From Candidatus Latescibacterota bacterium (GTDB taxonomy: Bacteria; Latescibacterota; Latescibacteria; Latescibacterales; Latescibacteraceae): a DNA stretch of 64,000 nt. Both the position numbers and the translations under genes were made by a program. The stretch is from positions 3,585-67,584 of the forward strand of contig JAFGMP010000040.1 in NCBI GenBank assembly GCA_016927495.1, in the 5' to 3' direction. Positions within the stretch are counted from its first letter, which is position 1. The number at the start of each line of letters is the position of its first letter. Of the stretch, positions 1-64,000 are shown piece after piece. The notes below the pieces were generated by a model. That model saw only the letters and a list, made by a program, of their open reading frames with translations. It had not been told where the DNA came from and made no database searches.

Positions 1-2760
1 CTGAGCGATGAAGGACACAGTGTCAGAAAACGTATCGATCAGTTAATCAGAATTCTCGGTGCAAAATTCCCGATTTATGTTTTAGTGACAAAGCTGGACC
101 TTGTACAGGGAATGGTTGAATTTACCAATCTTATACCCAAACAGGCCCGTGACCAGGCTATGGGTTATGTCAACAAACAAAGTACCCATGACTGGAAAAC
201 GGTGCTCGATCAAACCTTTACGAGTGTTGCCGAACGTATTAAAACATTGCAGTTAATTATGGTTCATCAGGAAGATTTCATCGAACCGGAAATTTTTCTT
301 TTCAACAATAACTTCGAACGACTTCGTTTGGGTCTGGAATTGTATGTCCGGGCAGTTTTTGAACAGAATCCTTATCAGGAAACACCATTATGCAGAGGTG
401 TCTTTTTCTCAAGCGCAATTCAGGAAGGCAAACTTCCACCCGAATCCGAAAAAATGTTTGGAGTCAATAAAAAGGAAATACAGGATATTGGGCATAATAA
501 CGGTTTGTTTTTAAAAGATATTTTTAAAAAAATTCTGCCAAAAGACCGAAATCTTTTTATACCAATACAGGAATTTCTTTCATGGTACCGTCTGACAAGA
601 AATATGGTGCTACTTTCATGGATATTGCTATGGTTGTCTGCGGGTGGGATAATGAGTTTTTCATACATAGTAAATCTGAATGCATTTAATGTTGCGAAGA
701 GGTCATTACCTCAACCTGAAATCATAGGAGATTTCGCATATGATATGCATAATATAAACACATTTCGATCAAGAATATCGGAAATGGAAAGAGCAAATCA
801 TAAATGGTTTATTCGCTGGTTCGGATTCCGATACAGTCTTGCTTTTGAAGTAAAACTAAAAATTAAATTTTTACAATTGTTTCGTGATGAAATACTCTAC
901 CCCTTTGATAGTGAACTTGTAAAAAATTTAAGTAATACGGATTTAACTACTAAAAATGAATCATTCTGGGAGTATTTTAATTATTATAATGCACGTATAA
1001 CTCTGTTACGGGATTACCTGAAAAACAGGAACTCCTTTTCCATGGAGCATTTTATCGCAATATCAGGTGATATTATGAAAAAAAATTATCCTGATCTTAC
1101 TTCCGGAACTGTTTCTATGTTCGGCGATAGTTACCATGATTATCTTTTATGGAATGAGGATACGAAAGAATTTAACCGGCAACTTTTTAAATTTCAGGAA
1201 ATCCTCAATAATCTGCTTCAAAAGAACAGAAACCTGAATGCCATTCTTTTGAATTCAATCGAAGGTGTCCCTGATGTTCGAATGAGTGATTTCTGGGGAG
1301 GAAGTGAATATGGGGGACAAAATAAAATTATAATCCGGGGAACATATACCCATGCCGGACAACAACAACTTGAAGAACTTTTGGATAAAATGGAAAAAGC
1401 GGTAGTCGATACTTCTGTAATCTCAGATGAAAAGAGAGAATTCTGGTCGCAGTATCAACTGCAATTTTATGATGAGTGGAACAATTTTTCTCGAAGTTTT
1501 TATGTAAATTCCGGTGAATTGAGAGACAGTAAAGAATGGAAGTATATCGCTGCATTAATGACTTCCGAGAACAATCCCCATTTCCAGTTCATGGAAAGTA
1601 TGGCGGATGAATTTTCTCAACTCCCGCAAATTCATCAGGAACCCTCATGGGTGAGTCTGGTAAGGGAACTTGATGAAGTTCGAAAACTGACCGAAAAAAA
1701 TGAAACTGCAAAACCACAATCGCTTCTCAGTAAAATTGAAGACCAAAAAGATAAAATTGTACAAAAAACAATTGAAAAAACAGACTCACGTAAAGTCTAT
1801 GAAGAAAAAATCAGGCAGGAAGCGGCAATTGTCCTTTCTGATTATGTTAAAGCAATTATACAAATCGCTCCGGCCCTGACATCCCGTGAATTTTGTTTTC
1901 AAATGGTATCAAACTCAAGCCAGTCTCCATTGGCCGCTGCAGAAAATACATTTTTAAAACTGCAAAGTATTTTGGGTAGTCAGGGAAATCTTTCCCCCGT
2001 ATGGGATCATATCATAGCGCCGCAGCGCTTTCTTGCCGATTATGCTATAAAAGAAACAGCCTGTGTGCTGCAGGCACAATGGGAAGAACAGGTATTGGGT
2101 GGATTAAAAGGTGTGGTAACAGATGAAATCCCTACAGCACTTTTTTCGGATTCGGGAGGATTGGTATGGCAATTTCTTGATACCAGCGGCAAGCCGTTTA
2201 TTACCCGTGACAGACGCGGTTATTCTGCTCGTGAAATTCTTGATCGAAAACTACCGTTTAAAGCCGCATTTTTCGATTTCATCAATTCCGGACCGGAAAG
2301 TATCATTAACTTCAAACCGGAATATATAGTAACCATGGAAACATTACCTATCGAGGTTAACAGCGGAGCCCGGGTGAAACCTCAGGCATGCACACTCGGA
2401 CTTCGATGTTCGGATGAAATGTTTATTCTTGAAAATTATAACTACCCGCAGAGCAAAACATTTTTATGGTCTCCCGATAAATGTGGTGATGCGACTATAA
2501 CCATTCTTTTTCCCGATAATAAGATTGTCAAAATTTATGGTGGCAATATGGGATTTGCCACACTCCTGTCAGAATTCAGAGATGGCAGCAGAACATTCAG
2601 GGCTGATGAATTCTCAAGAAATAAATCTTTTCTGGATACTATGAATATCTCATGGATACGCTTATCATATAAAATTACCGGAAGTAAAGACGTGCTTCAA
2701 TTGCTTGAAAAAAAACCGTTACGCGTACCTATGGAAATTGTTGATTGCTGGTCACCCTAA
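1..2760 (+). CDS. tssM: Type VI secretion membrane subunit TssM (IcmF-like), 5'-truncated by the window edge
   Basis: The frame is open from position 1. The translation begins ...FPIYVLVTKLDLVQGMVEFTNLIP, which resembles the IcmF/TssM motif LPVYLV(F)TK(C)DLL..F. A long C-terminal IcmF-related region follows, and tssA-tssB-tssC come next. Confidence 0.8.
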   Translation: MSDEGHSVRKRIDQLIRILGAKFPIYVLVTKLDLVQGMVEFTNLIPKQARDQAMGYVNKQSTHDWKTVLDQTFTSVAERIKTLQLIMVHQEDFIEPEIFLFNNNFERLRLGLELYVRAVFEQNPYQETPLCRGVFFSSAIQEGKLPPESEKMFGVNKKEIQDIGHNNGLFLKDIFKKILPKDRNLFIPIQEFLSWYRLTRNMVLLSWILLWLSAGGIMSFSYIVNLNAFNVAKRSLPQPEIIGDFAYDMHNINTFRSRISEMERANHKWFIRWFGFRYSLAFEVKLKIKFLQLFRDEILYPFDSELVKNLSNTDLTTKNESFWEYFNYYNARITLLRDYLKNRNSFSMEHFIAISGDIMKKNYPDLTSGTVSMFGDSYHDYLLWNEDTKEFNRQLFKFQEILNNLLQKNRNLNAILLNSIEGVPDVRMSDFWGGSEYGGQNKIIIRGTYTHAGQQQLEELLDKMEKAVVDTSVISDEKREFWSQYQLQFYDEWNNFSRSFYVNSGELRDSKEWKYIAALMTSENNPHFQFMESMADEFSQLPQIHQEPSWVSLVRELDEVRKLTEKNETAKPQSLLSKIEDQKDKIVQKTIEKTDSRKVYEEKIRQEAAIVLSDYVKAIIQIAPALTSREFCFQMVSNSSQSPLAAAENTFLKLQSILGSQGNLSPVWDHIIAPQRFLADYAIKETACVLQAQWEEQVLGGLKGVVTDEIPTALFSDSGGLVWQFLDTSGKPFITRDRRGYSAREILDRKLPFKAAFFDFINSGPESIINFKPEYIVTMETLPIEVNSGARVKPQACTLGLRCSDEMFILENYNYPQSKTFLWSPDKCGDATITILFPDNKIVKIYGGNMGFATLLSEFRDGSRTFRADEFSRNKSFLDTMNISWIRLSYKITGSKDVLQLLEKKPLRVPMEIVDCWSP

Positions 2761-2787
2761 TTCAGACAGTGAAAAAAGGGAATAATA

Positions 2788-4377
2788 ATGGATATATCTG
2801 AACTGGGTCTGCTTCCGATCTCAGAAAACAACCCCTCTGGTGATGATGTTCGCTACGAGCCTGAGTTTGAAGCACTGGAAAATGAAATACAAAAACTGTC
2901 TTCACCTTCTTCTTCCGAAGGTATAGACTGGAATAAGGTCATATCTCTTTCAAGTGATATTTTGGGTGGAAGATCGAAAAATCTTCTTGTTGCCAGTTAT
3001 TTATGCATAGCGCTGATTAATGTTAAAGGTTTGCAGGGTTTTGCAGACGGCATTCATGTATTGAGAGGGCTTCTGGAAAACTTTTGGGAAACGATGTATC
3101 CTCCGAAAAAAAGGATGAGAGGCAGAACTAATGCTATTGACTGGTGGGTAGAAAAAGTTGATGCTATAATCGAAAATAAGGAAGTTGAAAAATGGCCGTC
3201 GGAGTTACGCACCAGTTTCGCCGATGACCTGCATGCCATTGATACGTTCCTTGGAGAAAATGTCGAAGATGCTCCCATACTCACAACAATGAATGAACGT
3301 ATTTTGGCATTGGTCGAAATTGAGAAAGCTCCGGAATTACCATCTGTAGAGGAACCGTCAGGAGAAGTGTCCAGAGAAAAAGTTGATGCCGCACCTGCGG
3401 AAAGTAAGGAAAAAGAAACCGTAATTCCTGACGCTCCTCCTCCCACTTTAAAATCGGTTCAAACCCAGGAAGCCGATACCGGTGAGGATGCCGAAAAACT
3501 CATCAAACAGGGTTTGGATATACTCGGTAAAGCAGCGACACTGCTTATCAAAAAAGAAAATTTGACTTCCGTTCCGTTTCGTTTGAACAGAATTGTCGCC
3601 TGGCTGCCTGTGCAGAATTTGCCGCCGGTCAGCGATGGCAAAACATTGATTCCACCTCCTGACGAACAGATTATTTCCACACTACGCAATATGTATCAAA
3701 CACAAAAATGGCGTGATTTGTTACAAGCGGCGGAATCGAGGGTACGTCAATTTCTGTTCTGGATAGACCTCAGCAGGTATGTCGCAGAATCGCTTGAACA
3801 ATTACGCTACCCCGACATTTGCTCAACCGTAAGTTCCGAGACTCTTAACTACGTGAACCGTTTGCCAGGTATCGAAAAACTGGCTTTTGCCGACGGCACT
3901 CCTTTTGCCGATGTAGAAACCAAAGAATGGTTAAGGACACTGATACAACAACACGGTACGGCCGGTGCGTCAACCGGACCCGGCGGCAGTGAAATTGAAC
4001 AACTCGTTGAACAGGAGCTTGCCCAATCACAGAAATTGATAAAAGAAAACAAATTACCCGGTGCATTAAGCGGTTTCAAGAACAAAGTCAACAGCGCAGC
4101 ATCATCACGGGAACAATTTATCTGGGAAATTGGACTTTGCCGGTTATTGCTTCGTGCAAAATTACCCAAACTTGTTGTTCCGAATTCCTTGAAAATTCTT
4201 GAGATGATAGACACATATAAGATCGATGAATGGGAACCGGCGCTTGCCGTTGACGGACTCACCGTTGTTTTATCAGGACTAAAACTCCAGGAAGACAATA
4301 AGGATGAAGAGTTGATTAAAAAGATCATTGACCGTATTGCAACGATAAATCCCGCAAGGGTTTTAGATTTTATATGA
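2788..4377 (+). CDS. tssA: Type VI secretion protein TssA (ImpA_N family)
   Basis: The N-terminus PISENNPSGDDVRYEPEFEALENEIQKL matches the ImpA_N signature (PISEDNPCGEDLRYDPEFEAL-like). A RBS sits upstream and the gene lies between tssM and tssB. Confidence 0.8.
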   Translation: MDISELGLLPISENNPSGDDVRYEPEFEALENEIQKLSSPSSSEGIDWNKVISLSSDILGGRSKNLLVASYLCIALINVKGLQGFADGIHVLRGLLENFWETMYPPKKRMRGRTNAIDWWVEKVDAIIENKEVEKWPSELRTSFADDLHAIDTFLGENVEDAPILTTMNERILALVEIEKAPELPSVEEPSGEVSREKVDAAPAESKEKETVIPDAPPPTLKSVQTQEADTGEDAEKLIKQGLDILGKAATLLIKKENLTSVPFRLNRIVAWLPVQNLPPVSDGKTLIPPPDEQIISTLRNMYQTQKWRDLLQAAESRVRQFLFWIDLSRYVAESLEQLRYPDICSTVSSETLNYVNRLPGIEKLAFADGTPFADVETKEWLRTLIQQHGTAGASTGPGGSEIEQLVEQELAQSQKLIKENKLPGALSGFKNKVNSAASSREQFIWEIGLCRLLLRAKLPKLVVPNSLKILEMIDTYKIDEWEPALAVDGLTVVLSGLKLQEDNKDEELIKKIIDRIATINPARVLDFI

Positions 4378-4529
4378 GAGTAAAATTTTAAACATAAAGA
4401 TCACATAATGTTGAATTCTTTTTTACTTTTCTCTTTTGGGAAGGTGGATATTATCACTCCCCCTCCGGGTGAAATGAAAATGGAATTTAATCAGATTTTT
4501 CATCATTAATTTTTTGAAGGAGGTACGAG

Positions 4530-5015
4530 ATGCCAAAAGAATCTTCGGTGGCTCCGAAAGAACGTGTCAATATTGTTTATCGGCCCGCAACCGGTGGAGC
4601 GAATGAAGAAGTGGAATTGCCATTAAAAATTCTCGTTATGGGCGATTACACGTTAAAAGAGAATGAGACACCAGTTGAAGACCGAAAACCGGTCAACATC
4701 GACAAGGATAATTTTAACGATGTCCTGAGTGCTCAAAAAGTCGGCCTTGAAACGGTTGTAGACAATACTCTCACAGGTGAGGAAAATGCCAAACTAAATG
4801 TCAATCTTGACTTCAAAACCATGAGAGATTTCGAGCCCGATGCAATCATAAGAAAAGTACCGGAACTTACTGCTCTGGTCGAATTGCGGGAAGCGTTGAA
4901 AGCTTTAAAAGGTCCGCTCGGAAATGTGCCGGAATTCAGAAAAAAGATTCAGGAACTTGTCAAAGATGCGGGAGCGAGAGAACGTCTCCTTAAAGAACTT
5001 GGAATTGAACAATAA
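4530..5015 (+). CDS. tssB: T6SS contractile sheath small subunit TssB (VipA)
   Basis: 161 aa. ERVNIVYRPATGGANEEVELPLKILVMGDYT matches the TssB N-terminal consensus. A strong RBS GAAGGAGG precedes it, and it lies directly upstream of tssC. Confidence 0.9.
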   Translation: MPKESSVAPKERVNIVYRPATGGANEEVELPLKILVMGDYTLKENETPVEDRKPVNIDKDNFNDVLSAQKVGLETVVDNTLTGEENAKLNVNLDFKTMRDFEPDAIIRKVPELTALVELREALKALKGPLGNVPEFRKKIQELVKDAGARERLLKELGIEQ

Positions 5016-5026
5016 GGGTAATTACT

Positions 5027-6517
5027 ATGGCTGATGAACAAAAAAAGGCACAGGAAGCTCAACAGGCGGGAACCGTTGAAGGAGCATCTTCTCTGTTGGA
5101 CGAAATTGTGCAGGCTACAAAACTGAAGCCTTCTGATGAAGGTTATTCAGCAACGAAACAGGGAGTACAGGCATTTATCGACGAGCTTCTGAAACCCGGC
5201 CGTGAAGAAGCACGTGTTTCGGCAGGTCTTGTTGATGAAATGATAGCAAATATCGATCAAAAGCTGAGCAGACAAATGGATGCTATATTGCATAACGAGG
5301 ATTACCAGAAACTTGAATCTGCCTGGCGCTCATTAAAATTCCTGGTTGACAACACTAATTTCAGGGAAAACATTAAAATTGAAGTCCTGAATGTTAACAA
5401 ACAGGATTTATTCGATGATTTTGAAGATGCACCGGAAGTTGTCAAATCAGGTCTTTACAAGTTGGCATATACGGCTGAATATGGGCAGTTTGGCGGTCAG
5501 CCATATGGTTTGATGGTCGGCAACTATGAATTTGGGCCGGGAGCCCAGGATATTAAATTGCTTCAGCACCTTGCAAGCGTTGCTACAATGTCTCATGCAC
5601 CGTTTGTAGCCGCAGCAGGTCCCCAATTCTTCGGATTGGAAAATTTTAGCGGGCTTCCGAATCTCAAGGATCTGAAATCTATCTTTGAGATGCCTCAATA
5701 CACTAAATGGCAGGGATTCAGGGAATCGGAAGATGCCAGAAATGTTGGTCTGACAATACCACACTTCCTTCTCCGAACACCCTATGATCCTGAAAATCAA
5801 CCGGTGAAAAGCTTTAATTACCGGGAAGAAGCGGCTGCAGGCGATAATGCTTATCTCTGGGGTAACGCCGCATTTACGTTTGCATCAAGGATTGCAGACA
5901 GTTTTGCCAAGTACCGCATGTGTTCCAATATTATCGGACCACAGGGCGGTGGTGCTGTTGAAGACCTTCCCGTACACAATTATGAATCTATGGGTGAAAT
6001 ACAGACCAAGATTCCGACCGAAATTCTGATTTCCGAACGCAAAGAATTCGAGCTTGCAGAAGAAGGTTTTATAGCGCTTACAATGAGAAAAGGCAGCGAT
6101 AATGCAGCTTTCTTTTCGGCAAACTCATGCCAAAAAGCTAAAACTTTCGCTAATACACCCGAGGGCAAACAGGCACAACTGAATTATAAGTTAGGCACCG
6201 AGTTACCTTATAATTTTGTTGTTAGCCGTCTGGCACACTATTTGAAGGTACTTCAACGGGAGAATATCGGAAGCTGGAAGTCAAGGGTTGATCTTGAAAA
6301 CGAACTTAACAAGTGGATTACCCAGTATGTATCCGACCAGGAAAATCCGTCACCCGGTGTGCGCAGCCGAAGACCGTTGAGAAAAGCTTTGGTCGAGGTT
6401 GCGGATGTCGAGGGTGAACCCGGTTGGTACCGTGTATCGCTGAAAGTGCAGCCGCATTTCAAATATATGGGCGCTTCTTTTACATTATCGCTGGTTGGTA
6501 AACTCGATAAATCATAA
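5027..6517 (+). CDS. tssC: T6SS contractile sheath large subunit TssC (VipB)
   Basis: 496 aa, about the size of TssC, with an N-terminal SLLDEIV... segment. The rest looks like a sheath-family protein, and the gene is paired with tssB. Confidence 0.9.
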   Translation: MADEQKKAQEAQQAGTVEGASSLLDEIVQATKLKPSDEGYSATKQGVQAFIDELLKPGREEARVSAGLVDEMIANIDQKLSRQMDAILHNEDYQKLESAWRSLKFLVDNTNFRENIKIEVLNVNKQDLFDDFEDAPEVVKSGLYKLAYTAEYGQFGGQPYGLMVGNYEFGPGAQDIKLLQHLASVATMSHAPFVAAAGPQFFGLENFSGLPNLKDLKSIFEMPQYTKWQGFRESEDARNVGLTIPHFLLRTPYDPENQPVKSFNYREEAAAGDNAYLWGNAAFTFASRIADSFAKYRMCSNIIGPQGGGAVEDLPVHNYESMGEIQTKIPTEILISERKEFELAEEGFIALTMRKGSDNAAFFSANSCQKAKTFANTPEGKQAQLNYKLGTELPYNFVVSRLAHYLKVLQRENIGSWKSRVDLENELNKWITQYVSDQENPSPGVRSRRPLRKALVEVADVEGEPGWYRVSLKVQPHFKYMGASFTLSLVGKLDKS

Positions 6518-6623
6518 CCGATGTAAGTTTTGTATGCTTTTTTCTATATATTTTTGAAAGGAGGAGTATGAAACAAAATACAAATCCCGATCTATTAATT
6601 ATTAATGTCTCTTTTTTGAATGT

Positions 6624-6670
6624 ATAGTGAAATCATATAAATCGATATTTCTGAACATCGATTTCACTAT
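6624..6670. promoter_or_regulatory. Perfect 11-bp inverted repeat (ATAGTGAAATC ... GATTTCACTAT) with a 25-nt spacer, 24-70 nt upstream of the hcp start
   Basis: Read directly in the sequence: 6624-6634 and 6660-6670 are exact reverse complements, and the spacer carries two ATCGAT palindromes. This could be an operator or an attenuator stem. Confidence 0.3.
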
Positions 6671-6693
6671 CGTATCTTTTGGAGGATTCTACC

Positions 6694-7182
6694 ATGGCTA
6701 TGACATCGTATATGAGTTTGACAGGTAAAAATCAGGGAGTAATGGAAGGTGACTGCACACAGGCGGGCCGTGAAGGAAAAATTCTTGTGTATGATTTAAA
6801 GCATGAGATCGAAATACCTCGTGACACGCATACGGGTTTACCGACCGGTCAGCGTATCCATCATCCATTGATAATCACCAAACATATCGACAAAAGCTCT
6901 CCCAAACTGATGCAGGCATGTACCAGCGGAGAACAATTCTCCGATGTCGAAGTCCAGTTTTATCACATAAATGAAACCGGACAGGAAGAACATTATTATT
7001 CAATCAAATTGTCAAACGCAATTATTGTGAAAATGAAAAACAACAAACCTATGACTTTTTTACCGGAAAACAAACCATATCATGATATGGAGGAAGTCTG
7101 GTTTACGTACGAGAAAATTATTTGGGTACAGGAAATCGACGGCATCGAAGCAGAAGATGACTGGAAAACTCCGAAAGCTTAA
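6694..7182 (+). CDS. hcp: Hcp (TssD) T6SS inner tube protein
   Basis: 163 aa from the ATG at 6694, with a RBS GGAGGA at 6681-6686. MAMTSYMSLTGKNQGVMEGDC...PTGQRIHHPLIITKHIDKSSPKLMQA fits the Hcp family. The ORF track starts at a TTG at 6679, but the ATG is the more likely start. Confidence 0.9.
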   Translation: MAMTSYMSLTGKNQGVMEGDCTQAGREGKILVYDLKHEIEIPRDTHTGLPTGQRIHHPLIITKHIDKSSPKLMQACTSGEQFSDVEVQFYHINETGQEEHYYSIKLSNAIIVKMKNNKPMTFLPENKPYHDMEEVWFTYEKIIWVQEIDGIEAEDDWKTPKA

Positions 7183-7192
7183 ATTTCCTCAT

Positions 7193-7235
7193 AATATGCC
7201 GTATCGGCAAACGCTGCTGATACGGCATATTATTT
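7193..7235 (+). terminator. Candidate rho-independent terminator downstream of hcp
   Basis: A 13-bp perfect stem (AATATGCCGTATC / GATACGGCATATT) encloses a 13-nt loop and is followed by ATTTAAAAAATACTT. It lies 10 nt after the hcp stop. Confidence 0.5.
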
Positions 7236-7271
7236 AAAAAATACTTAACATATTAAACAGGTTATTATTTT

Positions 7272-7685
7272 ATGTCTGATGAGCGGTTACTGGAACGTAT
7301 TAGAAACCTGGAAAACAATCCCGAAACACGAACCGAGCGAAGCCTGAGTCGAAAAATAAATTCCATAATCGCGCACCTGCAAAATCTCTTAAATACACAC
7401 CAGGGCAGCGTACTTATTGCAAACGACTATGGAATTCCCGATATAACCAATTCCCATGGAGAGGGTATAACGGAACTTACGCGCAGAATCGAGCGTACTC
7501 TTCAGCAGACAATTTTAAAATATGAACCCAGGTTAACCAATGTTCGGGTCAAATTGCTGTCTGAAAAAGATGATGTGCTTAATATGCGGTTTAAACTTGA
7601 AGCGGTTCTTGTTCATGACAATTCTATTCCGGTGATTCTGGAAACCGTTGTAAGCGCCGACGGAAAAGTTGAAATATCGGAATAA
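7272..7685 (+). CDS. tssE: T6SS baseplate protein TssE (gp25-like)
   Basis: 137 aa, the size and position expected for TssE between hcp and tssF. The N-terminal LLERIRNLE... segment looks gp25-like. Confidence 0.75.
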   Translation: MSDERLLERIRNLENNPETRTERSLSRKINSIIAHLQNLLNTHQGSVLIANDYGIPDITNSHGEGITELTRRIERTLQQTILKYEPRLTNVRVKLLSEKDDVLNMRFKLEAVLVHDNSIPVILETVVSADGKVEISE

Positions 7686-7703
7686 GATGGGAGTTGTTAC
7701 ATA

Positions 7704-9437
7704 GTGTTTAATATTTATTATCAACAGGAATTACAAAATCTCAGAGATCTTGCCCGCGAGTTTTCAAAAGTACACCCGTCAATCGCTCCGTTGCTCAGCG
7801 GTACTTCTTCTGACCCGGATGTTGAAAGACTGCTGGAAGGCGTAGCATTTCTTACCGGACTGTTACACCGGAAACTGGATGATGAATTTCCCGAAATCAT
7901 TCACGGATTGATGGATATAATCTTTCCCCATTTCCTCAGGCCGATACCTTCAACATCAATTGTGGTTTTCAGCCCGAAACCAAGCATGCAGGAAACAATA
8001 AAAGTCACGGCCGGGACATCTCTTGCATCGATACCTGTTGAAGGCACATCTTGTTTTTTCAGAACATGTTTTGATACTGAAGTTCATCCGCTTCGCCTGA
8101 AATCGGCAGAATTGACACAAAAATCAGGCCAAAACGATCTGATACGGCTTGTGTTTGAACTATCGGGACAGAACCTTTCCCAATGGCAACCGAAATGTCT
8201 TAGTTTCTTCCTGGGAAGCAGTTATACTCAGGCCAGTAACCTCTATATGCTTTTAACAAAATATGTCAAAAATATTATCCTGAAATCTGTAAAAAGTGAA
8301 AATAAATGTTATTTACCGCCATCATCCTTGATACCATCCGGATTACTGCCTGAAAACAGCCTTTTGCCATTCCCCACTCATTCTTTCAGGGGTTACAGGT
8401 TTTTGCAGGAATATTTCATTTTGCCTCAAAAATTCCTTTTTCTGGAACTGCAGGATTTTGAAAAATGGACAGATCGCGGAAACGGTTCAACGTTTGAAAT
8501 AATATTCGAGATGGGACAATCACCTTTACCGGTCCCAAAAATCGGTATCGATAATTTTATTCTCTTCGCAACACCGGTGATTAATTTATTTCATGATGAT
8601 AACGATCAGTTTACACTCGATCATCGCCTCGAAAAAATTCGGGTAAGGCCCTCGACAAAATCCAAAGACCATTATCAGGTTTTCAGCGTCGATAAAGTTG
8701 TAGGTTTCAAACAAGGCAGTGTTGCACAAAAAGAATACACACCACTTGAACTTTTTTCACATCAGAAAAATGATTCAAGCGTATATCAGGTTATCCATGC
8801 AAGGTCGCCGATTGACAATTCTCCGGAACTGTATTTATCATTTACCTATCCCCCTGAAGGACCGGCGCCGGAACCGGAAACCCTTACGATGTCATTAACA
8901 TATACCAACGGAACACTACCCGAACGTCTGCAACTCGGTGATATTTGTGAACAAACCTCAAACTCACCGGGTTTGCTTGACTTTAAAAATATACTACCAC
9001 CGACAGCACCTGTCGAACCGTTATTGGGGAAAAATACTCTTTGGCGTTTACTCTCTCATCTTTCATTGAATCTGTTGAAAATTTCCAATACTGATTCGAT
9101 CAAAAACCTTTTGAGACTGTACACATCGCCGGAAGGAAAAGACCGAACGAAAATTTCAGCCAACATGAAAAGAATCGACGGCATCGAGAAATTTATTGTA
9201 ACCCCTGTGGATCGTCTTGACGGTGGGCAGGTTATTCGTGGGCAAAAGATTGATATTACAGCTCGGGTGGACCATTTTGCCTGTCTGGGCGACCTTTATA
9301 TTTTCATATCGGTTTTGGATTTATTTTTAGGAATGTATAGTTCGATGAATTCATTCATGCAACTGACGTTAAAAGATTCCATTACAGGAGAGGCATTCAC
9401 TTGGCCGGCACGTTTAGGGGACAGACCCCTGATATAA
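7704..9437 (+). CDS. tssF: T6SS baseplate protein TssF
   Basis: The start is a GTG. FNIYYQQELQNLRDLAREFSKVHPSIAPLL matches the TssF N-terminal consensus (YYNRELAYLRELGAEFA..HPKIA). 577 aa. Confidence 0.85.
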   Translation: MFNIYYQQELQNLRDLAREFSKVHPSIAPLLSGTSSDPDVERLLEGVAFLTGLLHRKLDDEFPEIIHGLMDIIFPHFLRPIPSTSIVVFSPKPSMQETIKVTAGTSLASIPVEGTSCFFRTCFDTEVHPLRLKSAELTQKSGQNDLIRLVFELSGQNLSQWQPKCLSFFLGSSYTQASNLYMLLTKYVKNIILKSVKSENKCYLPPSSLIPSGLLPENSLLPFPTHSFRGYRFLQEYFILPQKFLFLELQDFEKWTDRGNGSTFEIIFEMGQSPLPVPKIGIDNFILFATPVINLFHDDNDQFTLDHRLEKIRVRPSTKSKDHYQVFSVDKVVGFKQGSVAQKEYTPLELFSHQKNDSSVYQVIHARSPIDNSPELYLSFTYPPEGPAPEPETLTMSLTYTNGTLPERLQLGDICEQTSNSPGLLDFKNILPPTAPVEPLLGKNTLWRLLSHLSLNLLKISNTDSIKNLLRLYTSPEGKDRTKISANMKRIDGIEKFIVTPVDRLDGGQVIRGQKIDITARVDHFACLGDLYIFISVLDLFLGMYSSMNSFMQLTLKDSITGEAFTWPARLGDRPLI

Positions 9438-10420
9438 AGAGAAGACTGCTTAAAGAAGGCTTTCGCTTTTCTTATATACAAGCGATACGTTTATTACGAT
9501 ACCTCGTTTACGGTGAAAAAACTTCGATTCATGATAAATATGAAATCAACAGGATGATAAGCGTACACCCTCAACTTTCTCTTGATTTTCCCGAAAGTGA
9601 TATAAGCAGCATACGCGAAAACGGGAAGGATTCTTCTCGTTTTCTGGTTGAAGTAACATTTCTGGAATTATACGGATCATCATCTCCCCTGCCGACTTTT
9701 TATACGGAAGATTTATTAGATGAATTATCCACGGATAAGACGATAACAAGAGATTTTATAGATATATTAAATACCCCTGTTTATAATGCATATTTTAAAA
9801 TATGGAGTAAATACAGATTATTTTTCAATATCGTTGAACAACTTGATCCGGATACACTTCAAAGGCTTTACTGTCTTATCGGATTGGAAAACGATACACT
9901 GCAGAATCAGGTCAACGATTCATATGGCATGATGCGCTATATGGGTCTTTTGACGCAGTTCCCAAGGTCTGCCGAAGGTCTTCGGTCTTTGCTTTCCGAT
10001 AATCTGAACGAGCCAAGTATCAGAATTGATCAATGTATCCCGAGAATAGCCAAAATACCGGATGATCAGCGTTTTATTCTCGGAGTATCGGGAAATGCTC
10101 TTGGAAAAAACGGTTACCTCGGAAATAAAATCGTTGATCGTATGGGAAAATTCAGAATTCAGGCCAGGCCACTTGACAGCGATACTTTTCACCGTTTTTT
10201 ACCTGACAGGCCTGCTTTTAATACAATACGCAACCTGACATCATTCTATCTTGACCAGCAATTATTATGGGATATGGAACTCATCATTGACTACAATACC
10301 ATTGACCATGCTCGTCTCGGCGGAAACGAGTGGTCTCAGTTAGGATGGAGCACATGGATATACTCTGAAAAACCTCAGACCGGAAATGTGTCTGTTGTGC
10401 TTACCGGACAAGAATATTGA
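9401..10420 (+). CDS. tssG: T6SS baseplate protein TssG
   Basis: FRFSYIQAIRLLRY matches the TssG motif FDFFQAVRLLE. The putative TTG start overlaps the tssF 3' end by 37 nt, so the exact start is uncertain. Confidence 0.75.
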   Translation: MAGTFRGQTPDIKRRLLKEGFRFSYIQAIRLLRYLVYGEKTSIHDKYEINRMISVHPQLSLDFPESDISSIRENGKDSSRFLVEVTFLELYGSSSPLPTFYTEDLLDELSTDKTITRDFIDILNTPVYNAYFKIWSKYRLFFNIVEQLDPDTLQRLYCLIGLENDTLQNQVNDSYGMMRYMGLLTQFPRSAEGLRSLLSDNLNEPSIRIDQCIPRIAKIPDDQRFILGVSGNALGKNGYLGNKIVDRMGKFRIQARPLDSDTFHRFLPDRPAFNTIRNLTSFYLDQQLLWDMELIIDYNTIDHARLGGNEWSQLGWSTWIYSEKPQTGNVSVVLTGQEY

Positions 10421-10466
10421 TAATGATATATATAGCTTAACATTCACGATGATAAGGAGAATTCAT

Positions 10467-28726: not shown

Positions 28727-29397
28727 ATAAGAAATTAAACAATCATATTGAAAGATGCTGGAAGCAAATCGGAATTTTCGGAGATTCCACATGTGATAAG
28801 CTCGATGATGTTGTACACTGCAGAAATTGCCCGCAATATTTTAAAGCTGCAATCAGGTTATTCGACAAGGAAATTCCCGAAGGATACCTTGAAGAAAGCA
28901 CGAGTTTGTATGCCAATCCTGAAGAAACCGAAAAACCCGATATTATTTCAGTAGTTGTGTTTAGGCTCAATTTCGAGTGGCTCGCTCTGAAAACCAAATA
29001 TTTACAGGAAGTTACAAAAATGCTCCCTGTCCATTTCGTACCGTTTCGCACGAACAATGTTTTCAAAGGACTGGTAAACATCAATGGTGTTCTCGTCCCA
29101 TGTGTTTCTTTAGCTAATATTATCGGACTTACCGGGGAGAACGATGTACAATCAACACTAACGGTCTACAAACGCATGATTGTTGTCGGTAACGACAAAG
29201 ATCGGTATGTATTTATCGCTGATGAGATGATCGGGATACGCCGTATATCGCCACATGATCAAAAAAAAGTACCAGCTACTTTATCCAAATCAGCAACCGT
29301 TTTCAGTTCGGGTATCTACACTATCGATGATAAAACTGTCGGACTTTTGCAGACAGATTCGTTTTTCAGTTCATTAAAAAGGAGTCTGACATTTTGA
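28723..29397 (+). CDS. CheW-like protein with an N-terminal Cys4 (zinc-ribbon-like) segment
   Basis: The start overlaps the cheR stop (ATGA). The N-terminus is ERCW...STCDKLDDVVHCRNCPQYF (C-x11-C-x8-C-x2-C). A CheW-like domain follows (VVVFRLNFEWLALKTKYLQEV...VNINGVLVPCVSL). Confidence 0.7.
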   Translation: MNKKLNNHIERCWKQIGIFGDSTCDKLDDVVHCRNCPQYFKAAIRLFDKEIPEGYLEESTSLYANPEETEKPDIISVVVFRLNFEWLALKTKYLQEVTKMLPVHFVPFRTNNVFKGLVNINGVLVPCVSLANIIGLTGENDVQSTLTVYKRMIVVGNDKDRYVFIADEMIGIRRISPHDQKKVPATLSKSATVFSSGIYTIDDKTVGLLQTDSFFSSLKRSLTF

Positions 29398-29408
29398 ATA
29401 ATCAGAGC

Positions 29409-32093
29409 ATGGGCGAGTTTAATAATCTTACAATGTTGGATATTTTTTGCACTGAATTGAAAACTGCCGTACAGACAATAGAAACTGGCCTGACGAATAT
29501 TGAAAGTGACCATTCACCTGAAAAAATCGAACCGCTTATGCGAGCCGCCCATTCCATCAGAGGCGCAGCACGTATAGTCGGTCTTGATATTATTGTGATT
29601 TTTGCCCACTCAATAGAGGAAGCCTTTAACTATGCTTTGAGCGGAAATGTTAATATTACACCGGATATCTTGGATATTTTATTGAAATGTAACAAAATAT
29701 TCATGGAGCTATCCGATCTTAAAACGACAGATATTCCTTATCATCTGGAAAAAAACAAGAAAAAAATAGAATCTCTTGGTGATCAATTACAAAATATGAT
29801 TGCTTTGCAGATTTCCCATATTACCGTCAAAGAACCGATACCTGCAGAAAGTAAGCAACATGCGGCATCTTCACCGTTCAATGAGATATCCGATCGATCG
29901 ATATTCGAACTCTTTCTTATTGAAGTCGAAAATCACAGCCGGGTTATTGAAGAAGTATTAGTTGAAATCGAAAAGGAACAGACACCTGAAAAAATCGAAC
30001 CGCTTATGCGAGCCGCCCATTCCATCAAAGGTGCAGCACGCATTGTAGGTTTAAATCTCGAAGTATCGCTTGCACATACCATGGAAGATGTATTTTCAAG
30101 AGCACAGCGCGGCGATCTGAAATTAACCTCAAAACATATCGACCTCCTACTGCACAGTAACGACTTTTTCCGTAAACTGGCTGCATTAAAAATAAATGAT
30201 ATATCTAATTGGCTTGTCGAACAATCCGATAATATCAAAGCTTTGACCCAGGCACTAATCGATATACTTGCAGGAAAACCTGCAAGAATACCCCAAAATA
30301 GAGTTGAAACGCAAAAAAAATTAAGCCAAGATCAACAAGATTTAACCTCAAAAGATGATAGTTTAGTGCGGGTACTCGCTGAAAACTTAAACCGTATAAT
30401 GGGTCTTGCTGGCGAATGTCTGGTTCAGGCACGTTTTTCGAAACCATTTTCTTCCTCACTGCTGCAGATGAAAATCAATTGTATGGAATTAAACAGTATC
30501 ATGGAAAGCATTCTTCTCTCACCAGAGGCTGAAATGATACCGGAAGGATTGTATATAAAAATCAATGATTCACACAAGAAAATAAATCACATTCATGATT
30601 TACTCATGGAACATATTGTGGATTACGAACACTTTTCTCAGCGTCTTGAATATTTTTCGGAACATCTCTACAATGAAATAATTAACAGTCGGATGAGACC
30701 GTTTTCGGACGGGCTCCATGGATTTCAACGTATGGTAAGAGATCTGGCTCAAAAAATGAGAAAAGAAGTTGAATTCAAGGTTCTCAAAGGTTCCACCCGC
30801 GTTGACAGTGACATTCTGGAAAAACTTAAGGCGCCGCTCACTCATTTGATACACAATGCCATAGACCATGGTCTGGAGACGCCGGAAGAACGGATTAACG
30901 CCGGTAAACCTGCAAAAGGACGACTGGTATTTGAGGCTCGCCATATGTATGGTATGTTGAATATCACTGTTTCCGATGATGGAAGAGGTATAGATCCGGA
31001 GATTATACGTCAAAAAGTTTCAAAAACAGGGCAGGTCTCAAAAGATATCGCTGAAAATTTGAGCGATTTGGAGCTTTTTGATTTTCTGTTTCTACCAACT
31101 TTTTCCACAGCCGGAAAGGTTTCGGAAATTTCCGGCCGCGGAGTCGGCCTCGATGTGGTTTCTTCCATGGTACACGAAGTTGGTGGTTCCGTTCACATCG
31201 AATCAAACATAGGAGAGGGGACGACTTTTCATCTGCGGCTTCCCCTAACTTTATCGGTACTGCGCACACTGCTGGTAGAGATAAATAATGAACCATACGC
31301 TTTACCGCTGACTCGTATTGAACACGTCATTGAGATAGAACAACAGGATTTGCATATTTTAGAAGACCGTCAATTCTGTACTCTTGAAAATGAACATATA
31401 GGAATAATACATGCCCGTCAAATAATGCGAATACCTGATTCACAAAGTGATTCTGGACGGTTATGTATAGCGATTATTAAAGACCGGTTAACTCAATACG
31501 GCATTGTTGTCGACCGTTTTCTCGGTGAACGGGAACTCGTTGTTCGGCCGCTTGATCCACGGCTTGGTAAAATTCCCAATATCAGCGCCGGTTCAATTAT
31601 GGAAGACGGTTCTCCGGTTTTGATCATGGATGTTGATGATCTCGTGCGTTCAATTGACAACATCTTATCCAATGCACGGCCAGATAAAATGCTTGGTAAA
31701 AAGACTCAGTTACATCTAACCAAAAAACGTGTACTCGTTGTCGATGACTCTTTGACAGTACGGCAGGTTGAGCGAAAACTTCTTGAAAACAGAGGATATG
31801 AAGTAGTTGCGGCTGTCGACGGTATGGATGGATGGATTACACTTCAAAGCAATATATTTGACCTTATAATCTCTGATGTTGACATGCCCAGACTTAACGG
31901 AATCGAATTGGTCAGAAAAATTAAAAACGATCCCAAACTGAAAGATATTCCCGTGATGATTATATCGTATAAAGATCAGGAAGAAGATAAATTACGGGGT
32001 TTGGAGGCAGGCGCCAATTACTATTTGACTAAAGCAAGCTTTCACGACGAAACGCTGATAGATGCGATAAGAGACCTGATTGGAGATCCATAA
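29409..32093 (+). CDS. cheA: CheA-type histidine kinase hybrid with two Hpt domains, HATPase, a CheW-like domain and a C-terminal receiver
   Basis: There are two Hpt units ([23 protein letters not shown] and [23 protein letters not shown]). The ATP-binding region has [17 protein letters not shown] and GRGVGLDVV motifs. A CheW-like domain ([17 protein letters not shown]) precedes a C-terminal REC ([12 protein letters not shown]...[13 protein letters not shown]). The ATG at 29409 is preferred over the TTG at 29394. Confidence 0.85.
29515..29559. repeat. 45-nt exact direct repeat, copy 1; copy 2 is at 29983-30027, inside the two Hpt domains of cheA
   Basis: CACCTGAAAAAATCGAACCGCTTATGCGAGCCGCCCATTCCATCA occurs identically at both positions. 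Confidence 0.9.
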
Positions 32094-33117
32094 AAGATTG
32101 CGTATCGCTATTGTAAACGATCAAAACATTGCAGTTGAAACCATTCGCCGGATTGTGATTACCGTACCAGAGTATGAAATTGCATGGATTGCATCAAATG
32201 GCGCGGAAGCATTGGAAAAGTGCCGTAAGGATAAACCGGACCTTATCTTAATGGATATTGTAATGCCCGTAATGGATGGAGTTCAGGCAACCAGTGCGAT
32301 AATGGAGTCATGCCCCTGTGCAATACTTGTCGTTACTGCAACAGTATCCGGAAATGCGACAAAAGTGTTTGAGGCAATGGGATGCGGCGCTCTCGATGCA
32401 GTATCCACACCTGTTTTTAACGGTGAAGGAAAAATTGTTGGCGCTGATGATCTGATAAAAAAAATTAACATGCTGGGTAGACTCATCAGGGTAAACAATA
32501 CAGACAGAAAAACAGTACCAATAGAAAAAAAATCAACATCTTCAGTTGTTCCACCACTTGTGGCAATCGGATGCTCAACCGGAGGCCCTAAAGCTCTTTC
32601 CATAATTCTTTCCGGAATGCCCAAAAATCCGGGTGCTTCTTTTGTAATCGTGCAACACGTCGATGTCCAGTTTGCCAGTGGCCTCGCCGAATGGCTTAAT
32701 AATCAGACCAAACTTGATGTAACACTAGCCCGTGAAGGCAGGCAGCCGGAAAAAGATACGGTTTATATTGCTGAAACGAACGACCATTTGGTTATAAATT
32801 CGGATTTGACTTTCCATTACACAAAAGAGCCGCGAGATTACCCTTTCAGGCCTTCAATTGATACATTTTACCTGAGTATCGACAAAAACTGGCCGAGGAA
32901 AGATATAGCCGTATTATTGACGGGTATCGGCAAAGACGGCGCGCATGGATTACTTGCCCTGAACAAAGCAGGCTGGCATACTATCGTACAGGATGAAAAA
33001 ACATCGGTCGCTTTCGGTATGCCCAAAACGGCAATAATTTTAGGAGCTGCCAAACAAATATTACCGATTGACAATATCGAAGATTCAATTATGAAACAAT
33101 TAAAGAAAAGAGTATAA
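32080..33117 (+). CDS. cheB: CheB methylesterase with an N-terminal receiver
   Basis: The REC is [12 protein letters not shown]...[14 protein letters not shown]. The methylesterase core is [21 protein letters not shown]...FVIVQHVD. A probable TTG start overlaps the cheA end. Confidence 0.85.
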
Positions 33118-33122
33118 AAAAT

Positions 33123-34322
33123 ATGCATTCTACCGATAGTAACAAAATCTCATCACCGCTTACACAGTATGATATCACCGTGCTGTTGGTAGATGACCAA
33201 AAAATAGTCGCCGCAGCAGTTGAACGTATGCTTGGGGGAGAAAAAGATATAACCTTTCACTACTGCCAGGATCCGACCAAAGCAATCAGAGTAGCATCCG
33301 AGATATTCCCAACCGTTATACTTCAGGATCTTGTCATGCCGGAAATTGACGGATTAACCCTTGTCAGGTTTTTCCGCGCCCATCCTCAACTCAAAGATGT
33401 GCCGCTCATCGTTCTTTCGACAAAAGAAGAAGCTATCACCAAAGCCGATGCCTTTTCCTTGGGAGCAAACGACTATCTCGTAAAATTGCCCGATAAAGTT
33501 GAACTGATCGCCCGGATTCGCTATCATTCACACGCATACATCAACCTTTTGCAGCGAAACGAAGCCTATAACGAATTGCTGAAAAGCCAGCAGGCTCTTG
33601 CATCGGAACTCGCCATAGCAGCGGATCATGTTACCTCACTGCTTCCGCAGCCAATCACTGCCGGGCCTATCCTGACCGACTGGTATTTTGTACCATCAAC
33701 TCAATTAGGAGGTGATTCGTTCGGTTATCACTGGATCGATGAAGATCATTTTGCCATGTATCTCCTCGATGTGTGCGACCACGGTGTCGGTTCGGCGCTT
33801 CTCTCTGTTTCGGCGCTCAATGTTCTGAGGTCTCAAAGCCTGCCCGATACAGACTTTAAAATACCCGAAAAGGTTCTATCCGGACTCAATGATGCATTTC
33901 AGATGGATGATCATAACAACCTATATTTCACACTCTGGTATGGCGTGTTGAATACGAAAAATTATGAACTCAAATATGCCAGCGGGGGCCACCCTCCTGC
34001 GTTCCTTTTCTCCGGTACAGATCGGTTTGATGAGTTGATTACAAAAAACTTCCTTATCGGCGGACTTCCTGGCTCAGTTTACAAAGGTGAATCGGTACAG
34101 ATTGAACGTCCAGCACGTCTTTATATTTTCTCGGATGGTGTGTATGAGGTACATCGTCAGGATGGCACAATGTGGGGATTGAGTGAACTCCATAACTTTC
34201 TTATGAATCCTCATGAAGAAACCACATCCGAAATCGAGAAATTATATTCGCTGGTACATGAAATCAATGGAAACAAAAATCTCGATGATGATTATTCAAT
34301 ACTTAAGGTTAGTTTTCTTTAA
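33123..34322 (+). CDS. Response regulator with a PP2C/SpoIIE-type Ser phosphatase output (RsbU-like)
   Basis: The REC is VLLVDDQKIVAAAVERML...DLVMPEIDGLTLV...PLIVLSTKEE. The PP2C region is GGDSFGYHWIDEDHFAMYLLDVCDHGVGSALLS...YIFSDGVYE. Confidence 0.8.
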   Translation: MHSTDSNKISSPLTQYDITVLLVDDQKIVAAAVERMLGGEKDITFHYCQDPTKAIRVASEIFPTVILQDLVMPEIDGLTLVRFFRAHPQLKDVPLIVLSTKEEAITKADAFSLGANDYLVKLPDKVELIARIRYHSHAYINLLQRNEAYNELLKSQQALASELAIAADHVTSLLPQPITAGPILTDWYFVPSTQLGGDSFGYHWIDEDHFAMYLLDVCDHGVGSALLSVSALNVLRSQSLPDTDFKIPEKVLSGLNDAFQMDDHNNLYFTLWYGVLNTKNYELKYASGGHPPAFLFSGTDRFDELITKNFLIGGLPGSVYKGESVQIERPARLYIFSDGVYEVHRQDGTMWGLSELHNFLMNPHEETTSEIEKLYSLVHEINGNKNLDDDYSILKVSFL

Positions 34323-35535
34323 CTTCTTGCTGCCTTATAAATGTAAAGTATCCTGCTGGTATTGCAGTGCCATTATTTGTGAATGCATATTCATTCAAGA
34401 TTTTTATTTTTTCCGGCGATTCAATCGGTTGATCTTCAGTGGTAAAAGTTTCTCCGGCATCAGTTCCCGCATCATAAACGTACAGTTCTACATGCTTTTC
34501 GCTCACCCAGTCATTGTTTTCGACAAGATTTAAACCCGATACACCGATAAACCAATCGGGACTCGGTGCAACCATTGAGACGAGTGTTACTCTGGAATAA
34601 TAGATATGAACAGTAAAATTCAGGGATACAGATCCGGGCGAAGGAGTTATACCATGGCCGGAAAGCAGTGTGTAGGCATCACCATTATTAATCATAGTTT
34701 CCACCTCGCTGCTTAATGGATCTTTTGCACCCGCTTCTGCCATTCTTTTTATACCGGGAGATGAAAGTCCACCTACCTCCCAAAGACTTGAGTTGTCATT
34801 ATGTACTGCACCTATCAGACCTGAAAAATGAGGATTTGATGGAAAATCAAGTGGATGAGTATCGCTGCTCCAAATGCTTGTAAAGATAACCTTATATTGT
34901 GCCGTTTCAGCCGGTTCATATTTTGGAGAAATTTTAATATTCGTAACTTCTCCATATATCGATGTGTTTTCAGTGTACCGTACACGAATGCTGTAATTAG
35001 AATTCGCTGTAATAATGGATGGGAGTATCCACATATAAGAAGTTGACTGTGAATAATCAGATACTATATTAAAAAGATATGAACCGTTTAGGAATAACAG
35101 AATATCGTATTTTCCGGCAAGAGAAGCGTTAGCATTCCAGGAAATGGTAATTTTTTCACCTGTATTGAGAGAGTCACCTGAAATGGGATTGGTAATCGTT
35201 ATGGTTGTACCATCCTTTTCGATTCCGACAAAATCTACCATAATATCAGCGTTAACCGTGATTTCTTTTCTTTCGGGTAAAAAAGTTACATTTGTTTTTG
35301 ATGGTATAATCGTATAGGTTCCCTGTTGTAAATCTATCGAGTAATAACCCGAAACATCAGTTGTTATTATTTGACTACCCACTGAAATGGTTACTTCAGG
35401 AATTTCCTCATTATTTTCCGATAATATCGTTCCTGAGATGGTATACAATTCTTTGTCATTTTCATCACCGTTAAAAATACAACCGGATAACATAACCGTA
35501 AGTATAACAAACATTAAATTATTTTTTTTCAACAT
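34309..35535 (-). CDS. Lipoprotein with a carboxypeptidase-regulatory-like N-domain and a C-terminal spondin_N domain
   Basis: The signal/lipobox is MLKKNNLMFVILTVMLSGC. TISGTILSENNEEIPEVTISVG is CarboxypepD_reg-like. The C-terminus IWSSDTHPLDFPSNPHFSGLIGAVHN...WEVGGLSSPGIKRMAEAGAKDPL matches spondin_N. Its 3' end overlaps the REC-PP2C stop by 14 nt, tail to tail. Confidence 0.6.
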   Translation of the reverse strand: MLKKNNLMFVILTVMLSGCIFNGDENDKELYTISGTILSENNEEIPEVTISVGSQIITTDVSGYYSIDLQQGTYTIIPSKTNVTFLPERKEITVNADIMVDFVGIEKDGTTITITNPISGDSLNTGEKITISWNANASLAGKYDILLFLNGSYLFNIVSDYSQSTSYMWILPSIITANSNYSIRVRYTENTSIYGEVTNIKISPKYEPAETAQYKVIFTSIWSSDTHPLDFPSNPHFSGLIGAVHNDNSSLWEVGGLSSPGIKRMAEAGAKDPLSSEVETMINNGDAYTLLSGHGITPSPGSVSLNFTVHIYYSRVTLVSMVAPSPDWFIGVSGLNLVENNDWVSEKHVELYVYDAGTDAGETFTTEDQPIESPEKIKILNEYAFTNNGTAIPAGYFTFIRQQEVKEN

Positions 35536-36064
35536 TGTTTTCCTCCTTTATTTGGCCATTTAACATATATTTCTTATATTTATTATAGCACAATGGAATA
35601 AAGCATTAATTTATACTCTTATAAATCAGAATAATTATGATGTTTCTTTCATTGCTATAACTCTACATAGCTATTTATTATTCCTTTATTTAAGACTTTA
35701 TTATTGAAAAAAAGAAACATAAAATATCAATTTTTTATTATTATTGGAAAACACACAATTTCATTGGCATAATTTATTGGAATATTTGCAGTCAAAATTA
35801 AAGAATCATAATTAGTTATAATCACCGGTATATTTAACAAATTAAACCGAAAAAAATATATCTTTCCGGCATTATTATCAATTTTCTAAAAATACTTTCG
35901 GAACTTTAAAAAGATTTTGAACTCTAAAAATAAAAAAAGTTAGAAATTAAAGGTATACCTGGTCTTCAGAATGTACTTAGTAATAATTTGCTGAATTGTA
36001 CATTGAAATGACATGAAATCCCGGTAATTTTTTGATAAAACAGTTTATTGATACGGAGGATTAT

Positions 36065-37390
36065 GTGAGAAACACAGTTATGATGCTCAATTACCCCCTG
36101 AAAAAAGCATTACCCTGTATTGTTAGGATCCGAAAAAACCGTTTTTCAACTATTTTCATCTATGTAGTCATCCTCGGTCTTTTATCCATAACAACGTCAG
36201 CACAGGAAAACAAAGAATGGCCTTGCTTTCACTGTATAGACCGCAGCAACAAATCGACTGAATCAGATTTGCTGAAAAAATGGCCTGAGGAAGGTCCCAA
36301 ACTTTTATGGTCTGTTGCTGGTCTTGGTGAAGGATACAGTTCGGTTGCCATTGCCAATGGGTTTGTATTTACCGCCGGCAAAAAAGAAAATCAGACGTAT
36401 GTATTTGCATATGACCTGAAAGGAAAGTTGATATGGGAAAAGCCTAACGGTCAGTCATGGTCAACAACCATGTCATGGGCAAAAACATATACCGGCCCCA
36501 GAAGCACACCGACCTATAATGACGGTGTTGTATACCATCTCGGTGAAACAGGAAGACTGACAGCATTTGATCATAAAACCGGTACAGAAATTTGGTTTAT
36601 TAATCTGCAGGAAAAGTTTGATGCACAAATACCCGAATACGGCTACTCCGAATCTGTCCTGGTTGATGGCGATTACTTATACTGCAACCCCGTGGGGGAA
36701 AAAGCGTTTATGGTCTGCCTAAACAAAAAGGATGGAAAACAAATTTGGGCAAACACGGAAATATCCGGTGTAGCGGGTTACTCTTCCCCCGTTCTTATGA
36801 ATTTTGACGGATATAACCAAATTATTAATATGTCTTCAAATTGTGTTTATGGAGTGGATACAAGAACAGGTAATTTACTCTGGAGTATGAAATTTGAGGG
36901 TCAACAATCATTAAATAACACAGATCCCATCGTTCATGATGAATATGTATTTGTCTCAAGCGGTTACGGCAAAGGTTGCATGCTGATCAAACTTTTAGCT
37001 TCCGGAAAAACGATTATTCCGGAAATGGTCTGGCAGACGGAGTTAATGGACAACCATCATGGCGGTGTGATTCTACTAGACGAACATCTGTACGGTGCCG
37101 GTCATAATTCCCGCGGCTGGTTCTGTCTGGATTTTTTGACAGGCAAGGAACTCTGGAAATCGCGGGGTAAAGGCTCATTGGTTTTTGCCGACAACATGTT
37201 ATATTTACTGGAAGAAAATGGCCTTATGAAGTTAGTCACAGCCTCACATGAAAAATATGATGAAGTAAGCTTGTTTGAAGTACCTGATGGCGGCAGAGGT
37301 ATGCACTGGGCACATCCGGTTGTGTGCGGCGGACGATTGTATATACGCCACACGGATAAACTCTTTGCATATGACATCAAAAATCAATGA
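36065..37390 (+). CDS. Secreted PQQ/BamB-like beta-propeller repeat protein (paralog 1)
   Basis: A signal peptide is followed by GPKLLWSVAGLGEGYSSVAIANGFVFTAGK and periodic W/G/Y blade motifs. The start is ambiguous: GTG at 36065 after GGAGGA, or ATG at 36080. Confidence 0.7.
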   Translation: MRNTVMMLNYPLKKALPCIVRIRKNRFSTIFIYVVILGLLSITTSAQENKEWPCFHCIDRSNKSTESDLLKKWPEEGPKLLWSVAGLGEGYSSVAIANGFVFTAGKKENQTYVFAYDLKGKLIWEKPNGQSWSTTMSWAKTYTGPRSTPTYNDGVVYHLGETGRLTAFDHKTGTEIWFINLQEKFDAQIPEYGYSESVLVDGDYLYCNPVGEKAFMVCLNKKDGKQIWANTEISGVAGYSSPVLMNFDGYNQIINMSSNCVYGVDTRTGNLLWSMKFEGQQSLNNTDPIVHDEYVFVSSGYGKGCMLIKLLASGKTIIPEMVWQTELMDNHHGGVILLDEHLYGAGHNSRGWFCLDFLTGKELWKSRGKGSLVFADNMLYLLEENGLMKLVTASHEKYDEVSLFEVPDGGRGMHWAHPVVCGGRLYIRHTDKLFAYDIKNQ

Positions 37391-37510
37391 AAAATTGGTA
37401 TACCTAATGGATCCGAAGTGTAGGGGGCACGAATTATATGCCCTTACTCGAAGGGATTTTATTGATTAATTCCAACAGTTATGTTTATCACAGAGAGAAG
37501 GACCGGTATT

Positions 37511-38869
37511 ATGAAAAAGTGGCAGAAATGGTCACTGGGTATCGTCGGAATATTTGTGGCAGCAATATCTATTGCCGTTGTGATATTTTGGCCGACGATA
37601 TCGATTCTCAAAGGTACAGGGAAATTGAACGATGATACGGAAGCTATTCCCAGCGTTGCATCCCGTGATTTGAAACCGATGGAAAAAGGCAATGCCGATT
37701 GGATTTCCTGGTATGGGGCAAATGGAGATAACCGAAGCAAAGTCAAGGGAATCATTAAAGACTGGTCAGGCGGATTGAAGAAGCTGTGGGAAGTGAACTA
37801 TTTATGCCAGGGTAATTTAAGCGCAACATGGTCGGCTCCGGTCATTCAGGGCAACCGTCTTGTTGTCTGCGGACGGGATACGGATAAAGATCTTGTCTTC
37901 TGCCTCGATCCGGTGGACGGCAGTTTGCTCTGGAAAGTATCATACATGGCAAAAACCAGTACCAGCCACGGTTCCGGTCCCCGTGCCACACCATATATCG
38001 ATGACGACCGTGTATATACCTTTGGCCGCAGCGGTGATCTTTATTGCTGGAGTCTTTTTGACGGGAAACAAATATGGAAGATCAATGTTTCTGACGAAGG
38101 TGGTAAAGCGCCGCAGTGGGGGCACGCTTCCTCCCCACTTGTTCTGGGAAACCTTGTGTTAGTGCAGGGAGGAGGTTCCGCCGGAACTATTGCATACGAG
38201 AAAGCAACAGGGAAACTGACATGGAAAAGCGGACATGATATAGCCGGATATGCTGCTCTCGTTGAGATGAATTTTGCTGGTGAATCGGTGATACTTGCAT
38301 TTCATGGAAAGGGCATTTCCGCTCAGGATGCCGGGAATGGCAGCGAGCTTTGGAATGTACCGTGGGAAACATCGTACGATGTTAATGCTACCACGCCCAT
38401 AGTATTTGATGACAAAATTTTTATCACTTCCGGTTATGGTACGGGTTGTGAGTTGTTAAGGACAAATCGCTCCGGAGCGGATATTCTGTGGCGAAATGAA
38501 ATATTTTCATCGATACATTCCGATCCTTATGTAATTGACGGATTCTTGTATGGTTATTCAGGTGACAGCTCTCAAAACAAGGGCAAGTTTAAATGCATTA
38601 ACCTGCAGGACGGAACCGAACAGTGGTCAACTAATGATATGGGTTGGGGTACGTGTGTTTTGGTGGATGGATATTTACTGTGTATAGATATCAAAGGGAA
38701 CCTGTTTCTTATGAAACCCGATCCGTATAAATTTGTAAAAGTTTCTGAGTTGCCAAAAGCTCTTGGTAATGTAAGCGGACCTGTCTGGACTAAGCCTGTT
38801 TTAGCAAACGACCATCTCTATTTACGTTTCAAGCAGCGGCTTGTATGCTATGAGATTGTGAAGCATTAA
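37511..38869 (+). CDS. PQQ/BamB-like beta-propeller repeat protein (paralog 2) with an N-terminal TM anchor
   Basis: MKKWQKWSLGIVGIFVAAISIAVVIFW is a TM anchor. LKKLWEVNY...WSAPVIQGNRLVVCG is propeller-like. RBS GAGAAGGA. Confidence 0.7.
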   Translation: MKKWQKWSLGIVGIFVAAISIAVVIFWPTISILKGTGKLNDDTEAIPSVASRDLKPMEKGNADWISWYGANGDNRSKVKGIIKDWSGGLKKLWEVNYLCQGNLSATWSAPVIQGNRLVVCGRDTDKDLVFCLDPVDGSLLWKVSYMAKTSTSHGSGPRATPYIDDDRVYTFGRSGDLYCWSLFDGKQIWKINVSDEGGKAPQWGHASSPLVLGNLVLVQGGGSAGTIAYEKATGKLTWKSGHDIAGYAALVEMNFAGESVILAFHGKGISAQDAGNGSELWNVPWETSYDVNATTPIVFDDKIFITSGYGTGCELLRTNRSGADILWRNEIFSSIHSDPYVIDGFLYGYSGDSSQNKGKFKCINLQDGTEQWSTNDMGWGTCVLVDGYLLCIDIKGNLFLMKPDPYKFVKVSELPKALGNVSGPVWTKPVLANDHLYLRFKQRLVCYEIVKH

Positions 38870-38889
38870 ATGATTGAAAGGGAGGACTC

Positions 38890-39540
38890 ATGATTTTGAA
38901 GCAAAGTTGCTTCGGGTTTATTCTTTTATTATGTGTAGCGACAGGAGTAAAGGCACAAATTCACGGACTAAGTCTTGTCGATATGGCCGATCCCCCCGGG
39001 AAAGGGGCAAAACATTTCGTTGGCAGTACCTTTGTAGCTGAAACCTCGGCGCTTTACGGTGGACGTTTAGCATATGGTGTTACCGAAAGACTTCTGGTGT
39101 TCACGGATATGGGGGTGCATGATGCGGATTATTTCGATCCTGAGTTTTTGGGGCAGGCCGGTATGCGTTACACATTGCCCGTAAATCTCCCTTTCGATCT
39201 TGCTTTACGTATTACGACTATTCCCTATATTGCCAGCTACGAGCACTATGTCGAGTTTACCGTGGGTTTATTGGGGAGCCGTTATCTGGATTCCGGTTTA
39301 AACTGGGCAGTATACGGAAATGCGGGAATTGACCGTCAATTCTGGGAGCTAAAGGTTCCTTTCGATGCTGAAACAGCGGCTTTATATGGACAGGATTCCT
39401 ATATAGATAAAGGAAACAAAACGGAATTGTCGCTGACATTGGGATTAAGCAAAAAACTGACGAACTGGAGCCGATTTTTCATTGAAGCAGCCAATATCGA
39501 TGAATACTACGGTTGTACAGGGATTCGATTAGAACTGTAA
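38890..39540 (+). CDS. Small secreted or outer-membrane hypothetical protein
   Basis: Signal peptide MILKQSCFGFILLLCVATGVKAQ, 216 aa, Gly/Tyr-rich and beta-rich in composition. RBS GGGAGGA. Confidence 0.5.
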   Translation: MILKQSCFGFILLLCVATGVKAQIHGLSLVDMADPPGKGAKHFVGSTFVAETSALYGGRLAYGVTERLLVFTDMGVHDADYFDPEFLGQAGMRYTLPVNLPFDLALRITTIPYIASYEHYVEFTVGLLGSRYLDSGLNWAVYGNAGIDRQFWELKVPFDAETAALYGQDSYIDKGNKTELSLTLGLSKKLTNWSRFFIEAANIDEYYGCTGIRLEL

Positions 39541-39573
39541 TCCAATTTACCATTTCTGACGGTTGTGACCGTA

Positions 39574-41010
39574 ATGAATGAAAAAGCGATACATATTATA
39601 TCCACCGCAGGAACAATGATTCTCGGATTACTTGTAATGACATGGTTTCTGACGACAAACCCTGTTAAAAATCTTGTCGAACTCGTTCCCGGAATGGACA
39701 ACAGGCCCGCATCGATATCAACCGATCGGGAAAAAGTGGCAATTGGCGCTCTATATAAAGCTTTCGATGGAATTCCATCCGAAATAAAGGGCAGCTGGCC
39801 GCGCTTTCGCGGTGTGGATTATAATAATATCAGCAGCGAAGACATTAGACTGGCCGATGAATGGAGCAATACAGGGCCGCCTGTTTTATGGTCGGTCGAT
39901 TTAGGAGAAGGACATGCCGGCCCGATTGTAGCTAATGGCAGAGTATATCTTTTGGATTATGATGAAGAAAAAAGGGCTGATTTTCTACGCTGTTTTTCGT
40001 TTGATGACGGTAAAGAAATCTGGCGCCGCGGTTACGATGTGTTTATTAAACGAAATCACGGCATGTCACGGACAGTCCCTGCAGCCACTGATAAATTTAT
40101 TGTTACCATAGGCCCGAAATGCCAGGTCATGTGTGTCGATGCCGACACCGGGGCATTTCGATGGGGTATCGATCTGGAAAAAGAATATGGTGCTGAAATT
40201 CCATTGTGGTATACAGGCCAGTGTCCGTTAATCGATAATTCAATTGCTGTCATCGCGGTCGGAGGAAAATCATTAATAATTGCTGTGGATTGCGTAACCG
40301 GTACGGTTGTCTGGGAAACACCCAATCCGAATGACTGGAAAATGTCGCATTCTTCGATAATTCCCTATACCATTCACGGAAGAAAAATGTATGTATATTG
40401 CGCTTTGGGTGGTATTGCGGGAATATCGGCCGAAGATGATAGTGCAGGAAAAATTTTATTTGAAACCGATCTATGGAACAAAAATGTTATCGCGCCGTCC
40501 CCTGTGTATCTTGGAAACGGAAAACTGTTCGTAACATCGGGTTACGGCTCCGGCAGCATGATGCTCAATATCAGGGCTGAAAATAATACATTTGTTGTTG
40601 AACCGGTTCAGGAAATAAAACCCGGAGAAGGTATCTGCTCAGAGCAGCAAACCCCTTTGTACTATGATGGCCATTTATTCTGTATTTTACCGAAGGATGC
40701 CGGGCCGATGAGAAATCAGTTCGTTTGTTATTTACCGGATGATATCGGCAGACTTGTCTGGTCCAGCGGAACGACACATCGTTTTGGTCTTGGGCCGTAT
40801 CTAGTCGCCGATGATAAATTTTTTATCTTAAGTGACGAAGGGGTGTTAACGGTTATGAAGGCAAACACAAAAGAACCGATCATTCTGACACAGGCAAAGA
40901 TTTTGAACGGACATGATGCATGGGGACCGATGGCACTTGTGAACGGAAGGTTGTTAGCCAGAGATTCTCGCCGTCTGGTGTGTGTTGATATCCGGGCTTT
41001 AGATCGTTAG
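39574..41010 (+). CDS. PQQ/BamB-like beta-propeller repeat protein (paralog 3) with an N-terminal TM anchor
   Basis: TM IISTAGTMILGLLVMTWFL, then SWPRFRGVDYNNIS...GPPVLWSVDLGEGHAGPIVANGRVYLL, a WPxFRG-type propeller start. Confidence 0.7.
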   Translation: MNEKAIHIISTAGTMILGLLVMTWFLTTNPVKNLVELVPGMDNRPASISTDREKVAIGALYKAFDGIPSEIKGSWPRFRGVDYNNISSEDIRLADEWSNTGPPVLWSVDLGEGHAGPIVANGRVYLLDYDEEKRADFLRCFSFDDGKEIWRRGYDVFIKRNHGMSRTVPAATDKFIVTIGPKCQVMCVDADTGAFRWGIDLEKEYGAEIPLWYTGQCPLIDNSIAVIAVGGKSLIIAVDCVTGTVVWETPNPNDWKMSHSSIIPYTIHGRKMYVYCALGGIAGISAEDDSAGKILFETDLWNKNVIAPSPVYLGNGKLFVTSGYGSGSMMLNIRAENNTFVVEPVQEIKPGEGICSEQQTPLYYDGHLFCILPKDAGPMRNQFVCYLPDDIGRLVWSSGTTHRFGLGPYLVADDKFFILSDEGVLTVMKANTKEPIILTQAKILNGHDAWGPMALVNGRLLARDSRRLVCVDIRALDR

Positions 41011-41073
41011 AAATGATTTTGACAGAGTATTTTTTCATTTTCATTGAGTGATGGTTAAACGGAGATTTTAATA

Positions 41074-42066
41074 ATGACACCTGAAAAGAAAAACGACCTT
41101 GTACTGTTATGGTTGATAATAGGTGTTTCCGTTATCGGTACAATTTACTTTGTCTGGTCCGCTGTGTCGGAAAATACACGTTCGGTTCAGGAAAATCCGT
41201 ATAAATACAATATCGATTTCTTCAAAGAAATTGATCCGGCACTACTGATATATGCGGAGGTCAATACTATACCGCTCAGATTTCATACGGTATCGGGTAT
41301 TGCGGTCGATGCCAAAGATAACTTATATGTTACAGGTGATGAAAGCGTATCGATATTTACTAGTGAAGGAAACGTTCAATCAACTTTTCCCACGGATCAA
41401 ACTGCTCTTTGTCTTGATGTCGATGTTAACGGCGACCTATATCTGGGTATGAAAAATCACATTGAGATTTTTAACAGTAACGGTATTAAAAAAGCTCAGT
41501 GGGAGGATTTGGGAGTTAAAGCGTATATAACCTCGATTGCGATTACGGATGAATATGTCTTTGCCGCCGATGCCGGGAATCGTATTGTCCTAAAATATGA
41601 TAAAAATGGAAAATTCATACAAAAAATCGGAGAAAAAGATGAAAGCAGGGATATTCCCGGATTTATTGTCCCCAGTCCGTATTTTGATGTCAGCGTTGAC
41701 CCGGATGGTTTTCTCTGGATAGTGAATCCCGGACGTCATACGCTTGAAAACTATACACCGGAAGGCGACCTTAGATCATCATGGGGTGAATTTTCAATGA
41801 CAATCGAGGGCTTTTGCGGATGCTGTAATCCTACACATATAACTATTATGGATAGTGGTAATTTTGTAACGAGCGAAAAGGGAATTGCGAGAATCAAAGT
41901 CTTCAACAGACTGGGGAATCTTGAAGCAGTCGTTGCCGGCCCGGATAGGTTCAATGAGGAAACGGCGGGACTTGACCTCGCGTCTGATTCAAATGGTAGA
42001 ATATATATTTTGGATCCAATGAGAAAAGCGGTGCGGATTTTTGAGAAAAACGATCCCGGAGTATAA
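41074..42066 (+). CDS. Membrane-anchored NHL-repeat (6-bladed beta-propeller) protein
   Basis: TM LVLLWLIIGVSVIGTIYFVW. The NHL-like blades include GIAVDAKDNLYVTGD, GDLYLG, PYFDVSVDPDGFLWIVNPG and RIYILDP. CGCCNP is a Cys cluster. Confidence 0.6.
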   Translation: MTPEKKNDLVLLWLIIGVSVIGTIYFVWSAVSENTRSVQENPYKYNIDFFKEIDPALLIYAEVNTIPLRFHTVSGIAVDAKDNLYVTGDESVSIFTSEGNVQSTFPTDQTALCLDVDVNGDLYLGMKNHIEIFNSNGIKKAQWEDLGVKAYITSIAITDEYVFAADAGNRIVLKYDKNGKFIQKIGEKDESRDIPGFIVPSPYFDVSVDPDGFLWIVNPGRHTLENYTPEGDLRSSWGEFSMTIEGFCGCCNPTHITIMDSGNFVTSEKGIARIKVFNRLGNLEAVVAGPDRFNEETAGLDLASDSNGRIYILDPMRKAVRIFEKNDPGV

Positions 42067-42069
42067 CAA

Positions 42070-42306
42070 ATGAAACATAAACCCGAAATAAATGATAAAA
42101 GAAGAGCAATACTGAAACGCGGAGCACGCTTTTTTTTTCTTGGCGGAATTGCGCTTCTATGCGGATTATTTGGAATGCGTAAAAGCCGTCTATCAGACAG
42201 AAATTTTGGTTGTGAAATTGATCTGCCCTGCAGGGAATGCTCGAAATTCAACGGTTGTACTATTTCAAAAGCTGCGGAAACAAAAGCGAGTAAAGAGTCA
42301 AAATGA
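42070..42306 (+). CDS. Small (78 aa) protein with a Tat-like N-terminus and a C-x5-C-x2-C-x5-C cluster
   Basis: KRRAILKRGARFFFLGGIALLCGLFG is followed by CEIDLPCRECSKFNGC. It is tightly packed between the NHL gene and the Tat-ferredoxin gene, but whether it is really coding is uncertain. Confidence 0.35.
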   Translation: MKHKPEINDKRRAILKRGARFFFLGGIALLCGLFGMRKSRLSDRNFGCEIDLPCRECSKFNGCTISKAAETKASKESK

Positions 42307-42318
42307 TAAAGGTTATTC

Positions 42319-42903
42319 ATGGCAGAAAACGATTCGAAAAACAAGGTCAACAGGCGCGATGTTATGCGTTTCAGCCTTAATACTTTTGCCGGACTCGCTG
42401 TTGGCGGTGTGTCGGGTATGCTAATCACAAACTCGAACTCCAGGGAAATGGTCTGGCAGATCGATCCAAACGTCTGTATTCAGTGCGAAAAATGTTCGAC
42501 AAATTGTGTGCTGCCTCAATCCGCGGTGAAATGCGTGCATTCCTATTCGATGTGCGGATATTGCGATTTATGCAGCGGATATCTCGAACCAGGCGCTGTA
42601 TCCCGTGATACAGGCGCTGAAAATCAACTGTGCCCGACCGGTGCGATAAAAAGAAAATTTATCGAAGATCCTTATTTTCAATACACGATCGATGAAGAAC
42701 TCTGTATCGGGTGTGGCAAATGTGTTAAAGGTTGCGGTTCTTTCGGTAATGGCTCCCTGTATCTTCAGGTTCGTCATGATCTATGCTTGAATTGCAACGA
42801 ATGTTCTATCGCCAGATCATGTCCATCCCAGGCGTACAGGCGTGTTCCTGCCGACTCTCCCTACATATTAAGGGGGGATGAAGGAGCTAAGAATAGCAGT
42901 TAA
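42319..42903 (+). CDS. Tat-exported 4x[4Fe-4S] ferredoxin (NapG/MauM-like)
   Basis: The Tat motif NRRDVMRFSLNTFAGLAVGG is present. Four Cys clusters follow: CIQCEKCSTNC, CGYCDLCSGY, CIGCGKCVKGC and CLNCNECSIARSCP. Confidence 0.7.
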   Translation: MAENDSKNKVNRRDVMRFSLNTFAGLAVGGVSGMLITNSNSREMVWQIDPNVCIQCEKCSTNCVLPQSAVKCVHSYSMCGYCDLCSGYLEPGAVSRDTGAENQLCPTGAIKRKFIEDPYFQYTIDEELCIGCGKCVKGCGSFGNGSLYLQVRHDLCLNCNECSIARSCPSQAYRRVPADSPYILRGDEGAKNSS

Positions 42904-42977
42904 AATTTTGACATTAAATTGCATTAAAAAATTTATTAGCCTCGGATGAACGCGGATATAATACTAAAATATTTTGA

Positions 42978-44306
42978 TTGAAGATTATGATAAAAGTAAA
43001 AAAACTTATAATGTCACTAAACATTCTGCTCTTCAAACCATCTTTTGTGTTATCACAAGTGGTGGAACGGTTCCCCAAACCGGATTTTCAATCAGATTAT
43101 ACCCGGCCACTGTTGCAGACTCCTGAGCCGCGGATTAAGTTGTATGAATATTTCGACCTGTTTGTATTAATCACCGCTCTTTCACTGGCTTCATATTTTG
43201 CATTGAAACTCCGTTCACGGACCAAAATGTTTTTATTGATGATATTCTGCCTTCTCTATTTCGGTTTTTTCCGAAAGGGGTGTATTTGCCCGGTCGGCTC
43301 GGTTCAAAATGTCAGTCTTGCGCTGTTTGATGCTGCCTATACTATTCCTGCGACCGTCATTGCGTTTTTTGCTTTACCGCTGGTGTTTACTTTATTTTTC
43401 GGACGAACATTCTGTGCCGCCGTATGCCCTTTAGGAGCCATTCAGGATGTGGTCATCTTTAAACCGGCTGTTGTAAGTCCCTGGATTGCTCAGGTTCTCG
43501 GAATGATTCCATACCTGTATCTCGGGCTGGCAGTTCTGTTTGCATCGACCGGCGCCGGATTTATTATCTGTCAGTATGATCCTTTTGTGGGTTTTTTCAG
43601 ATTTGGCGCGTCTTTTAATATGATTGCTTTGGGAATATCCCTGTTAATTCTGGGAACTGTTGTCGCACGGCCCTATTGCAGATTTCTCTGTCCGTACGGC
43701 GTTATATTGAACTGGATGTCACGACTGTCGAAATGGCATGTTACCATTACCCCTGCGGAGTGTATTAATTGCCGTCTCTGTGAGGAATCCTGTCCGTTCG
43801 GAGCCATTAACATGCCTGTTATGGAGCATCCGGTAAATCGTGGAAAAAGCATTCGTTTTCTGGCAGTGCTATTTATTCTGTTGCCGGTCGTTGTCATGGG
43901 AAACGGGTGGGTGTTTTCACGATTGTCAGTTCCGCTCTCAGGCCAGCATTTCACCGTATCGTTGGCTGCAAAAATTCAGTCCGAAAACTCAGGTATAACT
44001 ACCGGGACAACTGAAGAAACCGACGCTTTCCGTGCCTCAGGAAAAACTGTTGAGGAACTCTTCCGGGAAGCATCGGTAATTCGACAGAAATTTCGGACCG
44101 GTGGATGGATTTTTGGAGGATTTTTAGGATTAATAATCTGCTTAAAATTGATAAACTTGACCGTTATAAGGCGACATGACGATTATACTGCGGATTCGGG
44201 AACTTGTTTCAGCTGTGCACGGTGTTTTTCCTATTGTCCGATCGAACAGGTCCGGCTTGGTAACATGGATCCCGATGAGGCTTCGAAGATAAAAAAATCA
44301 CGTTAA
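42978..44306 (+). CDS. Integral-membrane polyferredoxin (NapH/MauN/FixG-like)
   Basis: Multiple TM helices carry CAAVCPLGAIQD and CRFLCPYGVIL (CxxxCP) motifs. Two cytoplasmic ferredoxin motifs follow: CINCRLCEESCP and CFSCARCFSYCP. Confidence 0.7.
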   Translation: MKIMIKVKKLIMSLNILLFKPSFVLSQVVERFPKPDFQSDYTRPLLQTPEPRIKLYEYFDLFVLITALSLASYFALKLRSRTKMFLLMIFCLLYFGFFRKGCICPVGSVQNVSLALFDAAYTIPATVIAFFALPLVFTLFFGRTFCAAVCPLGAIQDVVIFKPAVVSPWIAQVLGMIPYLYLGLAVLFASTGAGFIICQYDPFVGFFRFGASFNMIALGISLLILGTVVARPYCRFLCPYGVILNWMSRLSKWHVTITPAECINCRLCEESCPFGAINMPVMEHPVNRGKSIRFLAVLFILLPVVVMGNGWVFSRLSVPLSGQHFTVSLAAKIQSENSGITTGTTEETDAFRASGKTVEELFREASVIRQKFRTGGWIFGGFLGLIICLKLINLTVIRRHDDYTADSGTCFSCARCFSYCPIEQVRLGNMDPDEASKIKKSR

Positions 44307-44339
44307 CGAATTCTCAAATTACCATTTGAAAACAGTGAT

Positions 44340-46034
44340 ATGAACGAAAATAATACGTCCCAAATATGGTACACTGCCGCAAAAAGAATTGCCGCTGTAT
44401 CGGCTGCTTTTGCCCTGATTCTGAGCGTATTGCTGGTTATCAATTACATTCAGACAAAAAGGATCGATCCTCTGAACAGCAAAGCATTAAATCAGTTAAT
44501 GGTCGAATTGCAGAAAAACCAGAATGACGAAGCTCTCAAAGAACAAATCAGAGCGCTCGATTTACTTGCAAGAAAAGCCTATTTCACCAACCTCTGGCAA
44601 GTTCGAACCGGCAGCTTATTACTCTTCGCATTCGTTTTGACCTTCCTGATCGCGTTAAAGTACATAAGTTCTTTTCAAACCCGGTTTCCTGATCTGACAG
44701 CGGTTCCTGACTATGAACAAATGTGGGAGAACAGACTTTTTGCACGAAAATATATAATCTTTACCGGTTTGGGATTGTTTGTTTTTGCCTTCGTCCTGAG
44801 TGTCTTGACCGAGGATGGATTGTCACGCGCAGGAATGGAGAAAGGTGAATCAGCGGATGAGGTTTCAACATTACCGGGTATAGAAGAAATCAAACAGAAC
44901 TGGCCGAATTTCAGAGGCCCGGAAGGTATCGGCATGGCTTATAACATCACGGTACCGACACAATGGGACGGCAGAACCGGTGAAAATATTCTGTGGAAAA
45001 CCGAAATTCCTGTACACGGCTTCAATTCACCTATAATCTGGGGAAAAAAAATATTTTTATCCGGCGCGGACCGTAACACAGAAGTTGTGTATTGTATCGA
45101 TGCGGATTCCGGTGAAATACTCTGGCAAACCGAATTGAACGACATCCCCGGTTCACCCGTTGATCGTCCTGACAATACGGAAGATACCGGATTTGCCGCT
45201 CCGACAATGGCGACAGACGGACTCCGGGTATTTATTCTCTTTGGCACGGGTGATGTGGCGTGCCTGGATTTTGATGGGAACAGGATATGGGCAAAAAATA
45301 TAGGCGTTCCGGAAAATCATTACGGCCATTCCTCATCGTTGATCACATTCCGTAATTTACTATTGATACAGTATGATCAAAACTCCGGCGGCCATCTTAT
45401 TGCTTTAAAAACCGATACCGGGGATTTGGTTTATGATCAGCAGCGTGACATCGAAATATCATGGGCATCCCCTATCCTTGTCAATACCGGAAAAAGAGAC
45501 GAAATCATCCTTAATTCAAGCCCTGATGTCATATCACATGATCCTTTAACAGGTAAAGAACTCTGGCGAATTGACTGTATGTCGGGTGAGGTTGCGCCGT
45601 CGCTTGCCTATGCGGACGGAATCGTTTTTGCTGTCAATCAATATGCTAAACTGGCGGCGATAAAACTTAATGGCGCTCCGGAGATACTATGGGAATCCGA
45701 AGACGATCTTGCCGAAGTTTCAAGCCCTGTAGCTACTAAAGATTTTGTGTTTGTTGCAGCGAGTTACGGAACGATATCCTGTTACGACAGCAAAACGGGT
45801 GAACGGTACTGGTTTGAGGATTTACCGAAAGGTTTCTACTCCTCACCTGTTGTAGTTGGAGACAATGTGTATCTAATGGATATGGCGGGCACGATGTATA
45901 TTTTTAAAACCATGAAAGAATTTAGCCTTGTCAACACCTGCGAACTTGGAGAATCGGCGGTTACAATCCCGGCTTTTATGCATAACAGAATTTACATACG
46001 TGGGTTTAAACATCTTTACTGTATCGGTGATTAA
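44340..46034 (+). CDS. PQQ/BamB-like beta-propeller repeat protein (paralog 4) with an N-terminal multi-TM segment
   Basis: There are three hydrophobic helices in the first 170 aa. Then NWPNFRGPEGIGMAY...ILWKTEIPVHGFNSPIIWGKKIFLSGA starts the propeller. Confidence 0.7.
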   Translation: MNENNTSQIWYTAAKRIAAVSAAFALILSVLLVINYIQTKRIDPLNSKALNQLMVELQKNQNDEALKEQIRALDLLARKAYFTNLWQVRTGSLLLFAFVLTFLIALKYISSFQTRFPDLTAVPDYEQMWENRLFARKYIIFTGLGLFVFAFVLSVLTEDGLSRAGMEKGESADEVSTLPGIEEIKQNWPNFRGPEGIGMAYNITVPTQWDGRTGENILWKTEIPVHGFNSPIIWGKKIFLSGADRNTEVVYCIDADSGEILWQTELNDIPGSPVDRPDNTEDTGFAAPTMATDGLRVFILFGTGDVACLDFDGNRIWAKNIGVPENHYGHSSSLITFRNLLLIQYDQNSGGHLIALKTDTGDLVYDQQRDIEISWASPILVNTGKRDEIILNSSPDVISHDPLTGKELWRIDCMSGEVAPSLAYADGIVFAVNQYAKLAAIKLNGAPEILWESEDDLAEVSSPVATKDFVFVAASYGTISCYDSKTGERYWFEDLPKGFYSSPVVVGDNVYLMDMAGTMYIFKTMKEFSLVNTCELGESAVTIPAFMHNRIYIRGFKHLYCIGD

Positions 46035-46037
46035 TAC

Positions 46038-48398
46038 TTGACTGTGACTATAGACAAAGAAAACATCATCGCTGAAACAGACCGGATCGTGCAAAAAACA
46101 GGCACGGCTGAAAGCGCTGTAATCCCTATTCTGCATGCCATCCAGAAAAAATACAACTACCTCCCCGAATCTGCGCTCAGAAGAGTGTGTGAAATTACCG
46201 ATATTACTCCTGCCTCGATCACCGGTGTATCCACATTCTACACACAATTTCGTCACACTCCGGTCGGTAAACACATAATCCATGTTTGTGTCGGTACCGC
46301 CTGCCATGTTAAAGGCGCCCAACTGGTCTATGATGCCTTTTTTCGGGAACTGGGAATAACGGGAAATCAGGATACCGATTCAAACGGTTTATTCACCGTG
46401 CAAAAGGTAGCATGCCTCGGTTGCTGTACGCTCGCTCCTGTAGTACAGATCGATGATGTAACTTACGGGCATGTCAAAACTAACACTGTTTCCACTGTTC
46501 TTCAGGATTTTCTGTCGGGCCGGACTAAAAAAGGTGAATACCGGCCATCGGATAAAACCTCTTCCGGACAAGTTGGTGAAATCAGAATCGGGCTGGGATC
46601 ATGCTGCGTCGCTAGCGGCAGCAACAAGGTCCGCCAGGAACTGGAACAGTGCCTTATTGATACAGGCATAAAGACTCAGGTTAAACGAGTCGGATGTGTG
46701 GGAATGTGTCACCGTACACCGCTTATGGAAGTGATAACACCCGATCAGGAACCGGTGTTATATGATAAAGTTCAACCTAAGGACGTAAGAAGGATACTGC
46801 TCACCCATTACCGGCCCAAATCATTGACAAAACAGTTGAAGAATACAGCGGTTGGTTTTCTGGAAAACATTCTGGAAAACAATCAACCAAATGAACCTAT
46901 CCGGCAATCATTCAATACTCGCGACCCTCATATAAACTCATTCTTAGGCACACAGGTGCATATTGCCACGGAATATTGCGGTGAAATAGATCCATTGGAT
47001 ATCGGAGAATATAGGTTACGAGATGGATTCAGGGCGCTGGTAAAGTGTTTAAATGAGTATGATCCTCAGGAGATAATCGAATTTATCAGATCGAGCGGAC
47101 TAAGGGGAAGAGGCGGCGCGGGGTTCTCAACCGGTGAAAAATGGTACATAGTTCATAAGTCTGACGACGAGAAAAAATACCTGATATGCAACGGCGACGA
47201 GGGCGATCCCGGAGCTTTTATGGACCGGATGATACTGGAATCGTACCCCTTCAGAGTGATCGAAGGAATGATTATAGCCGCAAAGGCTGTTGGTGCGCAT
47301 GAGGGTTTTCTCTATATTCGGGCGGAATATCCTCTTGCTGTAGAACGTATCAAAAACGCTATTTCCCAGTGCGAACACAATGGGTTACTCGGTAATAATA
47401 TTCAGGACAGTGATTTCTCCCTTACCTTGAAGGTTATGGAGGGAGCAGGCGCTTTTGTTTGCGGAGAGGAGACCGCCCTGATCTCATCTATAGAAGGGCA
47501 CCGGGGAATACCCCGCTTCCGCCCACCCTATCCGGCACAAAAAGGTCTGTGGGGACATTCGACGCTGGTCAACAACTGTGAAACCTATGCGACTGTGCCC
47601 TGGATTTTACGAAACGGTGCAAAGGAATTTTCACAAATGGGGACAGACAAAAGCAAAGGTACCAAAGTATTCTCTCTGGCCGGAAAAATTGCCCGGGGTG
47701 GTTTGATCGAAGTACCGATGGGTATCACTATCCGTGAAATTGTGGAGGAAATAGGCGGCGGTATCGAATACGGCAGACAATTCAAAGCTGTTCAGATCGG
47801 CGGTCCTTCGGGTGGATGTATTCCTGCCGAGATGGCCGACATCAGAGTCGATTATGAAGATTTGACAAAAGCAGGCGCGATGATGGGGTCGGGCGGACTA
47901 CTGGTGATGGATGAGAACGATTGTATGGTGGATATTGCCCGGTATTTTCTGACATTCACCTGCGATCAGTCATGTGGAAAGTGCACTTTTTGCCGTATCG
48001 GAACACGGTATATGCTTGATATCCTCAACAAAATATGCGCCGGTAAGGGAACTTTGACCGATCTGCAAAAACTTGAAGAAATCGCCTGTAAGACAAAACA
48101 AAGAAGCCTTTGCGGACTGGGGAAAACCGCTCCGAACCCTGTATTGACCACTCTGAGATATTTCAGGGAGGAATATGAGGCTCATTTGAAAGGAATCTGC
48201 CCGGCGAAACGATGCAAGGATCTTATAAAATATTCAATCGATGACAGTTGTATCGGCTGCACCATCTGCGCTCAAAAATGCCCGGTGGGAGCGATTTCGA
48301 TAATGCCCTATCAGAAGCATATCATCAAACAGGATGTCTGCATAAAATGCGGTACATGTAAACAGGTTTGTCCGACAGATTCCGTGGTGATTCTATGA
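46038..48398 (+). CDS. NuoE-like [2Fe-2S] + NuoF-like (FMN/NADH, [4Fe-4S]) + 2x[4Fe-4S] ferredoxin fusion protein (HndC/HydB/FdsB-like)
   Basis: The NuoE part is HVCVGTACHVKGA...CLGCCTLAPVVQIDDVTYG. The NuoF part is GLRGRGGAGFSTGEKW (FMN), GEETALISSIEG (NADH) and SCGKCTFCRIG. The C-terminus is CIGCTICAQKCP...CIKCGTCKQVCP. Confidence 0.8.
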   Translation: MTVTIDKENIIAETDRIVQKTGTAESAVIPILHAIQKKYNYLPESALRRVCEITDITPASITGVSTFYTQFRHTPVGKHIIHVCVGTACHVKGAQLVYDAFFRELGITGNQDTDSNGLFTVQKVACLGCCTLAPVVQIDDVTYGHVKTNTVSTVLQDFLSGRTKKGEYRPSDKTSSGQVGEIRIGLGSCCVASGSNKVRQELEQCLIDTGIKTQVKRVGCVGMCHRTPLMEVITPDQEPVLYDKVQPKDVRRILLTHYRPKSLTKQLKNTAVGFLENILENNQPNEPIRQSFNTRDPHINSFLGTQVHIATEYCGEIDPLDIGEYRLRDGFRALVKCLNEYDPQEIIEFIRSSGLRGRGGAGFSTGEKWYIVHKSDDEKKYLICNGDEGDPGAFMDRMILESYPFRVIEGMIIAAKAVGAHEGFLYIRAEYPLAVERIKNAISQCEHNGLLGNNIQDSDFSLTLKVMEGAGAFVCGEETALISSIEGHRGIPRFRPPYPAQKGLWGHSTLVNNCETYATVPWILRNGAKEFSQMGTDKSKGTKVFSLAGKIARGGLIEVPMGITIREIVEEIGGGIEYGRQFKAVQIGGPSGGCIPAEMADIRVDYEDLTKAGAMMGSGGLLVMDENDCMVDIARYFLTFTCDQSCGKCTFCRIGTRYMLDILNKICAGKGTLTDLQKLEEIACKTKQRSLCGLGKTAPNPVLTTLRYFREEYEAHLKGICPAKRCKDLIKYSIDDSCIGCTICAQKCPVGAISIMPYQKHIIKQDVCIKCGTCKQVCPTDSVVIL

Positions 48399-49996
48399 AA
48401 AAAATCAACCTGACAATAAATAATCTCACAGTATCGGTAAACGACGGCAGCACCATACTCGATGCTGCCGAAACATTGGGAATTGCCATTCCCACACTCT
48501 GTTATGTGCCCGGTTACGAGCCTAATGCCACCTGTATGTTCTGTGTCGTTCATGAGTTGACAACCGACTCTCTGATTCTTGCATGTTCCATGCCTGCGAA
48601 AGAGGGAATGATTATTGAAACAGATACTGCCAGAGTATATGAAGCCCGTAAAGATACTCTCGATCTGTTATTAAGCGAGCATGTAGGGGATTGTGAGGCG
48701 CCCTGCCAGCGCACCTGCCCCACTAATATGAATATCCCGCTTATGATCAGGCAGATTAAAGAGAAAAAATTTGACGAAGTGCTCATCACCGTCAAGAAAA
48801 ACATCGCTTTACCGGCAGCTATGGGGCGTATCTGTCCGGCGCCGTGCGAAAAAGCCTGTAACCGTACATCCTATGACAATCCCGTTGCTATATGCTTATT
48901 AAAACGATTCGTCGCCGATAGAGACCTTGCGAAGGAAATACCGTACCGGCCTGAGATTTTTTCGAAATCGGGGAAAAAGGTGGCTGTTGTCGGAGCGGGG
49001 CCGGCAGGTCTTTCGGCTGCGTATTATCTTTCCCGGTATGGTCATGATTGCAGTCTTTTTGACCGAAATAAAAAACCAGGAGGACAGCTTCAATACGGTG
49101 TTCCCGCCGACAAACTGCCAAGACCGGTTTTGGATGCCGAGATTGAACAAATACTTACTTTAGGCGTCGAATTTATGAGCGAACAAATACTGGGAAAAAA
49201 TTTTAGTCTGGGTGAACTGCGCAAGGATCACGATGCGGTTGTTCTTGCGCTGGGTACAATAAACACTGATGTAGTAATCGATCCTGATTTGCAATATTCC
49301 CCTGCCGGAATAACCGTCAACAGAAAAACATTTGAAACCTCTATTCCCGGAGTATTTGCCGGTGGTAATGTGATATCGGAAGGCAAAATGGCGATTCGTT
49401 CCGCCGCGCACGGTAAATTTATAGCCTATTCGGTTAACCGGTATGTAAGCGGTTTATCGCTTACCGGTTATCCACAAAGATTCAATTCGATGATGGGGAA
49501 ATTAATCGAAGGCGAGGACAAAGAGTTTATTAAAGAGGCGGAGGTGTTCGACCGGGTAGAACCCGCAGGGGGATTGAATGCAGGGTATACCGTCGACGAG
49601 GCGGTCAATGAATCGAAACGGTGTTTCCACTGCGACTGTAGAAAACCGGAATCATGTAAACTAAGGCAATATTCCGAAAAGTACGGTGCAGACAGAAGAC
49701 GGTTTAAGATCGATCGAAGAAAACCGTTTCGAAAAATAGTGCAGCATGAATTGGTCAATTTCGAACCGGGGAAATGTATTCATTGTAACATCTGTGTCGA
49801 AATCACTAAAAAAGCGGGAGAAAAACTCGGTTTCACATTTATAAACCGTGGGTTTGATGTTCAAATGACTGTTCCCTTTAATGAATCTCTGAATGCAGGG
49901 CTTCGAAAAGCGGCGAAAGAGTGTGTCGACTCCTGCCCGACTGCGGCTCTATCCTGGCGAAACGGCGAAGAAGGATTACATCGTGATACAACATAA
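48395..49996 (+). CDS. Fe-S flavoprotein with a NuoG-N-terminal-like [2Fe-2S], [4Fe-4S] motifs and a GltD-like FAD/NAD(P) oxidoreductase domain
   Basis: The ATG overlaps the upstream stop (ATGA). The motifs are LTINNLTVSVNDGSTILDAAETLGIAIPTLCY...CMFCVV, CEAPCQRTCP, CPAPCEKACN and VAVVGAGPAGLSAAYYL (Rossmann). The C-terminus has CFHCDC...CIHCNICVE. Confidence 0.75.
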   Translation: MKKINLTINNLTVSVNDGSTILDAAETLGIAIPTLCYVPGYEPNATCMFCVVHELTTDSLILACSMPAKEGMIIETDTARVYEARKDTLDLLLSEHVGDCEAPCQRTCPTNMNIPLMIRQIKEKKFDEVLITVKKNIALPAAMGRICPAPCEKACNRTSYDNPVAICLLKRFVADRDLAKEIPYRPEIFSKSGKKVAVVGAGPAGLSAAYYLSRYGHDCSLFDRNKKPGGQLQYGVPADKLPRPVLDAEIEQILTLGVEFMSEQILGKNFSLGELRKDHDAVVLALGTINTDVVIDPDLQYSPAGITVNRKTFETSIPGVFAGGNVISEGKMAIRSAAHGKFIAYSVNRYVSGLSLTGYPQRFNSMMGKLIEGEDKEFIKEAEVFDRVEPAGGLNAGYTVDEAVNESKRCFHCDCRKPESCKLRQYSEKYGADRRRFKIDRRKPFRKIVQHELVNFEPGKCIHCNICVEITKKAGEKLGFTFINRGFDVQMTVPFNESLNAGLRKAAKECVDSCPTAALSWRNGEEGLHRDTT

Positions 49997-51146
49997 ATCA
50001 ATTACCTTTATAATCGTTTTTTTCTCTCTGCTTTGCGGCTGTTCGGAAAAAAAACACACTGAACGCACAACTGAATACCACGTGACTGAAGTATGGCCTG
50101 TTTTTCGGAGTGATTTTAATTTATCGGGAGTCACCGATGCTCAACTTCCGGATACCATGAAATCGTTGTGGTCTTTCAAAACGGGTGGCCCTGTTATTTC
50201 CTCCCCGGTAATCGGTTTCAGGACAGTCTATATCGGGTCAACCGACGGCAAAGTGTATGCGATCGGACTACGTGACGGTAAAAAAACATGGGAATTTGAT
50301 ACGGGGGACGATATCGAAGCCTCTCCTATGCTGCTCGACCAAACGATATATATCGGTAATTTAAGAGGTAACTTTTTCGCCCTCGATGCTCAAACCGGAC
50401 GGGCCAGATGGACGTATAAAATCGACGGCGATATCATGGGTTCGGCAAACTGGGTGAATGTTCCGGGCAGCCCTAAAAATCTGGTTCTGGTCGGCAGTTA
50501 CGATACGAAAATGTATTGTTTTGAGTCCGACACCGGCAACCTTAAGTGGACATACGAAACCAACTATTATATTAACGGAGCACCTGCAACTGATGGACAT
50601 AATGTTGTTTTCGGCGGTTGCGATGAACAGCTTCACATATTATCGGCGATGGACGGAACAAAAAAAGGAGAGGTATGGGCCGGTTCTTATATAGCCGGTT
50701 CGGCGGCGCTGGTGGATAATCGGGCGTATGTGGGTCATTACGGCGGCAAATTAGTGTGTATCGATGTGGTTGACCGGAAAATTGTATGGGAATATGGGGA
50801 TAAAGAGGGTGGAAGCGAGTTTTTTTCCTCTCCGGCAGTGGGGAAAGACAAAGTTCTCATAGGGTCACGGGATAATTTTCTGCACTGTGTCGACCGAAAG
50901 ACAGGGCAAATGATATGGAAATTCCAAACCCGCGGCGAAGTTGACAGTTCACCGGTGATCGTAAACGACAAGGTTGTATTCGGATCGTCTGACGGCAGAT
51001 TCTACATGGTTACACTTGAGGATGGCAAAGAAGTATGGTCGTATGAAATCGGCTCTTCAATCACAGGAAGTCCTGCGGTAATTGACGGCATGATTGTAAT
51101 TGGTGCGGAAGACGGCCGTGTTTATGCATTCGGAGATGGCACATGA
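49983..51146 (+). CDS. PQQ/BamB-like beta-propeller lipoprotein (paralog 5)
   Basis: FIIVFFSLLCGCSEKK is a lipoprotein-type signal. VWPVFRSDFNLSG...LWSFKTGGPVISSPVIG is propeller-like. A probable GTG start at 49983 overlaps the upstream gene. Confidence 0.65.
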   Translation: MIQHKSITFIIVFFSLLCGCSEKKHTERTTEYHVTEVWPVFRSDFNLSGVTDAQLPDTMKSLWSFKTGGPVISSPVIGFRTVYIGSTDGKVYAIGLRDGKKTWEFDTGDDIEASPMLLDQTIYIGNLRGNFFALDAQTGRARWTYKIDGDIMGSANWVNVPGSPKNLVLVGSYDTKMYCFESDTGNLKWTYETNYYINGAPATDGHNVVFGGCDEQLHILSAMDGTKKGEVWAGSYIAGSAALVDNRAYVGHYGGKLVCIDVVDRKIVWEYGDKEGGSEFFSSPAVGKDKVLIGSRDNFLHCVDRKTGQMIWKFQTRGEVDSSPVIVNDKVVFGSSDGRFYMVTLEDGKEVWSYEIGSSITGSPAVIDGMIVIGAEDGRVYAFGDGT

Positions 51147-52426
51147 AAATTGTCCACATTATACCGGGTTCAGGTGGATCCTTCTATTGTCAAAACTGTA
51201 TGAGAGACAATGACCTGGTAAAATCACTCATGGCGCTCGGTCACGAAATCCACATGGTGCCAATGTATTTGCCCCTCAGTATCGAGAAAAACGATCAACC
51301 GGATGATATCCCGATATTTTACGGCGCGATCAATATGTATCTCAAGGACAAACTACCGTCATACCGTTTCGCTCCGAACTGGATGAAAAAATTGTTTGAC
51401 TCGCAGCCTTTTTTACGGTTTGCGGCGAAAAAATCAGGTTCAACCCGTGCATCTGGGCTGGAGGAAATGACTATCTCGATGCTCAAGGGTGAAGAAGGCC
51501 GTCAGGCAGCGGAATTGAAGCATCTGGTCGGATATCTGGCTCAGGAGATCAAACCTGATATTATTCATCTTTCAAATGCGCTGTTACTCGGTCTTGCCCG
51601 ACGGATGAAAATTGAACTTAATGCTAAAATCGTATGCTCTCTGCAGGATGAAAATGAATGGATCGACCTTATGACTGCTGATTATCAAGCAATAGTTTGG
51701 GCGTTGATGGCAGAGAGAGCGGTCGATGTGGACATGTTTGTTTCTCCCAGTAAGTTTTATTTCGGGAAATCGATGGATTATCTGAAAATACCTCCTGAAA
51801 AAATCAGTGTGGTATATAATGGTATTAATCCGGAGGGTTATGAGTTTTCCTCACTTCCGTTTGAACCTCCGGTTATCGGTTATCTGTGCAGAATGTCGGA
51901 GTATTTCGGCTTAGGCATCCTTGTCGATGCATTTATTCTTCTAAAACAGGATTCACGATTCCCCGGTTTGAAACTTTATCTGACCGGCGGTTATACGGGT
52001 GACGATAAAATTTTTGTTAAAAAGATGCTAAAGAAAGCGGCAGATTTTGGTTTCGAAAACGATATACGGATTTTTGAGGAATTCGACAAAAAGAGCAAAA
52101 TACAATTTTTAAAATCTCTTACGCTGCTCTCTGTTCCGGTGCCCGGAGGAGAAGCGTTCGGGGCATATCAGGTTGAAGCTCTGGCTGCCGGTGTACCTAT
52201 TGTACAACCGAATGTCGGCGGCTTTCCAGAATTTATCGAAACCACCGGCGGAGGCATCATCTACGAACCCAATGATGGTGAAAATCTCGCTAAAGCTCTG
52301 GCTTCACTTTTGACCCAACCGGACCGGATCCGTAAACTGGGTGAAAATGGAAGAAAAATCGTTCTGGAAAAGTATTCGCTGAGTATTATGGCTAAAAATA
52401 TGATGAAACTATATGAGGAGCTCTAA
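51143..52426 (+). CDS. Glycosyltransferase family 1 (GT4-like)
   Basis: MKIVHIIPGSGGSFYC... at the N-terminus and GEAFGAYQVEALAAGVPIV (an EX7E-type motif region) at the C-terminus. The ATGA start overlaps the upstream stop. Confidence 0.7.
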   Translation: MKIVHIIPGSGGSFYCQNCMRDNDLVKSLMALGHEIHMVPMYLPLSIEKNDQPDDIPIFYGAINMYLKDKLPSYRFAPNWMKKLFDSQPFLRFAAKKSGSTRASGLEEMTISMLKGEEGRQAAELKHLVGYLAQEIKPDIIHLSNALLLGLARRMKIELNAKIVCSLQDENEWIDLMTADYQAIVWALMAERAVDVDMFVSPSKFYFGKSMDYLKIPPEKISVVYNGINPEGYEFSSLPFEPPVIGYLCRMSEYFGLGILVDAFILLKQDSRFPGLKLYLTGGYTGDDKIFVKKMLKKAADFGFENDIRIFEEFDKKSKIQFLKSLTLLSVPVPGGEAFGAYQVEALAAGVPIVQPNVGGFPEFIETTGGGIIYEPNDGENLAKALASLLTQPDRIRKLGENGRKIVLEKYSLSIMAKNMMKLYEEL

Positions 52427-53121
52427 TGCTGCTTAACCTAAAAAATATTGTAAAACGTTACGATGTATCCCCAGGGAAAGATCCATTGACCGTGCTCGAT
52501 GGCATCTCTTTTCAGGTAAATCATGGAGAAACAATCGCTGTGGTTGGCCCCTCAGGTTCCGGGAAAAGTACATTGCTGAATATTGTGGGAGCGTTAGATA
52601 AACCAACATCCGGCGTTGTTTTATTCGAAGGAAATAATCTGGCGGAGATGAAAGATAACGATGTGGCACATTTCAGAAATGAAAAGATCGGATTCATTTT
52701 CCAGCTTCATCATTTGCTCCCTCAGTGTACGGTTCTTGAGAATGTATTGATTCCAACGTTGACCCGTAAAACACATAAACATAATGAGGAATTAAGAAAC
52801 AGGGCTGAAGAATTATTAATAAAAGTCGGGCTCAATGATCATCTTGATTATTTCCCCGCTCGCCTGTCCGGCGGTGAACAACAGCGAGTTGCAGTAGTTC
52901 GGGCGCTGATTAACAAGCCTAAATTGCTGTTAGCGGATGAACCGACAGGATCGCTCGACCAGACATCGGCTGAAAATTTGGGTCGTCTGCTGCTGCAGAT
53001 CAACAAAGAAGATAATGTGTCATTGATTGTAGTAACCCATTCTCTTGATCTGGCGAGGAAAATGGATACGGTATATAGTCTCAGTAATGGTAAACTGGAG
53101 CCGTTCAACACGAACTATTAA
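52426..53121 (+). CDS. ABC transporter ATP-binding protein (LolD/MacB-type)
   Basis: Walker A GPSGSGKSTLLNIV, signature LSGGEQQRVAVVRAL, Walker B LLLADEPTGSLD. Confidence 0.85.
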   Translation: MLLNLKNIVKRYDVSPGKDPLTVLDGISFQVNHGETIAVVGPSGSGKSTLLNIVGALDKPTSGVVLFEGNNLAEMKDNDVAHFRNEKIGFIFQLHHLLPQCTVLENVLIPTLTRKTHKHNEELRNRAEELLIKVGLNDHLDYFPARLSGGEQQRVAVVRALINKPKLLLADEPTGSLDQTSAENLGRLLLQINKEDNVSLIVVTHSLDLARKMDTVYSLSNGKLEPFNTNY

Positions 53122-56100
53122 TGTTTATGACTAAAACAAAACTGATTTTACGGAATCTTTTATATTATCGCCGAACTCATGTTTGGGTGGTTCTTGGCAC
53201 GATGGTTAGTACCGCCATATTAGTCGGCGCTCTCATAATCGGCGATTCCATCAGATTCAGCCTTCGGCAAATCGTATTTGACCGTCTTGGTAATACTCAA
53301 TTCGCATTGACATCGGGTGACCGTTTTTTTCGTACAAACGTTGCCGACAAATTATCGGAACAATTACAAACGCCTGTAGCACCTCTTTTGCAGACAAAAG
53401 GGATTGTTATTGTCGGTGGCGGACAAAAAAGAGTAAACAATGTACAAATAGTGGGCTTTGATAACCGCTTTGGAAGTATCAGTAATTTCTCCGGTTTTTC
53501 GGAATATATTGCGCCCGATGATGCGATTATAAACACCCATCTCGCAAATCGACTTCAAATAAAAGAAGGAGATGAGTTATTACTCCGGATAAATAATCCG
53601 GATATCATTCCAAAGGATATTTCCTGGGCTCTGGATTCCAATGTAAGTTATGCGAAAAGATGCACGGTAAAATCGATAGTGTCAAGAGAGGAATTTGGCG
53701 GATTTAATCTCAAAACCGATCAAATTGTTCCCAATACGGTATTCGTTTCTTTGCAGTTTCTGGGCAGCGAGATGGGATTAGATAATAAAGCCAATGTTCT
53801 GCTTGTTGCTGAATCTCAGGATAATCCGGTGACCATTACAAATGTTTCCGCAGCTTTTAAAGAGAACTGGTCACTGACAGATGCCGGTTTTACGTTCACT
53901 CCACTACTGAAAAACGGTCAGGTAGAGTTAAAATCAGAACGAATTTTCCTGGATTCTTCGGTCATCAATGAAGCTCATAAATTATACGATAACACTCAGG
54001 ATATTTTTTCCTATTTTGTCAATGAAATACGATTGAATGACAGATTCGCACCGTATTCCTTTGTTTCTGCCGTAAGCGATTTCGATCTCGATGAAAATGA
54101 GATTCTCATTAATGAATGGCTTGCAGACGACCTTCACGCGCAAAAAGGAGACCTGTTGACACTGAGTTATTATATCCTCGGGCCGATGCGTTCTCTGGTA
54201 GAGACATCCGCCGATTTTCGTGTTAAGGCCGTTGTTCCCATTAAAGACATCTACGCCGATAGAGACTTAATCCCCAACTTTCCGGGTCTGTCGAATGAGG
54301 ATAATTGCCGTAACTGGGATCCGGGTATACCGGTCGATCTTGATAAAATCCGCCAGAAGGATGAATTATACTGGGAAAAATATCGTGGAACACCCAAAGT
54401 TTTTCTCTCGTTACGGGCCGCACAAAAAATGTGGCAAAACCGGTTTGGAAATTTAACTGCGATACGATTCCCCGGTGATAATGTTGAACAGATTGAAAAA
54501 ACGCTAGATCGGGGCATCGATCCGACGAGTCTCGGATTTTTCTTTCGGGACGTCAAGAGTGCCGGCATTATGGCAAGCACACACGCTGTCGACTTTGATC
54601 AATTATTTTTGGGGTTAAGTTTCTTTATTATCGTTGCCGCCCTGCTGTTGACCGGTTTACTGTATGTTTTTACTATCGAGCAACGATCGGAAGAAATCGG
54701 GTTGTTACTGGCTCTGGGTTTTACAAAGAATTCAATAAAACATCTTATTATGAATGAAGGTCTGATGCTGGTTATTTTCGGCAGTCTGGCAGGAATATTT
54801 CCGGGAATGATATATAATCAGATTGTAATGATAGCGCTCAGGAGTGTCTGGAACAATATTGTCGGAACAACTTCCATAGAAATTAATGTCAGGTTTTCTA
54901 CGATTGTTTTGGCTGCTGTGATCGGAATAATAATAAATCTCCTTACAATACGTGTAGTTGTGGGAAATCAGTTCAAACAAACGATAGCCGACCTGCAAAA
55001 AGGTGTCACAAAGCTGGAAACGATAACGACAAAGAGGCCGGTTTTTAGCCTGGTATCGGGTCTTTTGTGTGTATTCGGTGTTGTATTTATCCTGATTTTT
55101 TCATCTACTGGAAATGAACGGGAGATGATAATGCCCTTTTATTCTGCGGGTATCCTGCTTTTAATCGGGTGCATAGCTTTTGTTAAGTATTTCATCGAAT
55201 CGTATGCGAAAAAAGTAAACGGTAAGAAATTAAACGTTATAAACATCGGCTTTCGGAATACTGTACGTAAACGGTTTCGCAGCCTGGCTGTTGTCGGATT
55301 ACTTGCATGCGGAATCTTTATCGTTTTTACTATCGGGGCAAACCGACGAAGTCCGTTAACGCATGCTGAAAAAAGAAATTCGACAACAGGCGGTTTTGCG
55401 CTGTTCGGCGAAAGTGTCATTCCCATTTTGTATGATTTAAATAGTGAAAAAGGGCGCGATTTTTACGGTTTGAATATAGTAAATGCCGAAAAGGTGAAAT
55501 TCGTATCGTTTCGTGTCAGAGAAGGTGATGATGCCAGTTGCCTGAATCTCAACCGTATTTCAACACCTCAACTTATCGGCGTCAATCCTTCTGAACTGGC
55601 TAAAAGGAAGGCGTTCTCTTTTGCTAAAATAACAGATGAGGTAAATGCTGATAATCCATGGAATGTACTCGAACGCGACTTGTCCGATGATGTTATTCCC
55701 GGAATAGCGGATCAAACAGTTATAGTCTGGGGGCTTGGGAAAGCAGTCGGTGATACACTGAATTATGTGGACGAAAACGGAAATACATTCGGTATTAAAC
55801 TGGTTGGCGGATTGATTAATTCAATTTTTCAGGGCAATGTTATTATCTCTGAGAAAGCATTCATACAAAAATATCCGTCGATCAGCGGTGCACGGCTTTT
55901 TCTGGTGGATGCTCCTTTAGATGAAATCGATGAGGTCTACCAAAAAATCTCATGGGCTTTACAGGATCAGGGCATCGATATAACCAAAACGTATGACAGG
56001 CTTACTCAATTTACTCAGGTTGAGAACACGTACCTGTCGATATTTTTAATCCTGGGTACCCTGGGTTTGATTATAGGCAGTATCGGGATAGGCATCGTTA

Positions 56101-56411
56101 TAGGAAGAAACGTATTCGAACGTCTGGGTGAACTGGCGTTACTCAAAGCTGTGGGTTTTAATGGAAAAACGATCCAACATCTTATTTTTTCCGAGCATTC
56201 GGTTTTATTATTTTCCGGCATAACAATCGGTATTCTTTCCGCTTTGGTTGCAACTCTTCCTGCGCTGAAACAATCCGGAACTGAAATTCCTTATATCAGT
56301 ATAATTTTATTATCGGTACTAATTGTGGTAAACGGAGGATTCTGGATATATTTTTCGACGAACAGAACAATAAAAAAAAGGGAAATTTTACCCTCGCTGA
56401 GAAATGAATAA
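53121..56411 (+). CDS. Large ABC transporter permease with duplicated FtsX/MacB-like domains (1096 aa)
   Basis: The N-terminal TM is followed by a large extracytoplasmic domain and a 3-4-TM FtsX-like bundle. This arrangement occurs twice, and the protein is translationally coupled to the ATPase. Confidence 0.75.
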   Translation: MFMTKTKLILRNLLYYRRTHVWVVLGTMVSTAILVGALIIGDSIRFSLRQIVFDRLGNTQFALTSGDRFFRTNVADKLSEQLQTPVAPLLQTKGIVIVGGGQKRVNNVQIVGFDNRFGSISNFSGFSEYIAPDDAIINTHLANRLQIKEGDELLLRINNPDIIPKDISWALDSNVSYAKRCTVKSIVSREEFGGFNLKTDQIVPNTVFVSLQFLGSEMGLDNKANVLLVAESQDNPVTITNVSAAFKENWSLTDAGFTFTPLLKNGQVELKSERIFLDSSVINEAHKLYDNTQDIFSYFVNEIRLNDRFAPYSFVSAVSDFDLDENEILINEWLADDLHAQKGDLLTLSYYILGPMRSLVETSADFRVKAVVPIKDIYADRDLIPNFPGLSNEDNCRNWDPGIPVDLDKIRQKDELYWEKYRGTPKVFLSLRAAQKMWQNRFGNLTAIRFPGDNVEQIEKTLDRGIDPTSLGFFFRDVKSAGIMASTHAVDFDQLFLGLSFFIIVAALLLTGLLYVFTIEQRSEEIGLLLALGFTKNSIKHLIMNEGLMLVIFGSLAGIFPGMIYNQIVMIALRSVWNNIVGTTSIEINVRFSTIVLAAVIGIIINLLTIRVVVGNQFKQTIADLQKGVTKLETITTKRPVFSLVSGLLCVFGVVFILIFSSTGNEREMIMPFYSAGILLLIGCIAFVKYFIESYAKKVNGKKLNVINIGFRNTVRKRFRSLAVVGLLACGIFIVFTIGANRRSPLTHAEKRNSTTGGFALFGESVIPILYDLNSEKGRDFYGLNIVNAEKVKFVSFRVREGDDASCLNLNRISTPQLIGVNPSELAKRKAFSFAKITDEVNADNPWNVLERDLSDDVIPGIADQTVIVWGLGKAVGDTLNYVDENGNTFGIKLVGGLINSIFQGNVIISEKAFIQKYPSISGARLFLVDAPLDEIDEVYQKISWALQDQGIDITKTYDRLTQFTQVENTYLSIFLILGTLGLIIGSIGIGIVIGRNVFERLGELALLKAVGFNGKTIQHLIFSEHSVLLFSGITIGILSALVATLPALKQSGTEIPYISIILLSVLIVVNGGFWIYFSTNRTIKKREILPSLRNE

Positions 56412-56613
56412 TGAATCCGGAGTTTAGCCCCGATAATAGATAAAAAAGAATTTTTAAAATACAGTAAAACGTAATATTATCACTCGGATCCGTCGACTGT
56501 CACTCTCAGTGAAAAGAAGAGTTTTAAAAAAACCAGATTCTTCACTTCGTTCAGAATGACAGAATATTAATAATGAGAGATATTACGATCTTGGTGACAA
56601 AGGATTTATACAG

Positions 56614-57939
56614 ATGATTTTTCGAATGCTGACAATAATTTCTGTGTGTTTATTCAATGTCTATACACTCATAGCACAACAGACATCCGAATCAATGCGC
56701 TACTGGCCGCAATGGCGTGGGCCGCTGGCAACCGGTGAAGCGCCGTACGGTGATCCGCCTGCCACATGGGATGAGGATACAAATATCCGGTGGAAAGTCC
56801 CGTTACCCGGACTTGGTCATGCCACTCCGGTAGTATGGGGAGACCGTATTTATATTTCGACAGCTGTTCCGGCGGGTGCAAAAGACTCGGACAGTAAGAG
56901 TCGGGCTGGAAGAATCTTCGGGACGCTTATGTCAAATAACTCGTTCAGTTACGAAGTTCTGGCGATAAACCGGACAGACGGTAGTCTTGTCTGGCGCAGA
57001 ACAGCCCGTGTTGAACCTCCACATGAGGGTCGTCATGAGGATGCAAGCTGGGCATCCTGTTCACCGGTCACCGATGGAGAATATGTAATCGCATCTTTCG
57101 GATCACGAGGTTTCTACTGCTATGACTGGAAAGGTAATCTCCTGTGGGAGAAGGATTTCGGCGATTTACGAATTCGATTTCAATGGGGGGAGGGCAGTTC
57201 ACCAACCCTTAGCGGAGACAAACTCATCATTCCATGGGATCATGACGGTGATTCTTTTATTGTGGCGCTGGATAAAAAATCGGGACGTGAAATCTGGCGT
57301 GCGAAACGAAACGACGGGACCTCATGGGCTACACCGCTTGTCGTCGATCACAACGGGGAAAAGCAGGTTGTAGCCAGTTCGATAAGGTACGTCCGCAGTT
57401 TCGATTTTGAAACAGGGAAAGAACTGTGGCATACACGGGGTATGACGGCTAATCCTATCCCCTCTCCTGTTTCTGCAAATGGTATCGTCTACCTGATGGG
57501 AGGATACAGTGAAAGCATCCTTCAGGCAGTTTCGCTGGATAAAGCGCAGGGTGATGCCGCAATGTCGAAAGCGATAGTATGGGACTATCACCAGGACACG
57601 CCTTATGTCCCTTCCCCCCTGTTGTACGAAGGCAATTTATACTTTATAAAGTATAACCAGAACATGCTTTCGTGTTTGGACGCCATTACAGGAAAACCGC
57701 ATTATATCCGGCAGCGTTTAAACGGATTATCGGGTGTTTATTCATCACCGGTGGCAGCAAAGGATCGTGTGTATATTGCCGGACGAAACGGTGTTACGAT
57801 AGTATTCAAACATGGTCCAACGTTTGAAGTTCTTTCGCTGAATAAACTGAATGATCGTTTTGATGCCTCTCCGGTTATTGTGGGTAAAGATATGTATCTG
57901 CGTGGTCATGATAACCTGTATTGTATTTCAGAGAAATAA
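56614..57939 (+). CDS. Secreted PQQ/BamB-like beta-propeller protein (tandem paralog 6)
   Basis: Signal peptide, then YWPQWRGPLATGEAPYGDPPATWDEDTNIRWKVPLPGLGHATPVVWGDRIYIST. Confidence 0.75.
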   Translation: MIFRMLTIISVCLFNVYTLIAQQTSESMRYWPQWRGPLATGEAPYGDPPATWDEDTNIRWKVPLPGLGHATPVVWGDRIYISTAVPAGAKDSDSKSRAGRIFGTLMSNNSFSYEVLAINRTDGSLVWRRTARVEPPHEGRHEDASWASCSPVTDGEYVIASFGSRGFYCYDWKGNLLWEKDFGDLRIRFQWGEGSSPTLSGDKLIIPWDHDGDSFIVALDKKSGREIWRAKRNDGTSWATPLVVDHNGEKQVVASSIRYVRSFDFETGKELWHTRGMTANPIPSPVSANGIVYLMGGYSESILQAVSLDKAQGDAAMSKAIVWDYHQDTPYVPSPLLYEGNLYFIKYNQNMLSCLDAITGKPHYIRQRLNGLSGVYSSPVAAKDRVYIAGRNGVTIVFKHGPTFEVLSLNKLNDRFDASPVIVGKDMYLRGHDNLYCISEK

Positions 57940-58004
57940 TGCCATTGGGCTGAATATATCCTGATAAATTGATTGAAATAATATATAGAAAACATAAACA
58001 ACAT

Positions 58005-64000: not shown

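Follow-up and report, generated by a model that had tools for sequence, protein, structure and literature searches.

In Bordetella, the BtrU/BtrV/BtrW partner switch controls type III secretion, and the Btr set is required for secretion. In Pseudomonas aeruginosa, the threonine phosphorylation pathway of the H1 type VI secretion system (H1-T6SS), TagQRST-PpkA-PppA-Fha1, makes T6SS activity responsive to a signal from the envelope. For the Pseudomonas Wsp system (WspA-F and WspR), gene order and WspR function have reportedly been described, and Agrobacterium Tde2 is said to exemplify a VgrG-DUF2169-DUF4150 (PAAR-like) loading module. Some partner switches have outputs other than a sigma factor; HsbR/HsbA and V. 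fischeri SypE/SypA belong to this group. P. aeruginosa SiaABCD does as well (PMC7647112, PMC9239204). The che1 locus of Shewanella oneidensis encodes the CrsR/CrsA partner switch, which controls RpoS, and chemosensory (Che) input to this switch has been proposed but not proven (PMC9855816).

Here, we describe a gene run within a 64-kb stretch of DNA (the window) from the metagenome-assembled genome of an uncultured Candidatus Latescibacterota bacterium. The run is best explained as two separable units that abut each other, a T6SS cluster and a Wsp-type chemosensory/partner-switch unit. The first unit would comprise the tssM-vgrG core, a VgrG-DUF2169-pentapeptide-DUF3540-PAAR-like module, and a protein previously labelled an orphan; the second would be a Wsp-type Che pathway with a REC-PP2C response regulator, working with an RsbW-like kinase and a STAS protein.

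T6SS core and layout of the gene run

Pfam scans placed all of the gene families named in the original prediction where it had put them, and every gene from base 1 to 34322 is on the + strand, as it had also proposed. The T6SS core consists of the following genes:

1-2760, +, tssM (icmF-like; PF14331 IcmF-related_N, E=6.6e-41), 5' end beyond the window edge
2788-4377, +, tssA (Pfam ImpA_N and T6SS_VasJ)
4530-5015, +, tssB, sheath (T6SS_VipA, E=2.8e-56)
5027-6517, +, tssC, sheath (VipB, E=5.5e-130, and VipB_2)
6679-7182, +, hcp (T6SS_HCP, E=4e-35)
7272-7685, +, tssE, baseplate (GPW_gp25)
7704-9437, +, tssF, baseplate (T6SS_TssF, E=5.9e-144)
9401-10420, +, tssG, baseplate (T6SS_TssG, E=4.9e-78)
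10386-13094, +, clpV (AAA_2, AAA_lid_9, ClpB_D2-small)
13219-16155, +, vgrG, 978 aa (Phage_GPD, E=1.3e-68)

Because its reading frame is open from base 1, tssM is truncated by the window edge. Family searches of the 64-kb window found neither PpkA, PppA, nor Fha, and likewise no activator of sigma-54, and none of tssJ/K/L, fha, or similar genes was present at 36-64 kb, which agrees with the absences reported earlier; these latter genes may be located to the left of the window edge. ClpV has 58-82% identity to ClpV of related loci, and the C-terminal ~420 residues of VgrG gave no Pfam or PDB sequence match. In the gap 3' of hcp, we read a perfect 12-bp inverted repeat (7194-7205/7219-7230) followed by an A/T-rich tail.

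Spacing is less uniform than the gaps of 4-40 nt or overlaps first described, as several gaps measure 63-172 nt (TssA-TssB, 152; TssC-Hcp, 161; Hcp-TssE, 89; ClpV-VgrG, 124; VgrG-DUF2169, 87; PAAR-'orphan', 63; STAS-MCP, 172; MCP-CheW, 84), with the remainder of the run at 1-38 nt or overlapping. A one-strand gene run could by itself arise by chance, and what matters is whether the linkage is conserved.

VgrG module and the 'orphan' protein

Downstream of vgrG are the following genes:

16243-18030, +, DUF2169 (Pfam)
18063-19085, +, first pentapeptide-repeat protein (Pfam)
19087-21525, +, second pentapeptide-repeat protein (Pfam)
21564-22472, +, DUF3540 (Pfam)
22491-22892, +, PAAR-like protein, 133 aa, without a toxin domain (PF13665, formerly DUF4150)
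22944/22956-23732, +, 'orphan', T6SS-associated (conserved family)

This module resembles Agrobacterium Tde2-type modules in combining VgrG and DUF2169 with a PAAR-like protein of the DUF4150 family, alongside pentapeptide-repeat and DUF3540 genes. However, the PAAR-like protein in the window has only 133 aa and carries no toxin domain, no obvious effector/immunity pair follows its gene, and the last gene encodes a conserved flavodoxin-like/beta-sandwich protein.

The protein encoded by this last gene gave no match in Pfam, NCBIfam, or PADLOC, yet the orphan label is wrong, since related loci identify it as a well-conserved T6SS-linked family, and in most of these loci the DUF2169-pentapeptide-DUF3540-PAAR-like module also lies 5' of the family. 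Its likely start codon is M5 (MKKVW), at 22956, and it has a flavodoxin-like (TIR/receiver-like) N-terminal domain and a beta-sandwich C-terminal domain. We regard it as an accessory protein that closes the T6SS cluster. Alternatively, it could be cargo of the PAAR-like protein with an effector or immunity role, and RsbW-STAS would regulate or neutralize it; its position directly 3' of the PAAR-like gene and the TIR-like fold of its N-terminal domain are consistent with this idea, which we nevertheless judge very improbable.

Partner-switch pair and chemosensory block

The second unit begins 16 nt past the 'orphan' gene and consists of the following features:

23749-24165, +, RsbW/SpoIIAB-like serine kinase (HATPase_c_2, E=3.6e-25)
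24190-24522, +, STAS anti-sigma-factor antagonist (STAS, E=2.4e-21; NCBIfam TIGR00377 above cut-off)
24523-24694, +, AT-rich STAS-MCP spacer, 172 nt, the largest gap of the run
24695-26914, +, MCP with periplasmic Cache_3-Cache_2 sensor, WspA position (Cache_3-Cache_2, E=4.3e-96; MCPsignal, E=1.2e-31)
26999-27460, +, CheW, WspB position (Pfam CheW)
27464-28726, +, CheR-TPR, WspC position (Pfam CheR and TPR)
28723-29397, +, CheW-like protein, WspD position (Pfam CheW)
29394-32093, +, hybrid CheA, Hpt(x2)-HATPase-CheW-REC, WspE position (Pfam Hpt, HATPase_c, CheW, Response_reg)
32080-33117, +, CheB methylesterase, WspF position (CheB_methylest, E=1.7e-53)
33123-34322, +, REC-PP2C response regulator, WspR position (Response_reg and SpoIIE)

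The top PDB matches of the kinase are RsbW (6m36) and SpoIIAB, and its N-box (E46/N50), G1 (D80), and G2 (GGLG, G105-G108) residues are conserved; it is possibly an anti-sigma factor. The STAS protein aligns to SpoIIAA and TM1442, and its S54/S55 residues are invariant among five homologues, with S55 in DYVSSAGL as the phosphorylatable serine.

The Che block has the same gene order as Pseudomonas Wsp (MCP, CheW, CheR-TPR, CheW-like, CheA-REC, CheB, response regulator), and its CheB falls within the NCBIfam NF009206 subfamily (424 bits against a cut-off of 342). REC-PP2C residues 9-161 match WspR structures (PDB 3bre, E=1.1e-51; 3i5a, E=2.7e-51). The protein has a receiver and stalk of the WspR type, but a SpoIIE/PP2C phosphatase replaces the GGDEF domain. 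More than 120 homologues have 63-76% identity to it, and residues D24, D25, D69, K121, D198, D216, D338, D389, and D390, which include the REC Asp and the PP2C metal-binding Asp residues, are invariant among 36 homologues. Whereas the Wsp output domain is GGDEF, that of the window is SpoIIE/PP2C and therefore provides no direct c-di-GMP output; the window pathway also differs from Wsp in the periplasmic Cache_3-Cache_2 sensor of its receptor and in the RsbW/STAS pair that accompanies it.

Conservation of the linkage

Comparison of related genomes gave a divided answer: at least six distinct lineages keep the T6SS, switch, and Che neighbourhood, with three gene orders among them, but outside their clade the Che block is unlinked to the T6SS. 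Among linked lineages, pairwise identity of the 'orphan' protein is 60-73%. Order (a), that of the window, is 'orphan'-RsbW-STAS-MCP...PP2C; in order (b) (L086 and L087/L088), 'orphan'-RsbW-STAS is followed by the entire Che block inverted; and in order (c) (L002), the arrangement is 'orphan'-MCP...PP2C-RsbW. The L003 locus stops at CheR and matches order (c) up to that gene, and 'orphan'-RsbW-STAS is present in L179. All relatives with an 'orphan' protein at least 60% identical and with enough contig show the linkage. In orders (a) and (b), RsbW starts 15-16 nt past the 'orphan' stop codon, so it is probably transcribed together with the T6SS, including in loci with a convergent Che block.

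The linked genomes all belong to one Latescibacteria-like clade; therefore, shared ancestry accounts for part of the recurrence. This restriction to one clade favors an alternative that we consider a serious possibility, though short of an even chance, in which the two units adjoin each other but are not connected by regulation. The Wsp-like module would then control something else (e.g., an alternative sigma factor, or biofilm or stress functions, as other partner switches do), and the neighbourhood would reflect one ancestral juxtaposition followed by local inversions. Since an in-place inversion keeps neighbours together, orders (a) and (b) require no selection. The closest PDB and NCBIfam matches of the kinase, the anti-sigma factors RsbW and SpoIIAB, also fit this alternative. 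The 172-nt STAS-MCP gap permits separate transcription, which counts against the T6SS as output of the switch. This spacer is a possible internal promoter site for the Che operon; a consensus scan found a weak TTGACA-16-CAAAAT at 24669-24696, with a site count no higher than in shuffled sequence.

Loci beyond the linked set add to the case for two independent neighbours. In L092, L093, L175, and L176, housekeeping genes surround orthologues of the Che-REC-PP2C operon (63-70% identity, same Cache MCP), and neither a T6SS nor RsbW/STAS occurs within 10 kb. No T6SS genes were found in 80 metagenome Che-REC-PP2C loci, only 19 of which extend 9.5 kb upstream. Within one Syntrophaceae assembly (CAZBME01), contig 2 (L057) carries the 'orphan'-type T6SS, whereas the Che operon is found on contig 3 (L176). 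Che genes lie downstream of the T6SS in two of 67 'orphan'-type loci with at least 2.5 kb downstream and are absent there from the other 65. A strain variant (L177/L178) has lost the T6SS, with a 34-nt remnant of the 'orphan' gene, but keeps RsbW-STAS and Che beside a porin gene; the signalling unit therefore persists without the T6SS. This distribution, across phyla and with high conservation, indicates that the Che-REC-PP2C unit is an autonomous, widespread module.

Against mere adjacency, the linkage persists at 50-65% protein identity and has outlasted two or more rearrangements, including one that shifted RsbW-STAS from one end of the Che block to the other. Moreover, RsbW-STAS stays 15-16 nt past a T6SS gene and co-oriented with it even in loci with convergent Che genes. 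The signalling module is not adjoined by a sigma factor gene in the window, L109, L129, or L139.

RsbW/STAS is directly 3' of REC-PP2C in 14 of the 62 metagenome loci with room, as well as in L002, a placement that assigns the switch pair to the Che/PP2C unit. Its company in many such loci would also suit a feedback or adaptation branch, in which RsbW/STAS acts within the chemosensory pathway (e.g., STAS on the receptor array or CheA); in Campylobacterota, gene neighbourhoods have led to the proposal that a STAS protein acts on a chemoreceptor (PMC9239204). We consider such a branch very unlikely, as the pair is not adjacent to the orthologous operon in the other 48 loci or in the four housekeeping-flanked loci above, CheR and CheB already serve adaptation, and it would be left unexplained why RsbW-STAS keeps its place in the T6SS operon despite inversion of the Che block.

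Proposed mechanism

The genes present, their domain families, the conservation of catalytic and phospho-acceptor residues, and the recurrent linkage are directly established, and the gene parts and residues support a complete partner switch that would be fed by the chemosensory pathway. A periplasmic signal would act through the Cache MCP to alter CheA autophosphorylation, and CheA would phosphorylate the REC-PP2C receiver. The phosphatase and the RsbW-like kinase, working in opposition, would set the phosphorylation state of STAS Ser55, and unphosphorylated STAS would capture RsbW, or itself bind a target, to release the output. We infer the CheA to REC-PP2C phosphotransfer and the role of STAS as PP2C/RsbW substrate; the wiring of Che to the partner switch as a whole is likely.

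In the Latescibacteria-like clade, this unit has come to lie beside the T6SS, with RsbW-STAS inside the 3' end of the vgrG operon. Because no switch target (sigma factor or other) was identifiable within the window, we infer T6SS control from the gene neighbourhood. That the switch couples T6SS expression or activity to a chemosensory signal in this clade is our preferred but tentative reading, to which we give close to an even chance. The original prediction of a Che-gated switch attached to a T6SS holds in that the switch is complete and the linkage recurs, but as a general rule it is not supported outside the clade. If regulatory, the pairing in Latescibacteria may be an undescribed mode of secretion-machine control.

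Comparison with known systems

A literature search found no published description of a T6SS combined with a Che-driven partner switch; a Che locus encoding a partner switch was already known (PMC9855816).

Like the H1-T6SS pathway, the window encodes a reversible Ser/Thr phosphorylation module, with a PP2C-family phosphatase, together with a T6SS. However, the Hanks-type kinase and FHA substrate of H1-T6SS are both absent from the window, which instead has a GHKL-type RsbW kinase, a putative STAS substrate, and chemoreceptor-array input. As in Bordetella, PP2C, STAS, and RsbW-type kinase genes lie beside a secretion-system locus; the Btr proteins serve a T3SS, BtrU has no receiver domain or chemosensory input, and the Bordetella locus encodes the sigma factor BtrS, whereas no sigma factor gene was found in the window. 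In SiaABCD, HsbR/HsbA, and SypE/SypA, STAS acts directly on an enzyme or machine, so a direct T6SS target is conceivable; the outputs of these switches, however, consist of diguanylate cyclases or polysaccharide loci, and, unlike the window, none is tied to a Che array or T6SS cluster.

Like the window, Shewanella che1 is a Che cluster that also encodes a REC-PP2C phosphatase function, together with a kinase of the anti-sigma type and its STAS-type antagonist. Whereas CrsR is a single three-domain protein (REC-PP2C-kinase) and che1 is an F7-type array (PMC9855816), the phosphatase and kinase of the window are separate genes within a Wsp-like system; che1 targets sigma-S and has no adjoining T6SS, whereas the switch in the window sits directly behind one.

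Organization of the co-directional gene run

Based on the ORF listing and Pfam scans, bases 1-34322 of the window hold 25 consecutive genes on the + strand. The Pfam scans of the window ORFs bore out the gene families named in the original prediction, as well as their placement on a single strand.

Genes of the co-directional run, with families assigned by Pfam
From base 1, + strand: T6SS core, tssM, tssA, tssB, tssC, hcp, tssE, tssF, tssG, clpV and vgrG
Downstream of vgrG, + strand: VgrG module, DUF2169, two pentapeptide-repeat proteins, DUF3540, a 133-aa PAAR-like protein (PF13665) and a 258-aa protein without a Pfam match (22956-23732)
23749-24165 and 24190-24522, + strand: switch genes, an RsbW-like HATPase_c_2 kinase and a STAS protein
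24695-34322, + strand: Che block, Cache_3-Cache_2 MCP, CheW, CheR-TPR, second CheW-like protein, hybrid CheA (two Hpt, HATPase, CheW, REC), CheB and REC-SpoIIE/PP2C (33123-34322)

All 10 core proteins (TssA, TssB, TssC, Hcp, TssE, TssF, TssG, ClpV, VgrG and TssM) scored well beyond the thresholds of their respective Pfam families. Because the reading frame of tssM is already open at base 1, the window edge cuts the gene and the cluster extends further left; TssJ, TssK and TssL had no Pfam match within the window and may lie upstream of this truncation. None of tssJ, tssK, tssL, fha and ppkA was found in the 36-64 kb part of the window, and neither a Hanks-type kinase (Pkinase) nor an FHA domain was matched in scanned window ORFs of at least 90 aa. 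Other post-translational regulators of the T6SS are absent from the window.

Spacers of 4-40 nt had been described throughout the run, but eight intergenic gaps measure 63-172 nt. The largest (172 nt) is AT-rich and falls exactly between the STAS and MCP genes. A perfect 12-bp inverted repeat (ATATGCCGTATC / GATACGGCATAT, with a 13-nt loop, then TATTTAAAAAA) lies directly 3' of hcp (window 7194-7230), and this hairpin looks like a terminator or attenuator that would set hcp apart from tssE-vgrG. Promoter and terminator scans of 1-36.5 kb returned site counts at most ~2 sd above shuffled sequence: the first half had 54 sites versus 40.4 in the shuffled sequence (sd 7.0), and the second half fell below the shuffle mean. 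The intergenic gaps contain no motif of the sigma-54 type. Within the run, only the hairpin that follows hcp and the 172-nt STAS-MCP gap offer usable operon boundaries. An Rfam scan of the whole window gave no match to any regulatory RNA, c-di-GMP riboswitches included.

Downstream of vgrG, the DUF2169 adaptor (PF09937, E=4.9e-94) is accompanied by the pentapeptide-repeat proteins and DUF3540, and the PAAR-like protein matched PF13665 with E=1.9e-34. Based on Pfam, the 133 aa of the PAAR-like protein consist of the PAAR-like domain only, with no toxin domain; no effector or immunity gene lies beside it, the next gene being that of the 258-aa protein. The window VgrG is 978 aa long, compared with 812-824 aa in two related loci (L086 and L087), and its last ~420 residues (~560-978; window 14896-16155) have no Pfam match and no PDB sequence match.

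The run is ended by a convergent gene (34309-35535, - strand) that encodes a CarboxypepD_reg-Big_7-Spondin_N protein by Pfam and overlaps the REC-PP2C gene by 14 nt at its 3' end; the Spondin_N domain is more familiar from the extracellular matrix proteins of animals. Beyond it, eight genes for BamB-like PQQ_2 beta-propellers lie on the + strand within 36032-60667. Interleaved with the propeller genes are a NuoF/NuoE-like fusion, 4Fe-4S proteins, an FAD/Fe-S oxidoreductase, a GT4 glycosyltransferase and a MacB-type ABC pair.

Propeller genes and the fusion among them
36032-37390, + strand: BamB-like PQQ_2 propeller
37481-38869, + strand: BamB-like PQQ_2 propeller
39565-41010, + strand: BamB-like PQQ_2 propeller
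41074-42066, + strand: NHL-type propeller
44340-46034, + strand: BamB-like PQQ_2 propeller
46038-48398: NuoF/NuoE-like fusion
49893-51146, + strand: BamB-like PQQ_2 propeller
56614-57939, + strand: BamB-like PQQ_2 propeller
57969-59354, + strand: BamB-like PQQ_2 propeller
59330-60667, + strand: BamB-like PQQ_2 propeller

A Wsp-like chemosensory pathway with a phosphatase output

The seven Che genes identified by Pfam (MCP, CheW, CheR-TPR, CheW, hybrid CheA-REC, CheB and response regulator) follow gene for gene the arrangement of the Pseudomonas Wsp system (wspA-F, then wspR). The same order is kept in five other loci (L092, L093, L095, L175 and L176) and in many metagenome loci. Residues 9-161 of the REC-PP2C protein, which span the receiver and a helical stalk, matched crystal structures of the Wsp response regulator WspR (3bre, E=1.1e-51; 3i5a, E=2.7e-51), and this match directly supports the Wsp-type assignment of the gene order. 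The whole protein matched the REC-PP2C protein 3eq2 (E=1.7e-22), and CheB scored 424 bits against NCBIfam NF009206 (cut-off 342). The response regulator had no Pfam match to GGDEF; its output domain is SpoIIE/PP2C (E=6e-35). By its predicted domains, the pathway is thus Wsp-like upstream with the GGDEF output replaced by a PP2C phosphatase, and it is not the Wsp c-di-GMP system.

More than 120 homologues of the REC-PP2C protein, at 63-76% identity, were identified in Latescibacteria, Syntrophales, Syntrophorhabdaceae, Lentisphaerae and other groups; over the four named groups the protein is 63-77% identical. Wsp-like operons with REC-PP2C as their last gene form a very widespread, strongly conserved family present in several phyla; we found no experimental description of them in the literature.

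Components of the predicted partner switch

Among 36 homologues of the REC-PP2C protein, the receiver residues D24, D25, D69 and K121 and the PP2C metal-binding residues D198, D216, D338, D389 and D390 are invariant. The STAS protein has a single domain that aligns with SpoIIAA, TM1442 and 4hyl, and S55 occupies the phospho-serine position; this residue lies in the sequence DYVSSAGL, which lines up with DSAGL/SSAGL, the corresponding motif in TM1442 and 4hyl, and five homologues all retain S54 and S55. The best PDB matches of the RsbW-like kinase were RsbW (6m36) and SpoIIAB, and E46 and N50 of the N box, D80 of G1 and GGLG of G2 (105-108) are conserved in this predicted GHKL serine kinase. 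Judging from these residues, all three switch proteins look catalytically competent, and the predicted REC-PP2C/STAS/RsbW partner switch appears to have its components and key residues in place. A signalling chain from MCP through CheA and REC-PP2C to STAS/RsbW is likely; this reading draws on the families of the parts, and we regard it as well-founded.

RsbW-like homologues at 40-45% identity (P0011 and P0019) were dropped as markers of the switch, as they are paralogues whose surroundings, a CHASE histidine kinase operon and genes for Por-secretion substrates, are unrelated.

A conserved T6SS accessory family

The 258-aa protein encoded between the PAAR-like and RsbW-like kinase genes had been labelled an orphan, a label refuted by its membership in a conserved, T6SS-linked family. 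A database clustered at 90% contained 214 homologues with up to 69% identity, and searching a family profile against all 1.84 billion representatives identified 231 cluster representatives, nearly all of them stand-alone proteins of 255-265 aa. A GTDB scan with one genome per species yielded 80 loci that carry the family, from Desulfobacterota (Syntrophales and Desulfobacterales), Acidobacteriota and Latescibacterota. We used TBLASTN to align all 25 window proteins against these loci; this analysis placed T6SS genes within 10 kb of the family gene in 69 of the 80. The gene just before it encodes a PAAR-like or DUF3540 protein in 21 of these loci, ClpV in 14 and a TssB-TssC-like fusion in 10. 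The protein thus represents a conserved T6SS accessory family without a Pfam model.

AlphaFold predicted the structure of the accessory protein confidently (pLDDT 91.6), with a flavodoxin-like N-domain and a beta-sandwich C-domain. The top Foldseek ranks were TIR domains of SPARTA and MyD88; the N-domain has no invariant Glu among the aligned homologues, and PADLOC gave no match. The accessory protein is not effector-like. One cluster representative (P0268, 758 aa) has an N-terminal FHA domain, an SLT lytic transglycosylase domain and the accessory domain at 500-757, and is either a true fusion or an artefact of merged gene calls; if true, its domain composition would be a weak hint of a role in T6SS assembly or regulation, not in toxicity.

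A conserved regulator downstream of the accessory gene was rejected, as the genes found there in the 80 loci are heterogeneous (vgrG, DUF2169, the TssBC-like fusion and others). In many Desulfobacterota/Syntrophales loci, the gene adjoining the accessory gene encodes a ~527-aa protein in which a VipA (TssB)-like domain is joined to a VipB (TssC)-like one; examples are L041 (8366-9949), L005, L038, L042, L046, L051, L057, L061, L064 and L073. The fusion is only 21-26% identical to the window TssC, and L061 encodes an ordinary tssC (78% identical) in the same locus; this fused second sheath-like paralogue is absent from the window.

Linkage of the T6SS with the chemosensory switch

Among the 67 accessory-family loci with at least 2.5 kb of downstream sequence, Che genes follow the accessory gene in only two (L002, from bacterium SM23_31, and L003), both among the closest relatives of the window. 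Targeted look-ups added L086 (GCA_021372535.1), L087/L088 (JGI metagenomes) and L179. The linked loci show three gene orders: (a) in the window, accessory-RsbW-STAS-MCP...PP2C; (b) in L086 and L087/L088, clpV-vgrG-DUF2169/PRP-DUF3540-PAAR-like-accessory-RsbW-STAS, then a convergent, inverted Che block running from PP2C back to MCP; and (c) in L002, accessory-MCP...PP2C-RsbW, with L003 the same as far as CheR, where the locus ends. L179 has accessory-RsbW-STAS. Linkage is present in every relative with an accessory protein at least 60% identical and enough contig. The linked lineages are distinct, since their accessory proteins are only 60-73% identical pairwise. L003 (DATKXY010000275.1; P0029) comes from a metagenome-assembled genome labelled "archaeon" (SMAG_U14205), but it carries a bacterial-type T6SS vgrG module, the accessory gene and Wsp-like Che genes, with proteins 51-64% identical to those of the window; the label is probably wrong.

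In orders (a) and (b), RsbW starts 15-16 nt past the stop codon of the accessory gene. Based on this spacing, RsbW-STAS and the T6SS vgrG operon probably share a transcript, also in loci whose Che genes are opposed. Control of the T6SS by the switch, to which we give just under an even chance, is favoured by this co-oriented position close behind a T6SS gene, by the persistence of the linkage at 50-65% protein identity through at least two rearrangements, and by the lack of any other T6SS post-translational regulator in the window.

The same comparison, made from the Che side, argues for a switch that is a mere neighbour of the T6SS and is targeted elsewhere, a reading that is quite possible while falling somewhat short of even. 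In L092, L093, L175 and L176, the Che-REC-PP2C operon, often with the same Cache MCP, stands alone between housekeeping genes with no T6SS and no RsbW/STAS around it. Assembly CAZBME01 contains both L176 and, on another contig, the accessory-type T6SS of L057. A metagenome scan for REC-PP2C added 80 loci; none contains a T6SS gene, with only 19 of them extending 9.5 kb upstream. CheB lies directly upstream of REC-PP2C in 43 of the 65 metagenome loci with room, and RsbW/STAS directly downstream in 14 of 62. From these neighbourhoods, the switch travels with the Che/PP2C unit, and the unit is autonomous in most lineages.

Two further cases show the systems apart. One locus (L089/L091; ENA ERZ21831202 contig_14) keeps the T6SS and the accessory gene and is missing the Che and RsbW/STAS genes; a lone convergent REC-PP2C gene (69% identity) lies ~12 kb off, past two PATR-repeat genes and a DDE transposase. 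The other (L177/L178) shares its RsbW protein with L179, the two stretches being 97% identical in nucleotide sequence across 824 nt (L179:1079-1902 versus L177:849-1672). Here a porin gene lies upstream of RsbW, and the homology to L179 begins 34 nt before the accessory stop codon. The T6SS block appears to have been deleted or replaced at the level of individual strains, with RsbW-STAS and the inverted Che cluster left intact. Coupling is thus disfavoured by the autonomy of the signalling module elsewhere, by the unlinked occurrence of both systems within one assembly, by the persistence of the module after T6SS loss, and by the common ancestry of all linked cases.

The search for a target also weighs against coupling. 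No sigma factor gene was found in the 64-kb window, and none adjoins the module in L109 and L139. A conserved gene after RsbW/STAS in other taxa was rejected as a candidate target, because an Opp-type ABC transporter follows in L139 and PRTase-CE/ORC-CDC6-like genes in L109, with nothing shared. The lack of a sigma factor, of a shared downstream gene and of a regulatory RNA all count against control of the T6SS.

Taken together, these are two separable units that became joined in one clade, with RsbW-STAS set into the T6SS operon at its 3' end. The T6SS, switch and Che genes do occur together, in three gene orders within that clade, whereas in most lineages the Che/PP2C unit is autonomous. The original prediction of a Che-gated switch tied to the T6SS therefore holds for its gene families and for linkage in a small Latescibacteria-like clade, but not as a general arrangement. 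Were the switch to control the T6SS, the chemoreceptor array might govern assembly or firing post-translationally through REC-PP2C/STAS/RsbW, with STAS or the RsbW-like kinase binding a T6SS component directly. We consider this specific mechanism unlikely. The putative bound component would be, for example, the flavodoxin-like accessory protein, whose gene lies 16 nt upstream of the kinase gene, or else the sheath or ClpV.

Significance and comparison with known systems

The locus is a T6SS cluster with an attached Wsp-like chemosensory partner switch, and the link between them is suggestive, its strength limited by its basis in gene neighbourhood in uncultured organisms. It is also apparently undescribed: as predicted, we found no account of a T6SS with a chemosensory partner switch in the full-text literature, where REC-PP2C outputs of ACF-class systems may have been catalogued earlier. 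T6SS firing is costly, and to our knowledge only a handful of routes gate it (threonine phosphorylation, TagF, quorum sensing, c-di-GMP and Gac/Rsm). If wired to the T6SS, a chemoreceptor-driven partner switch would be a new gating route, and it would give a function to a widespread, apparently unstudied Wsp-like pathway with a phosphatase in place of the WspR cyclase. Direct binding, if true, would constitute a new class of T6SS input replacing PpkA/PppA/Fha in Latescibacteria-like bacteria. If the linkage is incidental, the locus still illustrates the shuffling of signalling modules beside secretion systems, and a natural T6SS-plus/T6SS-minus pair remains for comparison.

The PpkA/PppA/Fha pathway uses a Hanks-type kinase and an FHA protein, neither of which was matched in the scanned window ORFs. 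Wsp has a similar upstream pathway, but the window system lacks its defining GGDEF output. The window phosphatase, STAS protein and kinase all conform to the RsbU/V/W type, with no partner target seen in the window. Bordetella BtrU/V/W, which accompanies a T3SS, is a precedent for a partner switch beside a secretion system; it has no Che input, whereas the window switch adjoins a Che block. In SiaABCD, a STAS protein acts on a non-sigma target (PMC7647112; PMC9239204). CrsR and CrsA, both encoded at the Shewanella che1 locus, control RpoS; Che1 as their input is only a proposal (PMC9855816). In Shewanella, REC, PP2C and kinase domains are combined in one three-domain protein, whereas the window phosphatase (33123-34322) and kinase (23749-24165) are encoded by separate genes. 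The che1 array is described as F7 (PMC9855816) and involves no T6SS, whereas the window array is Wsp-like and lies beside a T6SS.

Follow-up and report, generated by a model that had tools for sequence, protein, structure and literature searches.

An uncharacterised gene cluster with a putative electron link between a cytoplasmic NADH/ferredoxin enzyme and periplasmic beta-propellers in a Latescibacterota bacterium

What does a set of iron-sulfur and flavoprotein genes serve when it is interleaved with genes for beta-propeller proteins of the cell envelope and accompanied by no familiar terminal enzyme? We analysed such a locus in a 64,000-nucleotide stretch of contig JAFGMP010000040.1 from a Latescibacterota bacterium (hereafter the window). 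Positions 36032-60667 are a single uncharacterised operon-like unit of about 18 genes (Table 1), in which a cytoplasmic NADH/ferredoxin enzyme appears to be wired via an all-iron-sulfur membrane relay to membrane-anchored periplasmic beta-propellers. Our literature search found no description of this cluster and no expression, phenotype or biochemical reports on it.

Table 1. Genes of the unit, with positions in the window
Gene	Position	Strand	Features and supporting matches
G1	36032-37390	+	Signal-peptide PQQ_2/BamB-like 8-bladed propeller; PF13360 E = 1.5e-26; hydropathy
G2	37481-38869	+	PQQ_2 propeller, single TM at 18-36; PF13360 E = 5e-34
G3	38890-39540	+	216-aa secreted protein
G4	39565-41010	+	8-bladed PQQ_2/BamB-like propeller, single-TM anchor
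G5	41074-42066	+	Single-TM-anchored 6-bladed NHL propeller; PF01436
G5a	42070-42306	+	78 aa; twin-arginine motif, one hydrophobic helix, C-x5-C-x2-C-x5-C
G6	42319-42903	+	Tat-signal polyferredoxin, predicted 4x[4Fe-4S]; Fer4 families
G7	42978-44306	+	NapH-like integral-membrane polyferredoxin, ~7 TMs; PF12801 (Fer4_5) 47.7 bits vs 22
G8	44340-46034	+	Three-TM N-terminal domain and PQQ_2 propeller; PF13360 E = 4e-35
G9	46038-48398	+	BfuC-BfuB fusion; NuoE + NuoF + 2x[4Fe-4S]; Pfam and PDB matches
G10	48368-49996	+	BfuA-like; NuoG-type [2Fe-2S] N-terminus, GltD-type 2x[4Fe-4S], FAD domain, further Fe-S motifs
G11	49893-51146	+	Lipoprotein 8-bladed propeller, PQQ_2/ACSF4-type; PF13570 204 bits, PF13360 150 bits
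G12	51143-52426	+	GT4 glycosyltransferase; Pfam; conserved N-terminal PGxGGxFYCxNCxRD motif
G13	52426-53121	+	LolD/MacB-type ABC ATPase; PF00005; TIGR02211 266 bits vs cut-off 308; syntenic
G14	53121-56411	+	Duplicated FtsX/MacB-type permease, 1096 aa; PF02687 x2, PF12704; syntenic
D1	56614-57939	+	Propeller of the WPQWRGP type with a signal peptide; D1, D2 and D3 are tandem paralogs
D2	57969-59354	+	Propeller; 64% identity to D1
D3	59330-60667	+	Propeller; 49% identity to D1 and D2

Extent, gene order and distribution

All genes listed by the initial annotation were located on the + strand, although the small gene G5a had been overlooked and the start given for G1 (36065) is an internal GTG. 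The unit is longer than the extent it had assigned, 36065-51146, and also includes the GT4 gene, an ABC pair and three further propeller genes.

The propeller genes, together with those for the NHL protein, the Tat ferredoxin, the NapH-like protein and the two flavoproteins, are syntenic in anaerobic bacteria from at least seven phyla, including Latescibacterota, KSB1, Acidobacteriota, Calditrichota, Bacteroidota and Planctomycetota. Across the 80 related loci that we compared (occurrence counts below are given as present/testable loci), the order G4-G5-(G5a)-G6-G7-G8-G9-G10-G11 is maintained with tight or overlapping junctions, the median intergenic gaps ranging from -64 to +26 nt and strand and order being the same. 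Rearranged loci from Planctomycetota still have all the genes side by side. The co-occurrence analysis proposed in the initial annotation thus links propeller and redox genes in these loci, and no catalytic subunit of a hydrogenase, a formate dehydrogenase or another enzyme recurs nearby. The suggestion that no recognisable terminal reductase is present was likewise borne out: known ones were absent from the window and from the recurrent families of the 80 loci, and the related loci yielded no further recurrent gene families. CxxCH heme motifs were absent from all cluster proteins. The conserved order and the lack of a classical terminal enzyme agree with the earlier proposal that the ferredoxin, flavoprotein and propeller genes form one uncharacterised extracytoplasmic redox unit.

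Flavoprotein pair and membrane iron-sulfur proteins

G9 (781-794 aa in 56 orthologs) comprises a NuoE-like [2Fe-2S] domain, a HydB-type N-terminal [2Fe-2S] domain, the FMN/NADH site of NuoF and a C-terminal 2x[4Fe-4S] ferredoxin-like domain. It spans the full length of BfuB in the StnABC/NfnABC structures (8OH5, 9N5U, 9BOV), with E of about 1e-204 to 1e-213 over residues 181-785 (9bov_B, 1e-213; NfnB 9n5u_B, 7e-207; StnB 8oh5_B, 2e-204), and additionally has the BfuC (NuoE-like) domain, but BfuC and BfuB are here fused in one chain. Every core domain of BfuBC is retained. G10 aligned with the [2Fe-2S], GltD-type [4Fe-4S], FAD and NuoG-type Fe-S parts of StnC/NfnA (residues 10-302 and 313-528 with 1-292 and 451-671, respectively, of StnC 8oh5_C/9bov_A), whereas the NADPH-binding Rossmann domain (~160 aa) and the C-terminal FdhF-like domain (~500 aa) of StnC/NfnA are missing. 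The NADPH domain was missing from all G10 orthologs, which are all 500-581 aa long, and 49/52 have a single GxGxxG motif. In Stn and Nfn this domain provides the site for the third substrate (PMC10482914, PMC12018979). Its loss, together with that of the FdhF-like domain, excludes NADP(H) as third substrate here, leaving only NADH and probably also ferredoxin as cytoplasmic partners. The previous description of an NAD(P)H-oxidising pair is overstated, because G10 has no nicotinamide-binding domain. Judged from sequence, the pair is a Bfu-type (StnAB-like) core with a truncated StnC/NfnA-like subunit, closest to StnABC/NfnABC; it does not constitute an NADPH enzyme or a simple dehydrogenase pair. 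Described Bfu types are hydrogenase, Nfn, Fdh, Wor, Bam, Rub, Por, Codh, F420, Nuo and Mbh, with 17 clades unassigned (PMC9304861). Unlike in these, the G9/G10 genes sit within a set of membrane and periplasmic genes. G9 adjoins the NapH-like gene in 56/57 testable loci.

The label "NapG/NapH-like" given earlier to G6 and G7 was appropriate for the architecture: as in NapGH/NosGH/MauMN and NosR/PceC-type systems, a Tat-exported four-cluster ferredoxin accompanies a polytopic protein with CX3CP and two cytoplasmic [4Fe-4S] motifs. Family membership was not supported, however, since both proteins scored far below the NCBIfam cut-offs (G6 as NapG, 20.9 vs 269 bits; G7 as NapH/MauN, TIGR02163, 43.5 vs 213 bits). 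R12, R13 and 17 Cys residues of G6 (16+1, with four CxxCxxC motifs) are conserved at 95% or more in 64 orthologs. G7, for which 7916 homologs were recovered at E<=1e-10, carries invariant Cys residues, with three Cx(1,3)CP motifs and two CxxCxxCxxxCP motifs; it differs from NapH in its number of TMs, in an extra GCxCP motif and in a TM hairpin inserted between the two Fe-S motifs, a topology predicted from hydropathy and homology.

G5a, for which no Pfam or NCBIfam family was found, was recovered by a strict motif search in 59/77 loci, as a stand-alone gene in 47 and fused to the N-terminus of G6 in 12; the fusions come from two phyla (Bacteroidota and one Pirellulales locus). Its 44 representative clusters are all 66-105 aa long. 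G5a is a probable partner of G6, a metal or Fe-S subunit targeted by Tat and anchored in the membrane, and as an extra component it distinguishes the unit from NapGH-type systems. Further differences are that no NapA, NosZ, MADH or RdhA partner is present, that an FMN-binding domain and ApbE are absent, and that the donor is likely a docked NADH/ferredoxin module rather than quinol. Extracytosolic redox systems are known to use NapH-like proteins as their transmembrane element (PMC8238504), and G7 would similarly be a modular link from cytoplasmic or membrane electron pools to a periplasmic enzyme.

The top scores of G9 and G10 against Nfn and Stn structures, and the NapH-type Fer4_5 domain of G7, could also be read as an Nfn/Stn-type NADH-NADPH-ferredoxin transhydrogenase lying beside a NapGH-type quinol dehydrogenase for a reductase encoded elsewhere, with the BamB-like proteins unrelated to either. 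We regard this as highly improbable. The interleaved order is conserved across phyla, the rearranged Planctomycetota loci included; G10 is without the defining NADPH domain of Nfn and Stn; the NapG/NapH models fall far short of their cut-offs; and no reductase recurs in the flanks. Synteny and the domain deletion already largely refute such separate systems.

Beta-propeller proteins

The Pfam PF13360 matches of G1, G2, G4, G8 and G11 had E from 5e-18 to 1e-43. The WPxFRG motif reported for these five is clear only in G4 and G8 and, in the form WPQWRGP, in D1-D3; G11 has a variant of it, and in G1 and G2 it is degenerate. Hydropathy agreed with the anchoring proposed before for G1, G2, G4, G5, G8 (TMs at 17-35, 91-109 and 135-153) and G11 (lipobox LLCGC). 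G8, always downstream of G7, is a core component (66/69 testable loci); G5 was found in 64/65 and G11 in 46/52. The G1 class is variable and peripheral, with 1-5 copies in relatives, and in most loci G1-like genes precede G4; G1 and G2 share 29% identity in the paralogy matrix.

G4 is the most conserved periplasmic component, equalling the redox proteins (median identity of 53% when the window is compared with Bacteroidota). The polar residues that it conserves lie together on one face of the propeller, where the invariant pocket residues are E115, H165, R169, Q219, C220, H262, Q361/Q362, R406, D451 and W453, a set for which no match to any known site was identified. We propose G4 as the ligand-binding or catalytic subunit, the substrate or partner site most likely lying there. 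The AF2 model of G5 (pLDDT 84.9) has a 6-bladed NHL fold, with TRIM2/3, Brat and PknD NHL as best folds; G5 also has a conserved F-x-G-C-C-N-P motif (C250 C251 N252 P253) and weak SMP-30/lactonase-like matches (PF08450, E = 9e-4).

Typing of the propellers for PQQ- or metal-binding residues, as suggested in the initial annotation, gave no PQQ-enzyme signature: the scores for TIGR03075 (cut-off 480) were 36-39 bits for G1, G2 and G8 and 88 bits for G11, and family models and motif checks assigned no redox cofactor or metal site to any propeller. Identity to the 8-bladed PQQ_2-type proteins BamB, Rv3035, tetrathionate hydrolase and PQQ alcohol dehydrogenases was 12-16%, with all scores under the cut-offs of the BamB and PQQ-enzyme families, and G4 has an N-terminal TM anchor in place of the lipoprotein anchor of BamB.

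Possible roles and direction of electron flow

The reading that we prefer, and to which we give about an even chance, is a quinone- and heme-independent all-iron-sulfur conduit from an NADH/ferredoxin bifurcation-type module to a periplasmic propeller complex. G9, with FMN, the NADH site and ferredoxin-docking 2x[4Fe-4S], and G10 would form a Bfu-family (HydBC/StnAB-type) cytoplasmic module in which deletion of the NADPH domain from the GltD-like part has removed the usual site for a third substrate. On the basis of homology and hydropathy, the exposed Fe-S/FAD end of G10 may pass electrons to the cytoplasmic [4Fe-4S] clusters of G7, which would partner G6 and the small subunit G5a; these in turn would serve a membrane-anchored assembly of G4, G8, G11, the NHL protein and variable paralogs, with the G4 pocket as the most likely site of contact with a substrate or partner. 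We favour outward flow, in functional analogy to HydABC [FeFe]-hydrogenases, which have the same BfuBC-type core and in which NADH and reduced ferredoxin are confurcated; in the unit these could reduce a third acceptor as a fermentative sink. Here, however, there is no H-cluster domain, and the third branch is predicted to exit the cytoplasm via the membrane Fe-S protein. Such confurcation would deliver low-potential electrons (about -400 mV) to an acceptor in the periplasm or outside the cell, and fermentative bacteria of sediments could use it as an electron sink. That the acceptor is a sulfur compound, for instance polysulfide or thiosulfate, is no more than a guess.

Electrons might instead flow inward, the propeller(s) oxidising a low-potential periplasmic donor and G6/G5a, G7 and G10 passing the electrons on to G9 for bifurcation to NAD+ and ferredoxin, like bifurcating hydrogenases and formate dehydrogenases in the uptake direction. 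Bfu enzymes are reversible with third substrates near -400 mV (PMC9304861, PMC12018979), and NapH-like systems have been proposed to accept electrons from extracytosolic PQQ-type oxidases (PMC8238504). The lactonase-like matches of G5 also fit, but the propellers show neither a PQQ-enzyme signature nor any other assignable redox cofactor. Moreover, the hosts are fermenters, which need electron sinks rather than sources. We consider this direction quite unlikely.

The absence of cofactor motifs from the propellers, and the nearest folds of G4 (the scaffolds BamB and Rv3035) and G5 (the binding domains TRIM NHL and PknD), count against the conduit. The lack of cofactor motifs also speaks for a redox-dependent machine for envelope biogenesis or maturation, in which BamB-like and NHL propellers would be scaffolds, the Fe-S chain would supply reducing power for periplasmic modification or propeller maturation, and the GT4 and Lol/MacB-type ABC proteins would produce or transport a part of the envelope (glycolipid, lipoprotein or glycan). 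Structurally, G4 comes closest to BamB and to Rv3035, a mycobacterial BamB-like protein deposited in complex with FecB (9p3f); the Rv3035-FecB complex is reported to mediate arabinofuranosyltransferase activity (PMC13041763). The cluster has GT4, a LolD-like ATPase and a duplicated FtsX permease as conserved members, but GT4 is absent from Marinifilaceae clusters (G12 is usually present, in 33/47 testable loci) and not every locus shows the ABC pair. The conserved polar central pocket of G4 also resembles a ligand site more than the lateral interface of BamB. To our knowledge, no envelope-assembly pathway requires a Bfu-type low-potential donor. We hold this biogenesis role to be rather unlikely.

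In the conduit, G12 and the G13/G14 pair would have a conserved accessory role, helping in assembly or in the handling of a substrate. Note that a GT4 and a Lol/MacB-type ABC transporter suit envelope biogenesis better than a simple reductase. G3 had no Pfam or NCBIfam match and was matched only in two Latescibacterota-like loci (L001 and L003), which places it outside the core. G14 is ADOP-like, with two large periplasmic domains in the TM scan.

Extent and conservation of the gene unit

The genes of the window were defined by ORF listing and HMM typing, and those considered here form a co-directional, densely packed row on the forward strand (see the table). The initial annotation had ended the cluster at position 51146. 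The unit goes further, to position 60667, and includes G12-G14, which lie directly 3' of G11 with abutting or overlapping stop and start codons, and the tandem propeller genes D1-D3, whose products are 49-64% identical among themselves. The anchoring types described in that annotation (signal peptide, one TM, three TMs and lipoprotein) were recovered by a hydropathy scan, which confirms the observation. Copies related to D1-D3 occur upstream of the cluster in Aminicenantes-like loci. The secreted protein G3, whose gene sits between two propeller genes, had no match in Pfam or NCBIfam; among the related loci, only L001 and L003, the closest and Latescibacterota-like ones, were seen to have it.

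Genes of the unit and neighbouring features (window coordinates), with occupancy at related loci, counted only where the flank was long enough to judge
Feature	Position	Strand	Description	Occupancy (testable loci)
Type VI secretion cluster	85-21525	+	IcmF/TssM-like, TssA/VasJ, TssC/VipB, TssF, TssG, ClpV, VgrG; also DUF2169 and a long pentapeptide-repeat protein	
Chemotaxis cluster	24695-35535		Cache-MCP, CheA-like (Hpt/CheW/REC), CheB, REC-SpoIIE phosphatase	
Lipoprotein	34309-35535	-	Spondin_N, Big_7, CarboxypepD_reg	
G1	36032-37390	+	PQQ_2/BamB-like propeller, signal peptide	
G2	37481-38869	+	PQQ_2/BamB-like propeller, one TM	
G3	38890-39540	+	216 aa, signal peptide, secreted	
G4	39565-41010	+	PQQ_2 propeller, one TM	59/62
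G5	41074-42066	+	NHL propeller, one TM	64/65
G5a	42070-42306	+	78 aa, RR motif, one TM, C-x5-C-x2-C-x5-C	
G6	42319-42903	+	Polyferredoxin with RR signal	
G7	42978-44306	+	Polytopic polyferredoxin, Fer4_5/NapH-like	
G8	44340-46034	+	PQQ_2 propeller, three TMs	66/69
G9	46038-48398	+	Fusion of NuoE, NuoF and 2x[4Fe-4S]	56/57
G10	48368-49996	+	GltD-like domains and NuoG-type [2Fe-2S]	52/53
G11	49893-51146	+	Propeller, lipoprotein	46/52
G12	51143-52426	+	GT4 glycosyltransferase	33/47
G13	52426-53121	+	ABC ATPase, LolD/MacB-type	30/46
G14	53121-56411	+	Duplicated FtsX permease, 1096 aa	
D1	56614-57939	+	WPQWRGP-type secreted propeller	
D2	57969-59354	+	WPQWRGP-type secreted propeller	
D3	59330-60667	+	WPQWRGP-type secreted propeller	
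Oxidoreductase and jelly-roll protein	60678-63984	-	Glycoside 3-dehydrogenase-like (BT_2158 family); alpha-L-rhamnosidase-type	

The chemotaxis cluster directly upstream is unrelated, and the minus-strand lipoprotein gene lies between it and the unit. The two genes downstream are convergent, and their adjacency to the cluster is not conserved elsewhere. No riboswitch or RNA element was found in the whole window with Rfam at gathering thresholds, and promoter and terminator scans performed no better than on shuffled sequences.

A profile of G7, the NapH-like membrane polyferredoxin, was searched against GTDB species representatives, giving 551 confirmed loci; the best 80 of these were retained, and all window proteins were compared with their stop-to-stop ORFs by BLASTP. 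In these best 80 of 551 loci the common order on one strand was (G1-like x1-5)-G4-G5-G5a-G6-G7-G8-G9-G10-G11-(G12)-G13-G14, with median intergenic distances of -64 to +26 nt. This order was found in Latescibacterota, KSB1, Aminicenantes/Acidobacteriota, Calditrichota, many Bacteroidota (among them the cultured Ancylomarina euxinus and Perlabentimonas gracilis, and Marinifilum and Labilibaculum genomes), one Chlorobiota MAG and one Lentisphaerae MAG. In Planctomycetota all the genes are still together, with the G11-G14 block placed ahead of G4 and the G1/G2-like genes after G10. G12 is absent from the cluster in Marinifilaceae. The full diderm-type cluster is also present in four MAGs labelled 'uncultured Eubacteriales' (L004, L005, L009 and L010), where it is 64-66% identical to the Aminicenantes versions; these taxonomic labels look doubtful.

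The unmatched ORFs of at least 150 aa in the 80 loci were clustered in a search for a hidden terminal enzyme, which gave lineage-local neighbours only, in five loci or fewer each; since no additional family extends beyond five of the 80 loci, the unit is not linked to any hydrogenase, formate dehydrogenase, molybdoenzyme, NosZ, RdhA or cytochrome. It had been considered that the redox genes might form a separate operon, for example with a hydrogenase or formate dehydrogenase subunit nearby, and that the propellers might be unlinked to them; the order common to the 80 loci and the lack of any such recurrent subunit speak against this, and the propellers are not casual neighbours of the redox genes.

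Median identities between the window and Bacteroidota were 60% for both G6 and G9, 53% for G4, 52% for G13, 50% for G7, 48% for G12, about 44% for G5, G8 and G10, 43% for G11, 38% for G14 and 34% for the G1-like proteins, indicating that the propeller G4 is constrained like the electron-transfer proteins. More than 550 species-level genomes were matched in one scan, and metagenome homologs, counted as 90%-identity clusters, numbered at least 7916 for G7, at least 6175 for G4 and 4924 for G5; these matches carry generic names only, and the annotation of every gene of the cluster is likewise generic. The hosts include Bacteroidales/Marinilabiliales, Latescibacterota, KSB1, Aminicenantes, Calditrichota and Phycisphaerae, and the host phyla dominate carbon turnover in anoxic sediments.

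The cytoplasmic flavoprotein pair

G9 contains the Pfam domains PF01257, PF01512 and PF10589 and an Fer4 domain at residues 735-782. Among all PDB sequences, its residues 181-785 matched the B subunits of the electron-bifurcating (Bfu) enzymes 9bov (E=1e-213), NfnABC 9n5u (7e-207) and StnABC 8oh5 (2e-204) better than bifurcating hydrogenases or Complex I NuoF, and the BfuB chains of 9bov, 9n5u, 8oh5, 7t2r and 7q4v were aligned over their full length (E from 1e-186 to 1e-213). The first 160 residues correspond to a NuoE-like C subunit, and G9 is therefore a BfuC-BfuB fusion. The features that define BfuB and BfuC (FMN/NADH site, N-terminal [2Fe-2S], C-terminal 2x[4Fe-4S] and NuoE-like BfuC) are all present: G9 keeps the FMN/NADH motifs, the extra N-terminal [2Fe-2S] domain and the C-terminal 2x[4Fe-4S] domain, the last of which forms the ferredoxin site in Nfn-Bfu (PMC12018979). 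The cluster cysteines and the GRGGAGF motif are kept in 58 orthologs.

G10 was best matched in the PDB by the A/C subunits of the 9bov, Nfn and Stn enzymes. In residue-level alignments, to which 9bov_A could also be added, G10 10-302 corresponds to StnC 1-291 and G10 313-528 to StnC ~451-671; the Fe-S motifs lie inside the aligned regions, and their cysteines are conserved among orthologs. The NuoG-type N-terminal [2Fe-2S] and the [4Fe-4S] chain toward the BfuB FMN, which characterise BfuA, are thus found in G10. The combination of a GltD-like FAD domain and a Rossmann domain for NADPH that characterises Nfn-Bfu and Stn is not: the Rossmann domain (~160 residues; StnC ~292-450) is missing, residue 302 joining straight to 313, as is the whole FdhF-like C-terminal half of StnC. 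All 51 orthologs are 500-581 aa long, compared with 963-1178 aa for the A/C subunits of the Nfn-Bfu/Stn type, and a single GxGxxG motif is present in 49 of 52. The description of G9 and G10 as an NAD(P)H-oxidising pair thus holds for the one NADH site kept on G9 and fails for NADPH, the domain for which is missing from G10. A likely consequence is systematic mis-annotation, as the pair would be named Nfn-type despite the missing NADPH site.

In Stn and Nfn, NADPH at the GltD-like FAD is the 'third substrate' and supplies the mid-potential Fe-S route that leads to the bifurcating FMN (PMC10482914, PMC12018979). Judged from its sequence, the G9/G10 module appears not to be an Nfn/Stn transhydrogenase, and not a plain dehydrogenase either. 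The third-substrate port of G10 is open and, most simply, would now face the cytoplasmic [4Fe-4S] clusters of G7. The module may have a three-substrate (NAD/Fd/third) bifurcating activity. The synteny together with the loss of the NADPH domain effectively excludes the possibility of two unrelated neighbours. A survey of Bfu enzymes lists no membrane-, periplasm-, NapH-like- or propeller-linked type and leaves 17 BfuB clades unassigned (PMC9304861).

Membrane and periplasmic proteins

NapH-like proteins are recognised as the modular part of extracytosolic redox systems that spans the membrane, and in a survey of them NuoF-like donors occurred only in MsrQ-like clusters and never with NapH-like proteins (PMC8238504). 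G7 matched PF12801 (Fer4_5, NapH-type) with 47.7 bits, above the cut-off of 22, and scored far below the cut-offs of the NapH/MauN family TIGR02163 (43.5 bits, cut-off 213) and of NapH NF007013 (36.9 bits, cut-off 234), as did the Tat polyferredoxin G6 with NapG NF007012 (20.9 bits, cut-off 269). The name 'NapG/NapH-like' is accordingly apt for the design of the pair (RR signal, four CxxCxxC motifs and Fer4_5) and not for family membership. Whereas the NapH/MauN model has four TMs, two CX3CP and adjacent [4Fe-4S] motifs, G7 has about seven TMs by hydropathy, with the motifs GCxCP, FCxxxCP and YCxxxCP, and a TM hairpin with a loop of ~65 aa parts its two CxxCxxCxxxCP motifs. A signal-like segment forms its N-terminus, and an invariant RFPKPDF peptide comes next. 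By the positive-inside rule, from hydropathy alone, the extra invariant GCxCP and the invariant C198 and D201 would face the periplasm, and they could be a redox centre facing that side. In G6, R12-R13 and 16+1 cysteines in four CxxCxxC motifs are kept at 95% or more in 64 orthologs, as would be expected of a 4x[4Fe-4S] protein exported by the Tat pathway.

G5a, a small four-cysteine and probably Tat-targeted protein that the initial annotation had missed, is encoded in what looks like a 252-nt gap separating G5 from G6: its ORF begins 3 nt past the stop codon of G5, and 12 nt lie between its end and G6. It has a twin-arginine motif (KRRAILKRG) and one hydrophobic helix, and peptides of this type occupy the same position in most related loci. 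A strict motif search found G5a in 59 of 77 loci, with 5-2-5 spacing without exception; it stands alone in 47, and in the other 12 (11 Bacteroidales and one Pirellulales) it forms the N-terminal part of a fusion with G6 and takes the place of G6's own Tat signal. These fusions, as Rosetta-stone evidence, suggest that G5a and G6 share a compartment and work together. An exhaustive HMMER search gave 44 representative clusters, all of 66-105 aa. Pfam and NCBIfam gave no family, only a weak Tat-signal resemblance to 'formate dehydrogenase region TAT target' (E=0.12). One metagenome protein (P0279, 408 aa) is a single case of an in-frame G5-G5a fusion; its topology, with the four-cysteine motif in the cytoplasm, conflicts with the G5a-G6 fusions, and we therefore treat it as a possible artefact (of sequencing or assembly, or from a lost stop codon).

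Among the eight window propellers, five subfamilies can be told apart (G1/G2, G4, G8, G11 and D1-3), which share only 21-30% identity with one another. With the PQQ dehydrogenase models TIGR03075/TIGR03074 (cut-off 480), G1, G2 and G8 scored 36-39 bits, G11 88 and D1 ~31, and G4 had no match at E<=0.01. With the BamB models TIGR03300/NF008351 (cut-off 285), the propellers scored 23-64 bits and G11 150.8. BamB is a lipoprotein, whereas here only G11 has a lipobox and the other propellers have a TM anchor or a signal peptide; the fold alone is common. No CxxCH motif for heme c is present in any of the 18 cluster proteins.

The AF2 model of G4 (pLDDT 82.5) is an eight-bladed propeller. Sequence and profile searches of the PDB gave nothing below E=1e-3, with PQQ-ADH chains reaching only 0.002-0.1 by profile, and in the fold search tetrathionate hydrolase and PQQ-ADH appeared only after BamB-like scaffolds, as generic eight-bladed relatives. 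On these searches, we rejected G4 as a PQQ or other known enzyme. Across phyla, 100 positions are at least 95% identical. The loops before each blade's innermost strand, which form one face around the central channel, hold 41 of the 90 conserved propeller positions (hypergeometric p=9e-6), including E115, H165, R169, Q219, C220, H262, Q361, Q362, R406, D451 and W453. The pattern of this face suggests a ligand pocket, for which no cofactor is assignable; the other conserved cysteines, at the equivalent buried repeat position, are probably structural. The model of G5 (pLDDT 84.9) is a canonical six-bladed NHL domain with TRIM2/3, Brat and the PknD sensor as nearest folds. These are binding-type NHL domains and not enzymes of the SMP-30/PON type, so a lactonase or other enzyme was rejected. 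Past a disordered loop, where an inner strand begins, G5 has an invariant CC-N-P that might, speculatively, act as a vicinal dithiol with redox activity or bind a metal.

Proposed electron path

The operon-like unit combines a Bfu-type NADH/Fd module without the third-substrate domain, a NapH-like polyferredoxin, a Tat polyferredoxin whose four-cysteine partner is fused or adjacent to it, propellers anchored in the inner membrane, of which one is very highly conserved, and ABC and GT4 accessories, with no quinone-, heme- or molybdenum-type component. Electrons would pass along the path NADH/Fd <-> G9 <-> G10 <-> G7 <-> G6/G5a <-> propeller assembly. We favour a scheme in which NADH and reduced ferredoxin would be confurcated and low-potential electrons sent outward, as a fermentative sink comparable to HydABC. 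In Bfu enzymes the third couple is normally near -400 mV (PMC9304861), and all the carriers here are Fe-S centres of the low-potential type; these two points favour the outward direction over the rival of inward flow from a periplasmic donor. Reduced-sulfur chemistry at the acceptor is suggested as a lead only, by the tetrathionate hydrolase fold precedent, a likeness that is suggestive and not evidence, and by NsoC, a close homolog of StnC that is reported to be an NADPH-dependent sulfur oxidoreductase (PMC10482914).

The other rival is a machine for envelope biogenesis or maturation; the BamB/Rv3035-like fold and the GT4 and ABC genes point to it. G13 and G14 scored below the cut-offs for LolD (266.3 bits, cut-off 307.75) and LolC/E (28.8 bits, cut-off 362.45), and G14 differs from the LolCDE permeases as a duplicated permease of the ADOP type with 1096 aa. 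The N-terminus of G12 has a conserved PGxGGxFYCxNCxRD motif (a CxxC) in 36 orthologs, which is unusual for GT4 enzymes.

Full-text literature (NapH, NuoF, PQQ/BamB propellers, NosR and the hosts) and key reviews gave no description of the cluster, and the paper on the Black Sea isolates reports no phenotype attributable to it. Each module is of a known kind (Bfu family, NapH-like extracytosolic systems, PQQ_2/NHL propellers and type VII ABC transporters). As far as the literature shows, the combination is new: a NapH-like conduit to which a Bfu module seems to be docked, with a new four-cysteine Tat subunit and propellers as the sole periplasmic partners. We tentatively raise, as a rather doubtful proposal, a new extracytoplasmic redox class, in which a Bfu NADH/Fd module plugged into a NapH-like Fe-S protein would drive catalysis at cofactor-poor eight-bladed propellers (G4 as the active subunit) without molybdenum, heme or quinone; it would be a widespread fermentative sink or a low-potential periplasmic reductase, e.g. 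of sulfur compounds, in FCB/PVC/Acidobacteriota of anoxic sediments. That the terminal chemistry is categorically new seems possible and somewhat unlikely. If the wiring is true, this would be the first Bfu enzyme wired to the periplasm, widening the family from soluble and proton-pumping enzymes to trans-membrane electron export; the very large 'PQQ-binding-like/BamB-like' propeller families would gain a role in anaerobes unable to make PQQ, and fermentative sediment bacteria would have an unrecognised electron sink or envelope process.
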